Shown here one piece after another: positions 1 to 64,000 of a stretch of DNA of 64,000 nt. The stretch is taken from positions 30,427-94,426 of the forward strand of contig CAWDVE010000004.1 of assembly GCA_963805625.1 (NCBI GenBank), written 5' to 3'. The position numbers and the translations under genes were made by a program. Each line of letters begins with the position of its first letter. Position 1 is the first letter of the stretch. The notes under the pieces are model-generated. The model did no database searches. It was not told the DNA's origin and was given only the letters and a program-made list of their open reading frames with translations. This stretch comes from an uncultured Candidatus Rokubacteria bacterium. GTDB taxonomy: Bacteria; Methylomirabilota; Methylomirabilia; Rokubacteriales; DASRDR01.

Positions 1-134
1 GCTTCCACGCCGTGACGGATGTCGCCAGGATCGCGTGGTACCTGACACGCGTCTGGTTCGGAGGCGGGGGGCGGGCCGGCATCGTCCGGCCGGCCGCCGT
101 CGCCTCGGGAGCCCGTCTTGCGCGCGAGCTCTGA
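1..134 (+). CDS. Partial CDS (3' end only), unidentified protein
   Basis: Frame 3 is open from the window edge to TGA 132-134, with G/C-rich third positions (..FHAVTDVARIAWYLTRVWFGGGGRAGIVRPAAVASGARLAREL*). It is absent from the ORF track because it has no start. No family recognised. Confidence 0.3.
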   Translation, partial: FHAVTDVARIAWYLTRVWFGGGGRAGIVRPAAVASGARLAREL

Positions 135-198
135 GCGGCTGCGCGCGCGCCTCCCGATGGAGCTCGCCATGCCGGCCCGACTCGACGTTCGGTGAAGG

Positions 199-1518
199 GT
201 GGGAGCCGGTGGGGTCGATCGGCCGCGTGAGCGCCGGGCTCCTCGGGGTCGTGTGGCTGGCCATCTGGCGCCGCCGCTGGCCCGGGCTCTCGCTGGAATC
301 GCAGCTCTCGTGGTGAGCGGCCGGGCGGTGGCGCGTCGGCGGCGCCTCCTGCCCCGAGGCTACGGGTTCGCTGTTGCCGGTATCGCCGTCGGGATGGCCG
401 GTCTCGTGGCTCTGGGCGCCCTCGCCGATCGCATCAGCCGGTTCATCGACGGCGGGCACCGCTTCGTCCTGGGACAGATCTCGGTGGCGGGTGCGGGCAT
501 CGGCACGGGAGCCGGCTTCACGGCGGGTGGCCTCCTGCGCCGCCAGACCATCGAGGCGATTCGCCGGGTCCCGGGAGTCGCCGCCATCCAGGCGCAGGTG
601 ATGCTGCCGTTGAATCCGGGTACGTCCGAGCTCTTCTCCGTGAACCAGGAGCTGGTCCTGGGCGTCGACCTCGGTGTCCCGTCGCCGAACCGCAACTACC
701 CGATCTCCCCGATCGCCGAGGGACGGGTCCTGGTTCCCACCGACCGCGGTCGCGTCATGGTCGGCGCCGAGCTGGCGGCGGGTCGGGCGCTTCGCTCCGG
801 ATCCCACCTCCGGATCGGTGAGCGAGACTTCGAGGTCGTCGGCGTTCTGGAGCGTCTCCTCACCGCGCCCGACCGCTTCGCTGTCCTGCCGATCGAGGAC
901 GCTCGCGATCTCTGGCTCGCCCTCGACCCCACGCTCCGCGCGCTGTTCGGCGCGGGCGGCGTCCTGGCCCGGGAGGACCTCAACACCGGCGCGGCCGTGG
1001 GCTGGGCGGACGGTGTGGACCATGACGCCCTCGCGGCGCGCATTCGCCGGGAAGTGGCCGGCGTCAACGTCGCCGCGCCGGGCGAGGTGGCGCGCCAGCT
1101 TGCCGCCTCGACGGCGTTCTTCTCCTGGCTCATGGCAGGCATCGCGGGGATCGGGCTTCTCATCGGCGGGCTCTCCCTCTCGAACACCGTCGCGGCGTCG
1201 ACCTTCGAGCGGATCCGGGACTTCGGGATCAAGCAGGCACTCGGTGCCACCGACCTCCAGCTCCTGGGTGAGGTTCTCCGGGAGAGCCTCGCGGTGAGTC
1301 TCGGGGGTGGCCTCCTCGGAACGACCCTTGCGGTCCTACTCGGGATTGCGGTCGACGCCCGGGCGGCCAGGGCGGGACAGGAGCTGTTCCTCTTCTCGGG
1401 CCGTCTGATCGCGTTCGCTCTCGGATTCGCGGTCGTCCTCGGGGCCGTCGCGGGCGCCTACGCGACCGTCCGAATCCTGCGGGTGCCCCCGGCCGAGGCG
1501 ATCCGCCGCGGAGCCTGA
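199..1518 (+). CDS. ABC transporter permease, FtsX/MacB type
   Basis: 439-aa ORF with a C-terminal FtsX-like block (..FERIRDFGIKQALGATDLQLLGEVLRESLAVSLGGGLLG..) and a final TM pair. It ends 4 nt before the cognate ATPase gene. The N-terminus is uncertain; GTG 253 just precedes the first TM (RRRRLLPRGYGFAVAGIAVGMAGLVALGAL). Confidence 0.8.
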   Translation: MGAGGVDRPRERRAPRGRVAGHLAPPLARALAGIAALVVSGRAVARRRRLLPRGYGFAVAGIAVGMAGLVALGALADRISRFIDGGHRFVLGQISVAGAGIGTGAGFTAGGLLRRQTIEAIRRVPGVAAIQAQVMLPLNPGTSELFSVNQELVLGVDLGVPSPNRNYPISPIAEGRVLVPTDRGRVMVGAELAAGRALRSGSHLRIGERDFEVVGVLERLLTAPDRFAVLPIEDARDLWLALDPTLRALFGAGGVLAREDLNTGAAVGWADGVDHDALAARIRREVAGVNVAAPGEVARQLAASTAFFSWLMAGIAGIGLLIGGLSLSNTVAASTFERIRDFGIKQALGATDLQLLGEVLRESLAVSLGGGLLGTTLAVLLGIAVDARAARAGQELFLFSGRLIAFALGFAVVLGAVAGAYATVRILRVPPAEAIRRGA

Positions 1519-1522
1519 GACC

Positions 1523-2221
1523 ATGAACACCGGCGCGGCGCTTCTCCGGGCGTCCGGCCTCGCGAAGCGCTTCCGCCTCCCGGACGGGCGTGTCCTCGAG
1601 GTACTCCGCGGGGTGGACCTCGCGCTCGCGCCCGGGGAGCTGGTAGCCGTGATCGGGCGGTCCGGATCCGGAAAGTCCACGCTCCTGAACCTCCTCGGCT
1701 GTCTCGACCGGTCCGATGGCGGGGAGCTCTGGTTCCGGGGCCAGCGCCTGACCGGGGCGAGCCGTCGGGCCATGGCCGGCTTTCGCGGCCGGCACCTCGG
1801 CTTCGTCTTCCAGACGTACAATCTCATCCCCGAGCTCACCGCGCGCGAGAACGTCCTCCTCGCCGCGCGCTACGTGGGCCGTCCGCGGGCGGAGGCCGAG
1901 GCGGCGGCGCGCGATCTCCTCCAGCGTCTGGGCGTCTGGGAGCAGGCGGAACAGTACCCGCCCGCGCTCTCCGGCGGTGAGCAGCAGCGGGTCGCGTTCT
2001 GCCGGGCCGTTCTGAACGACCCGGTCGTGATCCTGGCCGACGAGCCGACGGGCAACCTGGACGCAGAGAACGCCTGCGTACTGCTCGCGGAGCTCCGGGC
2101 GCGGGCGCGGAGCGGCCGCGCGGCGGTCCTGCTGGTGACGCACAGTGTGGAGCTCGCCCGCGCCGCGGACCGCACGCTGACCCTGATCGACGGTCAGCTT
2201 GGCACAGAGGGGCGGACATGA
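1523..2221 (+). CDS. ABC transporter ATP-binding protein (MacB/LolD-like)
   Basis: Walker A GRSGSGKST, signature LSGGEQQRV, Walker B VVILADEPT. Confidence 0.9.
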   Translation: MNTGAALLRASGLAKRFRLPDGRVLEVLRGVDLALAPGELVAVIGRSGSGKSTLLNLLGCLDRSDGGELWFRGQRLTGASRRAMAGFRGRHLGFVFQTYNLIPELTARENVLLAARYVGRPRAEAEAAARDLLQRLGVWEQAEQYPPALSGGEQQRVAFCRAVLNDPVVILADEPTGNLDAENACVLLAELRARARSGRAAVLLVTHSVELARAADRTLTLIDGQLGTEGRT

Positions 2222-2455
2222 TGACACCGTGCGCTCCGGCGCGATCGTGGTCATCCGGAACGAACGGCCTCATCGGGCACGGGGTGACGTCGGTCTTCGC
2301 GGCTGCCGGCTACGACATGCAGTTGGAGGAGCTGTTCCGACCCCTCCGGAGACAGGGCTGACGCGGTTCTGCCAGGTCAGCTCTGGTACGCTGCGCAGGT
2401 CTGCAGCACGCCGGACCGGTGGGCTGTCAGGCAAGAGGGAACGGGAGGATCTCGT

Positions 2456-3649
2456 TTGGGGAAGGTCCAACGTGCCATCGTGCTGGGGACGGATCCTGGG
2501 GCGGAGATCGTGGTCGGGGGTCTGCCGCTGGCCGTACGGGCCGTCCTGGCCTTGCACGCGGCCGGCTTCGACGATGTTGGGCTCGTCGTCCCGGGAAGGC
2601 CCCGATGGGCTGCTGAGCCGCTCGCGTGCCGCCGGGTCTCGGTCCAGTGGGTGGAGCCCGCCACCGACCTTTCGGGCTTCGGGGATGCCTTCACCCTCCT
2701 TCTGGCTGGAGACGTGCTCCTGGACAGCGCCGCCGTCGCGGCTCTTCGGGCCGCGCCTCCGGGCCCCGTCTTGACCGCGGCAGGCCGGCTCGTCGGAGTC
2801 GTGTGTGGTCCTGTCGACGCGTTGACGTGTTTTCGACGTCCTGATCTCTGGACGCGGTCGCCGGGGCCCGGGACCCGAATCGCGGCCGGCCTCGCGGTGC
2901 CGCTCGGGGTCGCCGGGTCGCGTGCTGGCCTGGAGCGGGCACTGATCCAGTCCCTCGCGGGCCGGGCGACCAGTGACAGCTACTTGGCGACCCTGTTCGA
3001 CCGTCCCATGTCCAGGCCGCTCACGCGGCTGATCCTCCGGACCCCGCTCGCTCCCTCGCACGTGACGCTCCTCGGCGTGGCGGCCGGGCTTCTCGGGGCG
3101 GGGGGGTTGGCGACGGTGTCATACTGGGGGCGCTTTGGCGGAGTGATCCTCCTGCTCGCCTCCGTCGTGCTCGATTGTGTCGACGGCGACATGGCCCGGG
3201 CGCGACTCGCGCAGAACCCGGCGGGCGCGCGGCTGGACGTGATGGGTGACTACCTGGTGCACCTGGCGGTCTTCACCGGACTGGCCACCGGCCTCTGGCG
3301 TGAGGGGTTGCCGGCAAGCGGCCTCTGGGTGGCGCTGACCTTGATCGCCGGCGTCGGTGCGGCGATGGCAGCGGTTCACCTGCTCTTCATCCGTCCCGCC
3401 CTTCGACAGAGCGGCGACCTCCACTGGGCCGGCGACACGTGGAGCCTTCGCGGCCGGCCGGGGGCGATGGTTGCCGAGAAGCTGGCGAGCCGCGACTACA
3501 CGTATCTGCTCCTGGTGCTGGCGGCCATCGGTCACCTTGAATGGTTCCTCTACGCTGCCGCTGGAGGCGCGTGGATCTTCACCGTGGCTCTGGTCGCGTA
3601 TCGGGTTTTGGCCATGCCCAGCCGCTGTCGGGACGCAGTATCCCGGTGA
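2456..3649 (+). CDS. Nucleotidyltransferase-like domain fused to CDP-alcohol phosphatidyltransferase
   Basis: TTG start with a GGGAGGA Shine-Dalgarno 7 nt upstream. Exact CDP-alcohol transferase motif D-x2-DG-x2-AR-x8-G-x3-D-x3-D (DCVDGDMARARLAQNPAGARLDVMGD) sits in a multi-TM C-terminal half. The N-terminal ~190 aa (AIVLGTDPGAEIVVGGLPLAVRAVLALHAAGFDDVGLVV) look like a degenerate MobA/GlmU-type NTP-transferase fold. Confidence 0.8.
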   Translation: MGKVQRAIVLGTDPGAEIVVGGLPLAVRAVLALHAAGFDDVGLVVPGRPRWAAEPLACRRVSVQWVEPATDLSGFGDAFTLLLAGDVLLDSAAVAALRAAPPGPVLTAAGRLVGVVCGPVDALTCFRRPDLWTRSPGPGTRIAAGLAVPLGVAGSRAGLERALIQSLAGRATSDSYLATLFDRPMSRPLTRLILRTPLAPSHVTLLGVAAGLLGAGGLATVSYWGRFGGVILLLASVVLDCVDGDMARARLAQNPAGARLDVMGDYLVHLAVFTGLATGLWREGLPASGLWVALTLIAGVGAAMAAVHLLFIRPALRQSGDLHWAGDTWSLRGRPGAMVAEKLASRDYTYLLLVLAAIGHLEWFLYAAAGGAWIFTVALVAYRVLAMPSRCRDAVSR

Positions 3650-4698
3650 TGGCGTTCCGGCGCCGCGGCCTCGAGCTGGCATGCCTAGCTCTCGGTGTGG
3701 CAGTCCTGGCCGGCACCGTCTGGGCCATCGGGGCCGAGACTCTCGCCCGGGACCTTCGCACCCTGGGGTGGGGTCTCGCGGTCATCCTGCTGGTCGAGAG
3801 TCTGAGCGTCGCCTTGAACACCGGCGGCTGGGCGCTGGCCTTTCCGAGCGGCGAGCGGCCGGTCAGCGCCGGATGGCTATTCGGTGCCCGCCTGGCCGGC
3901 GACGCCGTCAACTACCTCACCCCATCGGCCACTGTTGGAGGAGAGCTCCTCCGAGTGCGCCTGCTGGGCCCGCACGTCTCCTCGACCCTCCGATGGGCAT
4001 CCGTGAGCGTTGCCAAGATCGGCCAGTCGCTGGCCCAGGCCGTCTTCATCCTGCTGGGCCTTGCCATCGCCCTCCCGGGGCTGGCCGTGGCGCGCGGGTG
4101 GATCGGGTGGGGGGGCGCGATCGTCGCCGCCTCCGTGGCTGGTGCGGCCGCCATCGCGCCCTGGGTCGCGTTCGTCTGGGCGGTCGACCGGGGCTTCTGG
4201 ACGGCGACCCGGGGCGCGCTCCGGCGGGTCCGCCTCGGCTGGCTTCTGCCGGTGTCTTGGGCCGGCCCCGGCCGCGATCTCGATGCCACACTCGCGCGAC
4301 TGGGCCCATGGCGGGTGGCCGCGTCGCTCGGTTGCTTCGTTGCAGGATGGGTCGTGGGAGCGGCGGAGATCTACCTCATCCTCCACTGGGTCGGCGGCGC
4401 GGTGGACTGGCGGACGGCGCTGTCCCTCGAGACGGGGTCGGTGCTCATCGATGGTATTCTCTTCTTCGTGCCCGCCAAGGTAGGAACGCAGGAGGGGGGC
4501 AAGGTGGTGCTCTTCGCGACCCTCGGGCTCAATCCGGCCCGTGGCCTCACAGTTGGTGTGGTGCGGCGTATCAGGGAGTTGGTCTACGCGGGGCTTGGCC
4601 TAGCCGTCCTGGGCTGGATGAGCGCTCGCCCAGAGGCCAGTCCGACTCGACTCCAGACTCCTGCCGCTGCGGGCCGGGGCAGTTCCGGGCGTGTCTGA
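3649..4698 (+). CDS. Flippase-like / lysyl-PG-synthase-TM (UPF0104) family membrane protein, HpnL-like
   Basis: ATG 3649 overlaps the upstream TGA (TGATG). The ORF-track start at 3541 lies inside the previous gene. The protein is a polytopic membrane protein (..AVILLVESLSVALNTGGWALAF.., ..LIDGILFFVPAKVGTQEGGKVVLF..), typical of the UPF0104/HpnL fold. Confidence 0.7.
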   Translation: MAFRRRGLELACLALGVAVLAGTVWAIGAETLARDLRTLGWGLAVILLVESLSVALNTGGWALAFPSGERPVSAGWLFGARLAGDAVNYLTPSATVGGELLRVRLLGPHVSSTLRWASVSVAKIGQSLAQAVFILLGLAIALPGLAVARGWIGWGGAIVAASVAGAAAIAPWVAFVWAVDRGFWTATRGALRRVRLGWLLPVSWAGPGRDLDATLARLGPWRVAASLGCFVAGWVVGAAEIYLILHWVGGAVDWRTALSLETGSVLIDGILFFVPAKVGTQEGGKVVLFATLGLNPARGLTVGVVRRIRELVYAGLGLAVLGWMSARPEASPTRLQTPAAAGRGSSGRV

Positions 4699-6169
4699 GG
4701 GTCTCGTGGCGCTCCGGACGCTGTTCCTCCATCCTCCCGCGTTCGAAGGCTTCGATGGCGGCGCAGGATCCCGGTACCAGGCGCGTCGAGAGATCCGCTC
4801 GTTCTGGTACCCGACCTGGCTCGCCCAGCCCGCCGCGCTCGTGCCCGGCAGCCGTCTGATCGACGCGCCGCCCGACGGCCTGACCGTCGAGCGGGTGGCC
4901 CCGCTCGCCCGAGAGTACGACCAGGTGGTGATGCACACCAGCACGCCCTCCTTCGGCAGTGACCTCCGGGTCGCGGAGCGCTTGAAGGACGAGAATCCGA
5001 AGGTCCTGGTAGGCCTGGTGGGTGCCCATGTGGCTGTGCTCCCGGAGGCGTCGCTCCGCGCGGCGCGCGCCGTGGACTGGGTGGGCGTGGGGGAGTTCGA
5101 CCACGCGTGCGCCGAGGTCGCACAGGGGCGGCCGCTCGCCGACGTGAAAGGTATCGCGTACCGTGACGGAGACCGGATCCGGTTCACGCCGCCCCGGTCG
5201 CCGATCGAGGACATGGACGGCCTGCCCTTCGTGGTCGACGTCTACCGGCGGGACCTGACGATCGAGAACTACTTCATCGGCTACCTCCTCCACCCCTATG
5301 TCTCGCTCTACACGGGACGGGGGTGCCGGTCCAAGTGCACCTTCTGTCTGTGGCCGCAGACTGTTGGCGGCCATCGGTACCGGGTGCGGAGCGCCGAGAG
5401 CGTCGAGGCCGAGATGGTGCTGGCCAAGCGCTACTTCCCCCAGGTCCGGGAGTTCTTCTTCGACGACGATACGTTCACGGACGACCTCCCGCGCGCCGAG
5501 GAGATCGCTCGCCGCCTGGGCCGTCTCGGTATCACCTGGTCTTGCAACGCGAAGGCGAACGTCCCGCGGCGGACGCTCGAGATCCTGCGGGACAACGGTC
5601 TTCGGCTCCTCCTGGTCGGCTACGAGTCGGGGGATCAGCGGATCCTGAACAACATCAAGAAGGGGCTGCGCCTCGACATCGCCCGGGAGTTCACCCGGAA
5701 CGCGAAGGCGCTTGGCATCACAATCCACGGGACGTTCATCCTCGGCCTCCCGGGGGAGACGCCCGCGACGATCCAGGAGACGATCCGCTACGCGTGCGAG
5801 ATCGAGCCCGACACGATCCAGGTCTCCCTCGCCGCGCCGTACCCGGGCACGGCGCTCTATCGCCAGGCAGAGGAGCAGGGGTGGCTCCCGCGGGCGACGA
5901 GCGATCTAGTGAACCGGGACGGGGTCCAGCTGGCGGCCCTGGACTACCCTGGTCTCCCGCAGTCGGAGGTCTTCGACTCGGTCGAGGCCTTCTACCGCCG
6001 GTTCTACTTCCGTCCCCGGAAAATCGTCGCGATGGTCGGCGGGATGATGCGGGATCCGGCCGTCATGCGGCGGCGGCTTCGGGAGGGCGTCGAGTTCTTC
6101 AGGTTTCTGCGGGAGCGGCGCATGAGCTCGCCCGAGGCCCGGCCCGCGGTCTCGAGCGCGGGGGGCTGA
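4691..6169 (+). CDS. hpnJ: B12-binding radical SAM protein, HpnJ-like
   Basis: The N-terminus (LFLHPPAFEGFDGGAGSRYQARREIRSFWYPTWLAQPAALVPGSRLIDAPP..HTSTPSF) matches my recollection of the hopanoid-associated radical SAM HpnJ family. CxxxCxxC is present in YTGRGCRSKCTFCLW. GTG 4691 overlaps the upstream gene by 8 nt; GTG 4706 is an alternative start. Confidence 0.65.
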   Translation: MSEGLVALRTLFLHPPAFEGFDGGAGSRYQARREIRSFWYPTWLAQPAALVPGSRLIDAPPDGLTVERVAPLAREYDQVVMHTSTPSFGSDLRVAERLKDENPKVLVGLVGAHVAVLPEASLRAARAVDWVGVGEFDHACAEVAQGRPLADVKGIAYRDGDRIRFTPPRSPIEDMDGLPFVVDVYRRDLTIENYFIGYLLHPYVSLYTGRGCRSKCTFCLWPQTVGGHRYRVRSAESVEAEMVLAKRYFPQVREFFFDDDTFTDDLPRAEEIARRLGRLGITWSCNAKANVPRRTLEILRDNGLRLLLVGYESGDQRILNNIKKGLRLDIAREFTRNAKALGITIHGTFILGLPGETPATIQETIRYACEIEPDTIQVSLAAPYPGTALYRQAEEQGWLPRATSDLVNRDGVQLAALDYPGLPQSEVFDSVEAFYRRFYFRPRKIVAMVGGMMRDPAVMRRRLREGVEFFRFLRERRMSSPEARPAVSSAGG

Positions 6170-6181
6170 GCGGCCGAGGCC

Positions 6182-6586
6182 ATGCGCGTTCTGTTTGTCT
6201 GTCGCGGCAACATCTGCCGGAGCCGGGTGGGGGAGCAGATGTTCCAGGTCCTCACGTGGAGCGTTGAGGGCCGGGGCGACCACGAGGCGCGCTCGGCTGG
6301 CGTCGATCCGGACTCGGGTGGCCGCCCGGTGACGGGGCGGGACGTCGCGTGGGCCGACGTGATCTGCGTGATGGAGGCAGAGCACGAGATCTACATCCGG
6401 AAGCACTGGCCCGCACAGGTCCGGAAAGTGCGTGTCCTCGGGATCCCGGACATCTACGAACCCGACGATCCGGGACTCCGTGACCGCCTCACGGAGGTGG
6501 TGCGAGGGCTCATGGCGGAAGCCTCGGGTAAGGGCTCCGGTCCGGCTCCTACTCCGGGCGGCCAGCCCTCGGGACTCCACGGCTGA
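6182..6586 (+). CDS. Low-molecular-weight phosphotyrosine phosphatase / ArsC-fold phosphatase
   Basis: N-terminal P-loop VLFVCRGNICRS (CX5R-S) and a downstream IPDIYEPDDP acid-loop region. Confidence 0.8.
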   Translation: MRVLFVCRGNICRSRVGEQMFQVLTWSVEGRGDHEARSAGVDPDSGGRPVTGRDVAWADVICVMEAEHEIYIRKHWPAQVRKVRVLGIPDIYEPDDPGLRDRLTEVVRGLMAEASGKGSGPAPTPGGQPSGLHG

Positions 6587-6608
6587 GCCGCCGGCCCGGG
6601 AGCCGCCC

Positions 6609-7034
6609 TCAGGCTCGCCGGCGGTTACTGTCCCGGAACCGAATGGCCGCCCGGACGGCTGCGACCAGTTCCTCGAGGTTGAAGGGCTTGACCAGGTAGT
6701 AGAAGATTCCCGCTGCGCGCGCCGCCTGTTCCACCTCATAGGAGGCGTGGCCCGTCATCACGATGATCGGCAGCGACTCGTCGAAGCGCTTCACAACGGC
6801 GATGGCGTCCAGCCCCCCCAGACCGGGGAGCTTGAGGTCCAGAACCAGCGCGCGATAACTGGTATGCATGATGCGCTGGATCGCGTCGACTGCGCGATCG
6901 GCCGTGTCCACGTCCAACGCCTCCGCCGCCATAGCCTCGACGATCGTTTCCCGCACGCGAGGGTCGTCGTCACAGACGAGAATGCGCTCGCGTTCCACGG
7001 CCGCCTGGGACGCGCTTGCGGCATCACGCCTCAT
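6609..7034 (-). CDS. Stand-alone response regulator receiver (CheY-like)
   Basis: ILVCDDDPRVRE.., phospho-acceptor context ALVLDLKLPGLGG, and ..YYLVKPF... It lies directly downstream of the sigma-54 activator on the same strand. Confidence 0.85.
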   Translation of the reverse strand: MRRDAASASQAAVERERILVCDDDPRVRETIVEAMAAEALDVDTADRAVDAIQRIMHTSYRALVLDLKLPGLGGLDAIAVVKRFDESLPIIVMTGHASYEVEQAARAAGIFYYLVKPFNLEELVAAVRAAIRFRDSNRRRA

Positions 7035-7055
7035 GGTCGGCTCTGAACGCTCGGG

Positions 7056-8480
7056 CTAGGAGGAGGCGGCCGCATTGCCTTCGCTACGCGTTCCGATGGG
7101 AACCCCGTAGCGACGCAGCTTGTTGTATAGCGTCTTCGTATCGATGCCGAGGATACCTGCGACGCGCTTCTTGTTCCAGCGGTGTCGTTCCAGCGTCTGC
7201 AGGATGTGGTGACGTTCCACCTCGTCGAGCGTGAGGTCGGATACCACCTCGCCCCGGGAGCCGTCCGACGGCCGGACGAGTTCTCCCGGTTCGGCGGCTG
7301 GTTGGGCCGCCTTCGCGATCGCCGGGGGAAGAGCCTCGACCGTGAGCACCTGGCTATCGGCGAGCACCGAGAGCCGCTCGATGACATTTCGCAGCTCCCG
7401 GATGTTCCCCGGCCAGGGATACCTCGTCAGGCACACCATGGCTTCGGGAGTGACCTGAAGTCGCTCCCGGCCGCCATACGCGTTGACCCGGAGGAAGTGC
7501 TCGACCAGGAACGGGATGTCTTCCGTCCGTTCGCGCAGTGGCGGCATGGGGATCTCGATCACGGCGATGCGGTAGTAGAGGTCCTCCCGGAACCGGGCTC
7601 GCTGGACCTCCTGTCGCAGATCCTTGTTCGTGGCCGCGATCACCCGGATGTCGGCCTTGATGTGCCGGTTGGAGCCGATCCGGCGGAACTCCCCCGACTG
7701 GAGCGCGCGCAGGACTCTGACCTGGGTCGCCGGGCTCATCTCACCGATCTCGTCCAGGAACAGGGTGCCCTGGTTCGCCGTCTCGAGAAGCCCGTGCTTG
7801 AGACCGTGGGCGCCGGTGAACGCCCCGCGCTCGTGGCCGAAGAGCTCGCTCTCGAGAAGCGTGTCCTGGAGCGCGCCGCAGTCGACGATGGTGAGGGGTG
7901 TGGCGGCACGCGGGCTGTTGGCATGGAGGGCCCGGGCCACCAGCTCCTTGCCCGTGCCGCTCTCACCCTGGATCAGGACGGGGGAGAGTGTCCGCGCAGC
8001 CTTGTTGACCAATGCAAGCACGCGCTTGATCCCCGCGCTCCGACCAACGATCTCGGGAAAGGGGTCGTGGGCCTTAAGCGCGGCCTCGAGCTGGAGTGTC
8101 TGGCGCCGTCGGATGGCCTGGTCGTGGGCGGCACGCAAGACGTGGTTGAGGTCGTTGAAGTCGAAGGGCTGGGGCACGAAGTCGAAGGCGCCGTGTCGAG
8201 CGACCTCCGCGGCCGCAGTTACGGTTCCCCGGGCGGAGGTGACGACGACTTCCGGCGCCGGCGACATCGCGCGGATCGCCCGCAGCGTGTCCGCTCCTGA
8301 CATGCCGGACAGGTCCAGGTCGAGAAGGGCCACGCTGACGTCCCCTAGGGCGAGCTGGTCGATCCCCTCCTCGCCGGAGGTCACGGTGCGAACGACATAT
8401 CCAAATGACGGAAGCATCCGTCCCAGGAGGGCACGGATGCCAGCGTCCTCGTGGATTATTAGGACTATGGGGTGCTCCAT
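7056..8480 (-). CDS. Sigma-54-dependent Fis-family response regulator (NtrC-type enhancer-binding protein)
   Basis: Receiver domain plus AAA+ domain (Walker A GESGTGKE, GAFTGA loop in ERGAFTGAH) plus a C-terminal Fis HTH (KKRVAGILGIDTKTLYNKLRRYGV). The ORF track starts at TTG 8549, but codons 8481-8549 mostly end in A/T, unlike the rest of the gene. ATG 8480 (MEHPIVLIIHED) fits a receiver N-terminus. Confidence 0.85.
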   Translation of the reverse strand: MEHPIVLIIHEDAGIRALLGRMLPSFGYVVRTVTSGEEGIDQLALGDVSVALLDLDLSGMSGADTLRAIRAMSPAPEVVVTSARGTVTAAAEVARHGAFDFVPQPFDFNDLNHVLRAAHDQAIRRRQTLQLEAALKAHDPFPEIVGRSAGIKRVLALVNKAARTLSPVLIQGESGTGKELVARALHANSPRAATPLTIVDCGALQDTLLESELFGHERGAFTGAHGLKHGLLETANQGTLFLDEIGEMSPATQVRVLRALQSGEFRRIGSNRHIKADIRVIAATNKDLRQEVQRARFREDLYYRIAVIEIPMPPLRERTEDIPFLVEHFLRVNAYGGRERLQVTPEAMVCLTRYPWPGNIRELRNVIERLSVLADSQVLTVEALPPAIAKAAQPAAEPGELVRPSDGSRGEVVSDLTLDEVERHHILQTLERHRWNKKRVAGILGIDTKTLYNKLRRYGVPIGTRSEGNAAASS

Positions 8481-8643
8481 TAGAGGAAAAAGGCTACGGA
8501 ATTTCTCCCGGATTCCACTATCCGGAGGGAGCATCGGACTGTCAATCAAATTTATTTAAGGCCCTAAGGGGGCAGTAGATGACCCTTGACGGTGAAAAGC
8601 ATCGATGTGTGGAAACCTGCCCGCCTGAAGTTTATATTGCGAT

Positions 8644-8659
8644 TGGCATTACACTTGCT
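8644..8659 (+). promoter_or_regulatory. Sigma-54 (-24/-12) promoter candidate
   Basis: TGGCAT-tacac-TTGCT with correct GG-N10-GC spacing. It sits in an unusually A/T-rich intergenic stretch next to the sigma-54 activator gene and faces the histidine kinase gene. Confidence 0.6.
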
Positions 8660-9026
8660 CTATGCGTGGGCGCACCTCGAGCTCGGGCAGATGCTCGAGT
8701 AGCGAAGAGGCGGCGGGAGCGCTCCGGGAGTACCGGACGGCGTCCACCGTCGGGGGTAAGGACTGCCGACTGCACCGGGCCATCGCCCAAGCCCTTGGCG
8801 ACGGTAGCTACCTGCACGAGGCGTAGCCAGCTACGAGGTGGCGCAACGGCCTTCGGCCGACGGTATGGGGACCTCGGTGCGGGGCTGGGCGATATGTACG
8901 CCCGGATCGGGCTTGAGGATCAGGCGAGGGAACCGTACCGCCAGGTGCTGCGGCGCGAACCGGACCACGCCGGGACACGACAGGGGCTGGCCAGGGTGAG
9001 GGCCAGGTCGTGATGGACGAACGCAA

Positions 9027-10769
9027 GTGAATCGCACTGACGGCTTACTCGGCATCGAGGCAACGGCTCAGCAGCTTGCTCAGAGAGTTGCGGAGAGCCT
9101 CCCAGTGACTATCGCGAGCGTCGCGCTATGGGACCGGCCGAGCTTCTCGCTCACGATCAAGGCGATCGGGACAGCGCGCCCCCTCGGTGTGCCCCTGCCT
9201 CTGTGGTCGCGGGTGCTGCTCGCGACGGCTCCTACCCATCGAGCCGCGTTCCAGCAGCAGGAGCCCGTCTTTGTGGACCTGGAATCGGCGGGCCAGGCGA
9301 CGGTGCGGGAGGAGGTGGCCCGCGCGCTAGTCCCCCACTTGCGGTCGATCTATCTCTTGCCCATCCGGCTCGGCGACGAGACGCTCGGAATCCTGGGGCT
9401 GGGAGAGATGCGTTCCGGTGTGCGGGAGCCCTTGAGCTCCGAGAAGCGGGAGCGATGCCGCACGATCCTCGAGGAGTTCCTCGCGAGCTCCGCTCACGCG
9501 TGGGAGGCGGGTCGGCTGCGGCAGCAGGTCCGTGCCATGTCGTCTCTCCTTCGGATGGTGAGGGAGATGGCCGAGGCTCGGACCAGCGACGCCGCCCTGT
9601 CCATGTGCGCCTCCGAGGCGGGAGGCTGGTTGGGGGCCCCGGTTCGCGCCCTGCTGTTCCGGGTGGAGCCCTCGGAAGACATCGCGGTCGCCGCGCGGTA
9701 TCGGTTCCCCAAGCCGGTGACGCCCGCGGACGCGGCCCAGATCGTGCTCGCCCTGGCCCGGAGCCGGACGCAGTCTGAATGGCCGGTGGGGGTGGTGAGC
9801 GTTGCTGACGATCCGCTCGATCCTCTTCGAGCAGCGACCTCGGACAGCGGACGCTGGACCCGCATCACCCTACCGCTCATGAACACCGGGCGTTTGCTGG
9901 GGTTGATCTGCCTTTACGTCGAGGAGGAGCTGCAGCTCAGCGACTGGGAGCTTGAGGCGTTCCGGCACCGGGCTGAGATCGCGACCCAGGTCTTGGCGCT
10001 GGTCTGGACGCTCGAGGATCACGCGCACGAACGCCAGTGGGTTGAGCGCGCCGCCTACGAGATTCTGTCGACGAGCCAGCGCAGGGCGCTGCGCGAGGCA
10101 CTGCGGGGGATCGGTCGGCTCGTCGAGACGCTGCTCCCGGACCGGATCCAGCGGCTCGTGACGGCGCTGGACGCCTCCGCGCCGATCGGTTCAACCGAGG
10201 TGGCCGTCCTCGCGCAGGCCGTCACGCACGAGGTAGCCGCCGTGCTGGAGGGGTTCCATGGAGAGGGCTCGGCGCCCGCCGCCTCGGGACGGGAGGACCT
10301 CAACAGTCTGGTCCGACGGGTTTCGAGCATGGCGCGGGCCAGCTTCGAGCTGCCTGCCGATCCGCACCGTCGAGCGGTCCAGTTCAGCCTGGAGCTGATG
10401 AGCGAGCCTCTGGTGGTGCTGACGACTCCCGAGCTCGTGGCCGCGCTCGTGCACGCCATCGAGAACGCCGTGGAGGCGATGCCGGAGGGCGGGGAGATCC
10501 GCGTCGTGACGGAACGGGACAACGGCCACGCGCTGATCTCGGTGCAGGACAGCGGGCCGGGTGTCGCCCCCCTCGATGACGCGTTCGCACCGCTGGTGTC
10601 CACGAAGGGCAAGCCGCACATGGGGCTGGGGCTCTCTGTCCTTCGGAGCGTCGTCCACCAGCATGGGGGTACCGCCTCGCTCGTATCACCGGACGGAGGA
10701 GGGGCCCTCCTGCAGATCAGGCTGCCGCTGACCAGCGGCCGAGCGGAGTCGACCGATGACGAGCACTGA
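9027..10769 (+). CDS. GAF-domain sensor histidine kinase
   Basis: GTG start. The long N-terminal region is GAF-like. H-box-like THEVAAVLEG. HATPase_c boxes HAIENAVEAM (N), VQDSGPGV (G1) and GLGLSV (G2). Confidence 0.8.
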   Translation: MNRTDGLLGIEATAQQLAQRVAESLPVTIASVALWDRPSFSLTIKAIGTARPLGVPLPLWSRVLLATAPTHRAAFQQQEPVFVDLESAGQATVREEVARALVPHLRSIYLLPIRLGDETLGILGLGEMRSGVREPLSSEKRERCRTILEEFLASSAHAWEAGRLRQQVRAMSSLLRMVREMAEARTSDAALSMCASEAGGWLGAPVRALLFRVEPSEDIAVAARYRFPKPVTPADAAQIVLALARSRTQSEWPVGVVSVADDPLDPLRAATSDSGRWTRITLPLMNTGRLLGLICLYVEEELQLSDWELEAFRHRAEIATQVLALVWTLEDHAHERQWVERAAYEILSTSQRRALREALRGIGRLVETLLPDRIQRLVTALDASAPIGSTEVAVLAQAVTHEVAAVLEGFHGEGSAPAASGREDLNSLVRRVSSMARASFELPADPHRRAVQFSLELMSEPLVVLTTPELVAALVHAIENAVEAMPEGGEIRVVTERDNGHALISVQDSGPGVAPLDDAFAPLVSTKGKPHMGLGLSVLRSVVHQHGGTASLVSPDGGGALLQIRLPLTSGRAESTDDEH

Positions 10770-10944
10770 GCGCATCGACGCGAACGAGACCAGCGGGAGG
10801 AAAACCACCACGAATCCGCGGTGCTGGCCTCCCGTCCGGAGCAGTTTCCGGGGGTCGGCACGGTACACTTGACCGGAACGCCTCGGCTACGCGCCGGGAC
10901 CCCGGAGTGCACCTTTGCACTCCATCGCACGAGGGAGGACAGAC

Positions 10945-12270
10945 GTGACGAGCGCCCTGGATGAGCTGGGCGGCCGGCTCCGCAACCACACCGCCGTCGT
11001 GGGTGTAATCGGCTTGGGTTACGTGGGGCTGCCCCAGGCGTTGGCGTTTGGCGAGGCGGGCTTCCGTGTTCTCGGCTTCGACATCGACCCTGCGAAGCCG
11101 GAGGCGCTGAACGCCGGGCGCTCGTATCTGCTTGACATCCTCTCGGACCGAGTTGCCGCCTTGGTCTCGTCGGGGCGCTTGGCCGCGACCACGGACTTCG
11201 GTCGGGTGGGCGAGTGTGACGCCCTCATCGTGTGCGTGCCGACGCCGTTGTCCGAGCACGGTGAGCCGGACCTCTCGGCTGTCTCCGGGACCGCCTCGGC
11301 TATTGCCCCGGGTCTCCGGCCCGGACAGCTCGTGGTGCTCGTGAGCACGACCTACCCGGGCACTACGGAGGAGCTGGTTCGACCGATCCTGGAGGCGCGT
11401 GGCCTCGTGGTAGGTCGTGATATCGCGCTCGGGTACTCGCCCGAGCGGGAGGATCCCGGGAATCCGCGCTACGGGCTGGGGAACACGCCCAAGTTGGTCT
11501 CGGGCTGCACGGAGGCCTGCCGCAACCTGGCTGTGCTCCTCTATGAGCCGGTGGTGCCGAAGGTGGTGCCGGTGTCCAGCACGCGCATCGCCGAGGCGTC
11601 GAAGCTCCTCGAGAACATCTACCGGGCGGTGAACATCGCGCTCGTCAACGAGCTCAAGATGTGCTTCGATCGGATGGGGATCGATGTCTGGGAGGTGATC
11701 GACGCGGCGGCCACGAAGCCGTTCGGGTTCACGCCCTTCTATCCTGGGCCAGGGCTCGGCGGCCACTGTATTCCCATCGACCCTTTCTATCTGACGTGGA
11801 AGGCCCGCGCGTTTGATTTCCACACGCGTTTCATCGAGCTGGCTGGCGAGATCAACACCGCCATGCCCGACTACGTCGTGGGAAAGCTCCGGGACGCCCT
11901 CGATGGTCGCGGGATACCCCTTCGGGGCGCGCGGATCTTGGTCCTGGGTGTCGCCTACAAGCGGGATACGGGCGACATCCGCGAATCGCCCTCGCTGCGC
12001 ATCCTCGGACTGCTGGCGAGGCACGGTGTCCAGGTCACGTACCACGATCCCCACGTGCCCCGCCTCGGCCGGTCACGGCGCTATGAGTTCGACCTCACGT
12101 CGACGCCGCTAACCGCTGTAGCCCTGGGGGCGGCGGACGCCGTGCTGATCCTGACCGACCACTCCACCGTCGATTACGAGCACGTCGTCCGGCACGCGGC
12201 AGTCGTCGTCGACACCCGCAATGCCACGCGCGACGTTCGCGAGGGCCGGGAGAGGGTCGTCAAGGCGTGA
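10945..12270 (+). CDS. Nucleotide-sugar dehydrogenase (UDP-glucose/GDP-mannose dehydrogenase family, UDP-GlcNAc/ManNAc dehydrogenase-like)
   Basis: Rossmann VGVIGLGYVGLPQALAFGEAG, and GGHCIPIDP containing the catalytic Cys. GTG 10945 has a GGGAGGA SD 7 nt upstream; the ORF-track TTG 10915 is less likely. Confidence 0.85.
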   Translation: MTSALDELGGRLRNHTAVVGVIGLGYVGLPQALAFGEAGFRVLGFDIDPAKPEALNAGRSYLLDILSDRVAALVSSGRLAATTDFGRVGECDALIVCVPTPLSEHGEPDLSAVSGTASAIAPGLRPGQLVVLVSTTYPGTTEELVRPILEARGLVVGRDIALGYSPEREDPGNPRYGLGNTPKLVSGCTEACRNLAVLLYEPVVPKVVPVSSTRIAEASKLLENIYRAVNIALVNELKMCFDRMGIDVWEVIDAAATKPFGFTPFYPGPGLGGHCIPIDPFYLTWKARAFDFHTRFIELAGEINTAMPDYVVGKLRDALDGRGIPLRGARILVLGVAYKRDTGDIRESPSLRILGLLARHGVQVTYHDPHVPRLGRSRRYEFDLTSTPLTAVALGAADAVLILTDHSTVDYEHVVRHAAVVVDTRNATRDVREGRERVVKA

Positions 12271-13283
12271 GCGTCCTCCTCACGGGCGCCGCCGGGTTCA
12301 TCGGCTACCACGTGGCGCAGCACCTCCTGACCGACGGCCATCATGTGGTCGGGGTCGACAACCTGAGCGACTACTACGACCCGGCCCTCAAGCAGGCACG
12401 CCTCGACCGGCTGACGCCGCATCCCGGGTTCGGCTTCGAACGGGTGGACGTGAGCGACCGGACGGCCATGATCGAGCTCTTCCGGCGCCACCGGCCCGCT
12501 CGCGTGGTTCACCTGGCGGCGCAGGCCGGGGTTCGCCACTCGCTGACCCACCCTCACGCGTACGTGGACGCAAATCTGTTGGGGTTCCTGAACGTGCTCG
12601 AGGGATGTCGGCATCATGGTGTCGAGCATCTGGTCTTCGCCTCGTCGAGCTCCGTGTACGGCGCAAACACGAGGCTCCCGTTCTCCGTGCACGACAACGT
12701 GGACCACCCGCTGAGCCTGTATGCCGCGACGAAGAAGGCCAACGAGCTGATGGCCCACAGCTACGCTCACCTGTACGGTCTCCCGTGCACGGGCCTCCGC
12801 TTCTTCACGGTGTATGGACCCTGGGGACGGCCCGACATGGCGCTCTTTCTCTTCACCCGGGCGATCCTCGAGGGACGGCCAATCGATGTATTCAACGAGG
12901 GTCGGATGCAGCGGGACTTCACCTACGTTGACGACGTCGTCGAGGGCGTCGTGCGGATCCTGAAGAAGCCGCCGGTGCCGGATCTCGCGTGGTCAGGGGA
13001 CCGGCCTGACCCCGGGACCAGCCGGGCGCCTTACCGTATCTACAACATCGGCAACGACCGGCCCGTCGAGCTCCTCCGATACATCGAGGTGCTCGAAAAG
13101 TGCCTGGGCCGGACGGCGAAGAAGAACTTCCTCCCGCTCCAGCCAGGCGACGTGCCCGTCACGCGGGCCGACGTTGACGACCTGGCGCGTGACTTCGACT
13201 ACCGTCCACAAACGACCGTCGAGGAGGGCATCGCCCGGTTCGTGGAGTGGTACCGCGGCTACTATGCCGTGCCCGGGCGATGA
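12267..13283 (+). CDS. NAD-dependent epimerase/dehydratase, UDP-glucuronate 4-epimerase-like
   Basis: VLLTGAAGFIGYHV..VVGVDNLSDYYDPALKQARL and YAATKKANE (YxxxK). GTGA overlap with the upstream stop. Confidence 0.85.
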   Translation: MSVLLTGAAGFIGYHVAQHLLTDGHHVVGVDNLSDYYDPALKQARLDRLTPHPGFGFERVDVSDRTAMIELFRRHRPARVVHLAAQAGVRHSLTHPHAYVDANLLGFLNVLEGCRHHGVEHLVFASSSSVYGANTRLPFSVHDNVDHPLSLYAATKKANELMAHSYAHLYGLPCTGLRFFTVYGPWGRPDMALFLFTRAILEGRPIDVFNEGRMQRDFTYVDDVVEGVVRILKKPPVPDLAWSGDRPDPGTSRAPYRIYNIGNDRPVELLRYIEVLEKCLGRTAKKNFLPLQPGDVPVTRADVDDLARDFDYRPQTTVEEGIARFVEWYRGYYAVPGR

Positions 13284-14146
13284 GCGCGCGCGCGGTGGCG
13301 AGACACCGCGGACATCAGGACGGCTTGTCCGGTTACCGACTCGTCGTGGTCGACTTGGACGGGACGGCCCGCTCACGATCGCACGGCATCACCGCGGGTG
13401 TGCGAGAGGCCGTGGCGGCGGCCCAGTCCCGCGGCGTGCTGGTTTGCGTAGCGACGGGGCGGATGTGGCGGTCCGCGGAGCCCTGGGTACGAACCCTCGG
13501 CGCCGATTCCCCGGCGATCCTCTACAACGGAGGACAGGTTCTGAACTTCACGACCGGGCACACACTGTACGAGCGACGCCTGCCGCGGCTCGCGGCGCAG
13601 GAAGCGCTCACCCTGGTGCGCCGCGTTCCCGAGGTGCAGCCGCTGCTCTACGCCAGGGATCGGGTCTACGCGGAGCGGCGGCATCCGCTGGCGGATGCGT
13701 ATGCGGTCGATGACGGCCTGAGCTATGAGGTCGTGCCATCCCTCGACCCCCTGCTGGACGAGGATCCGCACAAGCTCCTGATCATCGGTGCCCGTGAGCG
13801 GATCGAGGCGCTGCAGGGAACGGTCCGGCAGGCAGGCCTCCCAATACACGCCGTTCAGTCGGAGCCCGTCTACCTGGAGATTCTCCCGTCGGGGGTGTCC
13901 AAGGGTGCGGCGCTCCGGGCCATGGTCGAAGCGCTGGGAACCTCGATCGAGGAGACGATCGCCATCGGGGACAACTGGAACGATCTCGAGATGATCGAGG
14001 CGGCGGGGCTCGGCGTCGCGATGGGCCATGCGCCCGAGGGCGTCCGCGGCCGCGCCGACTATGTCTGCGGCACCGCCGAGGAGGAAGGGGTCCGCGAGGT
14101 GATCGAGCGGTTCGTGCTGGCGACCGGACCGCCGCCGCGTCGCTGA
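13280..14146 (+). CDS. Cof-type HAD-IIB hydrolase (sugar phosphatase-like)
   Basis: VVVDLDGTA motif I and IAIGDNWNDLEMIEAAG motif IV. ATG 13280 overlaps the epimerase stop (ATGA). Confidence 0.8.
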   Translation: MSARAVARHRGHQDGLSGYRLVVVDLDGTARSRSHGITAGVREAVAAAQSRGVLVCVATGRMWRSAEPWVRTLGADSPAILYNGGQVLNFTTGHTLYERRLPRLAAQEALTLVRRVPEVQPLLYARDRVYAERRHPLADAYAVDDGLSYEVVPSLDPLLDEDPHKLLIIGARERIEALQGTVRQAGLPIHAVQSEPVYLEILPSGVSKGAALRAMVEALGTSIEETIAIGDNWNDLEMIEAAGLGVAMGHAPEGVRGRADYVCGTAEEEGVREVIERFVLATGPPPRR

Positions 14147-14420
14147 GATCTGCGCGAAAGCGTTGTGCTCATTGTAACGGACGTGATCCTGCGCATCAGC
14201 CGCACAAGCGCTACGGGCTTGCGGAGAACCTTTCTTGGTCGAAGGTCAGCCGGCGATTCGACGTGGACCGCGACTGCGTCGACGACGTGGACATGCGCCC
14301 TGGGCCGGGCACTCCGGAGGCGCTCCAGCTCAGCCAGCTTCACCGGCGGCAGCCCCGGGACACCGAGGCCCGGAAGCCGCCGCCGGCGAGGCGGTGTGGT
14401 CCCGCCAGACGTGACGTGCG

Positions 14421-15701
14421 CTACTTCAGGATCTCGTCCACCCGCTGCTGCCCCTCGGCCAGGATCGGGCCGATGGGCTGATTCGTCGTCAGCACGGTCT
14501 GGAGCGCGGTGGTGATGGCGCGCTTGACCTCAATGATGTTCTTCACCGGCAGCTCGGCGAGCGCGAACTGGAGCTGCTCACGCGCCGTGAGCGCCTGGGG
14601 GTACTTGCCGACATAGTCCTTCATGAGCGGCGTCTCCCAGGAGGACTTCCTCGGAGCGACGTAGCCCGAGTCGATCGACCACCGGGCGAGCATCTCGGTC
14701 GACGTGATCCACTTCGTGAATTCCCAGGCCGCCTTCCGGCGGTCGGGGGGCGTCGCCTTGAAGAGGTAGACGTTCCCGCCGCCCGTCGGGGTGCCGAAGC
14801 GCTGACCCTTCGGGAGGAACGCCGTCCCGAACTCGAACTTCGCGTTGTTGCGGACGAAGCCGAGGCCGCCCGTCGTGTAGTAGATCATTGCCACGTTACC
14901 GGCGGCGAAATCGTTCGCCGTCGTGCCCCAGTTGATCGGGCCCGGGGGACTGACCTTCTCCTTCTCCCCGAGGTCCCGGAGGAACTGGGCAGCGGCCACG
15001 GCGGGCGGGCTCGACAGGAGCACCTTGCAGCAGGAGTTGTTCACATCGTAGAGGACGCCCCCCGCCGCGATGGTGAGGGCCTCGTAGAGCCACGTGTCGA
15101 CGCCGCCGCTCGACGGGATCATGAGACCCCAGCGCGTGGTCCGGCCGCCCTCCTGCTTGGTGAGCTTCTTCGCGGCCGCCACCAGCTCCGCCTGGGTCTG
15201 GGGCGGCTTGTTCGGATCGAGCCCGACCTCCTTGAACGCGTCCTTGTTGTAGTACATGACCGGCGTCGACCGCTGGAAGGGGATGGACCACACCTTACCG
15301 CCCTGCGTCGAGTTCAGCATGAAGGCGGGGTAGAAGTCGTCGATCTTGACCTGAGCGGCGTCCGCCGCGATCAGCTCGTCCAGCGGGATGACGATGTCCT
15401 GGCCCAGGATGTCGTTCAGGTTCTGGGACAGCATGATGGCCACATCGGGCGGGGTGCCCCCGCGGATGGCGGCCAGCGTCTTCGCGTAGGCCTCCGTGTA
15501 GCTGCCGGCGAACACCGGCTCGACCTGGATCTGGGGATTCTTCTGGTTCCACTCCTTGACGTACCCCTCGATGATTCGGGCGAGCCCTCCGGCCACGCCC
15601 ACCGGGTAGTAGAACTGGAGCTTCATCTGGGCCTGCGCCATCGGGGCAAATCCGCCGATGAGCGCGAGGACGACGGCGGCGACGAGCGTGCGGAGCTTCA
15701 T
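14421..15701 (-). CDS. Carbohydrate/glycerophosphodiester-type ABC substrate-binding protein (UgpB-like, family 1)
   Basis: Signal peptide MKLRTLVAAVVLALIGGFAPMAQAQ. 426-aa SBP located after two MalFG-type permease genes. Confidence 0.85.
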   Translation of the reverse strand: MKLRTLVAAVVLALIGGFAPMAQAQMKLQFYYPVGVAGGLARIIEGYVKEWNQKNPQIQVEPVFAGSYTEAYAKTLAAIRGGTPPDVAIMLSQNLNDILGQDIVIPLDELIAADAAQVKIDDFYPAFMLNSTQGGKVWSIPFQRSTPVMYYNKDAFKEVGLDPNKPPQTQAELVAAAKKLTKQEGGRTTRWGLMIPSSGGVDTWLYEALTIAAGGVLYDVNNSCCKVLLSSPPAVAAAQFLRDLGEKEKVSPPGPINWGTTANDFAAGNVAMIYYTTGGLGFVRNNAKFEFGTAFLPKGQRFGTPTGGGNVYLFKATPPDRRKAAWEFTKWITSTEMLARWSIDSGYVAPRKSSWETPLMKDYVGKYPQALTAREQLQFALAELPVKNIIEVKRAITTALQTVLTTNQPIGPILAEGQQRVDEILK

Positions 15702-15729
15702 GGACGCCTCCCTTTCGCGGGCCCGGGCG

Positions 15730-16530
15730 TCAGCCCTTCAGGCCCGACTGCGTGAACGACTGGATGAACAGCCTCTGGAAGAGGACGAACAGCAGCATCA
15801 AGGGCGCGATGACGATCAGGGTCCCGGCACAGATCAGCCCCCACTCCGCCCCGGACTCGGACGCGCGGGTGAAGGACTGGAGGCCGACGGCCAGGACGCG
15901 GTTGGAATTACTGGACGTCGCCACCAGGGGCCAGAGGAACTCGTTCCAGTGGTAGATCAGGCTCACCACCGAGAAGGCGGCGAGGTGTGGCCGGACCATC
16001 GGCACGAGCACGTGCCAGAGGGTGCGCAGTCGCCCCGCGCCATCGAGCATGGCCGCCTCGTCGTACTCCGGCGGGATGCTGCGGAAGCCCTGGCGGACGA
16101 GGAAGATCCCGTAGGCGCTCGCGACATACGGCATGGCGAGGCCCGTGAGGGTGTCACCGAGGCCGATGGCGCGGAGGGTGAGAAAGTTGGGCAGGATTAG
16201 GACGACGGGCGGCAGGAAGAGCTGCAGGAGCACGACGTAGAAGACGCTCTGGCGCCCCGGAAACCGAAGGCGGGCCAGGGCGTAGGCAGCGAGGGTGACC
16301 GTTACGAGCTGGACGGCGAGAAGGCCCACCGTGTAGAGGATCGTGTTGCGATAGTAGAGGACGAACGTCGCCGACTGCCAGGCCAGTGAGAAGTTCTCGA
16401 GCGTCGGCGGGAAGCTCCAGTAGCGGCCCTGGCCGAACTCCCGCGACGGCGTGAAGGACGCCAGGAACAGGAACGCGATCGGCCCCAGGAACGGCAGGGC
16501 CAGCAGGAGCGCCGGCCAGTCACGCCTCAT
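15730..16530 (-). CDS. Carbohydrate ABC transporter permease (UgpE/MalG-like)
   Basis: Six-TM protein with an EAA-type loop region (..IPPEYDEAAMLDGAGRLRTLWHVLVPM..). Confidence 0.9.
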   Translation of the reverse strand: MRRDWPALLLALPFLGPIAFLFLASFTPSREFGQGRYWSFPPTLENFSLAWQSATFVLYYRNTILYTVGLLAVQLVTVTLAAYALARLRFPGRQSVFYVVLLQLFLPPVVLILPNFLTLRAIGLGDTLTGLAMPYVASAYGIFLVRQGFRSIPPEYDEAAMLDGAGRLRTLWHVLVPMVRPHLAAFSVVSLIYHWNEFLWPLVATSSNSNRVLAVGLQSFTRASESGAEWGLICAGTLIVIAPLMLLFVLFQRLFIQSFTQSGLKG

Positions 16531-17464
16531 AGTGAACCCCTCGCTCGAGCCGCGGCATGACGAGGAGGGCGAGAGTCAGGAGCAGCGCCACCATCAGGAT
16601 GGTGAGCGCCGAGGCCCGGCCAGTGTCCCAGAACTCGAAGGCCTTGAGGTACGTCTCGTACAGCAGCACGTTGGTCGCGTTCGCCGGGCCCCCGCGCGTC
16701 AGCACGAAGATGTGGTCCACGTTCCGAAGCGCGTCGAGGGCGGCCGTCACCCCGACGTAGAAGGTGATCGGTCCCAGGAGCGGCCACGTCACGTGGCGGA
16801 AGACCCGCCACTCCGACGCGCCCTCGACACGCGCGCCATCCTGCAAGTCGCGGGGGATGGCCTGGAGCCCGGCCAGGAAGAACAGCATGTACAGACCGCA
16901 GTTCTTGTAGATGGCGACGAGGGCGACCGTGATCAGCGCGGTCCTGGGGTCCTCGAGCAATCCCTGCGCGCGACCGGTCAGGCGGCCGATCAGGGTGGCG
17001 ACGGGACCTGAAACCGGATTCAGGAGGAACAGCCAGGTGGCGGCGATGGCGACCGTCGGCAGCAGCACGGGGTGAAAGATGAGGGTCCGGGCGGCGAGCC
17101 GGAGCCGACGGTGTCCGTCGACCGCGACCGCGGCGCCGAGGCCGAACAGCACGGCGAGCGGTCCGACGATCAGGGCGTACAGGCCCGTGTTGACCAGCAC
17201 CTGGCGGAAGAGCGCGTCGCGCCAGAGGTCACGGTAGTTCTGCAGTCCGACCCACCGGGAGGTGGCTCCGGCCTGGGTGAAGCGCTGGAAGGAGCCGAGG
17301 ACGGAGACCACGAGGGGCCAGTAGGTGAAAACCAGGAGGAACACGAGTGTCGGCGCGAGCAGTGCCGCCGCCAGCCCGACCGTCGACCGGCTGACCCTCC
17401 GACGCGTCCGGACACCGGGTACCACCAGTGTCCCCACCTCCGCGCCGAGTGTGGTCACGAGCAT
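16520..17464 (-). CDS. Carbohydrate ABC transporter permease (UgpA/MalF-like)
   Basis: EAA loop ..IPRDLQDGARVEGASEWRVFRHVTWPLL... The ORF-track start at 17575 adds a Pro/Arg-rich non-membrane extension; ATG 17464 (MLVTTLG..) is more plausible. Confidence 0.85.
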   Translation of the reverse strand: MLVTTLGAEVGTLVVPGVRTRRRVSRSTVGLAAALLAPTLVFLLVFTYWPLVVSVLGSFQRFTQAGATSRWVGLQNYRDLWRDALFRQVLVNTGLYALIVGPLAVLFGLGAAVAVDGHRRLRLAARTLIFHPVLLPTVAIAATWLFLLNPVSGPVATLIGRLTGRAQGLLEDPRTALITVALVAIYKNCGLYMLFFLAGLQAIPRDLQDGARVEGASEWRVFRHVTWPLLGPITFYVGVTAALDALRNVDHIFVLTRGGPANATNVLLYETYLKAFEFWDTGRASALTILMVALLLTLALLVMPRLERGVHYEA

Positions 17465-17604
17465 CCTCCGGGGCTTCCGCGTGGCCTGGTTGGGGCCCGG
17501 GGGCGCCGCCGGCCCCGGTGGCCGCTGGTTGTTGCTGCGCCCCGAGACCGCCGGTGGGGACACTAGCACCCGCACACTGACCCGTCAATCGAGGCGCCCT
17601 ACGC

Positions 17605-17634
17605 TTGACTCGGATGTCACCGCGTCGTTACGAT
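17605..17634 (+). promoter_or_regulatory. Sigma-70-type promoter candidate for the 17722 ABC operon
   Basis: TTGACT (17605-17610), 18-nt spacer, TACGAT (17629-17634), about 90 nt upstream of ATG 17722. Confidence 0.45.
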
Positions 17635-17721
17635 CGGGCAACATGGGTGGACGCCCGCCCGGGCTCGGGTCTGCTCGGCGACCGCCAGGACCCCACATCC
17701 TCGACGAGGAGGACAGCAGGC

Positions 17722-18756
17722 ATGCGATCAACCGTCCGAACCCTCGTGGCGCTCCTTGCGGGGCTCGCCGCGTGTCTCGTGCCCGGGGTAGCCCGGGCTC
17801 AGGGCCAGCTGGTGCTCTACTGCACACCGCAGGAGGAGTGGTGCCGGGCGATGGTGACGGCCTTCGAGCGCACCACCGGCATCAAGGTCAACATGACCCG
17901 CAAGAGCTCCGGGGAGAACTACGCCCAGATCAAGGCCGAGGCCGCGAACCCGAAGGGCGACATCTGGTGGGGCGGCACTGGGGACCCCCATCTCCAGGCC
18001 GCGGAGGAGGGCCTGACCCTCGAGTACAAGTCGCCGAAGCTGGGCGAGCTCCAGGAATGGGCGGTGCGTCAGGCTGAGCAGTCGAAGTACCGGACCGTCG
18101 GAGTCTACGCGGGCGCCCTCGGATTCGGTTACAACACGGAGCTCCTCGCCAAGAAGGGGCTGCCCGAGCCAAAGTGCTGGGCGGACCTCCTCGACCCCAG
18201 GTTCAAGGACGAGGTGCAGGTGGCCGACCCGAACTCCTCCGGGACGTCGTACACCATGCTCGCGACCATGGTGCAGATCATGGGCGAGGACAAGGGCTTC
18301 GACTACCTGAAGAAGCTCCACAAGAACGTGAACCAGTACACGAAGTCCGGCGCGGCGCCCGCGCAGGCGATGAGCCAGGGCGAGACGCTGATCGGCATCA
18401 CGTTCATGCACGACATCGTGACCTTTGCCGTCCAGGGCCGTCCGGTCAAGGTCGTGGCACCGTGCGAGGGTACCGGCTACGAGATCGGCTCGCAAAGCAT
18501 CATCAAGGGCGGGCCGAACCTCGAGAACGCGAAGAAGTGGTACGACTGGGCGCTCACGCCCGAGGCGCAGGCCCTCGGCGCCCCGGCGAAGGCGTACCAG
18601 GTGCCCTCGAACAAGAGCGCGCCCGTCCCGCCCCAGGCGCCGAAGTTCACGCAGATCAAGCTCATCAACTACGACTTCGCCAAGTACGGCTCCTCAGCCG
18701 AGCGCAGGCGCCTGCTCCAGAAGTGGGACACGGAGGTCAAGGCGCTCCCGAAGTGA
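17722..18756 (+). CDS. FbpA/AfuA/PhnS-type periplasmic substrate-binding protein
   Basis: ATG 17722 has a GAGGAGGA SD. Signal peptide MRSTVRTLVALLAGLAACLVPGVARAQ. Followed by a fused double permease and an ATPase, the classic Fbp/Afu/PhnSTUV layout. Confidence 0.85.
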   Translation: MRSTVRTLVALLAGLAACLVPGVARAQGQLVLYCTPQEEWCRAMVTAFERTTGIKVNMTRKSSGENYAQIKAEAANPKGDIWWGGTGDPHLQAAEEGLTLEYKSPKLGELQEWAVRQAEQSKYRTVGVYAGALGFGYNTELLAKKGLPEPKCWADLLDPRFKDEVQVADPNSSGTSYTMLATMVQIMGEDKGFDYLKKLHKNVNQYTKSGAAPAQAMSQGETLIGITFMHDIVTFAVQGRPVKVVAPCEGTGYEIGSQSIIKGGPNLENAKKWYDWALTPEAQALGAPAKAYQVPSNKSAPVPPQAPKFTQIKLINYDFAKYGSSAERRRLLQKWDTEVKALPK

Positions 18757-18844
18757 CGATCAGGGGACCCTCGCTCGCGGGCCTGCCGCAGGCTCTGCGG
18801 GCGAGGGTCTCCACCTTCACGGTCGACCTCGATCCCGGTCCGGT

Positions 18845-21049
18845 ATGACGCGCGCGGCGACGGGCTGGCTGGGGCTCGCCTGGCTGGCCTTCGCCCTCCT
18901 GCCGTGGTACGCGCTCCCGGGCGACGGCTGGCTCGATCCGGGCTGGCTCCGGCGCTACCCCGACGCCGTCACGGCGTCAGCCTTGCTCCAGGGTATCTTC
19001 CACGGCCGGCCGTGGCTCCTTCCCACCGCGTTACCGCTCTTGCTCCCGTTTCTCGCGTGGCGCCGCCCGAAGGAGGATCCGCGCGCTGCGACCGCACTCG
19101 TGGTGGCGGGAGCGAGCGGTCTCGCGTGGATCGCCCTCCAGGGATTTGCCATCGGCCACCGGGGTTGGTCGGCGGCCTGGCTCGCGAACCTCCTCGGCGC
19201 CCCCGGGCCCAGCCAGGCGGGCTTCGGCCTGGGGGCGCTGCTCCTCTGCCTGGCGTGCCTCGTGCTGCTCTGCCACGGTCTGGCGGCACGGGGGTTCATG
19301 AAGGGCGACGCCTTCCTGACCAGCACGATCGGTCTCGTCGTCGGCCTCGTGGTGGTCTTCGTCTTCTGGCCGGTCGTTACGGTACTCTCGAGCGCGGTGC
19401 GCGACGAAGGTGGCGCGCTCGCGCCGACGGTCTTCCTCCATAAGCTCACGAACCGGTCGATCTGGGGCCTCGACTGCCTCTCCGGTCCGCTCCGGTGCGG
19501 CGTTGCCTGGAACACGCTGTTTCTCGCGGTCCTCGTCGGAGCCGGCACGACGGTCCTCGGCCTGGCCTTTGCTCTCATCGCCACCCGCACGGCGTTTCCC
19601 GCCAAGCCTCTTCTGCGCGCGCTGTCCGTGCTCCCGATCATCACGCCGCCGTTCGTGATCGGTCTCGCGCTGATCCTCCTCTTCGGCCGCTCGGGGGCCG
19701 TCACGGCCCTGCTCTCGGACTGGTTCGGGATCCCGCGGACCCGCTGGATTTACGGATTGCCGGGAGTGCTAATCGCCCAGCTCCTCGCCTTCGCGCCGAT
19801 CGCGTTCCTGGTCCTGATCGGCGTCGTCCAGGGGATCAGCCCGTCGCTCGAGGAGGCGGCGCAGACGCTCCGGGCGAGCCGCTGGACGACCTTCCGGACG
19901 GTGACGTGGCCTCTCCTCAGGCCCGGGGTCGCGAACGCGTTCCTGCTGGGATTCGTGGAGAGCATGGCCGACTTCGGCAACCCCCTGGTGCTGTCGGGCA
20001 ACTACGAGCTCCTGTCCATCCAGATCTTCTTCGCCGTGGTGGGGGCGGCGCACGATCAGGGCCGCGCGGCCGTGCTCGCCATCGTGCTGCTCACGTTCAC
20101 GCTGGGGGCGTTCTACGCGCAGCAGCGGTGGCTCGGCCGGGTGGCCTACACCACGGTAACCGGGAAGGGGGACGCCGGCCTTCCAGTCACGCTCCCCGCG
20201 CCCCTCCGCTGGGGCTGCTACGCGCTCGCCCTGCCGTGGGGGATCCTGGCGCTCGTGATCTATGCCGTCATCATCGTCGGGGGGTTCGTGCGGGCCATGG
20301 GGCGGGACTACACGCCGACCCTCGAGTACTTCGCGACAGGCTTCGGCGTCGAGCGCGCGGCATCGGGCGGCCTCCATTTCACGGGATCGGCGTGGGACTC
20401 CTTCTGGACCACGATCGAGATCGCCGCCATCTCGGCCCCCATCACCGCCGTGATCGGCGTGCTGACCGCATACCTGCTCGCGCGGCAGCGGTTCGTGGGC
20501 CGGAGCCTGTTCGAGTTCGGCACGATGCTCTCATTCGCCATCCCGGGGACGGTCATCGGCGTGGCCTACATCCTCGCGTTCAACGTGCCGCCCATCGAGC
20601 TCACGGGCACCGGCGTGATCCTGGTCCTCTGCTTCGTCTTCCGTAACATGCCGGTCGGCGTGCGGGCGGGAATCGCCGCGCTCTCGCAGATCGACCGGAG
20701 TCTCGACGAGGCCTCGCTCACCCTGGGCGCCCGGACGGGCACGACGATGCGCCGCGTCGTGCTGCCGCTCCTCCGTCCGGCGATCGTGGCCGCGCTCGTG
20801 TACAGTTTTGTCCGCGCGATGACTGCGGTCAGCGCTGTGATCTTCCTGGTCAGTGCGCGTTACAACCTCGCCACCGCGTACATCGTCGGCCGGGTCGAGG
20901 CGGGGGAGTTCGGCCTGGCCATTGCCTACTCGTCGGTCCTGATCGTCGTGATGCTGGCGGCGATCCTCCTCATCCAGTGGCTCGTCGGCGAGCGCCGGCT
21001 CGGGCGGCGGGCGCCCGCCGACCTCGGGATCCAGACGGCGGGCGGATAG
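18845..21049 (+). CDS. Fused two-domain ABC permease (FbpB/AfuB-like)
   Basis: ATG 18845 (MTRAATGWLGLAWLAF..). The first 140 codons of the ORF-track ORF overlap the SBP gene in another frame. There are two tandem permease modules, each with an EAA-type loop (..SLEEAAQTLRASRWTTFRTVTWPLL.. and ..SLDEASLTLGARTGTTMRRVVLPLL..). Confidence 0.85.
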   Translation: MTRAATGWLGLAWLAFALLPWYALPGDGWLDPGWLRRYPDAVTASALLQGIFHGRPWLLPTALPLLLPFLAWRRPKEDPRAATALVVAGASGLAWIALQGFAIGHRGWSAAWLANLLGAPGPSQAGFGLGALLLCLACLVLLCHGLAARGFMKGDAFLTSTIGLVVGLVVVFVFWPVVTVLSSAVRDEGGALAPTVFLHKLTNRSIWGLDCLSGPLRCGVAWNTLFLAVLVGAGTTVLGLAFALIATRTAFPAKPLLRALSVLPIITPPFVIGLALILLFGRSGAVTALLSDWFGIPRTRWIYGLPGVLIAQLLAFAPIAFLVLIGVVQGISPSLEEAAQTLRASRWTTFRTVTWPLLRPGVANAFLLGFVESMADFGNPLVLSGNYELLSIQIFFAVVGAAHDQGRAAVLAIVLLTFTLGAFYAQQRWLGRVAYTTVTGKGDAGLPVTLPAPLRWGCYALALPWGILALVIYAVIIVGGFVRAMGRDYTPTLEYFATGFGVERAASGGLHFTGSAWDSFWTTIEIAAISAPITAVIGVLTAYLLARQRFVGRSLFEFGTMLSFAIPGTVIGVAYILAFNVPPIELTGTGVILVLCFVFRNMPVGVRAGIAALSQIDRSLDEASLTLGARTGTTMRRVVLPLLRPAIVAALVYSFVRAMTAVSAVIFLVSARYNLATAYIVGRVEAGEFGLAIAYSSVLIVVMLAAILLIQWLVGERRLGRRAPADLGIQTAGG

Positions 21050-21056
21050 GCGGGGC

Positions 21057-22133
21057 ATGATGGCCAGAGAGGACGGCGGCGGGGCCGCGGCGGTCGAGTT
21101 CCACCGTGTGACCAAGCGCTACGGGGATGTCGTCGCCGTGAACGAGGTGTCGTTTACGATCGAGCGGGCGACGCTCGTCACGCTGCTCGGCCCCTCGGGC
21201 TGCGGCAAGACGACGACCCTTCGCCTCATCGCCGGGCTCGAGCTGGCGAGCGAAGGGGAGGTCCGGATCGGCGGGCGAGACGTCACGCGCCGGCCGGCGA
21301 CCGAGCGAAACGTCAGCATGGTGTTCCAGTCGTACGCGCTCTTCCCGCACATGACGGTGCTCGAGAACGTCGCCTACGGCCCGGTCGTCACGGGCGTGTC
21401 CCGGGGACGGGCTCACGAGCAGGCGCGGGAGAAGCTGGCCCTGGTCGGTCTCCAGGGGCTCGACGCGCGGCTGCCCTCCGAGCTCTCGGGAGGGCAGCAG
21501 CAGCGGGTCGCGGTCGCGCGGGCCCTGGTGCTCGAGCCCGAGGTGCTGTGCTTCGACGAGCCGCTCTCGAACCTCGACGCCAAGCTTCGGCGCCGGGTCC
21601 GCGAGGACATCCGCGAGCTCCAGCAGCGCCTCGGCCTCACGGTGGCCTACGTGACGCACGATCAGCAAGAAGCCCTCGCGGTCTCCGATCGCATCATCGT
21701 CATGGACCACGCCGCCATCGCCCAGAGTGGAACGCCGCGGGAGCTCTACGAGGCGCCGGTGAGCCTCTTCGTGGCCGACTTCGTCGGCGACTCGAATCTC
21801 GTCGACGGCGAGCTCACGGCGCGAAACGGGGTCGCGGGGCGGGTGCGGGTCGGCAGCGTCGAGCTCAACCTGCCGCACCGGGGCGCCGCGCCGGGTCGGG
21901 TGAAGGTGGCCGTGCGGCCCGAGTCCCTCAGGCTCTCCACCGCGCCGCCCGCGGGGCCGGCGCTCGAGGGCCGGATCGCCAAGGCCGCCTATCTGGGCAC
22001 GCACATGGAATACACTGTGTCCACGCCGGTCGGGGAGCTCTTCGTGGTGGATCGTATGGTCACGCGCCCCGCACCCGCAGGAACACCGGTGTGGGTGGTC
22101 TTCGAGGACCACGGTGTCACGGTCGTTCCCTGA
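21057..22133 (+). CDS. ABC transporter ATP-binding protein (FbpC/PotA-like, with C-terminal TOBE-type domain)
   Basis: Walker [10 protein letters not shown], signature [15 protein letters not shown], Walker B VLCFDEPLS. Confidence 0.9.
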   Translation: MMAREDGGGAAAVEFHRVTKRYGDVVAVNEVSFTIERATLVTLLGPSGCGKTTTLRLIAGLELASEGEVRIGGRDVTRRPATERNVSMVFQSYALFPHMTVLENVAYGPVVTGVSRGRAHEQAREKLALVGLQGLDARLPSELSGGQQQRVAVARALVLEPEVLCFDEPLSNLDAKLRRRVREDIRELQQRLGLTVAYVTHDQQEALAVSDRIIVMDHAAIAQSGTPRELYEAPVSLFVADFVGDSNLVDGELTARNGVAGRVRVGSVELNLPHRGAAPGRVKVAVRPESLRLSTAPPAGPALEGRIAKAAYLGTHMEYTVSTPVGELFVVDRMVTRPAPAGTPVWVVFEDHGVTVVP

Positions 22134-22135
22134 TC

Positions 22136-22212
22136 GGGGTCAGACTTTGACTTCCTGACATTTTCGGCTGGCCGGGATATTGTGGAATGTCGGGAAGTCA
22201 AAGTCTGACCCC
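22136..22212. repeat. Palindromic intergenic element, copy 1
   Basis: Left arm GGGGTCAGACTTTGACTTCCTGACATT (22136-22162) and right arm AATGTCGGGAAGTCAAAGTCTGACCCC (22186-22212) are reverse complements with one mismatch over 27 nt, and the outer 20 nt are perfect. Related copies lie at 63513-63621 and, degenerate, at 50832-50895. Confidence 0.85.
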
Positions 22213-22227
22213 CAGGAAGGAGAGTCC

Positions 22228-23391
22228 ATGCCGCTGTCTCACATCCGTGTGGTCGACCTTTGCCGGGCCCGGACGGGCCCCACCTGCATCCGGCAGCTCT
22301 CGGAGTTCGGCGCCCAGGTCGTGAAGGTCGAGCTGCCCGAGGAGCAGGACGACGACGTCGGCGGTCGCCACGGATTCGACTTCCAGAACCTCCACCCGAA
22401 CAAGCGGGGCCTCACGCTCAACCTGAAGTCCGAGGCGGGCCGCGAGGTGCTCTACCGGCTCGTGCGCCAGGCGGATGTCTTCGCCGAGAACTTCCGCCCC
22501 AATGTGAAGCATCGCCTCGGGATCGACTACGAGACGCTGTCGGCCATGAATCCGCGCCTTGTCTACGTGAGCATCTCCGGATTCGGGCAGGTGGGGCCCT
22601 ACGCCGACCGAGCGGGGCTCGATCAGATCGCCCAGGGACTGTCCGGGTTCATGACCGTCAACGGATTCCCGGGCCAGGGCCCGCTCCGGGCCGGACTCCC
22701 GATCGCCGATCTCACGGCCGGGCTGATGGCAGCCCACGGGGTGATGGTCGCGCTGCTCGAGCGCGAGCGCTCGGGACGGGGCCAGTGGGTGCACACCTCG
22801 CTGCTCCAGGCGATGATCCGGCTGATGGATCTCCAGGCCGCGCGCTGGCTCATCGGCGGCGAGGTCCCGGGCCAGGCCGGTAACTACCACCCGGTCGGAG
22901 TGCCGACGGGTGTGTTCCGCTGCCGTGACGGCAGCCTGATCATCCAGGCCGCCAACCAGCGGCTCTACACGCGGCTCTGCCGCGCGATCGACGCTCCCGA
23001 GCTGATCGACGATTCGCGGTTCACCACGAGCGAGATTCGGCGACGGCATCGTGAGGAGCTGACCGAGGAGCTGGAGCGCCGGCTCGTGGCCCGCGACCGC
23101 GCGGAGTGGCAGACGCGGTTCGACGAGGCGGGGGTGCCGGCCGGGGCGATTCTCGACGTGCGGCAGGCCTTCGAGGATCCACAGGTGCGGCTGCTCCCGG
23201 TCGAGCGGCCGGTGGTGAGCAAGGCTCTCGGCCCGATCCGGCTCGTCGGACACGGCGTGAACCTCGAGCGGACGCCGCCCGCCATTCGATCCGCCGCGCC
23301 CGAGCGTGGCGAGCACACGGAGGAGATCCTCCGCGAGCTCGGCTATCGGGACGACGAGATCGCGACCCTCCGCCGCACGGGCGCCGTCTAG
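22228..23391 (+). CDS. Family III CoA-transferase (CaiB/BaiF-like)
   Basis: IRVVDLCRARTGPTCIRQLSEFGAQVVKVE..FRPNVKHRLGIDYETL..LVYVSISGFGQ.GPY. ATG 22228 has an AGGAAGGAGAG SD 5 nt upstream. The ORF-track start at 22180 reads through the repeat arm. Confidence 0.85.
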   Translation: MPLSHIRVVDLCRARTGPTCIRQLSEFGAQVVKVELPEEQDDDVGGRHGFDFQNLHPNKRGLTLNLKSEAGREVLYRLVRQADVFAENFRPNVKHRLGIDYETLSAMNPRLVYVSISGFGQVGPYADRAGLDQIAQGLSGFMTVNGFPGQGPLRAGLPIADLTAGLMAAHGVMVALLERERSGRGQWVHTSLLQAMIRLMDLQAARWLIGGEVPGQAGNYHPVGVPTGVFRCRDGSLIIQAANQRLYTRLCRAIDAPELIDDSRFTTSEIRRRHREELTEELERRLVARDRAEWQTRFDEAGVPAGAILDVRQAFEDPQVRLLPVERPVVSKALGPIRLVGHGVNLERTPPAIRSAAPERGEHTEEILRELGYRDDEIATLRRTGAV

Positions 23392-23424
23392 GTCAGGTGC
23401 TGCCGCCTCCGCCCGGGGTGGGAC

Positions 23425-24312
23425 TCACAGCCGCAGGTCGGCGAGCAACCGGCTCAGGTGGGCGAATCCCATCCGCGCGTAGGTGAGGGGGTGGGCCTTC
23501 ATGGGATCCTGCTCCGCCTCGACGACCAGCCACCCCGCGTAGCCGGCATCGCGCAGGGTCTCGAGTAGCGCCCGGTAGTCGACGCACCCATCGCCGGGCA
23601 CCGTGAACACGCCGTCGACCACCGCGTCGAGGAAGCTCCGGTCGCGGCGGCGCGCCTCGACCAGCACGGCCGGCCGGACGTCCTTGCAGTGGACGTGGAC
23701 GATGCGGTTCGCGTGGCGCCGCGCCACGGCGAGCACGTCGCCGCCGGCATAGGTGAGGTGCCCAGTGTCGAGGAGCAGGCCCACGGCGGGCCCCGTCGCT
23801 CCTATCAGCCGGTCGATCTCGGCCTCCGTCTCCACGACGGTCCCCATGTGGTGGTGATACGCGAGCCGCATCCCGTGGCCGGCCAGGTGCTCGGCGACCT
23901 CGGTCAGGGCCTCGCCGAACTTCGGCCAGTCACCCTCGGCCAGGCGTGGCCGCGTGGAGAGGGGGACGCCGAGCCGCCCGTGCACGCTGCCCGTCTCCTC
24001 GGCGAACACCATGGCGGTGGAATTCAGCGCCGTGAGGAGACCTGCGTGTGCCTGCATCGCGGTGATCTCCTCCTTCACGCTGCGCCGCAGAAGGTGCGAG
24101 CCATACCAGCCCGACACGAGGTCGAGCCCGTGCTGCTGTAGAACGGCTCGGAGCTCGGCCGGGCGCCGGGGGAACTTCCGCCCGAGCTCAATACCAGCGT
24201 AGCCGGCCCGCCGCGTCTCCTCGAGGCAGATCTCGAGCGAGATGTCGTCGCCGAGCGTCTCCAGGTCGTCGTTGGTCCAGCCGATGGGATTGACACCGAT
24301 TCGAACGGGCAC
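23425..24312 (-). CDS. iolE: Inosose dehydratase (myo-inosose-2 dehydratase)
   Basis: IGVNPIGWTNDD.., ..VHVHCKD.., ..FTVPGDGCVDYRALLETL..GWLVVEAEQDP.. align closely with my recollection of Bacillus IolE. Confidence 0.85.
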   Translation of the reverse strand: MPVRIGVNPIGWTNDDLETLGDDISLEICLEETRRAGYAGIELGRKFPRRPAELRAVLQQHGLDLVSGWYGSHLLRRSVKEEITAMQAHAGLLTALNSTAMVFAEETGSVHGRLGVPLSTRPRLAEGDWPKFGEALTEVAEHLAGHGMRLAYHHHMGTVVETEAEIDRLIGATGPAVGLLLDTGHLTYAGGDVLAVARRHANRIVHVHCKDVRPAVLVEARRRDRSFLDAVVDGVFTVPGDGCVDYRALLETLRDAGYAGWLVVEAEQDPMKAHPLTYARMGFAHLSRLLADLRL

Positions 24313-24313
24313 G

Positions 24314-26149
24314 CTAGCCTCCGGCTCGCTGGCGGCGGCGCGCCGCGTCGTACGCCTCGCGCGCGGCCTGGACCTCGGGCCGGGGCGAGACCTCGGGTAT
24401 GGGGACGTCCCACCACGCTCCGCCCCCGGTGAAGGGTCGCCCGGGGTCGGTCTCGATGACCACGACGGACGTCCGGTCGGCCCGATGCGCTCGCTCGAGC
24501 GCGCCCTCGAGGTCGGCGACCGTCTTGACCTGCTCGGCCTGGGCTCCGAGGCTCCGCGCGTGCGCGGCGAAGTCGATCGCCGGCGCCTCGGGCCCGAGGA
24601 GGTTGTTGAAGGGTACGCTGCCGCTCGCCACCTGGAGGCGGTTGATGCACCCGAAGCCGCGGTTGTCGAGGAGCACGATGACGAGCTTCCGATGCATCGC
24701 GACCGAGGTGGCGATCTCCGAGTTCATCATGAGGTAGCTGCCGTCTCCCACCATGACGAAGACCTCACGGTCGGGGAGCGCCAGCTTCACGCCGAGCCCG
24801 CCGGCGATCTCGTATCCCATGCAGGAGTACCCGTACTCGAGGTGGTAGCCGCGGGGCTCGCGCGTGCGCCAGAGCCGGCTGAGCTCCCCCGGCAGTCCAC
24901 CCGCGGCGCACACGACCACGTCACGGGGTCCGGCCGCGCGGTTCACCGCGCCGATCACTTGCGCCTCGGTCGCCGGGACGTCCGGACCGCTGGCGGTGGC
25001 AGCGTCGACCAGGCGCGTCCATTCGGCCGTGAGACGGCGTGCCGTCTCCATCCGCGCAGCGGGTGCCCGCCAGGCGCCGAGGGCGGCCGACAGCTCCTCG
25101 AGACCCCGGCGCGCGTCGGCCACCAGGGGCAGGGCTCCATGCTTGCCGGCGTCGTGCAGGGCGACGTTCAGCGCGACCAGAAACAGATTCGATCCCTGGA
25201 AGAGGGCACGGGAGCCGGTGGGGAAATCGGCCAGGCGGGTCCCGACCGCGAGGACGAGATCGGCGTCGGCGGCCAGTGCGTTGGCGGCGCTCGAGCCGCA
25301 CACTCCGATGGCCCCCACGCAGGCGGGATGGTCCCACGGGAGGGCACCCTTGCCGGCCTGGGTCTCGGCGACCGGGATGCCGTGGCGCTCGGCGAAGGCG
25401 CGAAGCGCCGCCTCGCCCAAGGAGTAGTGGACGCCGCCTCCGGCGATGAGGAGCGGCCGCTCGGCCCGCCGGAGCCGGTCGGCCACCGCGGCCAGCTGAG
25501 AAGGATCTGGTCCCTGCCGCCGGAGCCGGTGGGTGCGCGGCTCGAAGAAGTGCTCGGGGTACTCGAAGGCCTCGGTCTGGACGTCCTGCGGAAGGGCCAG
25601 CGTCGCGGGGCCGCAGTTGGCCGGGTCCGTGAGGACGGCGACCGCTGCCGGGAGGCTCTGGAGGAGCTGCTCGGGACGCGTGATCCGGTCCCAGTACCGG
25701 GAGACGGGCCGGAAGCAGTCGTTGGCGGAGATCGTGGGATCGCCGAAGTCCTCGACCTGCTGGAGGACCGGGTCCGGGATGCGGTTGGCGAAGACGTCGC
25801 CGGGGAGGAGCAGGACGGGCAGACGGTTGACGTGAGCGACCGCCGCCGCCGTGACCATGTTCGTGGCGCCGGGCCCGATCGACGACGTGCAGGCCATCAT
25901 CCGCCGCCGCGCGTGCGCCTTGGCGAACGCGATCGCGGCGAGGGCCATCGCCTGCTCGTTGTGGGCCCGGAGCGTCGGGAGCCGGGACTGCGCCGCATGG
26001 AGCGCCTCGCCGAGTCCCGCCACGTTGCCGTGGCCGAAGATCGCCCAGACGCCGCCGAAGAGCGGCGCCTCGCCTCCATCCACCTCCGTGCGCTGGGCGC
26101 AGAGGTACCTGACCAGCGCTTGGGCCATCGTCAGCCGAATGGTGCCCAT
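24314..26149 (-). CDS. iolD: 3D-(3,5/4)-trihydroxycyclohexane-1,2-dione acylhydrolase (ThDP enzyme)
   Basis: MGTIRLTMAQALVRYL..IFGHGNV.G.G.AL.., ..DPVLQQVE.., ..PVSRYWDRITRPEQL.. match IolD. ATG 26149 has a GAGGAGG SD. The stop lies 1 nt from the iolE start. Confidence 0.9.
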   Translation of the reverse strand: MGTIRLTMAQALVRYLCAQRTEVDGGEAPLFGGVWAIFGHGNVAGLGEALHAAQSRLPTLRAHNEQAMALAAIAFAKAHARRRMMACTSSIGPGATNMVTAAAVAHVNRLPVLLLPGDVFANRIPDPVLQQVEDFGDPTISANDCFRPVSRYWDRITRPEQLLQSLPAAVAVLTDPANCGPATLALPQDVQTEAFEYPEHFFEPRTHRLRRQGPDPSQLAAVADRLRRAERPLLIAGGGVHYSLGEAALRAFAERHGIPVAETQAGKGALPWDHPACVGAIGVCGSSAANALAADADLVLAVGTRLADFPTGSRALFQGSNLFLVALNVALHDAGKHGALPLVADARRGLEELSAALGAWRAPAARMETARRLTAEWTRLVDAATASGPDVPATEAQVIGAVNRAAGPRDVVVCAAGGLPGELSRLWRTREPRGYHLEYGYSCMGYEIAGGLGVKLALPDREVFVMVGDGSYLMMNSEIATSVAMHRKLVIVLLDNRGFGCINRLQVASGSVPFNNLLGPEAPAIDFAAHARSLGAQAEQVKTVADLEGALERAHRADRTSVVVIETDPGRPFTGGGAWWDVPIPEVSPRPEVQAAREAYDAARRRQRAGG

Positions 26150-26323
26150 CTCCAAGCCTCCTCGCGCGAGTGCACTGACACTCGGGTTTTCCTGAGTCTC
26201 GTCTTGACGGCCTCTCGCGCACAATGCTAACGTCCCGCGGATGCTAAAAGGTTTTGGCAGATCGCGTCAAGCGCCTTTCATCAGAGGGTCCAGGTGCGAG
26301 ACGAATCGATTTGGCATCGCGCC

Positions 26324-26793
26324 ATGGTGACGATCCGGGACGTCGCCCGGCTCGCCGGCGTTTCGCCGGCCACCGTGTCCCAGGCCCTCAATGGCCGGGG
26401 CCGGGTCGAGGCCTCCTCGCGCTGCCCGAGCCCCCGACGGCCCTGTTCGCGGTGACCGATGCCATGGCCATCGGCGCGCTCCGGGCCGCCCGCGAGCGCG
26501 GCGTTCGCGTGCCGGCGGGGCTGGCCGTGGTCGGGATGGACGACATCGAGATGAGCGCGTACACGGATCCGCCGCTCACGACCGTGCGGGTCGCGAAGGA
26601 CACGATGGGACGGTTCGCTGCTGACTGGCTGATCAGCCTGATCGAGGATTCGGCGGCGGGCCGGCCCGCCCCGACCGTGCCCGCGGAGCTCGTGGTCCGC
26701 GGGACTTGCGGGGGACCGACCGGCAATCGTGCTTCGGCGGCGACGCTTCCCTCGGAAGCCAAATCGACCATCTCCACCACGGAGGCGGCATGA
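26324..26793 (+). pseudogene. LacI-family transcriptional regulator remnant (internal deletion plus frame change)
   Basis: An intact HTH start (MVTIRDVARLAGVSPATVSQALNGRGRVEA) from ATG 26324 runs into TGA 26453-26455. The next frame carries only the C-terminal end of a LacI effector domain (..PTALFAVTDAMAIGALRAARERGVRVPAGLAVVGMDDIEMSAYTDPPLTTVRV..AELVVRGTCG). About 185 aa of the sugar-binding core are missing. Confidence 0.75.
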
Positions 26794-28064
26794 CCGGCAG
26801 AGGCACGAAGCTGGCCCTCGACGGAGGGACCCCGGTACGCAAGGAGCCCATCCTGCCGGGCTGGCCCGGAGGTCTCCTGATCGGGGCCGAGGAGAAGGCC
26901 CAGGTCCTGGAGGTCCTCGAGAGCCAGAGTCTCTACCGGCACTACGGCCCGCATCCGCGGCACAAGGCGGCTGAGCTGGAGCAGAAGTTTGCGGCGGCCA
27001 TTGGGGCGGGCCACGCGCTCGCCGTCACGTCAGGCACCGGCGCCTTGCTGGTCGGTCTCGCCGCTCTCGGCGTCGGCCCGGGGGACGAGGTGATCGTCCC
27101 GACCTACACGTGGGTCGCGACGATCAACGCGGTAGTGACGCTCGGGGCCGTGCCGGTCTTCGTCGACATCGACGAGAGCCTGACGATGGACCCCCGGGCC
27201 GTGGAGGCGGCGATCACCGAGGCGACGGTGGCGATCGTGCCAGTCCACATGCGCGGGGCGGCGGCCGACATCGCGCCCATACTCGGCATTGCCGAGCGGC
27301 ACGGTCTCGCGGTCCTCGAGGACGCCGCCCAGGCGGTCGGTGGACTGTACCGGGGGCAGCGACTCGGCACATTCGGCAAGTTCGGCGCCTTCAGCCTCCA
27401 GTACCACAAGACGATCACCACCGGCGAGGGCGGCATGCTCGTGAGCGACGACACCGCCCTGTTCGAGCGGGCGGTGCGCTACCACGATCAGGGCTCGGTG
27501 CGCGTCGAAGAGCTGGACCAGATGATTCCCGAAAACAGTCCGCTCATCATCGGCGTCAACTACCGGATGAGCGAGCTGACGGCCGCGGTGGGCGTCGCCC
27601 AGCTCGGCAAGATGGACTGGATCATCGGCCAGCTGCGCGCGCACAAGGCCCGGGCCGTCCGGGGCATCGACGGCATCCCGGGCGTGCGTGTCCGCCCCCT
27701 GGCGGATCCCGCTGGGGAGACGGGAGCGACCCTGATCTTCTCGGTCCCCTCGGGCGACGACGCGACGCGGGTGGCCAGGGCGCTGACGGCGGAGAACGTG
27801 CGGGCGTCGGTCCCCTGGACAAGCGGGCAGCACGTCTACTACCACTTCGATCAGCTCATCGAGCGGCGGTTCCTGTCCAAGCGTCACTGCGCCTGGGAAT
27901 GTCCCCACTACCGGGGGAAGGCGACACTCCGGAAGGGCCAGTTCCCGCGGACCGACGAGATTCTCCAGCAGGCGGTCCACATCGATCTTCACCCGCTGCT
28001 CGCCGAGGCGGACGTGGACGACATCGTGACCGCGATCGACAAGGTCGCCGGCGCACTGCTGTGA
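26790..28064 (+). CDS. DegT/DnrJ/EryC1/StrS-family PLP aminotransferase (inosose/keto-sugar aminotransferase-like)
   Basis: ATG 26790 (ATGA overlap, GGAGG SD). ..ALAVTSGTGALLVGLAALGVGPGDEVIVPTYTWVAT.., ..FSLQYHKTITTGEGGMLVS.. carries the PLP-lysine context. Confidence 0.85.
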   Translation: MTGRGTKLALDGGTPVRKEPILPGWPGGLLIGAEEKAQVLEVLESQSLYRHYGPHPRHKAAELEQKFAAAIGAGHALAVTSGTGALLVGLAALGVGPGDEVIVPTYTWVATINAVVTLGAVPVFVDIDESLTMDPRAVEAAITEATVAIVPVHMRGAAADIAPILGIAERHGLAVLEDAAQAVGGLYRGQRLGTFGKFGAFSLQYHKTITTGEGGMLVSDDTALFERAVRYHDQGSVRVEELDQMIPENSPLIIGVNYRMSELTAAVGVAQLGKMDWIIGQLRAHKARAVRGIDGIPGVRVRPLADPAGETGATLIFSVPSGDDATRVARALTAENVRASVPWTSGQHVYYHFDQLIERRFLSKRHCAWECPHYRGKATLRKGQFPRTDEILQQAVHIDLHPLLAEADVDDIVTAIDKVAGALL

Positions 28065-29203
28065 CCGCGCTCGAGATCGGGGTGGGGCTCCTCGGCCCGG
28101 CGGGGATCGGGCAGGCGCATGCCCACGCCTACACGCTGGTACGACAGGTTCTGTGGCCGCCGGCGGCAGTACCCCGGCTCGTCCGGGTGTGCGGACGGCA
28201 GACGACCAAGGCGGAGGTCACGCGCGCCCGGTACGGGTTCGAGCGTGCGGGCGATCGCTGGCAGGACCTGGTGAGCGATCCCGCGGTCCAGGCCTTCGAC
28301 AACTGCGCCCCCAACCACCTTCATCTCGAGCCGTGCCTGGCGGCGATCCGGGCGGGCAAACACGTCTTCTGTGAGAAACCCCTCGGGCGCTCGGCGGCAG
28401 AGGCACGGGTTCTCCGAGACGCGGCCGCCCAGGCGGGGATCATTCACATGGTCGGTTTCAACTACCGCTTCCTGCCCGCCGTGGCGCTCGTGCGCCGCCT
28501 GGTCGACGAGGGCCGGCTCGGACGGATCCATCACTTCCGCGCTCGCTTCGCGGACGCCTCGTTCCTGGATCCCGACGCGCCATTCACGTGGCACCAGGAT
28601 GCGACGGCCGCCGGCTCGAACGCGCTCCTCGACCTCGGCAGCCACCTCATCGACCTCGCGCGCTACCTCGTGGGCGAGCTTTCGGCGGTCAGCGGTACGG
28701 TCGCGACGTTCGTGGCCGACCGGCCGGACCCGGCCACCGGCCGGCACCGACGGGTCGAGACGGAGGACGCCTTCGAGGCGACTGTCGAGTTCGCGAACGG
28801 TGCGCTCGGGAGCGTCTCAGGCACGAACATGGCGGCCGGTCGGCGGGCGCACATGACCTTCGAGCTCAACGGCTCCGGTGGCACGGTGGCCTACGACCTC
28901 GAACGGCTCAACTGCCTGTGGATCCACCTCCTCGGGGAGCGCCCGACAGGCGGCGGGCTTCGCGAGATCCACGTGACGGACGCGGACCACCCGTACGGGG
29001 GCGTCTGGTGGCCGCCCGGTCACTCGATCGGCTGGGAGGCCTCGCTGGTCCACGAGCTGGGGCATTTCCTCGGCGCCATCGCCGCCCGCCGGTCCGCCGG
29101 GCCACTCGGGGCGACGTTCGAAGACGGCTACCGCTGCGCGGTCGTGTGTGACGCGATCATGGAGGCGGCCCGCTCCGGCGGGCGAGTCCAGGTGAGCGAT
29201 TGA
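28061..29203 (+). CDS. Gfo/Idh/MocA-family NAD(P) oxidoreductase
   Basis: GTG 28061 overlaps the upstream TGA. IGVGLLGPAGIGQAHAHAY.., ..HVFCEKPL.. (EKP motif). The ORF-track 697-aa ORF is an out-of-frame read-through of the aminotransferase gene. Confidence 0.85.
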   Translation: MTALEIGVGLLGPAGIGQAHAHAYTLVRQVLWPPAAVPRLVRVCGRQTTKAEVTRARYGFERAGDRWQDLVSDPAVQAFDNCAPNHLHLEPCLAAIRAGKHVFCEKPLGRSAAEARVLRDAAAQAGIIHMVGFNYRFLPAVALVRRLVDEGRLGRIHHFRARFADASFLDPDAPFTWHQDATAAGSNALLDLGSHLIDLARYLVGELSAVSGTVATFVADRPDPATGRHRRVETEDAFEATVEFANGALGSVSGTNMAAGRRAHMTFELNGSGGTVAYDLERLNCLWIHLLGERPTGGGLREIHVTDADHPYGGVWWPPGHSIGWEASLVHELGHFLGAIAARRSAGPLGATFEDGYRCAVVCDAIMEAARSGGRVQVSD

Positions 29204-29485
29204 GGGCCGACCGGGCGAGCGTGGTGGACTGCTGAGCGGCGGTCTCGCGGTTCCCGCGAGGGCTTGGGGTCCGGCCCGGACTGACAGACCGCCAGACTGA
29301 ATGAGGGCGGGCCCGCGGCTGAATTGTTACGCTTCTGCTACGATTGCACGCCGCCGCTGCTCCCGGTGGAAGACACGAGCAGTTACGGAGGCGCAGCGGG
29401 TCCGTCGGGACCTGAACTTCCGGCGAGCGGCGGAGAATGTCCGAGGTGGTGGCGCGGTGAGCGACGTCAACGAGGAGGCGGGAAG

Positions 29486-30508
29486 ATGAGACGCACATTC
29501 CAGATGCTCGGCGTCCTGGCTCTCGGTCTTTGGTCCATGTGGCCGCTGTCGGCGGCGGCCCAGGCGCGTGTGAACATCCTCTGTAGCCCCGATCCGGCCT
29601 GGTGCGAGGCGGTCAAGCAATCGTTTGGCAAGGCGACGGGCATCCAGACCGAGTTCGTGCGTTTGAGCTCCGGTGCCGCACTTGCCCGCCTCCGGGCCGA
29701 GAAGGACGCGCCCACGTTCGACGTCTGGTTCGGTGGCAGCGGCGACTCGCAGTGGGTGGCGCAGGCCGACGGTTTGACGGAGTTCTTCAGACCGAAGGCG
29801 TGGGGTGAGCTCAGGCCTCAGCTGACGAAGGCGGTGGACGGGCATTACATCCCGCTCTACACGGGACTCCACGGTCTCGGGGTCAACGAGAAGCTCCTCA
29901 AGGAGAAGAGCCTGCCGGTTCCGGAGACGTGGAAGGACCTCGGCGACCCGAAGTACAAGGGACTCGTCGCCATGCCCAATCCCAACACCTCGGGCACCGG
30001 CTACCTCCTGATGACCACCCTCGTCCAGATCTACGGCGATGATGCGGGCTTCGAGCTCCTGAAGGCCATCCACCGGAACGTCGCCCAGTACACGCGGAGC
30101 GGTGGCGACCCGAGCCTGCTCGCCGGACGAGGAGAGGTCGCCATCGGTGTCTCGTTCGCCAACGACGTCGTGGAGCGCGTCCGCAAGGGCTTCCCCATCC
30201 GGTTCGTGGCGCCGAAGGACGGCATCGGCTACGAGATCGGGGCCCTGGCGCTCGTCAAGGGCGCCCAGAACCGCGAGAGCGCGCTCCGGCTGATCGACTG
30301 GGCGCTCGATCCCCAGAACCAAACGCTGGGTCCGCAGAACGGCGAAGTCTCCATGCAGTCGAACTCGCGGACTCCGATCGACCCCGACGTGCCGCGGTTC
30401 GAGGATGTCAAGGTGATCGCGTACGACTTCGGGAAGTACGGGACGCCCGCGGTTCGCGACGGGCTGATCAAGCGGTGGACCGAGCAAGTGTTCCCGCTCC
30501 CGCGCTGA
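29486..30508 (+). CDS. FbpA/AfuA/PhnS-type periplasmic substrate-binding protein (paralogue of 17722-18756)
   Basis: ATG 29486 has a GAGGAGG SD. Signal peptide MRRTFQMLGVLALGLWSMWPLSAAAQA. Clearly alignable with the 17722 SBP (..SGTGYLLMTTLVQIYGDD.GFE.LK..H.NV.QYT.SG.., ..YDFGKYG..). Confidence 0.85.
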   Translation: MRRTFQMLGVLALGLWSMWPLSAAAQARVNILCSPDPAWCEAVKQSFGKATGIQTEFVRLSSGAALARLRAEKDAPTFDVWFGGSGDSQWVAQADGLTEFFRPKAWGELRPQLTKAVDGHYIPLYTGLHGLGVNEKLLKEKSLPVPETWKDLGDPKYKGLVAMPNPNTSGTGYLLMTTLVQIYGDDAGFELLKAIHRNVAQYTRSGGDPSLLAGRGEVAIGVSFANDVVERVRKGFPIRFVAPKDGIGYEIGALALVKGAQNRESALRLIDWALDPQNQTLGPQNGEVSMQSNSRTPIDPDVPRFEDVKVIAYDFGKYGTPAVRDGLIKRWTEQVFPLPR

Positions 30509-30517
30509 TCCCCGGCG

Positions 30518-32701
30518 TTGACGCGTAACGCCGGAGCCATCTGGGGAGCCGTCGGGCTCCTGGGCTTCGCGCTTGGTTCGTGGACGCGCGGCTCCGTGCG
30601 GGCCGGGCCCGCCGCCACGGGACTGACTCTCGTCTTGCGCGAGGGGGTTCCCGGGGGCGGGCTCCTGCTCGTGGGCCTCGCACTCCTGGTCGCCACCGGC
30701 CTTGCTTTGGCGGGCGGCGGCCAGATGATCGGTCGCGTCCTGGCGGGCGTCGCTGGGGTCGGGGTGCTGGTGGCGCTCGTCGGGCTCGCGCGAGCCCCGG
30801 CGCCGGCCGGGTGGGGTGCTCTCGGGACGACGGCGTCCCTCCTCAATCTCACCGGCATCGGGCTCGCGAGAGGCCGGCTGGTGCGTGGAGGCGGGTTCGT
30901 CGGCGGGGCGATCCTCTGGGTGGCGCTCCTGGTGGCGGTCTTCATCGTGTACCCCGTCGTTGCGATGCTTCACGCCAGCGTGACGTCCGACGGCGCCCTG
31001 ACGGCGGGCTATCTGCTCCGGACGCTCCGGTCGCCGGTCTTCCTTCTCTTGTCCCACGAGACGCTGCCGCGGCCGGCGGCGGTCGCGGGCCTTGCCGCCG
31101 CCGGCCTCGGCGGACTTCTCGGCATCGTGTGGGGTGCGGTGACGCGCCAGCCGGTCCGCCGGGTCGCCTGCCTCGCGCTCACGTTGGCCGGGGTCGGGGC
31201 GGCGGTGGGGTTCCTTCACGGAGCGCGGGGGGCGCTGCGGAACAGCCTGCTTCTCGCGGCGGCCGTCGGGCTCGCGACGACGGGCCTCGGGCTCGCCTTC
31301 GCGCTCCTCGACGCCAGGAGCCGACTCTGGACGCGCCGGTTGCTCGGCCCGCTCTCCCTGGTGCCGATCATCACGCCAGCCTTCGTGCTGGGCCTGGCCT
31401 TCATCTACCTGTTCGGGCGGCGCGGGTCCATCACCCACGGCGTCTTCGGCCTCGACACCGGCGTGTTCTTCGGCCCGCTCGGGGTCGGTATCGCGCAGGT
31501 CATGGCCTTCACGCCCATCGCCTTTCTGGTGCTCTCGGGCGTCGTGCGCTCGCTCGACGTCGCCCTCGAGGAGGCGGCCCAGACGCTCCGGGCGACGCCC
31601 TGGATCCTCCTGCGGACCGTGACGGGCCCATTGCTCGTGCCAGGCCTCGCGAACGCGATGCTGCTGGTGATGATCGAGAGCCTCGCCGACTTCGGGAACC
31701 CGATCCTCCTGGGCGGCGGGACGCCGTTCCTCGCGACCGAGGTGTTCCTTGCCATCGAGGGACGGTTCGATCCACACGAGGCGGCGGTGTACGGCGTCGT
31801 TCTGCTTGCCCTGGCGCTCGCCCTTTTTCTCGTCCAGCGCCGCTGGCTGGCGGGCGTGTCCGTCGTGACCGTCACCGGTCGGCCCTCGGGCGGCCGGCCC
31901 GTGCCGCTTCCGCCGGTCGCCGACTGGTCTCTCACCGGCCTGTTCGTCGCCTACGCTGCGCTGAGCGTGCTTCTGTACGGCTCGCTCTTCCTCGGTGGAT
32001 TCGTCCGCGTCTGGGGCATCGACCACCGGTTCACGACGATGCACTACCGGGACATGGTGACCGCGGGCTTGCCCGTTCTCCTCGACACGGCCCGCCTGGC
32101 CGCCATCGCGGCGGTGCCTGCCGCCTTGCTGGGCTTCCTGATCGCGTACCTGACTACGCGCCACCGCTTCTTCGGGCGTGGGGCGCTGGAGTTCTGCGCG
32201 CTCCTGTCGTATGCCCTGCCGGGCACGGTCATGGGCGTCGGCTACATCCTCGCTTTCAACCAGGGAGGCTTCAAGCTCACGGGCACGGGGGCAATCCTCG
32301 TCGCCGCCTTCGTGTTCCGCGGGATGCCCGTCGGTGTGCGAAGCGGCATGGCCGCGCTCGCCCAGGTGGATCCCGTGCTGGAGGAGGCGTCGGCCTTGCT
32401 CCGGGCCAACGTCCCTGCCACACTGCGGCGCGTCGTGCTCCCCCTAGTTCTTCCCGCGCTCCTGACCGGATTCATCTACTGCTTCGTGCGGGCGGTGACG
32501 GCGGTGAGCCAGGTGATCTTCCTCGTGTCGCCGGGCCACGACCTCGCCACCGTCCTGCTGCTCTCCTGGGCGGAGTACGGCCACCTCGGACGGGGAGCGG
32601 CGCTCGCCTCCGTGCTCGTCCTGTTCCTCGCGGCCGTGGTGCTCCCTGTGGAACGATTCGGCCGGCGCGGGCGGCGACCGGACCCGTCGGCCGCCATCTG
32701 A
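30518..32701 (+). CDS. Fused two-domain ABC permease (paralogue of 18845-21049)
   Basis: TTG start. Two permease modules (..ALEEAAQTLRATPWILLRTVTGPLL.. and ..VLEEASALLRANVPATLRRVVLPLV..). Confidence 0.85.
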   Translation: MTRNAGAIWGAVGLLGFALGSWTRGSVRAGPAATGLTLVLREGVPGGGLLLVGLALLVATGLALAGGGQMIGRVLAGVAGVGVLVALVGLARAPAPAGWGALGTTASLLNLTGIGLARGRLVRGGGFVGGAILWVALLVAVFIVYPVVAMLHASVTSDGALTAGYLLRTLRSPVFLLLSHETLPRPAAVAGLAAAGLGGLLGIVWGAVTRQPVRRVACLALTLAGVGAAVGFLHGARGALRNSLLLAAAVGLATTGLGLAFALLDARSRLWTRRLLGPLSLVPIITPAFVLGLAFIYLFGRRGSITHGVFGLDTGVFFGPLGVGIAQVMAFTPIAFLVLSGVVRSLDVALEEAAQTLRATPWILLRTVTGPLLVPGLANAMLLVMIESLADFGNPILLGGGTPFLATEVFLAIEGRFDPHEAAVYGVVLLALALALFLVQRRWLAGVSVVTVTGRPSGGRPVPLPPVADWSLTGLFVAYAALSVLLYGSLFLGGFVRVWGIDHRFTTMHYRDMVTAGLPVLLDTARLAAIAAVPAALLGFLIAYLTTRHRFFGRGALEFCALLSYALPGTVMGVGYILAFNQGGFKLTGTGAILVAAFVFRGMPVGVRSGMAALAQVDPVLEEASALLRANVPATLRRVVLPLVLPALLTGFIYCFVRAVTAVSQVIFLVSPGHDLATVLLLSWAEYGHLGRGAALASVLVLFLAAVVLPVERFGRRGRRPDPSAAI

Positions 32702-32734
32702 CCGTCGAGCTCGAGCTCGTCGACTGGAGGACGC

Positions 32735-33817
32735 ATGTTCCGGATTCGCATCGGCGTCGTGGGGTGTGGGCTGATCGGCCAGATGATGCACCTGCCGCAC
32801 CTCAAAGAGCTGCACGAGCTCTACGAGGTCGTGGCACTCTGTGATGTCTCACCGGGCACCCTGAAGTACGTGGGGGACTACTATGGGATTGCCCGGCGCC
32901 ACACGGACCATCGCGAGCTTCTCAAGGAGAAGATCGACGCCGTCATCGTGCTGAGCGCCGACTCCCACGGCCAGGTCATCGTCGACGCGCTCAGGGCGAG
33001 GAAGCACGTGGTGACCGAGAAGCCCATGTGCTTCGCCATGAGCGAGGCCGACGAGATCCTCGCCGCCCATCGGGCGGCAGGCACGGTGTGCATGGTCACC
33101 TACATGAAGCGCTATGACCCCGCCTATCGGTACGTCGAGCCGCTCGTCCGCGGGCTACGCGACCTCCAGGCCATCGAGATCACGGTGCTCCATCCCTCCG
33201 AGGCGAACCAGATCGGGCACCACGACATCCGGCGCTTTCCCGACGTCCCGGCCCCGCTGCGCAACCGTCTCCGGGCGGATCAGGACCGGCTCATCCGGGA
33301 GGCCATCGGCGACTTTACGCCCCTCGAGCGGCGTGTCTTCGCGGAGAACCTCATGTCCACCCTCGTCCACGACGTCAACGTGCTGCGAGGGCTCTCCGGC
33401 GATCCCGCCGAGGTGCTGTTCACGGACGTGTGGGCGGGCGGGGAGAGCATGCTGACCGTGCTCCGCTACGCGTCGGGAGTCCGCGCTACCATCGCGCTGC
33501 ACTACCTGCCGGATCTGGCCAACTACCAGGAGACGGTCGCATACTACGCGAAGGCGGACCGGGTGCGGCTCGTCTTCCCGTCGCCGTTCTTCCGGAACAT
33601 GCCGACCGGGATTGTCGTGGAGTCCATGGAGGATGAAAAGGCGGTCGAGAAGCGCGTCACCCCCTCGATGAAGGAAGCGTTCAAGGAGGAGCTCCTGCAC
33701 TTCGCCGAGTGCGTGCGCACTGGCGCGCGCCCGATCACGACCCCCGAGGAGGCGCGCGGCGACGTGGCGCTGCTCCACAAGATCTTCCACGGGATCAAGC
33801 GCCCGTTGATCGGATGA
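32735..33817 (+). CDS. Gfo/Idh/MocA-family oxidoreductase
   Basis: IRIGVVGCGLIGQMMHLPHL.., ..HVVTEKPM... It is inserted between the permease and ATPase genes of the second Fbp/Afu-type transporter. Confidence 0.85.
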   Translation: MFRIRIGVVGCGLIGQMMHLPHLKELHELYEVVALCDVSPGTLKYVGDYYGIARRHTDHRELLKEKIDAVIVLSADSHGQVIVDALRARKHVVTEKPMCFAMSEADEILAAHRAAGTVCMVTYMKRYDPAYRYVEPLVRGLRDLQAIEITVLHPSEANQIGHHDIRRFPDVPAPLRNRLRADQDRLIREAIGDFTPLERRVFAENLMSTLVHDVNVLRGLSGDPAEVLFTDVWAGGESMLTVLRYASGVRATIALHYLPDLANYQETVAYYAKADRVRLVFPSPFFRNMPTGIVVESMEDEKAVEKRVTPSMKEAFKEELLHFAECVRTGARPITTPEEARGDVALLHKIFHGIKRPLIG

Positions 33818-33928
33818 GCCACGGGTCGCCGCAGGCCGCCACAGGCCGAAGGCCGTCCGATCAAGCCGTCCGATCGGCCGTCACATCAATGCGTTCGATC
33901 AGACTCAAGGTGGAGCGAGGGTAGCCCA

Positions 33929-34726
33929 GTGAGACTGCGGGCGGAGACGCGCGCCGCCATCGCCGCGGCCCGGGCCGCGGGGCAGATCCTCGACCGGTGG
34001 TTCGGCCGGGTGGGGCCGGTCCGGCTCAAGAGCGTTCGGGATCCGGTGACACGCGCGGACGGCGCGTCCGAGCGCGCGATCCGGCGTCTCCTGGGTCGGC
34101 GCTTCCCCGCGATCGGGTTCCTCGGCGAGGAGGGCGGCACGGTGGCGACGGGGCCGGACGGACGCTGGATCGTCGACCCCCTCGACGGCACGATCGCGTT
34201 CGTGGCAGGGCTGCCGACGTTCGGCGTGTCGATCGCGCTGGAGCAACGCGGGCGGCTCGAGGTCGGTGTGATGCTGTTCCCGCGCCTCCGGGAGCTCTTC
34301 GTGGCCGAGCGGGGCCGGGGAGCCTGGCTGAACGGCCGGCGGATCCGGGTGACGCGGACGACGGACATGGCCCGGTGCGTCATCTCCCTGTGGCACGAGC
34401 CCGGTCTCTGGCGGGACGCCCGGATGCGCGCGCGCGTGGCGCGCATCGGCGCGGAGGTCCGGAGCGTGGCCATGGTCGGCGCCTGCTTCTCCCTCGCGTA
34501 CGTCGCCGCCGGACGTCTCGACGCCTACTGGGAGCGGCAGGCTCATCCGTGGGATGTGGCGGCGGGGGCGCTGCTCGTCCGCGAGGCCGGCGGCCGCGTG
34601 ACCGGCGGTGCCGGTCAGCCCTTCGACGTGGACGAAGCCACGATCGTCGCGTCGAACGGCCGCATCCATGGCCGGATGGTCGCGCTCTTGAACGGCCGGC
34701 GTCCACCGGCCCGCGGGGCCCGATGA
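33929..34726 (+). CDS. Inositol monophosphatase family protein (SuhB/IMPase-like)
   Basis: GTG start. ..FLGEEGG.., [25 protein letters not shown], ..[17 protein letters not shown]... Confidence 0.85.
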
Positions 34727-35820
34727 AGGGGGGCGGCGCCCGGGTCCGACTCGACGCGATCTCCAAGCGCTTCGGCGCCACGGTCGCCGTCGACTCCGTC
34801 TCCCTCACCGTCGAGCCGGGCGAGTTCCTGACGCTCCTCGGACCCTCCGGCTGCGGGAAGACCACGACGCTCCGCATGGTGGCGGGACTCGAGGAGCCGA
34901 CCTGCGGCCGCGTCCTAATCGACGACGAGGACGTGACGGACCAGCCGCCTCACGCCCGCGACATCACCATGGTGTTCCAGAGTTACGCGCTGTTCCCGCA
35001 CCTCACGGTCTTCGAGAACGTCGCCTACGGGCTCCGTGTGCTCCGGCGCCCGGCCAACGAGGTGCAGCGACGCGTGATGGAGGCGCTGACCCTGGCGGGC
35101 ATCGGGGATCTGGGTGCCCGCCAGCCCGCGGCGCTGTCGGGCGGCCAGCAGCAGCGGGTGGCGCTGGCCCGGGCTCTCGTGCTCCAGCCGAAGGTGCTCC
35201 TGTTCGACGAGCCGCTCTCGAACCTCGACGCCAAGCTCCGGAAGCGGATGCGCGACGAGATCCGGGCGCTCCAGCGGCGCGCGGGCATCACGGCGCTCTA
35301 CGTCACGCACGACCAGGCCGAGGCGCTCGCGGTGTCGGATCGGATCGCGGTCATGGCCCACGGGCGCGTCGAGCAGCTCGGCGGGCCGGCCGAGATCTAC
35401 CGGCGGCCCGCGACCCGCTTCGTGGCCGACTTCATCGGCGAGGCCAATCTCCTCCCGGTCGAGATCGAGGCGGGCGGTCCGTCTGGAGCGCAGGCGCGGC
35501 TGGGTTCGGTGGTGGTTGCCGTCCCGGACGGGGCGGGGATCGCTGGCCCCGCGACCCTCGTCGTGCGCCCCGAGGCCGTCCAGATTCGGCCCGCGGCGCT
35601 CCCGCTGTTGCCCGCCGGCGCGCTGGGCGGCCAGGTCCGGCTGGCCGCCTACCTCGGCGCCGCCGCGGAGTACACGGTCGACACCGAGGTCGGGGACGTG
35701 GCGGTGACCGACGCGCTCATGCCGGACGGTCTCCTTCCCACGGGCGCCCGAGTGTGGCTCACCTTCTCTCCTGACCGCCTGGCGGTGCTGCCGGCCGGTC
35801 CAGTCGAGGTGGCTTCGTGA
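34723..35820 (+). CDS. ABC transporter ATP-binding protein (FbpC-like; presumed partner of 29486-32701)
   Basis: ATG 34723 (ATGA overlap). [33 protein letters not shown], and a C-terminal TOBE-like tail. Confidence 0.9.
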
Positions 35821-36698
35821 CGGTACCGCTGGCTCGCGGGAGATTTGGCGTGTCGGCCTGGATCTACGGGGACGCGCCGCTGTCCGAAACGCTCGCCCGC
35901 ATCGCCGCGGCCGGCTACGACGGCGTCGAGCTGCCCGGCGAGCCGGACCGCTGGCGTCCCGCCGAGCTTCGTCGGTGGCTCGGCGATCACGGACTCACGC
36001 CGGTCGCGCTCACCGCTTCCTGCATGGTGCCCGACACCGAGCGCGATCTGGCGCATCCCGACCCGCGGATCCGGGGTGTCGCGGTCGACTACATCCGGCA
36101 CTGCCTCGGATTTGCCGCCGAGATCGGCGCCCCGCTCGTGCAGATGATCGCCTCCGGTGAGCCGCGACTCGCGCCCATCGCGACACGGGACGCGGAATGG
36201 GCGTGGTCCGTGGCCGGCATGCAGGCGGCCGCTCGAGAGGCGGAACAGACGGACGTTAGAATCGCGGTGGAGCCGCTGAACCGTTACGAAGCGTACCTGG
36301 TGACCTCGGCAGGCGAAGCGCTTGCCTACCTCGACGCCGTCGGCTCACCCTGGGTCGGCATGACGCTCGACCTCTTCCACGCGAACATCGAGGAGCCCGA
36401 CGTTGCGGCCTCGATCCGGGCGGCGGGGCGGCAGCTCTGGCACGTGCAGGTTGCCGACACGACGCGCCGGGGCCTGGGACATGGGCACCTCGACCTCGGG
36501 AAGGTCGTGGAGGCCCTGGCGGGCATCGACTACGGCGGGGCCCTGGTCGTGGAGATCATGGCACCGGGCCCCGATCCGTTCCGGGCGATCAAGGACCACC
36601 ATTCGGCCGGGATCCTCGACCGGGACATCCGGGAGTCGCTCGACCGGCTCCGGGCGCGCTGGCCCCCGCGGGCCGGCGGAGGCCCGGCAGGGAGGTGA
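35817..36698 (+). CDS. Sugar phosphate isomerase/epimerase (xylose-isomerase-like TIM barrel)
   Basis: GTGA overlap. ..AAGYDGVEL.., ..[10 protein letters not shown].., ..[10 protein letters not shown].., ..HVQVAD... Confidence 0.8.
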
Positions 36699-36775
36699 TC
36701 GGGACGGGACCGCGATCAAACCGCACGTGAAGCGAAAGGTCCAAGCGTGCCTGCGCGGCAGGCAGGAGGAGTGGA

Positions 36776-37909
36776 ATGCGAGGCCGTGTCCTCATCGCCG
36801 TCATCGCGAGCGCCATCCTGGCCCTGGGCGTGATCGGGCCGACCGGCCAGGCTGTCGCCGCCGAGCCGGAGCTGGTCATCGCCGACAGCCAGTCGGGCGC
36901 CAACTTCCAGGCGTACTGGCAGAAGTACGTCATCCCCTCGATCAAGCAGTCACTAGGCATCACCGTCCGGTATCTCGTGACGAGCGACGCCGAGCAGATC
37001 CAGAAGGCGAAGGCGTGGCAGCCGGGCAAGGGCGATGCCCACATCATCTTCCCCAAGTCCATGGCCGCCTGGGTCAGCTCGGGGGTGCCGCTCGAGACGC
37101 TGACGCCCGCGACCGTCCCGAACCTGAACCGCATCGATTCGAAGTTCCTCAAGTCCGACGAGGGCGTGGATCTCCAGGGCAAGGGCGCGCTCTTCTGGCG
37201 GACGTCATACGCGCTGATCTACAACTCGGCGTCCATCAAGAACCCGCCGAAGTCGTGGAAGGAGTTCTACGATCGCCGCGCCGAATTCAAGGGGCGCATC
37301 GGCATGGTGCGGCCGGACGCGAAGTCGAGCTCCGGGTGGCGCCAGCGCTACGTCTTCCTCCACGCGTTCCTCAAGGACAAGATGACGCGGCCGATGGCCG
37401 AGCTCCAGAACGATCCGGCTTTCAAGGACGCCTGGGCCAAGCTCAAGGACTTCACGCAGTACGCGAAGCTTCCGATGCCCGCCGAGCCGCCGAACCTCTT
37501 CGAGGACTTCAACGCGGGCGAGACCTGGATCTCGCTCTACGCGCAGGACTACGCCTTGTGGTCGGCGCGGCAGGGCACGATGCCGCCGACGATCAAGGCG
37601 GTTTACCCCGAGGAGGGGGCTGACGAGATCGGGACGGGCTACCTCGCGATCCCGGCCAACATCTCGGCCGACCAGAAGGCCGCGGCCCTGCGGGTCGTGA
37701 ACTACCTCCTCTCGGACGACCAACAGATCCGCTTGCTCACCACGATGTGGCAATACCCCGGAACGGACATCACGGACCAGGCGCCGCCCATCGTGTGGGA
37801 GATCGTACCGAAGCTCGACGTGCTGATGCGTACCGCGATCCCGCGGGAGCGCATCCGCAAGGATATCATCGACTACATCAAGGCCAACGCGAAGGACCTG
37901 ATCCCGTAG
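36776..37909 (+). CDS. ABC substrate-binding protein (family 1 extracellular solute-binding)
   Basis: AGGAGGAG SD. Signal peptide [29 protein letters not shown]. Followed by two permeases and an ATPase. Confidence 0.8.
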
Positions 37910-37966
37910 CCAGCCCGATCCCGCGGGCGGCGGCATGATTGCCGCCGTCCGCGCGGTTCTGCGGAC

Positions 37967-38818
37967 ATGAAACGCGCGGGCGCCCGAGCGGAGGCGATCG
38001 TCACCGGAACGCTGCTGCTTCCGGCGGCGGCAGCCTTTGTCGGGCTGTTCTGCTATCCGATGTTCCTGACCCTCATCCTGAGCCTTCGACCCGAGGGAGC
38101 CGACACGGGGTGGACCCTGTCGCACTACGTGGCGTTCCTGAGCGACCCGGACGGGCGAGGGGTCGTGCTGCTCACGTTCGGCCTCGCCTTCGCGGCGACC
38201 GTCCTCTCCGTGATGCTGAGCTTGCCGGTGGCCCTTGCGCTGCGCCGTAAGCTGCCGGGGCACCGGGCCTTTCGGCTCGTGGTGCTCGTGCCGCTCGTCG
38301 TGCCCGGTCTCATCGGTGCGCTCGGGCTCCTCATCTTCTGGGGCCCGCGCGGGTGGTTCAACCTTCTGCTGACGCAGATCCTCTTCTTGCGGCCGCTCGT
38401 CGTGACCTACACGCTTCCCGGCCTGATCCTCTTCTACCTGTGGCTCTACTTCCCGTACACGTGCGTGACCACGCTGGGGGCGCTGGAGAGCCTCGATCCC
38501 GCGATCGAGGAGGCGGCGGAGGTGGCGGGCGCCGGCCGCTGGCAGCTTCTCCGGCACGTGCTCCTCCCGCTCATCACGCCGGGGATCCTCGCCGGCTCCG
38601 TCCTCACCTTCATGGCCGCCTTCGGGGCCTTCAGCGTGCCCCTCGTGGCAGGCGGGAACTACCGGCCCCTGGCCGTGGAGATCTACAAGCAGATCTCGGT
38701 TCCCATCCCGCCCCGGTGGTCGGGCGCCAGCGCGATCGCCATCGTCATGGGCGTGGTGCAGGTCGGATTTCTCGCGTTCTACATGCGGTCGGTCCGCCGG
38801 CTCGGAGGCCGGCGATGA
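37967..38818 (+). CDS. ABC transporter permease
   Basis: Six-TM protein with EAA loop ..AIEEAAEVAGAGRWQLLRHVLLPLI... Confidence 0.85.
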   Translation: MKRAGARAEAIVTGTLLLPAAAAFVGLFCYPMFLTLILSLRPEGADTGWTLSHYVAFLSDPDGRGVVLLTFGLAFAATVLSVMLSLPVALALRRKLPGHRAFRLVVLVPLVVPGLIGALGLLIFWGPRGWFNLLLTQILFLRPLVVTYTLPGLILFYLWLYFPYTCVTTLGALESLDPAIEEAAEVAGAGRWQLLRHVLLPLITPGILAGSVLTFMAAFGAFSVPLVAGGNYRPLAVEIYKQISVPIPPRWSGASAIAIVMGVVQVGFLAFYMRSVRRLGGRR

Positions 38819-39654
38819 GGCCGCTCGCGCGCGCGTACGGCCGAGGCCTCTGGGACGCGCGGGCGGTGCTCGGCTACACGATCCTCGTGAGCCTGACGCT
38901 CTTCATCGTCGCGCCGTTCCTGATGATCGCGCTTCGCTCGGTGGGCAAGGGGTGGTTCGGCAAGCTGTGGGTGCCGCCCCAGCTCACGCTCGAGTGGTAC
39001 CGCTGGGCGATCGAGGTCGGCAACATCCCGGAGGTGCTCCGGAACACGGTGATCATCGGCGTGATCGCGGTCGCGATCAGCACCACCATCGGGCTCTTCG
39101 CCGGCTGGGCGTTCGGCCGGCGGCGTCTCCCTGGCAAGGAGCTGCTGCTGGCGGTTTTCCTGCTGCCGCTCATGATCCCCTCGATCACCTATGCCCTCGG
39201 GGTCGCGCGGATCTTCTACGCGCTGCGTCTGGTGGATACTCACTTCGGGGTGGCGCTGGCCCACGTCGCGGTGTGCGCGCCGTACGCCATCATGGTGCTC
39301 GCGGCGACCTTCGAGGGGCTGGACGAGCGGGTGCTCGAGGCGGCGAGCGTGTGCGGCGCCGGCCCGGTCCGGCGCTTCTTCCACGTGGTGCTGCCGCTGG
39401 TGATGCCGGGGATCCTCGCCTCGGCGATCTTCACGTTCACGCACTCGTACAACGAGTTCACGCTGACGCTGCTCACGTACGGGCCGCACACGGTGACGCT
39501 GCCCGTACGAACCTACCTGGCGGTGGGCGACGGCTACTGGGAGATCACCAGCGCGATGGCGGTGCTCATGGTCGCGCCGTCGCTCCTGATCCTCGCATTG
39601 GTCCAGCGGCGCGCACGTCCCGAGCGCCTGGTCGGCGGCTTCAAGGGGGCGTGA
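38815..39654 (+). CDS. ABC transporter permease
   Basis: ATG 38815 (ATGA overlap). ..RVLEAASVCGAGPVRRFFHVVLPLV... The ORF-track start at 38353 is out-of-frame read-through of the previous gene. Confidence 0.85.
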   Translation: MRPLARAYGRGLWDARAVLGYTILVSLTLFIVAPFLMIALRSVGKGWFGKLWVPPQLTLEWYRWAIEVGNIPEVLRNTVIIGVIAVAISTTIGLFAGWAFGRRRLPGKELLLAVFLLPLMIPSITYALGVARIFYALRLVDTHFGVALAHVAVCAPYAIMVLAATFEGLDERVLEAASVCGAGPVRRFFHVVLPLVMPGILASAIFTFTHSYNEFTLTLLTYGPHTVTLPVRTYLAVGDGYWEITSAMAVLMVAPSLLILALVQRRARPERLVGGFKGA

Positions 39655-39655
39655 G

Positions 39656-40736
39656 GTGCCGGACCCGATGATCGAGCTTCGCGGCGTGACGACGCGCTAC
39701 GGCACGGTTCTCGCCAACGACCGCCTCGATCTCGTCGTCCACCGGGGCGAGCTCCTGACGCTGCTCGGCCCGTCGGGCTGCGGGAAGACCACGGCGCTCC
39801 GGACGCTCACGGGCCACGTGCGGCCCGACGAGGGCCGGGTCCTGATCGACGGGCGGGACGTGACGGACCTTCCCACGCACCGGCGCGATCTCGGCATGGT
39901 GTTCCAGAACTTCGCCCTGTTCCCGCACATGACGGTGCGCGACAACGTGGGCTTCCCGCTGATGATCCGCGGGGTGTCCGTCGCCGAGCGGGCCAGCCGC
40001 GTCGCGGAGGCGCTGCGGCTCGTCCGGCTGGAGGGGCACGCCGACAAGCAGCCGCGCCAGCTCTCCGGCGGCCAGCAGCAGCGGGTGGGGCTCGCCCGCG
40101 CGCTCGTGTACCGGCCGAAGGTGCTCCTCCTCGACGAGCCGCTCTCGAACCTCGACGCCAAGCTGCGCGAGGAGATGCGCTTCGAGATCCGGGACGTGGT
40201 CACGCGCCTCGGCGTGACGGCGGTGTACGTGACTCACGACCAGGAGGAGGCGCTCGCCCTGTCGGATCGCATCGCCATCATGCACCGCGGCCGCATCGAG
40301 CAGCTCGGCACACCCGAGGACATCTACGCGCGGCCCGCATCCCGGTTCGTCGCCGAGTTCGTCGGGCCTCTCGAGCTTCCTCGAGGGCGTGGTCGAGGCG
40401 GTGGGAGAGGGCGGAATGTGGGTCGCGGTGGGCGGCGGGCAGGTGACGGTACCGACGCTGCCGGGCGCGGCGCCGGGTCGTCGCGCGCTCCTCTTCGTGC
40501 GGCCGAACGAGGTCGAGCTGCTCCCCGGTGACGCGCCGGAGGCGGCGGGCGCTCTCCGGGCGACCGTGGAGGCGGCGACGTACCTGGGGGACCGCATGGA
40601 CTACCGGGTCCGTCTGGAGGGCGGGCTCGCCCTGCGCGTCCAGCAGGACGGCGGAGCGCGACTCGCGCCCGGAACCTCGGTGCGGCTCCGGCTTCCGCCC
40701 GGCCGGGTACGCGCGCTGTCCGACGCGAGCGCGTGA
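39656..40736 (+). pseudogene. ABC transporter ATP-binding protein interrupted by a 1-nt frameshift
   Basis: The N-terminal ATPase domain is intact in frame 2 ([33 protein letters not shown] ..RFVAEFVG). After about 40367 the homologous continuation (SSFLEGVVEAVGEGGMWVAVGGGQVTV..VRLRLPPGRVRAL, a TOBE-type domain) is in frame 0. Frame 2 decays into a Gly/Arg-rich tail ending at 40531. Confidence 0.75.
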
Positions 40737-40753
40737 AAGGAAGGGAAAGCATC

Positions 40754-41503
40754 ATGGGCACGCCAGTCACCCGCGTCGCGAGCCTGACGATGGAGGAGCT
40801 CGCCACGGCCCTGGGAGGGGGCCGCTGGCTGCTCCTGCCGTTCGGTACGGTGGAAGCGCACGGGCCTCATCTGGCCCTCGGCGCCGACCTGATCGACGCC
40901 GCGCGGATCTGCGGAGCGGTGGCCGAGCGCGTCGGTGGGCTCGTCGCCCCGGGCTTCCCCTACGGTGTCTGCCGCACGATGCGGAACTTCCCGGGCACCG
41001 TGTCGCTGTCGGCGGCGACCTTCACGGCTGCCGTGCGCGAGGTCGTGCGCGAGTACGTCCGCCACGGCGCGCGGCGGCTCGCGCTCTACTCCGGACATGC
41101 TGAGCCGGCCCAGCTCGAGGCGTTGCGCGAGGCGGTGGTCCCGATCGCCGACGCCGAGCCTGCCGTCGAGATCCTCGTCGTCGGGCCCTACGCCTTCCTC
41201 GACGCCGTGCGCGAGGCGGCCGGGCTCACGGGCCGCGACGGGCACGCGGCGTCCCTCGAGACGTCGACCCTGCTCGCGCTCGATCCCGGCGCCGTGAGGC
41301 TCGACCGCATCCCGGACGTCCGCGAGCGCCCGCGCCTGTCCGTGTTCCGCGTGGCGGCGCACCCCGAGACGGAGTTCCCGAGGGCGGTTCGAGGCGACAC
41401 GAGCCGGGTCTCGCTTGATCTCGGCCAGCGCGCGGTCGAGCACGTCGTGGCCGAGTTCACCACCCTCCTCGAGCGCGTGGCCCGGACGGGACGCGAATGG
41501 TAG
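40754..41503 (+). CDS. Creatininase-family amidohydrolase
   Basis: ..LLLPFGTVEAHGPHLALGADL.., ..GFPYGV..M.NFPGTVSLS.. fit the creatinine amidohydrolase fold family. ATG 40754 follows AGGAAGGGAAAG. Confidence 0.75.
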   Translation: MGTPVTRVASLTMEELATALGGGRWLLLPFGTVEAHGPHLALGADLIDAARICGAVAERVGGLVAPGFPYGVCRTMRNFPGTVSLSAATFTAAVREVVREYVRHGARRLALYSGHAEPAQLEALREAVVPIADAEPAVEILVVGPYAFLDAVREAAGLTGRDGHAASLETSTLLALDPGAVRLDRIPDVRERPRLSVFRVAAHPETEFPRAVRGDTSRVSLDLGQRAVEHVVAEFTTLLERVARTGREW

Positions 41504-42384
41504 GCCGCCCGGCTCGACGCTGGGCGGCGGCCGTGGCGGCCGGGCTCCGGGCCGCCGCCGCCGCCGTGCGGCGGACCGATCCGCGCCGCGGCCAGCGCGT
41601 GGTCGCCGGCCGGGCCGAGGGCTACCGGCCGTTCGACCCCGAGGTGATCGGGGTCGACACGGCGGCCGAGGGCGCGGCGGTCACCGCGCTCCGCCGCGCC
41701 GGAGTTCACGGCACCCTCCTGTCGGAGGAGGCCGGCGAGCGACCCCTCCCGCGACCCCGGACGGGGGCCTGCCCGGAGCCGGTCTACGTCGTCATGGATC
41801 CATTCGACGGCAGCATGCTCTACCGCCGCGGCATCCGCGCCATGTGGTATACGGGTCTCGGCCTCTGGGGACTCGACGGCACCTCGCGGGCCGCCGGCCT
41901 CGTGGACCACATCACGGGGGAGCTCGTCCTCTCGGACGGGAGCGGAGTCCGTCGGTGGACCCGTGCCAGGACGCGGCCGGACCGGCCGCGCCCCGCCCTG
42001 ACCCGCGAGATCGAGGCGGCCTTCGTCGAGGCCTACATGATGAAGCCGGCGTTTCTCTACCCGACCGCCGAGGCGCTGCGCCCGCTGCTCGACCGGGTCC
42101 GGTTCGTCTTGCCGAATGGCGGGCCCGGCGGGTTCGTCGACGTCGCCTGCGGGCGGGTCGACGTCTACCTTGCGTGGCGCGAGGCGCTGACCGAGGTGTT
42201 CTCCACCGTGGCCGTCGCCCTTGCCGCGGGATGCGTCGTCAGCGGCTGGGACGGCGCCCCGCTGGTCTTCCGTCCCGACATCAACGCGCTCCACACCGTG
42301 GTCTGCAGCGCCAACCCACGCCTGCACGCGGAGGTGCTCCGCGCGCTCGAGGGCGTCGCACCGCCCGGAGGGATCCCCGCATGA
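41497..42384 (+). CDS. IMPase/FBPase-superfamily phosphatase (divergent)
   Basis: Metal-site motifs LSEEAGE and VVMDPFDGS, and a C-terminal ..AAGCVVSGWDGAPL... Overlaps the creatininase-family gene by 7 nt. Confidence 0.65.
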   Translation: MVGRPARRWAAAVAAGLRAAAAAVRRTDPRRGQRVVAGRAEGYRPFDPEVIGVDTAAEGAAVTALRRAGVHGTLLSEEAGERPLPRPRTGACPEPVYVVMDPFDGSMLYRRGIRAMWYTGLGLWGLDGTSRAAGLVDHITGELVLSDGSGVRRWTRARTRPDRPRPALTREIEAAFVEAYMMKPAFLYPTAEALRPLLDRVRFVLPNGGPGGFVDVACGRVDVYLAWREALTEVFSTVAVALAAGCVVSGWDGAPLVFRPDINALHTVVCSANPRLHAEVLRALEGVAPPGGIPA

Positions 42385-43163
42385 GGTTCGGCTGCATCTG
42401 TGGCTCGTTCAACCGCTCGTTCGCCGCCGGCGCGATGGACCAGCTCCGCTTCGTCGCACACTGCAAGGACGTCCTCGGCGTCGCCGGCGTGGAGTTCCAG
42501 GACATTCACTTTCCGGAGACGCGCCCCGCGTACCTCGACCGGCTGCGCCGCGCGGCGGCGGACCGCGGCCTCGCGGTCATCGGCATCGGGATCCACAACG
42601 ACTTCGGTCGTCGGGACGAGTGCCTGCGGGCGAGCGAGGTGGTGAAGGTCAAGCAGTGGGTGGAGGTCGCCGAGCGACTCGGCGCGCCCATGGTCCGGGT
42701 CTTCGCCGGGTGGCCCGAGGGAACCGCGGCCGAGCGATGGGCCGACATGATCGTGGCCCTCCGGGAGGCCTCGGCCTTCGCGCACGCCGCAGGCGTGCGG
42801 CTCGCGCTCGAGAACGAGGCGGGCTTCACGCCGTCGGTCGCGGAGCACGTCCGGATCCTGGAGGAGGTGGGCTCTCCCGCGCTCGGGCTCCTGCTCGACA
42901 CGGGAAACTACCCCGCCGGATGGCTGTCCGTCGAGCAGGCGGCGCCGCGCGCGATGCACGTCCATGCGAAGTTCTGGAAGGTGGGGCCGGGCGGAGAGGA
43001 GCCCACGATGAACTATCCAGCCCTCCTGACGCAGCTGCGCCAGGAGGGCTACCCGGGCTGGATCACGTTCGAGTACGAGGCGGCCGAGCCCGAAGCCACG
43101 GGGCTCCCGCGCGCCTTCACATACCTGCGCCGTCTCGTGGAGTCCGTCGGAGTGGCGGGCTAG
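42381..43163 (+). CDS. Sugar phosphate isomerase/epimerase (xylose-isomerase-like TIM barrel)
   Basis: ATG 42381 (ATGA overlap). ..GVAGVEFQDIHF.., ..VRLALENE.., ..LLLDTGNY.., ..HVHAKF... Confidence 0.8.
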   Translation: MRFGCICGSFNRSFAAGAMDQLRFVAHCKDVLGVAGVEFQDIHFPETRPAYLDRLRRAAADRGLAVIGIGIHNDFGRRDECLRASEVVKVKQWVEVAERLGAPMVRVFAGWPEGTAAERWADMIVALREASAFAHAAGVRLALENEAGFTPSVAEHVRILEEVGSPALGLLLDTGNYPAGWLSVEQAAPRAMHVHAKFWKVGPGGEEPTMNYPALLTQLRQEGYPGWITFEYEAAEPEATGLPRAFTYLRRLVESVGVAG

Positions 43164-43252
43164 CGAAACTTCTGCTCAACCCCGTCGACGCATGGAGCAG
43201 GGTCGCCGGGGTGTGCCGCCGGCTTTCCCGGAGAGGGTCGCCCGGTGAGTCG

Positions 43253-43438
43253 CTAGGCCAGCGAGGGCGTGTCCTCGCGATCAGGGCGGGGGAGCAGCGA
43301 GGACCCCTGGCGCCGATCCTCGATCACGTCGATCCAGCCAAGGTCTGCAAAGAGCTCGCGCGCCGCCTCCAGCAGGCTGCTCTGCCCGCGTGCCACGACC
43401 AGGAGTGCGCGCTCGTCCCGAGGATCGTTGTCCGCCAT
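43253..43438 (-). CDS. Small conserved hypothetical protein (61 aa)
   Basis: ATG 43438 has an AAGGAGG SD 6 nt upstream (MADNDPRDERALLVVARGQSSLLEAARELFADLGWIDVIEDRRQGSSLLPRPDREDTPSLA). The ORF-track start at 43567 is probably too far upstream. Confidence 0.5.
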   Translation of the reverse strand: MADNDPRDERALLVVARGQSSLLEAARELFADLGWIDVIEDRRQGSSLLPRPDREDTPSLA

Positions 43439-43603
43439 GCGAACCTCCTTGCGGGTTGGTCGGCCGGCCACAACATCCAGTGTGACACTGGGCCCGATCA
43501 TACGACAGGCTGGGCCTGCGAAGCCAGGGCTTTCGGACGCCGAGGCGGGGCCCGCGGAACAGGCCACCCGCGGCCCGATCGCCCCACTTCACGGCCGGCG
43601 CGA

Positions 43604-43632
43604 TTGACACCCCTCGGAGCGGCCCCTAGAGT
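43604..43632 (+). promoter_or_regulatory. Sigma-70 promoter with leaderless geometry
   Basis: TTGACA (43604-43609), 17-nt spacer, TAGAGT (43627-43632). The GTG start of the kinase gene (43639) is exactly 7 nt after the -10 box. Confidence 0.55.
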
Positions 43633-43638
43633 GACAGC

Positions 43639-44496
43639 GTGGCTTCCGGCCGCGCAGGCGTGCCCCCGGACTTCGTCGCCGTGGGCCATCTCACCGTCGA
43701 CGAGCTGGAGGCCGGGCTTCGTCCCGGGGGCTCGGCGCTCTACGCGGGGCTCTTCGCCCACCATCAGGGCCTTCGGGTCGGGCTCTTGACGAGTTATGGT
43801 CCGGATTTCCCGTTCGACGTCCTCCCGCCGGAGATCGAGGTCGTCGCGGTGCCGGCGGCCGCCACGACGCGGTTCGCCCTCGACTATCGGTCCGGCGGGC
43901 GGCGCCTCACCCTCAAGGAGCGCGCTGCGAACCTCGAGTTCGAGCACCTGCCGGCCCACTTCGCGGAGGCAGGCCTCGCGTATCTCTGCCCCGTGGCGGA
44001 CGAGGTGTCGCCCGAGCTCGCAAGCGCGTTCCCGGACGCGGCCATCGGCGTCGGGGCTCAGGGCTGGTGCCGCGTGTGGGATCGTGACGGCATTGTGACG
44101 ATGCGGCCCTGGCCCGATCCGCAGCCCGTCCTCGCCCGAGCCCAGGCGCTCTTCCTCTCGAGCGACGACGTGGCGGGCTGGGAGTCGCGCGCGACCGAGC
44201 TCTACCAGGACGTGCCGCTCGGGGCCCTGACCTTCGCCGACAGGGGGGCGATCCTCCTCGTGAACGGGGAGCGGCATCCCGTCCTCGCGGCGCCGGCTCG
44301 GGAGGTTGAGCCGACGGGAGCGGGGGACGTCTTCGCCGCTGCGTTCCTCATCCGCTACAACCTCACCGGCGACCCTTTCGAGGCCGCCTCGTACGCGGCC
44401 GTCGCGGGCGCGCTCACGGTCGAGGCGCCCGGGATCTCCGGCGTGCCGACGGCCGAGCGCCTCGCCGGCCGGTGGCGGGCCTCGCAGCCGCGCTGA
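43639..44496 (+). CDS. PfkB-family carbohydrate kinase
   Basis: ..DFVAVGHLTVDE.., C-terminal PTGAGDVFAAAFLIRY (the GAGD anion-hole motif). Confidence 0.8.
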   Translation: MASGRAGVPPDFVAVGHLTVDELEAGLRPGGSALYAGLFAHHQGLRVGLLTSYGPDFPFDVLPPEIEVVAVPAAATTRFALDYRSGGRRLTLKERAANLEFEHLPAHFAEAGLAYLCPVADEVSPELASAFPDAAIGVGAQGWCRVWDRDGIVTMRPWPDPQPVLARAQALFLSSDDVAGWESRATELYQDVPLGALTFADRGAILLVNGERHPVLAAPAREVEPTGAGDVFAAAFLIRYNLTGDPFEAASYAAVAGALTVEAPGISGVPTAERLAGRWRASQPR

Positions 44497-44526
44497 GTCC
44501 GTCGCCCCCGCGCTCTGGAGGGACCC

Positions 44527-45345
44527 ATGAGCGAGTACTGGTGGATCATTTTCCTCTTCATCGCACTCCAACCGGTCATCAAGCAGAAGGTGCTCGAGGC
44601 CAGCCGGATGCGCGTCCTGAAGCGGCTCGAGCAGGGGCGCCGGAGCCGGGTCATCGCGCTGGTGCACCGCCAGGAGACGATGAGCCTCCTCGGGTTCCCG
44701 ATCATGCGCTACATCGACGTCAACGACTCGGAGGAGGTACTGCGGGCGATCGAGCTGACGGACTCCGAGGTCCCGATCGACCTCGTCGTCCACACGCCCG
44801 GCGGGCTCGTGCTGGCCGCCGGCCAGATCGCGCACGCGCTCAGGCGCCACCGGGGCAAGGTCACCGTCTTCGTCCCGCACTACGCCATGTCGGGTGGCAC
44901 TCTACTCGCGCTGGCGGCCGACGAGATCGTGATGGCCGCGAACGCCGTGCTCGGGCCCGTGGATCCTCAGCTCGGCCAGTCGCCGGCGGCCTCGATCCTC
45001 TCCGTCCTGGAGCGGAAGGAGATGAAGGACATCGACGACCAGACGCTCATCCTCGCGGACGTCGCCCGCAAGGCCTTCGTCCAGGTGCAGGTCATGGTCC
45101 GCGACCTCTTGATGGAGCACATGACGGAGGAGAAGGCGTCCGACATCGCGGTGAAGCTGTCGACCGGCACGTGGACGCACGACTATGCCATCACCGCGGA
45201 AGAGGCTAAGGCGCTGGGCCTCCCCGTGACAACCGAGATGCCTCCCGAGGTCTACGAGCTGATGCGGCTCTTCCCGCAGCCGACGCGCACGCGCCCGTCG
45301 GTCGAGTACGTGCCGATCCCGTACCGGCGGCCGGGGAACCCCTGA
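44527..45345 (+). CDS. SDH-family Clp-fold serine protease (membrane-anchored)
   Basis: N-terminal TM YWWIIFLFIALQPV; ..IDLVVHTPGGLVLAAGQIA..VFVPHYAMSGGTLLALAADEIVM.. Confidence 0.75.
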   Translation: MSEYWWIIFLFIALQPVIKQKVLEASRMRVLKRLEQGRRSRVIALVHRQETMSLLGFPIMRYIDVNDSEEVLRAIELTDSEVPIDLVVHTPGGLVLAAGQIAHALRRHRGKVTVFVPHYAMSGGTLLALAADEIVMAANAVLGPVDPQLGQSPAASILSVLERKEMKDIDDQTLILADVARKAFVQVQVMVRDLLMEHMTEEKASDIAVKLSTGTWTHDYAITAEEAKALGLPVTTEMPPEVYELMRLFPQPTRTRPSVEYVPIPYRRPGNP

Positions 45346-45402
45346 TGGGCCGTCGTCCTGCTGGGCGGCCTCACCCGGTCGCAAGGCCGCGGCGGCGGGG
45401 AC

Positions 45403-46179
45403 TCAGTGGTTGCGCCGGATGCTGCCGACGATCGACGCGTATCCCGAGCGGAGCACCGCGGCGTCCGATGAATAGTTGACCAGGGTCGCGCCGAGGGCGA
45501 TCATCTCGCGCACCCCTTCCAGGCTGTCGGTCAGCATCGCGACGGCCTTTCCGTGACGCCGGGCCGCCTCGACGAGACGGCGACGATGCTCGTCGATCAC
45601 GCCGCGCTGGGCGGGCGTGCCGAGCACACCTAGGTCCTGCGCGAGGTCCGAGGGCCCCAGCGTGAGCGCGTCAATCCCGGGGACGGCGGCGATCTCGTCG
45701 AGCCGATCGAACGCCCGCCTCGTCTCCAGCATGACGGTCACGTGGACGCGTGCGTTCGCCGTCGCCATGTGCTCGGTGACGGGGGGCGACTGGTAGCCCG
45801 TGTGGGGGCCGAAACCGTACATCCCGCGCTCGCCGAGCGGCGCGTAGCGGGCGGCCCGCGCCACTCCGACCGCCTGCTCCGGCGTGTCGACCTGGGGCAC
45901 GTGGAGGTTCAGCACCCCCGCGTCGAGGAGCCGGGTGATCCACTCGCGGCTGCCCTCGGGCGGGCGGACCACCAGCGGGAAATCGAGGGCGCGAGCGAGG
46001 GCCGCCATGTCGGCGACGGTCTCCATCGAGAAGGCGCCATGCTCCATGTCGATCCGCGCGAAGTCCAGCCCCGCGGCCTGGAGCAGCGTCAAGATCCCCG
46101 GCGTTCGGATCATCGTGATCCAGGTGCCGATCTGTACTTCCCCGCGCTCCGCGCGGACCCGCATCCGGTTGTCGGTCAT
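45403..46179 (-). CDS. HpcH/HpaI-family aldolase
   Basis: ATG 46179 has an AAGGAGAGAGG SD. ..GTWITMIRTPGILTLLQAAGLDFARIDMEHG.., ..VMLETRRAFDRLDEIAAVPGID... Confidence 0.85.
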   Translation of the reverse strand: MTDNRMRVRAERGEVQIGTWITMIRTPGILTLLQAAGLDFARIDMEHGAFSMETVADMAALARALDFPLVVRPPEGSREWITRLLDAGVLNLHVPQVDTPEQAVGVARAARYAPLGERGMYGFGPHTGYQSPPVTEHMATANARVHVTVMLETRRAFDRLDEIAAVPGIDALTLGPSDLAQDLGVLGTPAQRGVIDEHRRRLVEAARRHGKAVAMLTDSLEGVREMIALGATLVNYSSDAAVLRSGYASIVGSIRRNH

Positions 46180-46481
46180 CCTCTCTCCTTGGCGTGCCCG
46201 GCCTCGCCGTCGAGCGCCTGGCGGGCGCGGGCGATCTCCGCCGCCACGGCCTCGGGGCCGGGGAACTTGCGACGGACTCGCCGGTACCAGTATCGGGCGT
46301 TCTCGAGGTCGCCCTCGAGCGTGTGGACGATTCCGTGGAGCCACGCGGCGAGGTCGGACTTGTCGTGCTGGACGATCTCGTGGGCGGCCTGCCAGTCTCG
46401 GGACTCCAGGTGCGCCAGCGCGCGGGCCAGGGCGGCGGCGGAGGCGCGAGGCTGGGTCATCGTCGGTGAAGCTGGCGTCAA
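46176..46481 (-). CDS. Small conserved hypothetical protein
   Basis: ATGA overlaps at both ends (with the HugZ-like stop and the aldolase start). ..WQAAHEIVQHDKSDLAAWLHGIVHTLEGDLENARYWYRRV.. Confidence 0.55.
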   Translation of the reverse strand: MTPASPTMTQPRASAAALARALAHLESRDWQAAHEIVQHDKSDLAAWLHGIVHTLEGDLENARYWYRRVRRKFPGPEAVAAEIARARQALDGEAGHAKERG

Positions 46482-47266
46482 GCGCGGGCGCGCGCGTCCT
46501 GGAGCATCCGGATCAGGACACGGCGGGCGTCGTCGGCACTCGTGACCTCTGCCGGGAAGGGGATCCGCTCGGCGTGGAGCCGGCCACCGCTTCGGATCCG
46601 CAGGCGGAAGCCGAGACGATCGACGGCGACCATCGTGGCGGCCTCGGCGTCGGCCGCGCCCCCGAGCACCCGCGCGTAGACCACGAGCGCCTCCGGATGA
46701 TCCCGGTTCATGTGCTCGAGGATCCCCGCCGCCACGTCCGCCAGCGGGTCGACGCGGGACGCCTGGTAGACCGCCCCGTCGATCCAGTCCATGGCCGCGA
46801 AGCCGCCGACGAAGTAGAGGTCGACGATCTCGAGGCGGTGGAAGGCGAAGTCCTCGAAGTCGACCCAGTACGCGGCGTTCGCGTGGCGGGCGAGGTATGC
46901 GGCGCGCGCCTCGGCACGGGTGTCGGCCGGGACCGGCTTCACGGCGCCCATGAGCGTCACCCGCCCGGCTGCCAGGGGATCTCCGGCCCAGTCCGGCTCG
47001 GCGACGAAGAGGCTCGCCCGCGAATCCCCGGCGAGATTCTGGGTGTGGACCGCCATCGAGCTGATGAGGAAGAGCGGCCGGCCGGTCCCGTCGAGCGCGT
47101 ACGGCATGAGCGACGCGAAGGGGTGCTGCGGGTGGCGGCGGGAGAGGGTCGCGAGGGTGCCGGTCCGGGCGCGGTGGACGAGCGTGCGGGCGCGCTCGGC
47201 GTAGGTCGGCTCGGGCGGTGGCGGCGGTGCGTCCGGATCGGGCGGGGGGCCGGCGTGTCGATTCAT
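46478..47266 (-). CDS. HugZ-like pyridoxamine-5'-phosphate-oxidase-fold protein (haem-utilisation type, with DUF2470-like C-terminus)
   Basis: ..ARTLVHRARTGTLATLSRRHPQHPFASLMPYALDGTGRPLFLISSMAVHTQNL.. Confidence 0.7.
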   Translation of the reverse strand: MNRHAGPPPDPDAPPPPPEPTYAERARTLVHRARTGTLATLSRRHPQHPFASLMPYALDGTGRPLFLISSMAVHTQNLAGDSRASLFVAEPDWAGDPLAAGRVTLMGAVKPVPADTRAEARAAYLARHANAAYWVDFEDFAFHRLEIVDLYFVGGFAAMDWIDGAVYQASRVDPLADVAAGILEHMNRDHPEALVVYARVLGGAADAEAATMVAVDRLGFRLRIRSGGRLHAERIPFPAEVTSADDARRVLIRMLQDARARA

Positions 47267-47291
47267 GCGTGGCGCGCCCCTGCCTCGCCCC

Positions 47292-48434
47292 TCACCGGTC
47301 GCGGAACGCCGGCATCACGTCCCGGGCGAACCAGCGGAGCTGCTCCATGAAGGCGGCCGCCGGGATCCCTTCCGGCCAGTGGAGCATGATCTGGTCGAGC
47401 CCCGGGTACTTGGCCTCGTACTCCCGGATCAACGCGATGCAGTCGGCTGGCGAGCCGACCATCCAGGCCTTCTGCTCCACACCCTCGCGCAGCAACGGAG
47501 CCCGCGCCGGCGCCCCGGGCGTCCCCCAGGGACGACCCTGCTCGTCCGCGTAGCGGACGAAGCCGAACGGCGCGAACCACTTGTAGCGCTCGTCGTGAGC
47601 GGGCTCGACCCCCCGGATGGCTTCCTCCTTCGACTCCGCCATGTGGAAGCCGAGACCGAGGCAGAGGTCTTCCCCCAGGCGCTTCTCCCGGCCGTGGCGA
47701 GCGCACGCGTCCCGGTAGGTGTGGAAGACCTGGTCGGTGATGCGCTCGCCGTTCAGCGTGACCATGCCCTTCAGATTGTGCTTGGCCAGGAAGTCGATCG
47801 TCTTCCCGCTCGCGATCGGCTGCCAGATCTCGACGGGCCGGTGAATCGGCCGGGGAACCAGGGTGACCTCGGACAGCTCGTAGCCTCGGTACTTCACCCC
47901 CGGGGGGACCGTGTAGTGCTTGCCGCGGTGCGAGAACTGCTCCTCGTGGAGCGCCTTCCACATGAGCTCGAACTGTTCCTCGAACAGCTCGAGGTTCGCC
48001 GCCGCGTCGAGGAGGGGCGCGCCGAAGGACTCGACCTCGCGCGTGTGGTAGCCGCGGCCGATTCCCATGATGACGCGCCCGCCGGTGAGGATGTCCGCGA
48101 CCGCGTAGTCCTCGGCCAGGCGGATCGGGTGCCACATCGGGAGGATGTTGAACGCACAGCCGAACTTGAGCTGGCGCGTCACCGCAGCCAGGTACGTGCC
48201 GACCAGGATCAGGTTCGGGAGGACCTCGTAGCCCTCGCGCTGGAAGTGGTGCTCGGCGGTCCAGAGGCAGTAGTAGCCCTGGTCGTCCATCACCCGCGCG
48301 ACGTCGACCATGGAGCGATAGGCCTCGACGACCCGCTCGTTCGGGTAGCGGCGCTGGTCCGCGGGCGTGCCGTCGCGGCCGACGTTGTCGAGATCGATTT
48401 GGCCAACATACAGGACGGAGAACTTGCGGATCAT
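47292..48434 (-). CDS. Luciferase-like (LLM class) flavin-dependent oxidoreductase
   Basis: ..YYCLWTAEHHFQREGYEVLPN.., ..GRVIMGIGRGYHTREVE... GGAGGAGG SD before ATG 48434. Confidence 0.85.
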   Translation of the reverse strand: MIRKFSVLYVGQIDLDNVGRDGTPADQRRYPNERVVEAYRSMVDVARVMDDQGYYCLWTAEHHFQREGYEVLPNLILVGTYLAAVTRQLKFGCAFNILPMWHPIRLAEDYAVADILTGGRVIMGIGRGYHTREVESFGAPLLDAAANLELFEEQFELMWKALHEEQFSHRGKHYTVPPGVKYRGYELSEVTLVPRPIHRPVEIWQPIASGKTIDFLAKHNLKGMVTLNGERITDQVFHTYRDACARHGREKRLGEDLCLGLGFHMAESKEEAIRGVEPAHDERYKWFAPFGFVRYADEQGRPWGTPGAPARAPLLREGVEQKAWMVGSPADCIALIREYEAKYPGLDQIMLHWPEGIPAAAFMEQLRWFARDVMPAFRDR

Positions 48435-48669
48435 GGAGGCCTCCTCCGCCGGGCGGACTGGCCGTGCGTCATGGGACCGTCAACGGCGCGATTCTAGCAG
48501 AGGCGAGGACGGTCGTCAGGACCCTCAGCAGCCACGCGAAACCCGGGGCGAGATCGTGCGAGAGCGCCGGGTCCAACGAGCGAGGAAGAAGTCTACGCAC
48601 TCGACAGGCGATACTCCCCAGCGCGCCTCCAGAGAGGGATCCGAGCGGTGGGCGAGGTCCGCGTAGCGG

Positions 48670-48685
48670 TGGCACCCGGTTTGCG
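48670..48685 (+). promoter_or_regulatory. Orphan sigma-54 (-24/-12) promoter-like box
   Basis: TGGCAC-ccggt-TTGCG in a 379-bp non-coding gap. No credible plus-strand CDS lies downstream; the next gene is the convergent Uma2 gene. Confidence 0.35.
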
Positions 48686-48813
48686 AACCCCGCTCATGCC
48701 ATCGCGGGACGTGACCTCACGGTCCGTTGTGAAGGATCGAACGGCCAAACGCAGCCCCGGGGGGAGCATGACGGACCGGGCTAGCCAGGCGCATCACAGC
48801 CTCGTACTGGCTG

Positions 48814-49383
48814 TCAGGGCCAGAGCGCAGCAGGGACCAGCGCGAGATCGGGGAAGGGCGGGAGCGACGCGGGGCCGGTGCCGGAGACCCGCGCGATGAG
48901 CGCGCATCGACCCTCGGCGAGGCCGTAGACCTCGACGGTCCGAGCGTCGGCGTCGACGATCCAGTAGTAGGGCACGCTGTATCGCTGATAGAGATCCGTC
49001 TTGATGCTGCGGTCGATCCGGGTCGTCGAGGGCGACAGGATCTCGACGACCAGCGTTGGTGGGCCTTCGATGCCCCGTTCGCTGATGAGGTGCGCCCGAG
49101 TCGGATCCAGGTAGACGAGATCGGGCTGGACGATCGTGGTGTCGGCGAGGATCACGTCGATCGGCGCGTAGAGCACCTCGCCGAAGGCGTGAGCGGCGAG
49201 GTGTGATCTGAGGATCGAGTTGAGGGCGCCGCTGACCCGCTGGTGACGAGTACCCGGAGTGGGTGTCACGGACAGCGCTCCGTCGTGCAGCTCGTACCGC
49301 CGCCCGTCGGCCGGGAGAGCCTCGTAATCACGGTAAGTGAGGACCGCCCGCTCGCCGCTCATGCCCGGATTGTAGGGGCCCAC
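48814..49383 (-). CDS. Uma2-family (DUF820) endonuclease
   Basis: ..YRDYEALPADGRRYELHDGALSVTPTPGTRHQRVSGAL.., ..PDLVYL.., ..PTLVVEILSPST... Confidence 0.8.
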   Translation of the reverse strand: MGPYNPGMSGERAVLTYRDYEALPADGRRYELHDGALSVTPTPGTRHQRVSGALNSILRSHLAAHAFGEVLYAPIDVILADTTIVQPDLVYLDPTRAHLISERGIEGPPTLVVEILSPSTTRIDRSIKTDLYQRYSVPYYWIVDADARTVEVYGLAEGRCALIARVSGTGPASLPPFPDLALVPAALWP

Positions 49384-49395
49384 CCCGGCGAGCGG

Positions 49396-49758
49396 TCAAC
49401 GCGAGCGGCTGTCTGCCGGCGGCCGGCCCGACCGCTGGTGGACACCGAGGGTCTCCTGGTGCGCGAGGAGGTGCCATCGCGCCCGCTCGGCGTCGGCTGG
49501 GTCCTCCCAGCGCACCTGAGGGAGGCGGGCTCGAGCGCTTCTCAGGTGGGGGAGATCGACCCGCCCCTGGGCGTCGTGGTGCGGCAGGTGGCGCGACGTC
49601 GTGCCGTCCGGCGCCACGTGGACGACGGCGAAGGCCTCGTCGGGGAGCGCGGCGACGTAGGTCCGTGTCCATGATGCGGCCGAGGCTCCGGCCGCGAATG
49701 CGAGCGTGCAGACTGCGACGGCCACGAGGCAGCGAGCGATCCGTCGATGTGACGCCAT
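49396..49758 (-). CDS. Secreted hypothetical protein
   Basis: Signal peptide MASHRRIARCLVAVAVCTLAFAAGASA. GGAGGAAA SD. ..LPDEAFAVVHVAPDG..RHLPHHDAQGRVDLPHLRSARARLPQV.. Confidence 0.55.
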   Translation of the reverse strand: MASHRRIARCLVAVAVCTLAFAAGASAASWTRTYVAALPDEAFAVVHVAPDGTTSRHLPHHDAQGRVDLPHLRSARARLPQVRWEDPADAERARWHLLAHQETLGVHQRSGRPPADSRSR

Positions 49759-49994
49759 CGTCCGAGTTTCCTCCGCTCAGCGCGAGCTGACCGAGCGTGG
49801 AGCAAGCACGAGGCCAGGTGTCGGCGTGCCCCGAAGTGCCCACGGCGGAACGACACGGGCGCCAGAGGGGGTGTCTCGGGAAGCGTACGACCGTATCTCG
49901 GTCGGCTTGAGTCAGGGGGCCAGCCGGGCGCGGGGCTGCGGTGGCGTCTGGGCCCCGCGTCCGGCTGGCGACTCTTGACGCCCGAGGAAGGGCG

Positions 49995-50486
49995 CTACTT
50001 CACCTCGCGGAGGCGCCCGGTGCGGACGTCGTAGACGAAGCCGCGCACTTCTCCCCGGTGCGGGACGAAGGGATTCGCCCGGATCCGGGCGATCGACTGG
50101 CGCACGTCCTCGTCGAGGTCGGAGAACGGCTCGAGGGCGAACGGGGGCCGGATCCCGGTCTGCGCCAGGATGTCCCGCTTGAGCTCCTCGTCGGTGAACG
50201 TGAGCATCCCGCAGTCCGTGTGGTGGATCAGGATGATCTCGCGTGTGCCGAGGAGGCGCTGCGAGATCACGAGCGAGCGGATCGCGTCCTCGGTGATCGC
50301 ACCCCCCGCGTTCCGGATCACGTGGGCGTCCCCCTCGTCGAGCCCGAGGAGATCATGGAGGTCGAGTCGCGCGTCCATGCACGCGACGACGGCCACTCCC
50401 TTGGCCGGGGGGAGGGGCAGGGAGCCCTTGGTGAAGGACCCGGCATAGTGCTGGTTGTTCCGGAGAAGCTCGTCCGTGACACTCAT
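49995..50486 (-). CDS. Beta-class carbonic anhydrase
   Basis: Zinc ligand motifs VVACMDAR and IHHTDCGM. Confidence 0.85.
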   Translation of the reverse strand: MSVTDELLRNNQHYAGSFTKGSLPLPPAKGVAVVACMDARLDLHDLLGLDEGDAHVIRNAGGAITEDAIRSLVISQRLLGTREIILIHHTDCGMLTFTDEELKRDILAQTGIRPPFALEPFSDLDEDVRQSIARIRANPFVPHRGEVRGFVYDVRTGRLREVK

Positions 50487-50530
50487 CGTGGGCCTCCTCT
50501 CCGGGCTCCTTCAGGGAGCCGCGGGGCCTG

Positions 50531-50582
50531 GAAACGCAAAAAGCCGAGGGCGGGGCTCGCGGAGCCCGCGCCGCTCGGCTTT
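50531..50582 (-). terminator. Rho-independent terminator after the zinc-ribbon gene
   Basis: On the minus strand there is a roughly 18-bp G/C-rich stem (AAGCCGAGCGGCGCGGGCTC / GAGCCCCGCCCTCGGCTT, two single-nt bulges, 3-nt loop), followed by TTTTTGCGTTTCC. Confidence 0.65.
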
Positions 50583-50624
50583 CGTCTTCTCGTCCGACTC
50601 TCGCCGTGCTGACCTGGTTCGGGG

Positions 50625-50831
50625 TCACTCCCGGTAGTTGAGGGGCACCTCCACCCAGCTCTTGCAGCGAGGACACTTGGCCGCGGCGCGCCCAGTCTTG
50701 GCGCTCACGCGCAGGATCGCGTTCTTCACGACGAGCCCGTCGGGCTCGGGGACGACGATCTTCGTCCGGCACGTAGGGCAGCGACGGCCCTCGACGCCGG
50801 CGAGTGCTCTTACCAGGTGGCCGTCGGCCAT
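50625..50831 (-). CDS. Small zinc-ribbon protein (Com-like CxxC..CxxC)
   Basis: 68 aa: ..RRCPTCRTKIVVPE..AAAKCPRCKSWVEVPL... Flanked by its own promoter and terminator. Confidence 0.6.
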   Translation of the reverse strand: MADGHLVRALAGVEGRRCPTCRTKIVVPEPDGLVVKNAILRVSAKTGRAAAKCPRCKSWVEVPLNYRE

Positions 50832-50895
50832 GTCGGAAAACTACCCATCTTCATCGGAATTGTCAAGATTGAATTCGGGAGTCAAGACAGGAGGG
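50832..50895. repeat. Degenerate third copy of the palindromic-element family
   Basis: Minus strand CTTGACTCCCGAATTCAATCTTGACAATTCCGATGAAGATGG resembles copy 2 minus strand CTTGACTTCCCGACAATTCCCGATGATGCGG. The TTTTCCGACATGG end resembles the arm core TTCCCGACAT. Confidence 0.45.
50838..50866 (-). promoter_or_regulatory. Sigma-70 promoter with leaderless geometry
   Basis: Minus strand: TTGACA (50866-50861), 17-nt spacer, TAGTTT (50843-50838). The ATG of the zinc-ribbon gene (50831) is exactly 7 nt after the -10 box. Confidence 0.55.
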
Positions 50896-50896
50896 C

Positions 50897-52342
50897 CTAG
50901 GAGAGGTCCACCCAGACGCTCTTGACCTCCGTGTAGAGATCGAGCCCGGCCTGGCCAAGCTCCCGGCCGAACCCCGATTCCTTGTAGCCACCGAAGGGCA
51001 GGGCGGCGTCGTAGAGGTTGTAGGCGTTGACCCAAACGGTGCCGGCCCGAAGCGACCGGGCCATCCGGAGCGCCTTGCCGACGTCCCGCGTCCAGACGGC
51101 GGCAGCGAGCCCGTAGAACGTCTCGTTCCCCTGGGCCACGGCGTCGTCGGCGTCCTTGAACGGGATGACGGACAGGACGGGTCCGAAGATCTCCTCGCGG
51201 GCGATCCGCATGCTGTTGCTCACGCCCGTGAACACCGTGGGCTGGAGGAAGTAGCCCCGGCCGTCGCCGACCCGGACGCGCTCGCCGCCGGCCGCGAGCG
51301 TCGCGCCTTCTCGGCGGCCCGCCTCGACGTAGCCCAGCACCGTCTGGAGCTGCTGGGCCGAGACCACCGGGCCCATCCGGGTCCCCTTGTCCATCGGGTC
51401 GCCGACCTTGAGACCCTTGACGCGATCGACGAGCTTCCCGACGAACTCGTCGTGGACACGCTGCTCCACGAGGAGTCGCGATCCGGCGGCGCAGACCTCG
51501 CCCTTGTTGTAGAAGATCCCGGTCATCGCGCCCCGGAGCGCCGCCTCCATGTCCGCGTCCGCGAAGACGACGTTGGGCGACTTTCCCCCGAGCTCGAGCG
51601 ACACGCGCTTGAGCGACGCGGCCGCCTCGCGCATGATGCCCTTGCCCACCTCGGTCGATCCGGTGAAGGCGATCTTGTCGACGCCGGGGTGCCGGACGAG
51701 CGCCATCCCCGCCTTGCCGCCCGGGCCCGGCACCAGGTTGAACACGCCCTCCGGAAGGCCGGCCTCCTGGGTGAGCTCGGCGAAGCGGAGTGCGGTCAAA
51801 GGCGTGAGGGAGGCCGGCTTCAGAACGAGCGTGTTGCCGGCGGCCAGCGCGGGGGCGATCTTCCAGGAGGCGAGCAGGAACGGGAAGTTCCAGGGGACGA
51901 TCGCGCCCACCACGCCGAGGGGCTGGCGGAGCGTGAAGGTGAAGGCGCCGTCGCGAAGGTTGAGGGTCTCCCCGTGGATCTTGGTCGTCCAGCCCGCGTA
52001 GTAGCGGAACACCTCCGCGGCGAAGGGAAGCTCGACCTTCCCGGAGTCGAAGAGCGTCTTGCCCGTGTTGATGCTCTCGAGCCGCGCCATCTCGTCAACG
52101 TTGGCGGTGATCAGGTCGGCGAGCTTCCACAGGACGCGGGCCCGCTCGGCCGCCGCCATCCGGGGCCAGGGACCCTGGTCGAACGCGCGCCGCGCGGCCT
52201 GGACGGCGAGGTCGATGTCCCGCTCGTCACCCTTCGCGACCTGGGCGCTCACTTCCTCCGTGGCGGGGTTGATGGTCGCGTACGTCTCGCCCGACGCCGG
52301 CGGACGCCACTGGCCACCGACGAAGACCTCGCTGGTGTGCAT
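50897..52342 (-). CDS. NAD(P)-dependent aldehyde dehydrogenase
   Basis: ..VGAIVPWNFP.., ..FTGSTEVGK.., ..LELGGKSP.., ..EVCAAGSR.. (catalytic Cys), ..EEIFGPV... Confidence 0.9.
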   Translation of the reverse strand: MHTSEVFVGGQWRPPASGETYATINPATEEVSAQVAKGDERDIDLAVQAARRAFDQGPWPRMAAAERARVLWKLADLITANVDEMARLESINTGKTLFDSGKVELPFAAEVFRYYAGWTTKIHGETLNLRDGAFTFTLRQPLGVVGAIVPWNFPFLLASWKIAPALAAGNTLVLKPASLTPLTALRFAELTQEAGLPEGVFNLVPGPGGKAGMALVRHPGVDKIAFTGSTEVGKGIMREAAASLKRVSLELGGKSPNVVFADADMEAALRGAMTGIFYNKGEVCAAGSRLLVEQRVHDEFVGKLVDRVKGLKVGDPMDKGTRMGPVVSAQQLQTVLGYVEAGRREGATLAAGGERVRVGDGRGYFLQPTVFTGVSNSMRIAREEIFGPVLSVIPFKDADDAVAQGNETFYGLAAAVWTRDVGKALRMARSLRAGTVWVNAYNLYDAALPFGGYKESGFGRELGQAGLDLYTEVKSVWVDLS

Positions 52343-52537
52343 GACCTGCCTCCTGGTCGTCTCGGGACCTGCGGGGGGCCGCTGCCGCGGGCGCGGGCCG
52401 CGCGCACTGCCGTGTTCAACAGTCTAGCCTGCGAGTCACGGCTCCGGAAGCCGCGGCCGGTCGTGCGCTCCGCTCGCTGCGGGCCCTCGGTTCGGCGCGA
52501 CTTGACACCCGAGGCCGCCCGGCGGACAGATGAAGGG

Positions 52538-53734
52538 ATGATGACGCGTCTGGCTCAGCCGGGAGCCGGGGTATCCCGGCGCTGTCTGCTCCGAGGGCTC
52601 GGGGCTGCCGTGCTGGGCGGCCTGGCCGCCGGCTGCGCGACCAACCCGGTCACGGGCCAGTCCGAGCTGATGCTCCTCTCGGAGGAGGAAGAGATCCAGC
52701 TCGGCAAGCAGGCGTTCGGCGAGCTGGCCTGGCAGCAGGGTGGGCCGCTCCGGACCGACCCGGCAACGCAAGGCTACCTCGACGCGATCGTGCGGAAGCT
52801 CCATCAGGTGTCCCACCGCTCGAGCCTCCCCGTCGACTTCACGCTCGAGAGCGCTTCGGAGCCGAACGCGTGGGCGATCCCCGGGCACACCGCCATGAAT
52901 CGAGGCCTTCTCCAGTACCTCGAGAACGAGGCCCAGTTCGCGTTCGTGATGGGGCACGAGATGGGACACGTCGCGGCGCGCCACAGCGCGGCGCGCCAGA
53001 GCCGGGCGACCCTCGGGAGCGCGGGGCTCGGCATCCTCGGCGCCGCGGCCGATGTGGCGGGGCTCGGCGGACTTGGCGGCCTTGCGGTCGGCGCCGCGGG
53101 AGCCGGCACCCAGCTGCTCCTGTTGAGCTACGACCGGGGTCAGGAGCTCCAGGCCGACCAGCTTGGCGCCCTCTACATGGCGCGCGCCGGCTACGATCCC
53201 AACGAGGCGGTCCGCGCCCACGAGGTCCTGAACCGCGCCATCGACGCGCACCTCGCCAACTTGGGCCAGCGCCGGGGGGATCCTTCGGTCATGTCGCAGA
53301 TCCTTTCCACGCATCCCCGACACGAGGAGCGTGTTGCCGAGCTCCAGGCCTACATCAAGACGCTGCCACCCACCGAGGTGCGGATCGAGGGTGACGGGCG
53401 GGACGCCGATCAGTGGCTGCGCCAGACCGAGCCAGTCCGGCGCCTGGCGCCCGCCTACGCCCGGTACGACCGGTCCCTTCAAGCGTTCGCCCTGGCCGCT
53501 CGGGCGGCTCAGCAGAAGCAGGACAGCGTCATGAGGCAGAAGCTCGCCGAGTCTCAGCGCGAGATCGACGCGGCGATCCAGCTCGCCGACCAGGCCCAGT
53601 TCGCCACGCTCCAGGGGTACCTGCTGGCCGTGCAGGGGCGAAAGGGGGAGGCGCGGAGCGCCTTCAATCGCGCTGTCTCGCTGTACCCGGGCTACCAGCC
53701 GGCCATCCGGGCGCTCGCAAGGATCGGCAGCTAG
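52538..53734 (+). CDS. M48-family zinc metalloprotease lipoprotein with C-terminal TPR-like region
   Basis: ATG 52538. Tat/lipobox-like leader SRRCLLRGLGAAVLGGLAAGCA. HExxH in MGHEMGHVAARH. The upstream 362 codons of the ORF-track ORF are antisense to the ALDH gene. Confidence 0.85.
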   Translation: MMTRLAQPGAGVSRRCLLRGLGAAVLGGLAAGCATNPVTGQSELMLLSEEEEIQLGKQAFGELAWQQGGPLRTDPATQGYLDAIVRKLHQVSHRSSLPVDFTLESASEPNAWAIPGHTAMNRGLLQYLENEAQFAFVMGHEMGHVAARHSAARQSRATLGSAGLGILGAAADVAGLGGLGGLAVGAAGAGTQLLLLSYDRGQELQADQLGALYMARAGYDPNEAVRAHEVLNRAIDAHLANLGQRRGDPSVMSQILSTHPRHEERVAELQAYIKTLPPTEVRIEGDGRDADQWLRQTEPVRRLAPAYARYDRSLQAFALAARAAQQKQDSVMRQKLAESQREIDAAIQLADQAQFATLQGYLLAVQGRKGEARSAFNRAVSLYPGYQPAIRALARIGS

Positions 53735-53893
53735 CCAGCGGAGCTCCGGGCGGCGAGCCCCGGTTCCGGCTCGAGCGTCTCGTGCCGGTCGCGGGACACG
53801 GAGACACGTCTCGACCCGGTTTCAGATCAGTCGTTGAGCCGCTCGAGAGTCCGATGGGGCCACGGTCTGCGGCGCGGCCGCGCCCGCCGTCAG

Positions 53894-54040
53894 CTAGAGC
53901 GAGTCGTTGTCGCCTTCTCCCTCGGGTCCGGGCGCAATGCTGTCGGCCTCGTTCGGCGAGGGGAGGGTCTCCGTTTGCTTGAGGGTGGCGCACGCACTCG
54001 CCAGCATCAGTGCCACGAGCCAGACCCCTAGCAGCCACAT
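53894..54040 (-). CDS. Small lipoprotein (48 aa, below the ORF-track cutoff)
   Basis: ATG 54040 is preceded by GAAAGGCGGA. MWLLGVWLVALMLASAC (lipobox LASAC), then an acidic tail ATLKQTETLPSPNEADSIAPGPEGEGDNDSL*. G/C-rich third positions. Confidence 0.4.
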   Translation of the reverse strand: MWLLGVWLVALMLASACATLKQTETLPSPNEADSIAPGPEGEGDNDSL

Positions 54041-54077
54041 AGTGTCCGCCTTTCACCACGATTCGATCGGCGTCCGA

Positions 54078-54302
54078 TCAGGGTTCGGCCTCGCGCCGCG
54101 AAGTCCCGCGCGAGCGTCTCAGGACGCGCAGGCCTCCTCGATCGTGAGCGAGGATCAGGGCTTTCACCGAGATACCGCCGAGCAGGAAGAGTATAACGAT
54201 GGAGAGCGCGAGATCCACGGCCGTCTGGAAATGGAGATTCACCGGCACGATGATGGCGCGGACCCCCCAGACGCCGAGGACGAGCGCACCGGAGCTGACC
54301 AC
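54078..54302 (-). CDS. Small two-TM membrane protein (possibly truncated)
   Basis: GTG start: VVSSGALVLGVWGVRAIIVPVNLHFQTAVDLALSIVILFLLGGISVKALIL... The frame stays open a further 26 codons upstream without a start codon. Confidence 0.35.
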   Translation of the reverse strand: MVSSGALVLGVWGVRAIIVPVNLHFQTAVDLALSIVILFLLGGISVKALILAHDRGGLRVLRRSRGTSRREAEP

Positions 54303-54615
54303 GAGATACTTGTGGGTCTCGATCGTGCGGGGCGAACCCGGCCACGGCGGCTCGGCCGGACGCCGGCAGCAGCAGCGTGGTCAAGAAGGGTGAGCGCGTC
54401 GACGGTGGTCAGCGATCAGAACCGCCGTGTCAGGTTGGCCGTCTCCACGGCGAAGGCGAGCGCGCCGGCCGGCGACCCCAGCGCGCCGCGCCCGCTCGAC
54501 TCGGTCTCGCCCGACCCATCAAAGCCGCCGAGCGCATCAGCCGGCATCACGCGCCTCGCGGGATGCACGGGCGCGCTGACCGTCAGGACCAAGCCGGGCG
54601 TGCTCGACTCCCGAT

Positions 54616-54813
54616 TCAGCACGTGCCATACCAGCCCCACCCGTACCAGCCCCACCCGTACTGCCAGCTGCACTGCGGCGTCGCCGTCACATGAGGTGGG
54701 GGCGGAGGACTGACTCCCGGCCCGAGCGGGGGAGGCGCGGGCACTACATAGCAGCCGGACAGGGCGACGGCGACAAGACTCAGGAGGAGCGTGAGGGTTC
54801 CGATGCGCTTCAT
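54616..54813 (-). CDS. Small lipoprotein with YxWGxW-type repeats
   Basis: MKRIGTLTLLLSLVAVALSGC lipobox, a Pro-rich linker, and C-terminal WQYGWGWYGWGWYGTC encoded by a 15-bp tandem repeat (54629-54658). Confidence 0.65.
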   Translation of the reverse strand: MKRIGTLTLLLSLVAVALSGCYVVPAPPPLGPGVSPPPPPHVTATPQCSWQYGWGWYGWGWYGTC

Positions 54814-54821
54814 GGCTGCTC

Positions 54822-55199
54822 CTACTGGCAGACCTGCTCGGCCCGGGTCGGAATCCAGATCGTCTCCTGCTGCCCGTTCTGCCTCACATGGGTCTCATAG
54901 TGGCCCTCCACCGTCACCGTCTGGCAGTTCTTCGCGGATTCCTGCGAAGAGCCCGAGGCGCCCGGCGCGGAGCTCGGAGTCGCGCTGGACGGCGGAGGTC
55001 CCGTCGCCGGGCCTCCCGGCCGCGGTGGCACGGGTGCCGCTGGGGATGGCGGCACGTAGGGCGGCCGGTATGGTGGGGGGGACGGCGCCGGGTACGGCGG
55101 CGCGTAGGCCGGATAAGCATACGGCGACACCACATAGCATCCGGAGAGACCAGCAGCAGCGAGACCAAAGAAAAGCATCGCGGCCAGCATCCGATTCAT
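54822..55199 (-). CDS. Pro/Tyr-rich lipoprotein (paralogous leader to 54616-54813)
   Basis: ATG 55199 has a GGAGGA SD. MNRMLAAMLFFGLAAAGLSGCYVV.. has the same SGCYVV junction as the neighbouring gene. The 629-aa ORF-track ORF is otherwise antisense to the DUF3300 gene. Confidence 0.65.
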   Translation of the reverse strand: MNRMLAAMLFFGLAAAGLSGCYVVSPYAYPAYAPPYPAPSPPPYRPPYVPPSPAAPVPPRPGGPATGPPPSSATPSSAPGASGSSQESAKNCQTVTVEGHYETHVRQNGQQETIWIPTRAEQVCQ

Positions 55200-55507
55200 C
55201 GTCCGTGTCCTCCGACAGCTTTGGTGCACCGTCTCACGACCCGACGCGGCCGGCCCGCAGGAGGACCCGGCTGCCTTGTTCGGTCGGTGATAACCTACTC
55301 TTTGGACGCTCCGGACGGGCGGGCGATTCCGTCGAAATGGCGCTGCATCGCCGGTCACGCTCCTGCTCGGGGCGCCCCAACCCCACTGGGGCAGCGCTGG
55401 GACATCGCCTGATGGCGAAGGGCCCTCGGGGGCCAGGACCTGCGGCGTACACAACCAGTTCCACTCGCGTATGCGGCGTGGAAACGAGGCGCGTGCCCAA
55501 GGGCCGG

Positions 55508-55523
55508 TGGCACCATCGTTGCT
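55508..55523 (+). promoter_or_regulatory. Sigma-54 (-24/-12) promoter candidate for the DUF3300-DUF2950 operon
   Basis: TGGCAC-catcg-TTGCT, a consensus match. The -12 box ends 15 nt before ATG 55539. Confidence 0.6.
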
Positions 55524-55538
55524 TGATGACGATCCGAG

Positions 55539-56852
55539 ATGGTTTTCCCGAGCCGGATCATCAGCCTCGTGCTCACCGTGAGCCTGGTGGCCTCGGCCGG
55601 TCAGGCGCAATCCCCGCCGCCGAGCGCGCCCCCTCAGGGGCCGGCCGCCCTCACGCCGGATCAACTCGAACAGCTGCTGGCCCCGATCGCGCTCCACCCG
55701 GATCCCCTGGTGGGCCAGATCCTGATGGCCGCCACCTATCCGCTCGAGGTGGTCCAGGCGACCCGCTGGCTCCAGGACCCCAATAACGCGGCCCTGACCG
55801 GCTCCGCGCTGGCGGCGGCCCTCGACCTGCGGCCGTGGGATCCCAGCGTCAAGGCCCTCGTGCCCTTTCCCCAGATCCTGCGCATGATGGATAGCTCGCT
55901 CGAGTGGACGGAAGCCGTCGGCGACGCATTCCTGTCCGATCAGGCGGCCGTCATGGACGCGATCCAGCGGCTGCGCCAGCGGGCACAGTCGGCCGGGACC
56001 CTGGTCACCACCACGCAGCAGATGGTGGTGACGGCGGATCAGGCGATCGGCATCATCCCGGCCGATCCTCAGGTCGTCTACGTGCCGATGTATGACCCGG
56101 GTGCGGTGTACGGGACGTGGGTGTACGCGCCGAGTCCGTTCTTCGGATATCCCGTCGTCGCCCCGCTCGGGGGTATGGGGGGGCTCAGCTTCGGCGTCGG
56201 CATCGTCGTCGTGTCGTACTTGTGGGGCTGGCATAACTGGGATTGGCATCATCATCGTCTCCATGTCGACGACGACCGATTTCACCACATCAGCGGTCAC
56301 CATCCCCCACCGGGGGGCATCTGGCAGCACGACCCGGTCCATCGCCACGGGGTCCCGTATCGGGATCCGGGAACGCGCGCGCGCTTCGTGGGGGGCCCGC
56401 CCGTTGACGTGCGTGGCTACGGCCCTGGCCCTCCGGTGAGGCCGGGCACTCGTCCTGGTGGCACGCCGCCTCGGGCTGCCCCTCCACCGAGGAGCCCCGC
56501 CCCGCCCCGCGTGATGCCCGCCCCCGGCGCCGCCGGCCCTGGCCCCGCGGTGAAACCGGGCACTCATCCGTTGGCCAGAGTGCCGCCTCGGGCTCCTGCC
56601 CCGCCGCCGAGCCCCGTCCCGCGCCCCGTGACTCCTGCCGTCGGCGGGGCGCTTCGCCCGCTCGCCCCCGCCTTCGAGTCCTTCGGGCGAGGCGTCGACG
56701 TACGCACACACACCGAGCGCGGCCAGTCGAGCCGACAGTTCATCGCCCCGCCCTCGCTGCGGGCCCCAGCCACGCGTCCATTAAGCGGGGCGCGCCCCGG
56801 GGGGGCGCCCTCCGGGGGCACCAAGTCCGGGAGCGGCCAACCTCGCCGCTGA
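55539..56852 (+). CDS. DUF3300-family secreted protein with Pro-rich C-terminus
   Basis: Signal peptide MVFPSRIISLVLTVSLVASAGQAQ. ..LEQLLAPIALHPDPLVGQILMAATYPLEVVQATRWL.., ..WDPSVKALVPFPQIL.. are typical of DUF3300. Confidence 0.8.
   Translation: MVFPSRIISLVLTVSLVASAGQAQSPPPSAPPQGPAALTPDQLEQLLAPIALHPDPLVGQILMAATYPLEVVQATRWLQDPNNAALTGSALAAALDLRPWDPSVKALVPFPQILRMMDSSLEWTEAVGDAFLSDQAAVMDAIQRLRQRAQSAGTLVTTTQQMVVTADQAIGIIPADPQVVYVPMYDPGAVYGTWVYAPSPFFGYPVVAPLGGMGGLSFGVGIVVVSYLWGWHNWDWHHHRLHVDDDRFHHISGHHPPPGGIWQHDPVHRHGVPYRDPGTRARFVGGPPVDVRGYGPGPPVRPGTRPGGTPPRAAPPPRSPAPPRVMPAPGAAGPGPAVKPGTHPLARVPPRAPAPPPSPVPRPVTPAVGGALRPLAPAFESFGRGVDVRTHTERGQSSRQFIAPPSLRAPATRPLSGARPGGAPSGGTKSGSGQPRR
56436..56663 (+). 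repeat. In-frame imperfect tandem duplication (2 x 114 bp) inside the DUF3300 gene
   Basis: Unit 1 begins GTGAGGCCGGGCACTCGTCC.. at 56436. Unit 2 begins GTGAAACCGGGCACTCATCC.. at 56550. They encode VRPGTRPGGTPPRAAPPPRSPAPPRVMPAP.. and VKPGTHPLARVPPRAPAPPPSPVPRPVTPA... Confidence 0.7.
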
Positions 56853-56865
56853 GGGCCAAAGGACG

Positions 56866-57813
56866 ATGAGACGTCGCGCGGACCAGTCACACGCCGTCCA
56901 GGCAGGCTTATGGATCCTGGTGACGGCCTTCCTTCTGGTGGCCGTGAGCACGCCGGGGTGGACGGCCGATGGGCCCCCGGCGACGTTCGCCTCCCCGGAG
57001 CAGGCCGTGGACGCGCTCGTGACCGCCACCCGGAATACCCGGTTGGCCGAGCTGCGCCAGATCCTGGGGATGGAGGGCCGGGCCCTGATCTGGTCCGGCG
57101 ATCGGGTCGCCGATCGAGTGGGGCGGGACAAGTTCATCGCGGCCTACGACCACGGCCATCGGCTCGAGATGACGGGCCCGACCCGAGGGGTTCTGATCGT
57201 CGGCCCCGAGCAGTGGCCTTTCCCCATCCCCTTGGTTCGCGACAGGACGGGCTGGCACTTCGACACACCCGCCGGTGTCCAGGAGATTCTGAATCGACGC
57301 GTCGGGCGGAACGAGCTCAATGTCATCGAGGTCTGCCGGGTCTTCGTCGTGGCGCAGCGCGAGTATGCCGCGCGGGACCCGATGGGGACCGGCCTCGCGG
57401 AGTTCGCCCAGCGCTTCCTCAGCACGCCGGGGACCCGCGACGGCCTGTACTGGCCGACCCAGCCCGGCGAGCAGGACAGCCCGCTCGGGCCTCTGGTCGC
57501 CAGCGCCCGGGCCGAGGGCTACCAGCACACGCCGGCCGCGCAGCCCGTCCCGTACCACGGCTACTACTACCGGATGCTCACGCGTCAGGAGGCCAACGCC
57601 CCCGGAGGTCCGCGCGACTACATCGTCGACGGCCACATGCGGGGAGGTTTCGCACTGGTGGCGGTCCCCGCGAAGTACGGCAACTCCGGCATCATGACGT
57701 TCCTCGTGAACCAGACCGGGATCGTCTACCAGAAGAACCTCGGCCCGGATACGCCGACCATCGCGGCCCAACTCTCGGCGTTCGACCCGGATGCCACGTG
57801 GACGACGCCCTGA
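56866..57813 (+). CDS. DUF2950-family secreted protein
   Basis: ..YHGYYYRMLTRQ..NAPGG..DYIVDGHMRGGFALVAVPAKYGNSGIMTFLVNQTGIVYQKNLG.. It is the usual partner of DUF3300 genes. Confidence 0.8.
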   Translation: MRRRADQSHAVQAGLWILVTAFLLVAVSTPGWTADGPPATFASPEQAVDALVTATRNTRLAELRQILGMEGRALIWSGDRVADRVGRDKFIAAYDHGHRLEMTGPTRGVLIVGPEQWPFPIPLVRDRTGWHFDTPAGVQEILNRRVGRNELNVIEVCRVFVVAQREYAARDPMGTGLAEFAQRFLSTPGTRDGLYWPTQPGEQDSPLGPLVASARAEGYQHTPAAQPVPYHGYYYRMLTRQEANAPGGPRDYIVDGHMRGGFALVAVPAKYGNSGIMTFLVNQTGIVYQKNLGPDTPTIAAQLSAFDPDATWTTP

Positions 57814-57905
57814 CGCGGTAGGTCTCGTGTCCGTCGTCCTCGACTACTGCTGAGCAAGGGAGATCGCCACTACTTCGAGTTCTGGCAAGCTCCGACATCC
57901 ATGGC

Positions 57906-58565
57906 CTATTTCCGAGCAAGGAAGGCGAGGAGGTCCGCCGTTTCTTCGGGGGTCAATTGTGGCCAGGTGCGGCGCTGGCTCTCGGTCTTGAGAGCCATGA
58001 GGAAGGAGTGGTTCCACATCGTCGCGAGGACGATCCAGGGACTCTCGGAGCCCTTCAGGCGATCGAAACCACCCCCGATCTTACCTGCCGCCCCATCGCC
58101 CGGGAGCGCGTGACACGCGAGACACCCCTTGCTCGTGACCAGCTGGCCGCCTCGCTGGGGATTGCCCGACTCGGAGAAGAATCGCTCCCCGCCGTCAACG
58201 GCTCCGGGTCGACTGAACGCATTCGGTGTGTAGAGAAAGGCAATCAGGTCGCTCATCTCGTACGGGGTGAGATACGGTCGATCAGCCCCCGAGGCCCAGA
58301 TGCGTCCTGACATGTGGGGCAGATGGTTCCACATGGCGGCGGCGAGGTCATAGAACGACCGCGGACGCGCGACGCGGCTGAGGTCGGGACCATTCTTGCC
58401 GCCCACGCCGTTCATCGCATGGCATCCCGCGCATCCCTTCGTCTCGAAGAGGCGTGCACCCGCGATCGGATCCTGAGTGGGGGTGAAGAGGACCTGGGGG
58501 AACGCAACTCCGAGAGTGCCGACGCATACGCCGGCGACCGCAACGAGTATCGCGATCTGTCGCAC
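57906..58565 (-). CDS. Dihaem c-type cytochrome
   Basis: Two CxxCH sites (CAGCHAM, CLACHAL) in two internally repeated modules (..MWNH..DL.AFL..). GTG start with a GAGGAGG SD. N-terminal TM/signal. Confidence 0.85.
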   Translation of the reverse strand: MRQIAILVAVAGVCVGTLGVAFPQVLFTPTQDPIAGARLFETKGCAGCHAMNGVGGKNGPDLSRVARPRSFYDLAAAMWNHLPHMSGRIWASGADRPYLTPYEMSDLIAFLYTPNAFSRPGAVDGGERFFSESGNPQRGGQLVTSKGCLACHALPGDGAAGKIGGGFDRLKGSESPWIVLATMWNHSFLMALKTESQRRTWPQLTPEETADLLAFLARK

Positions 58566-58567
58566 GC

Positions 58568-58765
58568 TTACCTCCTCGGCTGGCGCGAGCTGATACGGTC
58601 CAAGGGTTCAAGGGATGGTGCGCGGGCCGAACCGGCGGACGTCCGCCTCCTCTCGGGCCCCATCACCGTGGACCACTCGGCGTTGACGGATCGGGCCGGG
58701 CTGCCTAAAGGCTCGTCTCCTCCGGGCATTCCCGTGCAGGTGTCGTCGCTGATGGAGTAGGTCAT
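58568..58765 (-). CDS. Small hypothetical ORF (65 aa)
   Basis: G/C-rich third positions, ATGA overlap with the upstream ORF, and it ends 2 nt before the cytochrome start. No family recognised. Confidence 0.3.
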   Translation of the reverse strand: MTYSISDDTCTGMPGGDEPLGSPARSVNAEWSTVMGPERRRTSAGSARAPSLEPLDRISSRQPRR

Positions 58766-58992
58766 GCGCGGGCCTCGTCGACGCTGACTGGTTGGCGGAG
58801 GAACGACGGCAGGTACCGGAGCAACCGTGCTCCAACGACGTCATCGAAGACGTCCTCGAACGCGGCCCGGGATCTGGCGCGGCCAGACATGAGGGTCCAA
58901 ACGCCGGCCCAGTATAGCGCAGAGGCCCCGTGAGGTCGGTGGCCATGAGCTTCCGGGAGACGCGCCGTTTCCGCTCGTGCGGCGCCGTCCAC
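58762..58992 (-). CDS. Small hypothetical ORF
   Basis: Coding-like codon bias (..RAAFEDVFDDVVGARLLRYLPSFLRQPVSVDEARA*). The start is uncertain; an internal ATG would give 42 aa. Confidence 0.25.
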   Translation of the reverse strand: MDGAARAETARLPEAHGHRPHGASALYWAGVWTLMSGRARSRAAFEDVFDDVVGARLLRYLPSFLRQPVSVDEARA

Positions 58993-59152
58993 CGCGCGAT
59001 ACGGCGGGTGTGCGCGAGGAGACGGCCCCGCTCGCGCGGGACCCGGATGTGTCCGGATCGCTCGAGTATGTGACGCGGCGAAGTCCGCGCGGGATCAGTC
59101 GAACCGCCCTCCGTTCCGAACACGAGACGCGATGGATCCGACGCGGCGAGGG

Positions 59153-59168
59153 TGGCACGCGGATCGCA
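59153..59168 (+). promoter_or_regulatory. Sigma-54 (-24/-12) promoter candidate
   Basis: TGGCAC-gcgga-TCGCA with correct GG-N10-GC spacing, about 45 nt upstream of ATG 59212. Confidence 0.45.
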
Positions 59169-59211
59169 CCGTGAAGGCGCAGCGGTGAACCCTAACAGAT
59201 GGAGGTGCCCG

Positions 59212-59652
59212 ATGCGCTTTGTTCAGGGTCGTCTCGTTCCAGTGCTCGTCGGCGTGGTGCTCGCCGCGCCGGCGGCGTTCGCCCAGACCCCGGCGCCGCC
59301 CGCGGCAAAGCCCACGCCCACCATTGCCCAGGCGCCGACCCAGGCCCCCGCTCGCGTGCCGCTCAGCATCGCGCGCGGGGTGGTGAAGTCCATCGCCGAC
59401 AGCCGCCTCGTGATCGATCTGGGTCAGGCCGTCTCGGGGCCGGGGACTGGCCCGAGCGCGTTCATGCTGGACGCCCAGACGCAGATCCAGCGGCTCGGGC
59501 GGCCGCTCACCCCGAAGGACCTGAGAGTCGGGGACGCAGTGACGGTGGGTTATCAGATGCGCGGTGACAAGGCCGTGGCGAGCCGGGTCTGGCTGCGCTT
59601 CGGCGGATCGACGGCCGGCGCGCCGAGTGGCGCGGGATCCCAGCCGCGCTAG
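59212..59652 (+). CDS. Secreted hypothetical protein
   Basis: ATG 59212 has a GGAGGTG SD. Signal peptide MRFVQGRLVPVLVGVVLAAPAAFAQ, an Ala/Pro-rich linker, then a small beta-rich-looking domain (..GVVKSIADSRLVIDLG..LRVGDAVTVGY..). Confidence 0.6.
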   Translation: MRFVQGRLVPVLVGVVLAAPAAFAQTPAPPAAKPTPTIAQAPTQAPARVPLSIARGVVKSIADSRLVIDLGQAVSGPGTGPSAFMLDAQTQIQRLGRPLTPKDLRVGDAVTVGYQMRGDKAVASRVWLRFGGSTAGAPSGAGSQPR

Positions 59653-60863
59653 AGCGGCGGGCCCAGGGCCGCGGGCGGGGCATCCGTCTCGCCTGCGGCC
59701 TTGGGTGATTCCTCGTCGAGCGTCACCCGGATGCCGTGGGCCCCGAGCTCGCGGAGCAAATAGTCGACCGTCGCCCCCGCCACGACCGCTTCCGGGCGCT
59801 GGACACCGCGCGCCGCGATCTCGTCCCCGGCGATCATGCGGGCGACGACCGAGGCCGTGAATCCGGTCGTGCGGGCCATGGCCGTGAAACCGTCCCTCCA
59901 GCGGTCCACCATTTCCGCTCGCATGCGCCACGGCTGTCCTGCCCGCGTGCCGACGGCCTCCACGCGCAGCAGCGCGAGATCGTGCTCGCCGGGCTCGAGG
60001 CGGACGCGCGGGTAGAGGAGCGCATCGAGGAAGCGCTTGGGCACCACCGAGGCGCCGTCGACGGTGACGGGTGTCTCGCCGAGGAGACCGAGCTCCCGGA
60101 GCAGGGTCGCCTTCGACGCGTATCCTGGCCAGCGCACCGTCTTCTGGGTTCCGACCCGAAGCCCTCGGAGCGCGGGGATCTGGAGAAGGGACACCGCGAA
60201 GCCCTCGTGCCAGGCCTCGAGTTCGCCCACGCTCGGAAAGGCCACAGGCTCCACGCCCGAGTAGCGAGGCTGCGCGACGACACGGCCATCCGCGACGGTG
60301 AGGGCTGGCGCCTCCCGGAGGGGAAGCTCGCGGCCGCCGAACACGATCTTGTAGCCGAGCGGCGGCGCCGGCCGCGCCGGGATGCCGCCGCACAGGATGT
60401 GGAGCTCGTCGACGTGGTCGAGCCGCTCCGCCAGCCGGCGCGCCAGGATCTCGGTGAGCCCGGGCTCGAGCCCGCAGCCCAGGACGACGAGCCCCTCGTG
60501 GCGCGCTACCTCCGCCGCCAGAGCGGGGACGGTGTCCGCGCCGCGCGCCGAGAGGGTGACAAGCCGGGCGCCGGCCTCGAGCGAGGCCTGGATCGCCAGC
60601 GGGCTTGCCCGCGTCGGGAGCGCGTCGACCGCGACGTCGTGACGCCGGAGAAGCGCGACCGCCGCCGCCCGGTCGGCGAGGTCCAGGCACGCAGGCCGCA
60701 GCTTGGCCGCGCCCGGGCGGTTTGCGAGACTGGCGAGGGCGGCGTCGAGCTGAGCAGGGCTCTGGTCGCAGAGGCCCACCTCCGCGATCTCGGAGCTGGC
60801 CATCGCCTCGGCGGCGACCGCCGGGCCCATCAGGCCCGCTCCGAGGACGACGAGCCGGCTCAC
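59649..60863 (-). CDS. Saccharopine dehydrogenase-family NAD(P)-binding oxidoreductase
   Basis: The Rossmann motif VVLGAGLMGPAVA follows directly after GTG 60863. The ORF-track ATG 60932 adds 23 Arg/Pro-rich residues. Confidence 0.7.
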   Translation of the reverse strand: MSRLVVLGAGLMGPAVAAEAMASSEIAEVGLCDQSPAQLDAALASLANRPGAAKLRPACLDLADRAAAVALLRRHDVAVDALPTRASPLAIQASLEAGARLVTLSARGADTVPALAAEVARHEGLVVLGCGLEPGLTEILARRLAERLDHVDELHILCGGIPARPAPPLGYKIVFGGRELPLREAPALTVADGRVVAQPRYSGVEPVAFPSVGELEAWHEGFAVSLLQIPALRGLRVGTQKTVRWPGYASKATLLRELGLLGETPVTVDGASVVPKRFLDALLYPRVRLEPGEHDLALLRVEAVGTRAGQPWRMRAEMVDRWRDGFTAMARTTGFTASVVARMIAGDEIAARGVQRPEAVVAGATVDYLLRELGAHGIRVTLDEESPKAAGETDAPPAALGPPL

Positions 60864-60944
60864 GGCCGCTCCGGCCCGGTGCAGTGAGTCACGCACCGGC
60901 CCTGGACCACGGGCTCGCGGGGCCGGCCGCACCGCCGGAAGCGC

Positions 60945-61844
60945 TCAGTCGCGGACCGGGTCGGGTGGCGTCTTCCGGTAGTCGTAGAAGCCCTTGCCGG
61001 TTTTCCGGCCGAGATCGCCGCGCTTGACCCGCTTCTCGAGCTCAGCGGGCGGCCGGTCCCGGGGATCGTGCGTCGACTCGTAGGTCTCGAGCCGGGCGTT
61101 GTAGCCGATGTCGAGGCCGGACAGGTCGCCCAGCCGGAAGGGGCCCATCGGGAAGTTGAGGCCCAGCTCGACGGCCTTGTCGATCTCCCAGAATGGCGCC
61201 ACCCCCTGCTCGAGCAGGAAGTACGCTTCGTTGCCGAGCGCGCGGAGGATGCGGTTGACCAGGAAGCCCGGCAGCTCCTTCCGCAGCACGACCGGTTCGC
61301 GCCCGATGCGACGCACGAGCTCCGTGGTCGTGTCGAGTACCGCCTCCGACGTCCACTGGCCCTTCACCACCTCGACCAGGCGCATGACGAGCGGCGGAAA
61401 GAAGAAGTGCATGTTCACGCACTGTGCGGGCCGTGTCGTCGCGGGGGCGATGAGGGAGTTACCGAGCGTCGAGGAGTTGGTCGCCAGGATCGCGTGGCGC
61501 GGGGCGGCGCGGTCCAGGCGCGCGAAACACTCCTTCTTCGGCTCGAGCCGCTCGACGATCGCCTCGATGACGAAATCGGCGTCCCGGGCGGCCCGGTCGA
61601 GTTCCGGCTCCAGGCGGACGCGGCCGACCGCCGCGTCCATCTCGGCCTGGCTCATCTGTCCCTTGGCCACGCGGCGATCGAGATGGCCGCGGTTTCCCGC
61701 CATGGCTTTGTCCAGGATCGCGGCCGAGAGGTCGTTGAGCGTCACCGCGTAGCCGTGGAGGGCCGCCTGCATCGCGATCTGGGCGCCCATCTGGCCCGCG
61801 CCCACCACCAGGATCCGCTTGACGTCGTCGATCGCCACCGTCAT
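60945..61844 (-). CDS. 3-hydroxyacyl-CoA (3-hydroxybutyryl-CoA) dehydrogenase
   Basis: ILVVGAGQMGAQIAMQAALHGY.., ..ATNSST.., ..HFFFPP.., ..GFLVNRIL... Confidence 0.85.
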   Translation of the reverse strand: MTVAIDDVKRILVVGAGQMGAQIAMQAALHGYAVTLNDLSAAILDKAMAGNRGHLDRRVAKGQMSQAEMDAAVGRVRLEPELDRAARDADFVIEAIVERLEPKKECFARLDRAAPRHAILATNSSTLGNSLIAPATTRPAQCVNMHFFFPPLVMRLVEVVKGQWTSEAVLDTTTELVRRIGREPVVLRKELPGFLVNRILRALGNEAYFLLEQGVAPFWEIDKAVELGLNFPMGPFRLGDLSGLDIGYNARLETYESTHDPRDRPPAELEKRVKRGDLGRKTGKGFYDYRKTPPDPVRD

Positions 61845-61897
61845 CGTTCTCTCCTTAGGTCAGGCCCTGGCTTCGGGAGGATTGCCCCGCGGGCGCT

Positions 61898-63538
61898 CTA
61901 GATCGCGAGCGCGTAGCCGTCGCGCCGCGGGTCGGCCCCGCCCTGGAGCGCGCCGGACTCCGGATCGCGCCGGATGCCCTGGCCGCCGCCGACGACCCAC
62001 GACCAGTCCTCGATCACGTTGACCTGGTGACCGCGCGCCGCCAGGCCTGCCCGCACGCTCTCCGGGATGCGGCCCTCGACGTCCACCAGGCGGTCGCGAT
62101 ACGCGCGCACGCGCGGCGCCTCGATCGCCTCCTGCACCGTCATGCCGAACTCGACCACGTTCAGCAGCATCTGCGGCGTGGTCTGGAGGATGCCGTACGA
62201 GCCCGGCGTGCCAATCGACAGGAGGAACGCCCCGTCGCGGAAGACCTGGGTTGGCGCCATGCGCGTCTGCATCGGCGCGCCACCCCGGAGAACCGCCGGG
62301 CTGCCGGGCTCGACGTCCGCCCACATGAGGAGGTTGTTGAGGAGCATGCCGGTGCCCGGGACCATCACGCCGGAGCCGAACGGGCTCCCGAGCGTCTGGG
62401 TGACCGTGACCACGGTGCCGTCCCCGTCGGCCACCGCGAAGTGCGTGGTGTGCTCCTTCGCGAAATCGGCCGGATGCCCCGGGAGGATCTCGCCGGGGAG
62501 GCGCTCGGCGCTCCACCGCTCGCCGCCGGAGACACCGGCCCGCCGGGGATCGATGAGCGAGCGCCGGTGGGCCGCGTAGCGGGGCGAGATGAGACCGGCG
62601 ATGGGGGCGTCCGGATGCAGCACGTCGAGGCCGACCCGGTCCGCGGAGGCGACCTTGGCCGCCTCGATGAAATGGTGGAGGTACTCGACCGAGTTGTGGC
62701 CCATGCTCTTGAGGTCGAACCCCTCGAGGAGATGGAGCGTCTGGACCGACTGGAGGGCATTGGTCGGCGGGGGCGGGACGCACACCTCGTGGCCGTGAAA
62801 GCCGACGGCGAGCGGCGTGCCCCACGTCGGCCGGTAACCGGCGAGGTCGGCTTCCGTGATCCAGCCGCTCTGCGCTTCCATCGCCCGGGCGATCGCGCGC
62901 GCGATGGGGCCGCGGTAGAACGCCTCGGCGCCGCCCTCGGCGAGCTGCCTGAGCGTCGCGCCGAGGTCCTTCTGCACGAGCACCATTCCGGCCCGGGGCA
63001 CCTCGCCGCCGACCAGAAATGTACGCTCGGCTTCTGCCGAGTGGGCGAGCTGTGGGCGCGCCTTCCGGAGGAACTCGACGTTCTTCACCGTGAGCGGGAA
63101 GCCGTCCTCCGCCAGCCGGATCGCCGGCGTCATGACGGTCGCGCGGGGAACCTTGCCGTAGCGCTCGTGGAGCCCGAGGGTCGCCGCGACCAGCCCGGGC
63201 ACGCCGATCGAGCGTGGGCCGGCCTTGAGATCCTCGGCGGTCACGCGCGACGGGTCCGCGGCGGCCGGCATCCGGCCGGCCGACACCACGGCCTCGCGGC
63301 GCCCCCGGTGGAACACGAGGAGCGTCGCGACGCCGCCCGGGCCGGACATGTACGGCTCGACGACGTGAAGGGCGAAGGACGTCGCGAGCGCGGCGTCGAT
63401 GGCCGAGCCGCCCTGAAGGAGGATCTCGATCCCCGCCATCGCGGCAAGGGGATGGGCGGCCGCCACGCAGCCGCGAAGGCCCATCACGGTCGGCCGGAAC
63501 GCGCCCCCGTGCGGGGTCAGACTTTGATTTCCCGACAT
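61898..63538 (-). CDS. Gamma-glutamyltransferase family protein
   Basis: ..GCVAAAHPLAAMAGIEILLQGGSAIDAA.., nucleophile region HTTHFAVADGDG.., ..FGSGVMVPGTGMLLNN... ATG 63538 has an AGGAGGA SD 5 nt upstream and lies inside the repeat arm. Confidence 0.85.
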   Translation of the reverse strand: MSGNQSLTPHGGAFRPTVMGLRGCVAAAHPLAAMAGIEILLQGGSAIDAALATSFALHVVEPYMSGPGGVATLLVFHRGRREAVVSAGRMPAAADPSRVTAEDLKAGPRSIGVPGLVAATLGLHERYGKVPRATVMTPAIRLAEDGFPLTVKNVEFLRKARPQLAHSAEAERTFLVGGEVPRAGMVLVQKDLGATLRQLAEGGAEAFYRGPIARAIARAMEAQSGWITEADLAGYRPTWGTPLAVGFHGHEVCVPPPPTNALQSVQTLHLLEGFDLKSMGHNSVEYLHHFIEAAKVASADRVGLDVLHPDAPIAGLISPRYAAHRRSLIDPRRAGVSGGERWSAERLPGEILPGHPADFAKEHTTHFAVADGDGTVVTVTQTLGSPFGSGVMVPGTGMLLNNLLMWADVEPGSPAVLRGGAPMQTRMAPTQVFRDGAFLLSIGTPGSYGILQTTPQMLLNVVEFGMTVQEAIEAPRVRAYRDRLVDVEGRIPESVRAGLAARGHQVNVIEDWSWVVGGGQGIRRDPESGALQGGADPRRDGYALAI

Positions 63539-63621
63539 TTTGGTCCTCCTGATGTCACGCTTGTTCTCACCGACCACCCCCACCGCATCATCGGGAATTG
63601 TCGGGAAGTCAAGTCCGTCAG
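63513..63621. repeat. Palindromic intergenic element, copy 2
   Basis: Arm GGGGTCAGACTTTGATTTCCCGACATT (63513-63539) is near-identical to the copy 1 left arm. The opposing arm AATTGTCGGGAAGTCAAGTCCGTCAG (63596-63621) is an imperfect reverse complement. Confidence 0.75.
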
Positions 63622-64000
63622 TGGCTCGTGGGCGCGTACGGCGTCCAGTCCTGACCGGGGCCGCCGCGCAGGAAGTCGAAGTCGACGCCCTCTGGCGCCT
63701 GCAGCACGTGGTCGAGGTAGAGCTTTCCGTACCCGCGTGTGAAGGCGGGCGCGGGCGGGGTCCACCTGGCCTGCCGCCGCGCGAGCTCCTCGTCGGACAC
63801 GTGGAGCACGAGCCGCCGCCCCGGGACGTCGAGCTCGATCTGGTCGCCGTCCCGGACGAGCGCCAGGGGACCGCCGACCGCGGATTCTGGCGCGACGTGG
63901 AGGACGCAGGTCCCGTAGGACGTGCCGCTCATCCGGGCGTCGGACACCCGCACCATGTCCTTCACGCCCTGGCGGAGAAGCTTCTCCGGGATGGGGAGCT
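63618..64000 (-). CDS. IlvD/Edd-family dehydratase, C-terminal part (partial, continues beyond window)
   Basis: ..VRVSDARMSGTSYGTCVLHVAPESAVGGPLALVRDGDQIELDVPGRRL.. is the conserved C-terminus of dihydroxy-acid/6-phosphogluconate dehydratases. The frame is open to the window edge. Confidence 0.85.
   Translation of the reverse strand, partial: LPIPEKLLRQGVKDMVRVSDARMSGTSYGTCVLHVAPESAVGGPLALVRDGDQIELDVPGRRLVLHVSDEELARRQARWTPPAPAFTRGYGKLYLDHVLQAPEGVDFDFLRGGPGQDWTPYAPTSH

Follow-up and report, generated by a model that had tools for sequence, protein, structure and literature searches.

What does an uncultured soil bacterium take up and break down with an inositol ring-opening gene pair embedded among importers and enzymes of other families? 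The region concerned, 14421-45345, lies within a 64-kb window (the whole stretch of DNA analysed) from a metagenome-assembled genome of the Rokubacteria/Methylomirabilota. Genes were assigned by Pfam and NCBIfam profile scans with curated cutoffs, by tblastn and by sequence comparison with the PDB, and the profile scans and tblastn recovered every gene class listed for the region in the earlier note. The favoured reading, with a probability of roughly 0.55, is a chromosomal multi-operon locus by which cyclitol derivatives would be imported and channelled to scyllo-inosose before ring opening.

The myo-inosose-2 dehydratase gene iolE (23425-24312, minus strand) scores 405 bits against a TIGR04379 cutoff of 290, and iolD (24314-26149, minus strand), encoding the ring-opening trihydroxycyclohexane-1,2-dione acylhydrolase, scores 923 bits against a TIGR04377 cutoff of 715. 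Judged by these full-length matches, both are true orthologues. They are the only orthologue-level assignments; all other enzymes fall below their own curated cutoffs, and we therefore infer their substrates from family and context. The Pfam and NCBIfam scans found no iolB, iolC, iolJ or iolA in the 64 kb, so that a complete route is not established within the window. The description of a non-canonical cyclitol-type locus with a partial textbook pathway, in which iolB and iolJ had been reported missing, is thereby borne out and extended to iolC and iolA. The further suggestion that a neighbouring HpcH aldolase or aldehyde dehydrogenase (ALDH) replaces IolJ or IolA is not upheld, because the ALDH resembles betaine-aldehyde dehydrogenase (584 bits for BADH, compared with 288 for MMSDH, whose cutoff is 448), the HpcH protein is HpaI/GarL-like, and both accompany the cluster in Rokubacteria alone, amid clearly unrelated genes.

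The region consists of tightly packed operons in series, with at least five transcription units. Its presentation as a single 31-kb unit is not supported, on this count and because two blocks, SBP6b-PermB-ATPb and SBP8-to-XI3, come and go among close relatives in the synteny comparison. Nor does anything mark it as an island gained by horizontal transfer: the GC content (0.67-0.75) is like that of the flanks, and no tRNA genes, integrase or bounding repeats were found for the region. The locus is eroding, with a repressor gene deleted, an ATPase gene frameshifted and several blocks gone in close relatives.

Four ABC importers dependent on binding proteins are encoded in the region. The first, on the minus strand, is a UgpB-like CUT1 (family-1) system composed of a solute-binding protein (14421-15701; SBP_bac_8 and SBP_bac_1), whose top NCBIfam match is UgpB at 145 bits against a cutoff of 411, and two permeases (15730-16530 and 16520-17464; BPD_transp_1 in each), the ATG at 17464 being preceded by a ribosome-binding site. 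As first described, an ATPase gene is absent from this system (14421-17464). A pair of paralogous SBP_bac_6 systems, each with a fused permease, was likewise recovered on the plus strand, at 17722-22133 and at 29486-32701 with an ATPase at 34723-35820; their binding proteins, SBP6a and SBP6b, are 39% identical, and their permeases, PermA and PermB, 48%. The best solved relative of both binding proteins is the organophosphate-binding protein AfuA, at 314 bits and 47% identity for SBP6a (17722-18756; PDB 4r72-75) and 209 bits for SBP6b (29486-30508). All five AfuA ligand residues established by mutagenesis (PMC4546632) are conserved in SBP6a (S37, T150, H205, D206 and E229), and with the full hexose-6-phosphate motif kept, this protein may simply take up glucose-6-P or fructose-6-P. 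SBP6b retains four of the five (S, T, N, D, E), the phosphate ligands being kept and the sugar-binding His replaced by Asn. The first Afu-like importer is completed by a fused double permease (18845-21049; 2x BPD_transp_1) and an ATPase with TOBE (21057-22133; ABC_tran, TOBE_2). A family III CoA-transferase gene (22228-23391, plus strand; CoA_transf_3, 377 bits; top equivalog match 276 bits against a cutoff of 750) is tied to this importer in Rokubacteria only, as judged by synteny. Between the ATPase and CoA-transferase genes lies an unstranded palindromic element, inverted repeat I1 (22136-22212), an 18-mer of which occurs three times in the window against 0.03 expected.

The genes of the second Afu-like importer, all on the plus strand, are interleaved with enzyme genes. 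The fused double permease (30518-32701; 2x BPD_transp_1) is followed by the Gfo/Idh/MocA dehydrogenase GfoB (32735-33817; PF01408), whose top named match, IolG (TIGR04380; cutoff 355 bits), covers the N-terminal domain alone with a score of 87 bits, and by the inositol-monophosphatase-family phosphatase IMPase1 (33929-34726; PF00459, 193 bits; HisN 191 and SuhB 142 bits, each under cutoff), which carries the motifs DPLDGT and WDVAA. GfoB is kept, at 80% identity and in company with IMPase1, in three other loci (L063, L064 and L088). The intact ATPase gene ATPb (34723-35820; ABC_tran and TOBE_2 in the same frame) overlaps both the stop of IMPase1 and the start of XI2 (35817-36698), a ketose-3-epimerase-like TIM barrel of IolO/psicose-epimerase type (IolO, 133 bits against a cutoff of 300) with PDB matches to D-psicose/tagatose 3-epimerases and TM0416. 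The genes of this importer are in translational coupling with those for the phosphatase, the dehydrogenase and the TIM barrel just described. Homologues of SBP6b with 62% identity and all five AfuA residues occur in clusters of Armatimonadota and others that contain Gfo, a HAD phosphatase, a genuine IolN (531.8 bits, cutoff 245) and an IolO-like gene (295.8 bits, cutoff 300). This importer family is thereby associated with a phosphatase and with cleavage of the inositol ring in a second pathway type, independent of the first. Just outside the region, a Cof-type HAD-IIB sugar-phosphate phosphatase (13247-14146, plus strand; TIGR00099, 167 bits against a cutoff of 137) is 44-53% identical to those within such IolN/AfuA-like importer clusters (L087, L089) and may belong to the locus. 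The proposal of phosphorylated substrates is supported by the phosphate ligands of the AfuA-type proteins, the coupling of IMPase1 to ATPb and the occurrence of homologous importers near a HAD phosphatase and IolN.

Between the two Afu-like systems lies a plus-strand operon headed by a LacI-family repressor pseudogene (26241-26742). The repressor had been described as dead, and blastn against four Rokubacteria orthologues (L014, L020, L015 and L009) confirms this, showing that 611 nt are cleanly missing from its interior at about 26410; tblastn recovers just residues 7-18, 34-66 and 268-377 of 430. In relatives the repressor stands at the head of the DegT operon; with LacI dead here, this operon is probably derepressed in the present lineage. 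The DegT/DnrJ/EryC1-family PLP aminotransferase (26790-28064; 424 aa; PF01041, 308 bits) possesses the invariant catalytic Lys207 and has no NCBIfam equivalog match. Against the PDB it scores highest with KdnA (230 bits) and with 2-deoxy-scyllo-inosose aminotransferase (163 bits), and its sequence is nearer to KdnA and ArnB than to inosose aminotransferases. Transamination of scyllo-inosose is a known activity of the DegT family, exemplified by MosB, which forms scyllo-inosamine from it (PMC6668481), and by the 2-deoxy-scyllo-inosose aminotransferases. The start of GfoA (28061-29203) overlaps the stop of DegT; this Gfo/Idh/MocA dehydrogenase of the levoglucosan-dehydrogenase/scyllo-inositol-dehydrogenase subfamily (LevoglcsnDh, 295 bits against a cutoff of 650) resembles scyllo-inositol dehydrogenase (PDB 5ya8, 187 bits), yet levoglucosan dehydrogenase (6a3f, 271 bits) is nearer than any inositol dehydrogenase. 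Metagenome-assembled genomes of ANGP1, Bacillota and Armatimonadota also carry LacI-DegT-GfoA (62-72% identity), which there adjoins GDPD and homologues of IMPase1 (44%) and XI2 (61-64%) and is a conserved, uncharacterised module of several uncultured soil phyla. In an NC10 genome the corresponding place beside SBP6b-GfoB-IMPase1 is taken by a DegT of another, unrelated lineage (35% identity). These two recurrences make an amino substrate for the locus plausible, and the earlier suggestion of aminated compounds stands to that extent.

In an alternative reading the region is a mosaic of unrelated neighbours, in which an AfuABC-type hexose-phosphate importer would stand beside an unrelated CoA-transferase, LacI-DegT-GfoA would serve 3-amino or 3-keto sugars (a reverse kanosamine/NtdABC-like or 3-keto-glycoside route), a further block would import sugars, and only iolED would handle inositol. 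The glucose-6-P-binding residues of SBP6a fit this view, as do the levoglucosan dehydrogenases nearest to GfoA, which oxidise a sugar C3-OH, the likeness of XI2 to the 3-keto-glucoside 4-epimerase YcjR, and the correspondence of Gfo, DegT and phosphatase to the NtdC/NtdA/NtdB set (NtdA is a detectable relative, 105 bits). Blocks are also gained and lost independently among close relatives, and at the loci compared outside Rokubacteria iolED was never found within 10 kb of DegT-GfoA, so that the linkage may stem from a single ancestral event. Within Rokubacteria, however, iolED lies divergent to (LacI-)DegT at 11 loci, an adjacency that persists over DegT identities of 79-98%; the importer genes alternate with those for phosphatase, dehydrogenase and epimerase, with translational coupling among them; and DegT-GfoA is elsewhere accompanied by GDPD and IMPase. 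With the same families reappearing beside a true IolN/IolO pair in other phyla, and a kinase here resembling inositol kinases (below), a mosaic seems unlikely.

The fourth importer, an SBP_bac_8-type system (36776-40730, plus strand), agrees with the earlier description of one further binding-protein system. Pfam scans delimit its binding protein (36776-37909), for which no relative was found in the PDB, and its pair of permeases (37967-38818 and 38815-39654). At least 20 metagenome contigs share the block. It is this system's ATPase gene, ATPc (39656-40730), that accounts for the single frameshifted ATPase reported: the original frame covers the NBD (39656 to about 40378) and the TOBE domain follows in the +1 frame (about 40392-40730), whereas orthologues in about 20 metagenome contigs carry both in a single frame (e.g., L044, 96% identity). 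Three plus-strand genes with stop/start overlaps follow. The creatininase-family metal hydrolase (40733-41503; PF02633, 162 bits) carries the metal motif E-x-H-G-x-H and scores 115 bits for creatininase against a cutoff of 235 and 99 bits against PDB creatininase. The C-C hydrolase IolN is another member of this family, which leaves no need to postulate an amidase, and the case made for acylated substrates is not supported; the enzyme's substrate is either an amide or a diketo-inositol. Invariably placed between it and XI3 is IMPase2 (41497-42384; PF00459, 25 bits), a divergent IMPase-superfamily phosphatase with DPFDGS and WDGAP motifs, so that both phosphatases keep the catalytic motifs DPxDG[TS] and WDxA. 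XI3 (42381-43163), the third xylose-isomerase-like TIM barrel, is 43% identical by tblastn to that of locus L004 and has weak NCBIfam matches to IolO (31 bits) and hydroxypyruvate isomerase. Further downstream, a small PfkB kinase (43639-44496, plus strand; AF2 model, pLDDT 88.6) has MI3K (3w4s) and TM0415 as its top five Foldseek matches and 3w4s as top PDB sequence match. It shares with the two known PfkB-type myo-inositol kinases the Q-x3-R inositol-binding motif (Q141-x3-R145, invariant along with D21 and D230), and one homologue is annotated 1D-myo-inositol 3-kinase by JGI; by model and motif it is probably an inositol kinase. The last gene (44527-45345, plus strand), which scores 424 bits for NF047768 (cutoff 250), encodes an SDH-family ClpP-like serine protease rather than a metabolic enzyme and takes no part in the pathway.

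Joined by GfoA and GfoB, these right-hand genes (SBP8 to PfkB) could instead constitute a Thermotoga-type oxidative route, in which inositol is converted via inosose to diketo-inositol, ring cleavage is by hydrolysis through the creatininase-family enzyme, as with IolN, the TIM barrel epimerises the product like IolO, and PfkB acts as TM0415; the missing iolB, iolC and iolJ would then not be needed. The block recurs widely as a conserved operon of constant makeup and shares four families with TM0411-0416 (Gfo, creatininase, XI-TIM and small PfkB), relatives of the importer family adjoin true IolN and an IolO-like gene, and an IolM-like Zn-ADH (140 bits) with Gfo and XI-TIM follows DegT-GfoA in L004, L006 and L015. 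Against this, the window creatininase reaches 45 bits for IolN (cutoff 245), well short of its creatininase score, and is 27-30% identical to those near DegT in other phyla, the IolO match of XI3 is as poor as noted, and tblastn finds no Zn-ADH in the window, which makes this route less probable still than a mosaic.

Early streptidine synthesis (str/sts) employs a Gfo dehydrogenase, a DegT aminotransferase, an IMPase-family phosphatase and a kinase. Although the region matches this set and MosB makes scyllo-inosamine from scyllo-inosose, synthesis of an aminocyclitol metabolite or signal from inositol via inosose and inosamine with phosphorylation and dephosphorylation (StrI/StsC/StrO streptidine- or IdhA/MosB rhizopine-like) is highly improbable in view of the four importers, the LacI-type repressor heading the operon in relatives, the adjoining ring-opening iolED, and the absence from the region, by Pfam scans, of amidinotransferase, glycosyltransferase, methyltransferase and exporter.

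Under the preferred reading of import and convergence on scyllo-inosose, the substrates are best taken as inositol phosphates and possibly inosamines. The Afu-like systems would admit inositol monophosphates (myo-, scyllo- and other isomers), and the UgpB-like system possibly glycerophospho-inositol-type compounds. The phosphate could be removed by IMPase1, IMPase2 or the HAD phosphatase, and the free cyclitol oxidised to an inosose by GfoB and GfoA, with non-scyllo inososes epimerised by XI2 and XI3. The DegT aminotransferase may convert an aminocyclitol (inosamine) to the same inosose, releasing its nitrogen for use. Following dehydration of scyllo-inosose by IolE, ring opening by IolD would yield 5-deoxy-glucuronate, and the IolB, IolC, IolJ and IolA steps would be replaced or encoded outside the window. 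Four importers combined with enzymes that probably remove phosphate or amino groups from inositol-like compounds and cleave the ring would represent an uncharacterised variant of inositol breakdown, with relevance to soil organic phosphorus.

Raw ORF lists for the window are full of spurious frames because its GC content is ~70%; genes were called by third-position GC and then checked with Pfam, NCBIfam, and tblastn, by which every gene class that the earlier note had listed at 14421-45345 was found. The region opens on the minus strand with a UgpB-like CUT1 binding protein and two permeases, from which an ATPase is absent (14421-17464). The first Afu-like importer follows on the plus strand, comprising the binding protein SBP6a, a fused double permease (PermA), and an ATPase (ATPa), together with a family III CoA-transferase (17722-23391; CoA-transferase at 22228-23391). 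iolE and iolD lie on the minus strand (23425-26149), and a plus-strand LacI remnant (26241-26742) precedes a close-packed plus-strand string (26790-43163) that consists of the DegT aminotransferase (26790-28064), the dehydrogenase GfoA (28061-29203), SBP6b and PermB of the second importer, GfoB (32735-33817), the phosphatase IMPase1 (33929-34726), the second importer's ATPase (ATPb), the xylose-isomerase-like TIM barrel XI2 (35817-36698), SBP8, PermC1, PermC2, and the broken ATPc of the third importer, the creatininase-family gene (40733-41503), IMPase2 (41497-42384), and a further TIM barrel, XI3 (42381-43163). PfkB (43639-44496, plus strand) stands after a gap of 476 nt, and the last gene of the range (44527-45345, plus strand) encodes a ClpP-like SDH protease instead of a pathway enzyme, which directly follows PfkB also in the Rokubacteria contigs L001, L032, L044, L085, and L086. 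In six gene pairs (DegT/GfoA, IMPase1/ATPb, ATPb/XI2, PermC1/PermC2, Creat/IMPase2, and IMPase2/XI3), the stop of the first gene overlaps the start of the second, and the transport and enzyme genes are thus co-translated units rather than chance neighbors. The third-position GC signal had also pointed to a broken second ATPase and to defects at 28.1-29.3 kb and 42.4-43.2 kb, which were ruled out by translation and tblastn in favor of an intact ATPase, GfoA, and XI3.

The locus may begin slightly further left than 14421, since the Cof-type HAD phosphatase at 13247-14146 shows 44-53% identity to HAD phosphatases inside the IolN/AfuA-like clusters of two metagenome contigs, L087 and L089. No riboswitch or other known RNA was found within the window. 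A palindromic, relatively AT-rich intergenic element, with the core GGGGTCAGACTTTGACTTCCYGACATT and an inverted partner, occurs in two copies, one separating ATPa from the CoA-transferase gene (22136-22212) and the other upstream of a gamma-glutamyltranspeptidase gene (63512-63615); its 18-mer occurs 3 times in the window against 0.03 expected, and the element may be REP-like, a terminator, or an operator. Further upstream, 2288-6169 encodes an LPG_synthase_TM protein, a B12-binding radical SAM enzyme, and a protein that weakly matches CDP-alcohol phosphatidyltransferase, which may together form a lipid head-group cluster, and a DUF3300/DUF2950 gene pair lies downstream of the region (55530-57813).

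The region is a vertically inherited chromosomal locus, because its GC content is the same as that of the flanks (0.67-0.75 in both), no tRNA, integrase, or bounding direct repeat was found at the region, and its gene order is common to other Rokubacteria contigs, including the downstream, unrelated HpcH, CREG/DUF2470, luciferase-like monooxygenase (LLM), Uma2, carbonic anhydrase, and ALDH genes; horizontal acquisition of an island was rejected on the same observations. DegT orthologs at 90-98% identity occur in MAGs labeled Candidatus Rokubacteria or Methylomirabilota, and no near-identical annotated replicon was found among PLSDB plasmids, in which just short iolD or ugpC matches (<=76%) were obtained. 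The single 31-kb island of the earlier note is in fact several operons with variable blocks. Among Rokubacteria with 79-98% DegT identity, a three-part core is constant, namely SBP6a-PermA-ATPa-CoAT, iolE-iolD on the opposite strand, and (LacI)-DegT-(GfoA)-GfoB-IMPase1-XI2, whereas the window, L014, and L020 also possess SBP6b-PermB-ATPb and the SBP8-to-XI3 block, which L032, L011, L010, and L001 lack. L001 retains IMPase1 and the ATPase in fragments, from which it follows that the shorter forms arose via deletion. Different modules follow DegT-GfoA in L015, L009, and L012. The SBP8-PermC1-PermC2-ATPc-Creat-IMPase2-XI3(-PfkB) series is itself a fixed operon, found in at least 20 metagenome contigs with creatininase identity down to 58%, and in L063, L064, and L088 (an NC10 MAG) the genes immediately before it are GfoB (80%), an IolE-like TIM barrel, IMPase1 (67%), and a GfoA-like gene. 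In the closest relative, L086 (contig CAVVOZ010000024), an insert of ~9 kb (748-9801) with an IS (rve integrase) and an RHS-repeat toxin gene separates XI3 from PfkB, where the window has its 476-nt gap (43163-43639).

Two genes of the locus are broken, as had been noticed before. The LacI gene carries a clean 611-nt internal deletion at ~26410, by which residues ~67-267 are lost and the frame is shifted; full-length genes are present in L014, L020, L015, and L009. In ATPc, the nucleotide-binding and TOBE domains lie in different frames with a break at ~40378-40392, and its orthologs are single-frame in ~20 contigs, one of them at 96% identity. Judged from one sequence, each lesion could be an assembly error.

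With respect to the canonical iol cluster, iolD (TIGR04377, 923 bits; cutoff 715) and iolE (TIGR04379, 405 bits; cutoff 290) are genuine and full length. As the earlier note stated, the pathway is partial and iolB and iolJ are missing; proteins of the IolC and IolA types are also not encoded in the 64 kb, and no ORF matches KduI/IolB, IolC, or a class II aldolase. The IolCatGC definition is 3/4 core genes within 10 kb (PMC9430895), and the window, in which iolD and iolE alone are present, falls outside it. On the IolG model (TIGR04380, cutoff 355), GfoB and GfoA score 87 and 109 bits, respectively. Supply of the IolC and IolA functions by PfkB and the ALDH was rejected because of their scores, PfkB reaching 19.9 bits on the IolC_N model (cutoff 300) and the ALDH, which is BADH-like (584 bits), 288 bits on the MMSDH model (cutoff 448). 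The suggested replacement of iolJ and iolA by the nearby HpcH aldolase and ALDH is also unsupported, as both belong to the wrong subfamilies and co-occur with the locus in Rokubacteria only, together with the CREG, LLM, Uma2, and carbonic-anhydrase genes. The locus resembles iolABCDEFGHIJ of Bacillus subtilis and GEI4417/4436 of Salmonella in its true iolD and iolE, its Gfo/Idh/MocA dehydrogenases, putatively of the IolG/IolW kind, its TIM barrels of the IolI/IolH kind, and an operon under repressor control. In contrast to these clusters, it possesses AfuA-type ABC importers instead of IolT/IolF MFS transporters and a LacI-type regulator instead of IolR, and it adds the DegT aminotransferase, two IMPases, a creatininase-family enzyme, and an inositol-kinase-like PfkB.

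The best solved relative of both SBP_bac_6 proteins is AfuA (SBP6a, 314 bits; SBP6b, 209 bits), a hexose/heptose-phosphate binding protein formerly mis-annotated as an iron binder, in which Ser37 and Thr150 bind the phosphate and His205, Asp206, and Glu229 are the essential sugar ligands (PMC4546632). All five residues are present in SBP6a, and four of five in SBP6b, in which both phosphate ligands, the Asp, and the Glu are kept and the His is replaced by Asn. Similar to AfuABC of Actinobacillus pleuropneumoniae and enteric pathogens (PDB 4R72-4R75; 47% identity for SBP6a, 33% for SBP6b), both systems possess a fused double permease and a TOBE-type ATPase. Unlike AfuABC, the system is duplicated and its host is a soil Rokubacterium, and the second copy, besides its Asn at the position of His205, is interleaved with phosphatase and dehydrogenase genes: GfoB and IMPase1 lie among its genes, and IMPase1 overlaps ATPb. 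Both IMPase1 and IMPase2 retain the DPxDG[TS] and WDxA motifs. Inositol phosphates were not included in the AfuA ligand screen. Homologs of SBP6b with 62% identity and all five AfuA residues occur in L087 (an Armatimonadota MAG) and L089, in clusters ordered TIM barrel, IolG-like Gfo, HAD phosphatase, SBP6, permease, ATPase, IolN, IolO-like protein, SBP6b-like protein, permease, and ATPase; in L087, IolN scores 531.8 bits (cutoff 245) and the IolO-like protein 295.8 bits (cutoff 300). These clusters and the interleaving of IMPase1 in the window link the importer family both with a phosphatase and with two types of inositol ring cleavage, the IolE/IolD type in the window and the IolN/IolO type in other phyla, the phosphatase being replaced non-orthologously (IMPase versus HAD). 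Phosphatases of either kind in importer operons support the carriage of a phosphorylated carbohydrate as the probable function, and the linkage to two ring-cleavage pathways is the strongest support for phosphorylated cyclitols as the substrates. The cyclitol theme of the earlier note is supported, as are phosphorylated substrates, in view of the AfuA-type ligand residues, the IMPase1-ATPb overlap, and the IolN-linked SBP6b homologs; acylated substrates found no support. SBP6a, with its full AfuA motif, may carry ordinary hexose phosphates. No solved relative is informative for the SBP_bac_8 protein of the third importer. In L089, the SBP6b-like importer is followed (12368-14681) by a PPi-dependent kinase of the phosphofructokinase family and a Cgl0159-family (beta/alpha)8 protein, both absent from the window, which may act as kinase and aldolase in the lower part of an inositol route.

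The aminotransferase DegT (424 aa), whose Schiff-base lysine K207 is invariant across 13 homologs, reaches no NCBIfam equivalog. Among solved structures it is closest to KdnA (230 bits), ArnB (181 bits), perosamine synthase, and the 2-deoxy-scyllo-inosose aminotransferases (163 bits), with PDB 8GYH as the third-best relative and NtdA at 105 bits, and the adjacent GfoA belongs to the levoglucosan-dehydrogenase/scyllo-inositol-dehydrogenase subfamily (6a3f, 271 bits; 5ya8, 187 bits). A LacI-DegT-GfoA module, in which the LacI and DegT genes overlap, is conserved with DegT identities of 62-72% in ANGP1, Bacillota, and Armatimonadota MAGs and in unclassified bacteria, in loci from which iolED is absent. 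Its neighbors outside Rokubacteria include CUT1 importers, glycerophosphodiester phosphodiesterase, homologs of IMPase1 (44%) and XI2 (61-64%), creatininase-family genes, Zn-ADH, a second Gfo, and an enolase-superfamily dehydratase, all of which stay under the Iol equivalog cutoffs. The accessory Zn-ADH, Gfo327, and creatininases of these loci were rejected as true IolM, IolG, and IolN, and the label of a Thermotoga pathway was withheld from them because all score below the respective cutoffs. In the NC10 MAG L088 (5490-7897), a LacI-DegT pair of a different lineage (35% DegT identity, PseC-like) holds the same position before SBP6b-PermB-GfoB, which suggests two independent recruitments of an aminotransferase to the module. 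MosB is a DegT-family enzyme that transaminates scyllo-inosose (PMC6668481). In the simplest reading, DegT would convert an inosamine to an inosose, and the product could enter the adjacent IolE/IolD steps; a role on a 3-keto or 3-amino sugar is possible. Aminated substrates, as proposed earlier, are plausible. Searches of a literature library on DegT with iolD and iolE, catabolic inosamine aminotransferases, and Rokubacteria with inositol found no paper that links DegT with iolD and iolE, no description of this arrangement, and no account of Rokubacteria inositol metabolism. A Zn-dependent alcohol dehydrogenase lies beside DegT-GfoA in L004 (14798-15961), L006 (13541-14701), L015 (13606-14760), L033, and L043; its identity among Rokubacteria, Armatimonadota, Bacillota, and ANGP1 MAGs is 82-86%, against only 65-70% for DegT over the same pairs, which suggests that this accessory module either spread laterally in recent times or is under unusually strong constraint. 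Many loci outside Rokubacteria also carry, divergent to LacI-DegT, a pair of FAD_oxidored (PF12831) paralogs that are 82-90% conserved and match no NCBIfam model (L007, 5735-8675; L012, L023, L024, L027, L028, L033, and L037).

Three further systems share families with the locus. The NtdABC kanosamine and E. coli YcjQRS 3-keto-glycoside routes also lead from a Gfo-generated ketone to a DegT transaminase, a TIM-barrel epimerase or Zn-ADH, and then a phosphatase, but the similarity is at family level only (NtdA, 105 bits; YcjR, 51 bits) and the context in the window is uptake and iolED. With the rhizopine genes of Sinorhizobium meliloti (MosB; mocCABRDEF), the locus shares a DegT-family aminotransferase potentially active between scyllo-inosose and scyllo-inosamine, a dehydrogenase of the Gfo/Idh/MocA type (MocA family), an IolE-like protein (MocC family), and reliance on the iol pathway. 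In contrast, the DegT of the window belongs to a catabolic, importer-linked operon in a host of a different phylum. No MocR (GntR-aminotransferase fusion), MocDEF oxygenase (Rieske/ferredoxin), or RbsB-type MocB (Peripla_BP) is encoded in the window, in which the LacI remnant is the only Peripla_BP-type gene. With TM0411-TM0421 of Thermotoga maritima (IolG, IolM, IolN, IolO, the TM0415 kinase, and an ABC importer), the locus has in common Gfo proteins, a creatininase-family hydrolase, a ketose-epimerase-like TIM barrel, a small PfkB with a fold closest to TM0415/MI3K, and ABC uptake. The families are shared but the orthologs are not, as no protein of the window reaches the IolN, IolO, IolM, or IolG equivalog cutoff, and the window additionally has iolED and is without a Zn-ADH (IolM), none being found by tblastn. 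The creatininase-family protein scores 44.7 bits against IolN (cutoff 245), compared with 531.8 bits for the neighbor of the SBP6b homolog in L087, and XI2 and XI3 score 132.8 and 30.6 bits against IolO (cutoff 300).

Of the remaining enzymes, XI2 is a ketose-3-epimerase-like TIM barrel related to psicose/tagatose epimerases, TM0416/IolO, and YcjR, to which the role of an inosose epimerase would fit. PfkB is short (285 aa), and its AlphaFold model (pLDDT 88.6) best matches Thermococcus kodakarensis myo-inositol 3-kinase and T. maritima TM0415 (3w4s, 1vk4, 7e4l, and 5ysq; TM 0.75-0.80), other PfkB-family kinases, mostly ribokinases, reaching TM <=0.73. Its invariant residues Q141-x3-R145, D21, and D230 appear, by residue numbering, to match the reported inositol-binding residues of those kinases (PMC5931981), and one homolog is labeled 1D-myo-inositol 3-kinase by JGI. 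The creatininase-family protein keeps the metal motif and is by score neither a creatininase nor IolN. The CoA-transferase has no assignable substrate and accompanies the first importer in Rokubacteria only.

Among the pools of organic phosphorus in soil, inositol phosphates are a major one, and the uptake and use of their lower esters by uncultured soil bacteria are poorly known. We give about one chance in four to the reading that AfuA-type importers have been duplicated and have diversified among uncultured soil phyla, in which they serve solely for inositol (and inosamine) monophosphates and are coupled to cytoplasmic IMPase or HAD phosphatases, that the widespread LacI-DegT-Gfo module serves catabolic aminocyclitol deamination to scyllo-inosose, which enters IolE/IolD or IolN/IolO, and that both jointly form an unrecognized pathway for the turnover of soil inositol phosphates and aminoglycoside- or rhizopine-type aminocyclitols. 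If Afu-like systems do import intact inositol phosphates for cytoplasmic dephosphorylation and ring cleavage, this would be a new mode of uptake that provides phosphorus as well as carbon. If a catabolic DegT supplies the iol pathway, it would be the first defined enzyme for the deamination step in aminocyclitol breakdown, with bearing on rhizopines and aminoglycoside cores. The binding proteins, DegT, the IMPases, and PfkB of the locus are ready candidates for biochemistry, and the locus is useful for annotating the thousands of metagenome proteins mis-annotated as 'iron-binding protein' or 'Kdo8N transaminase'.
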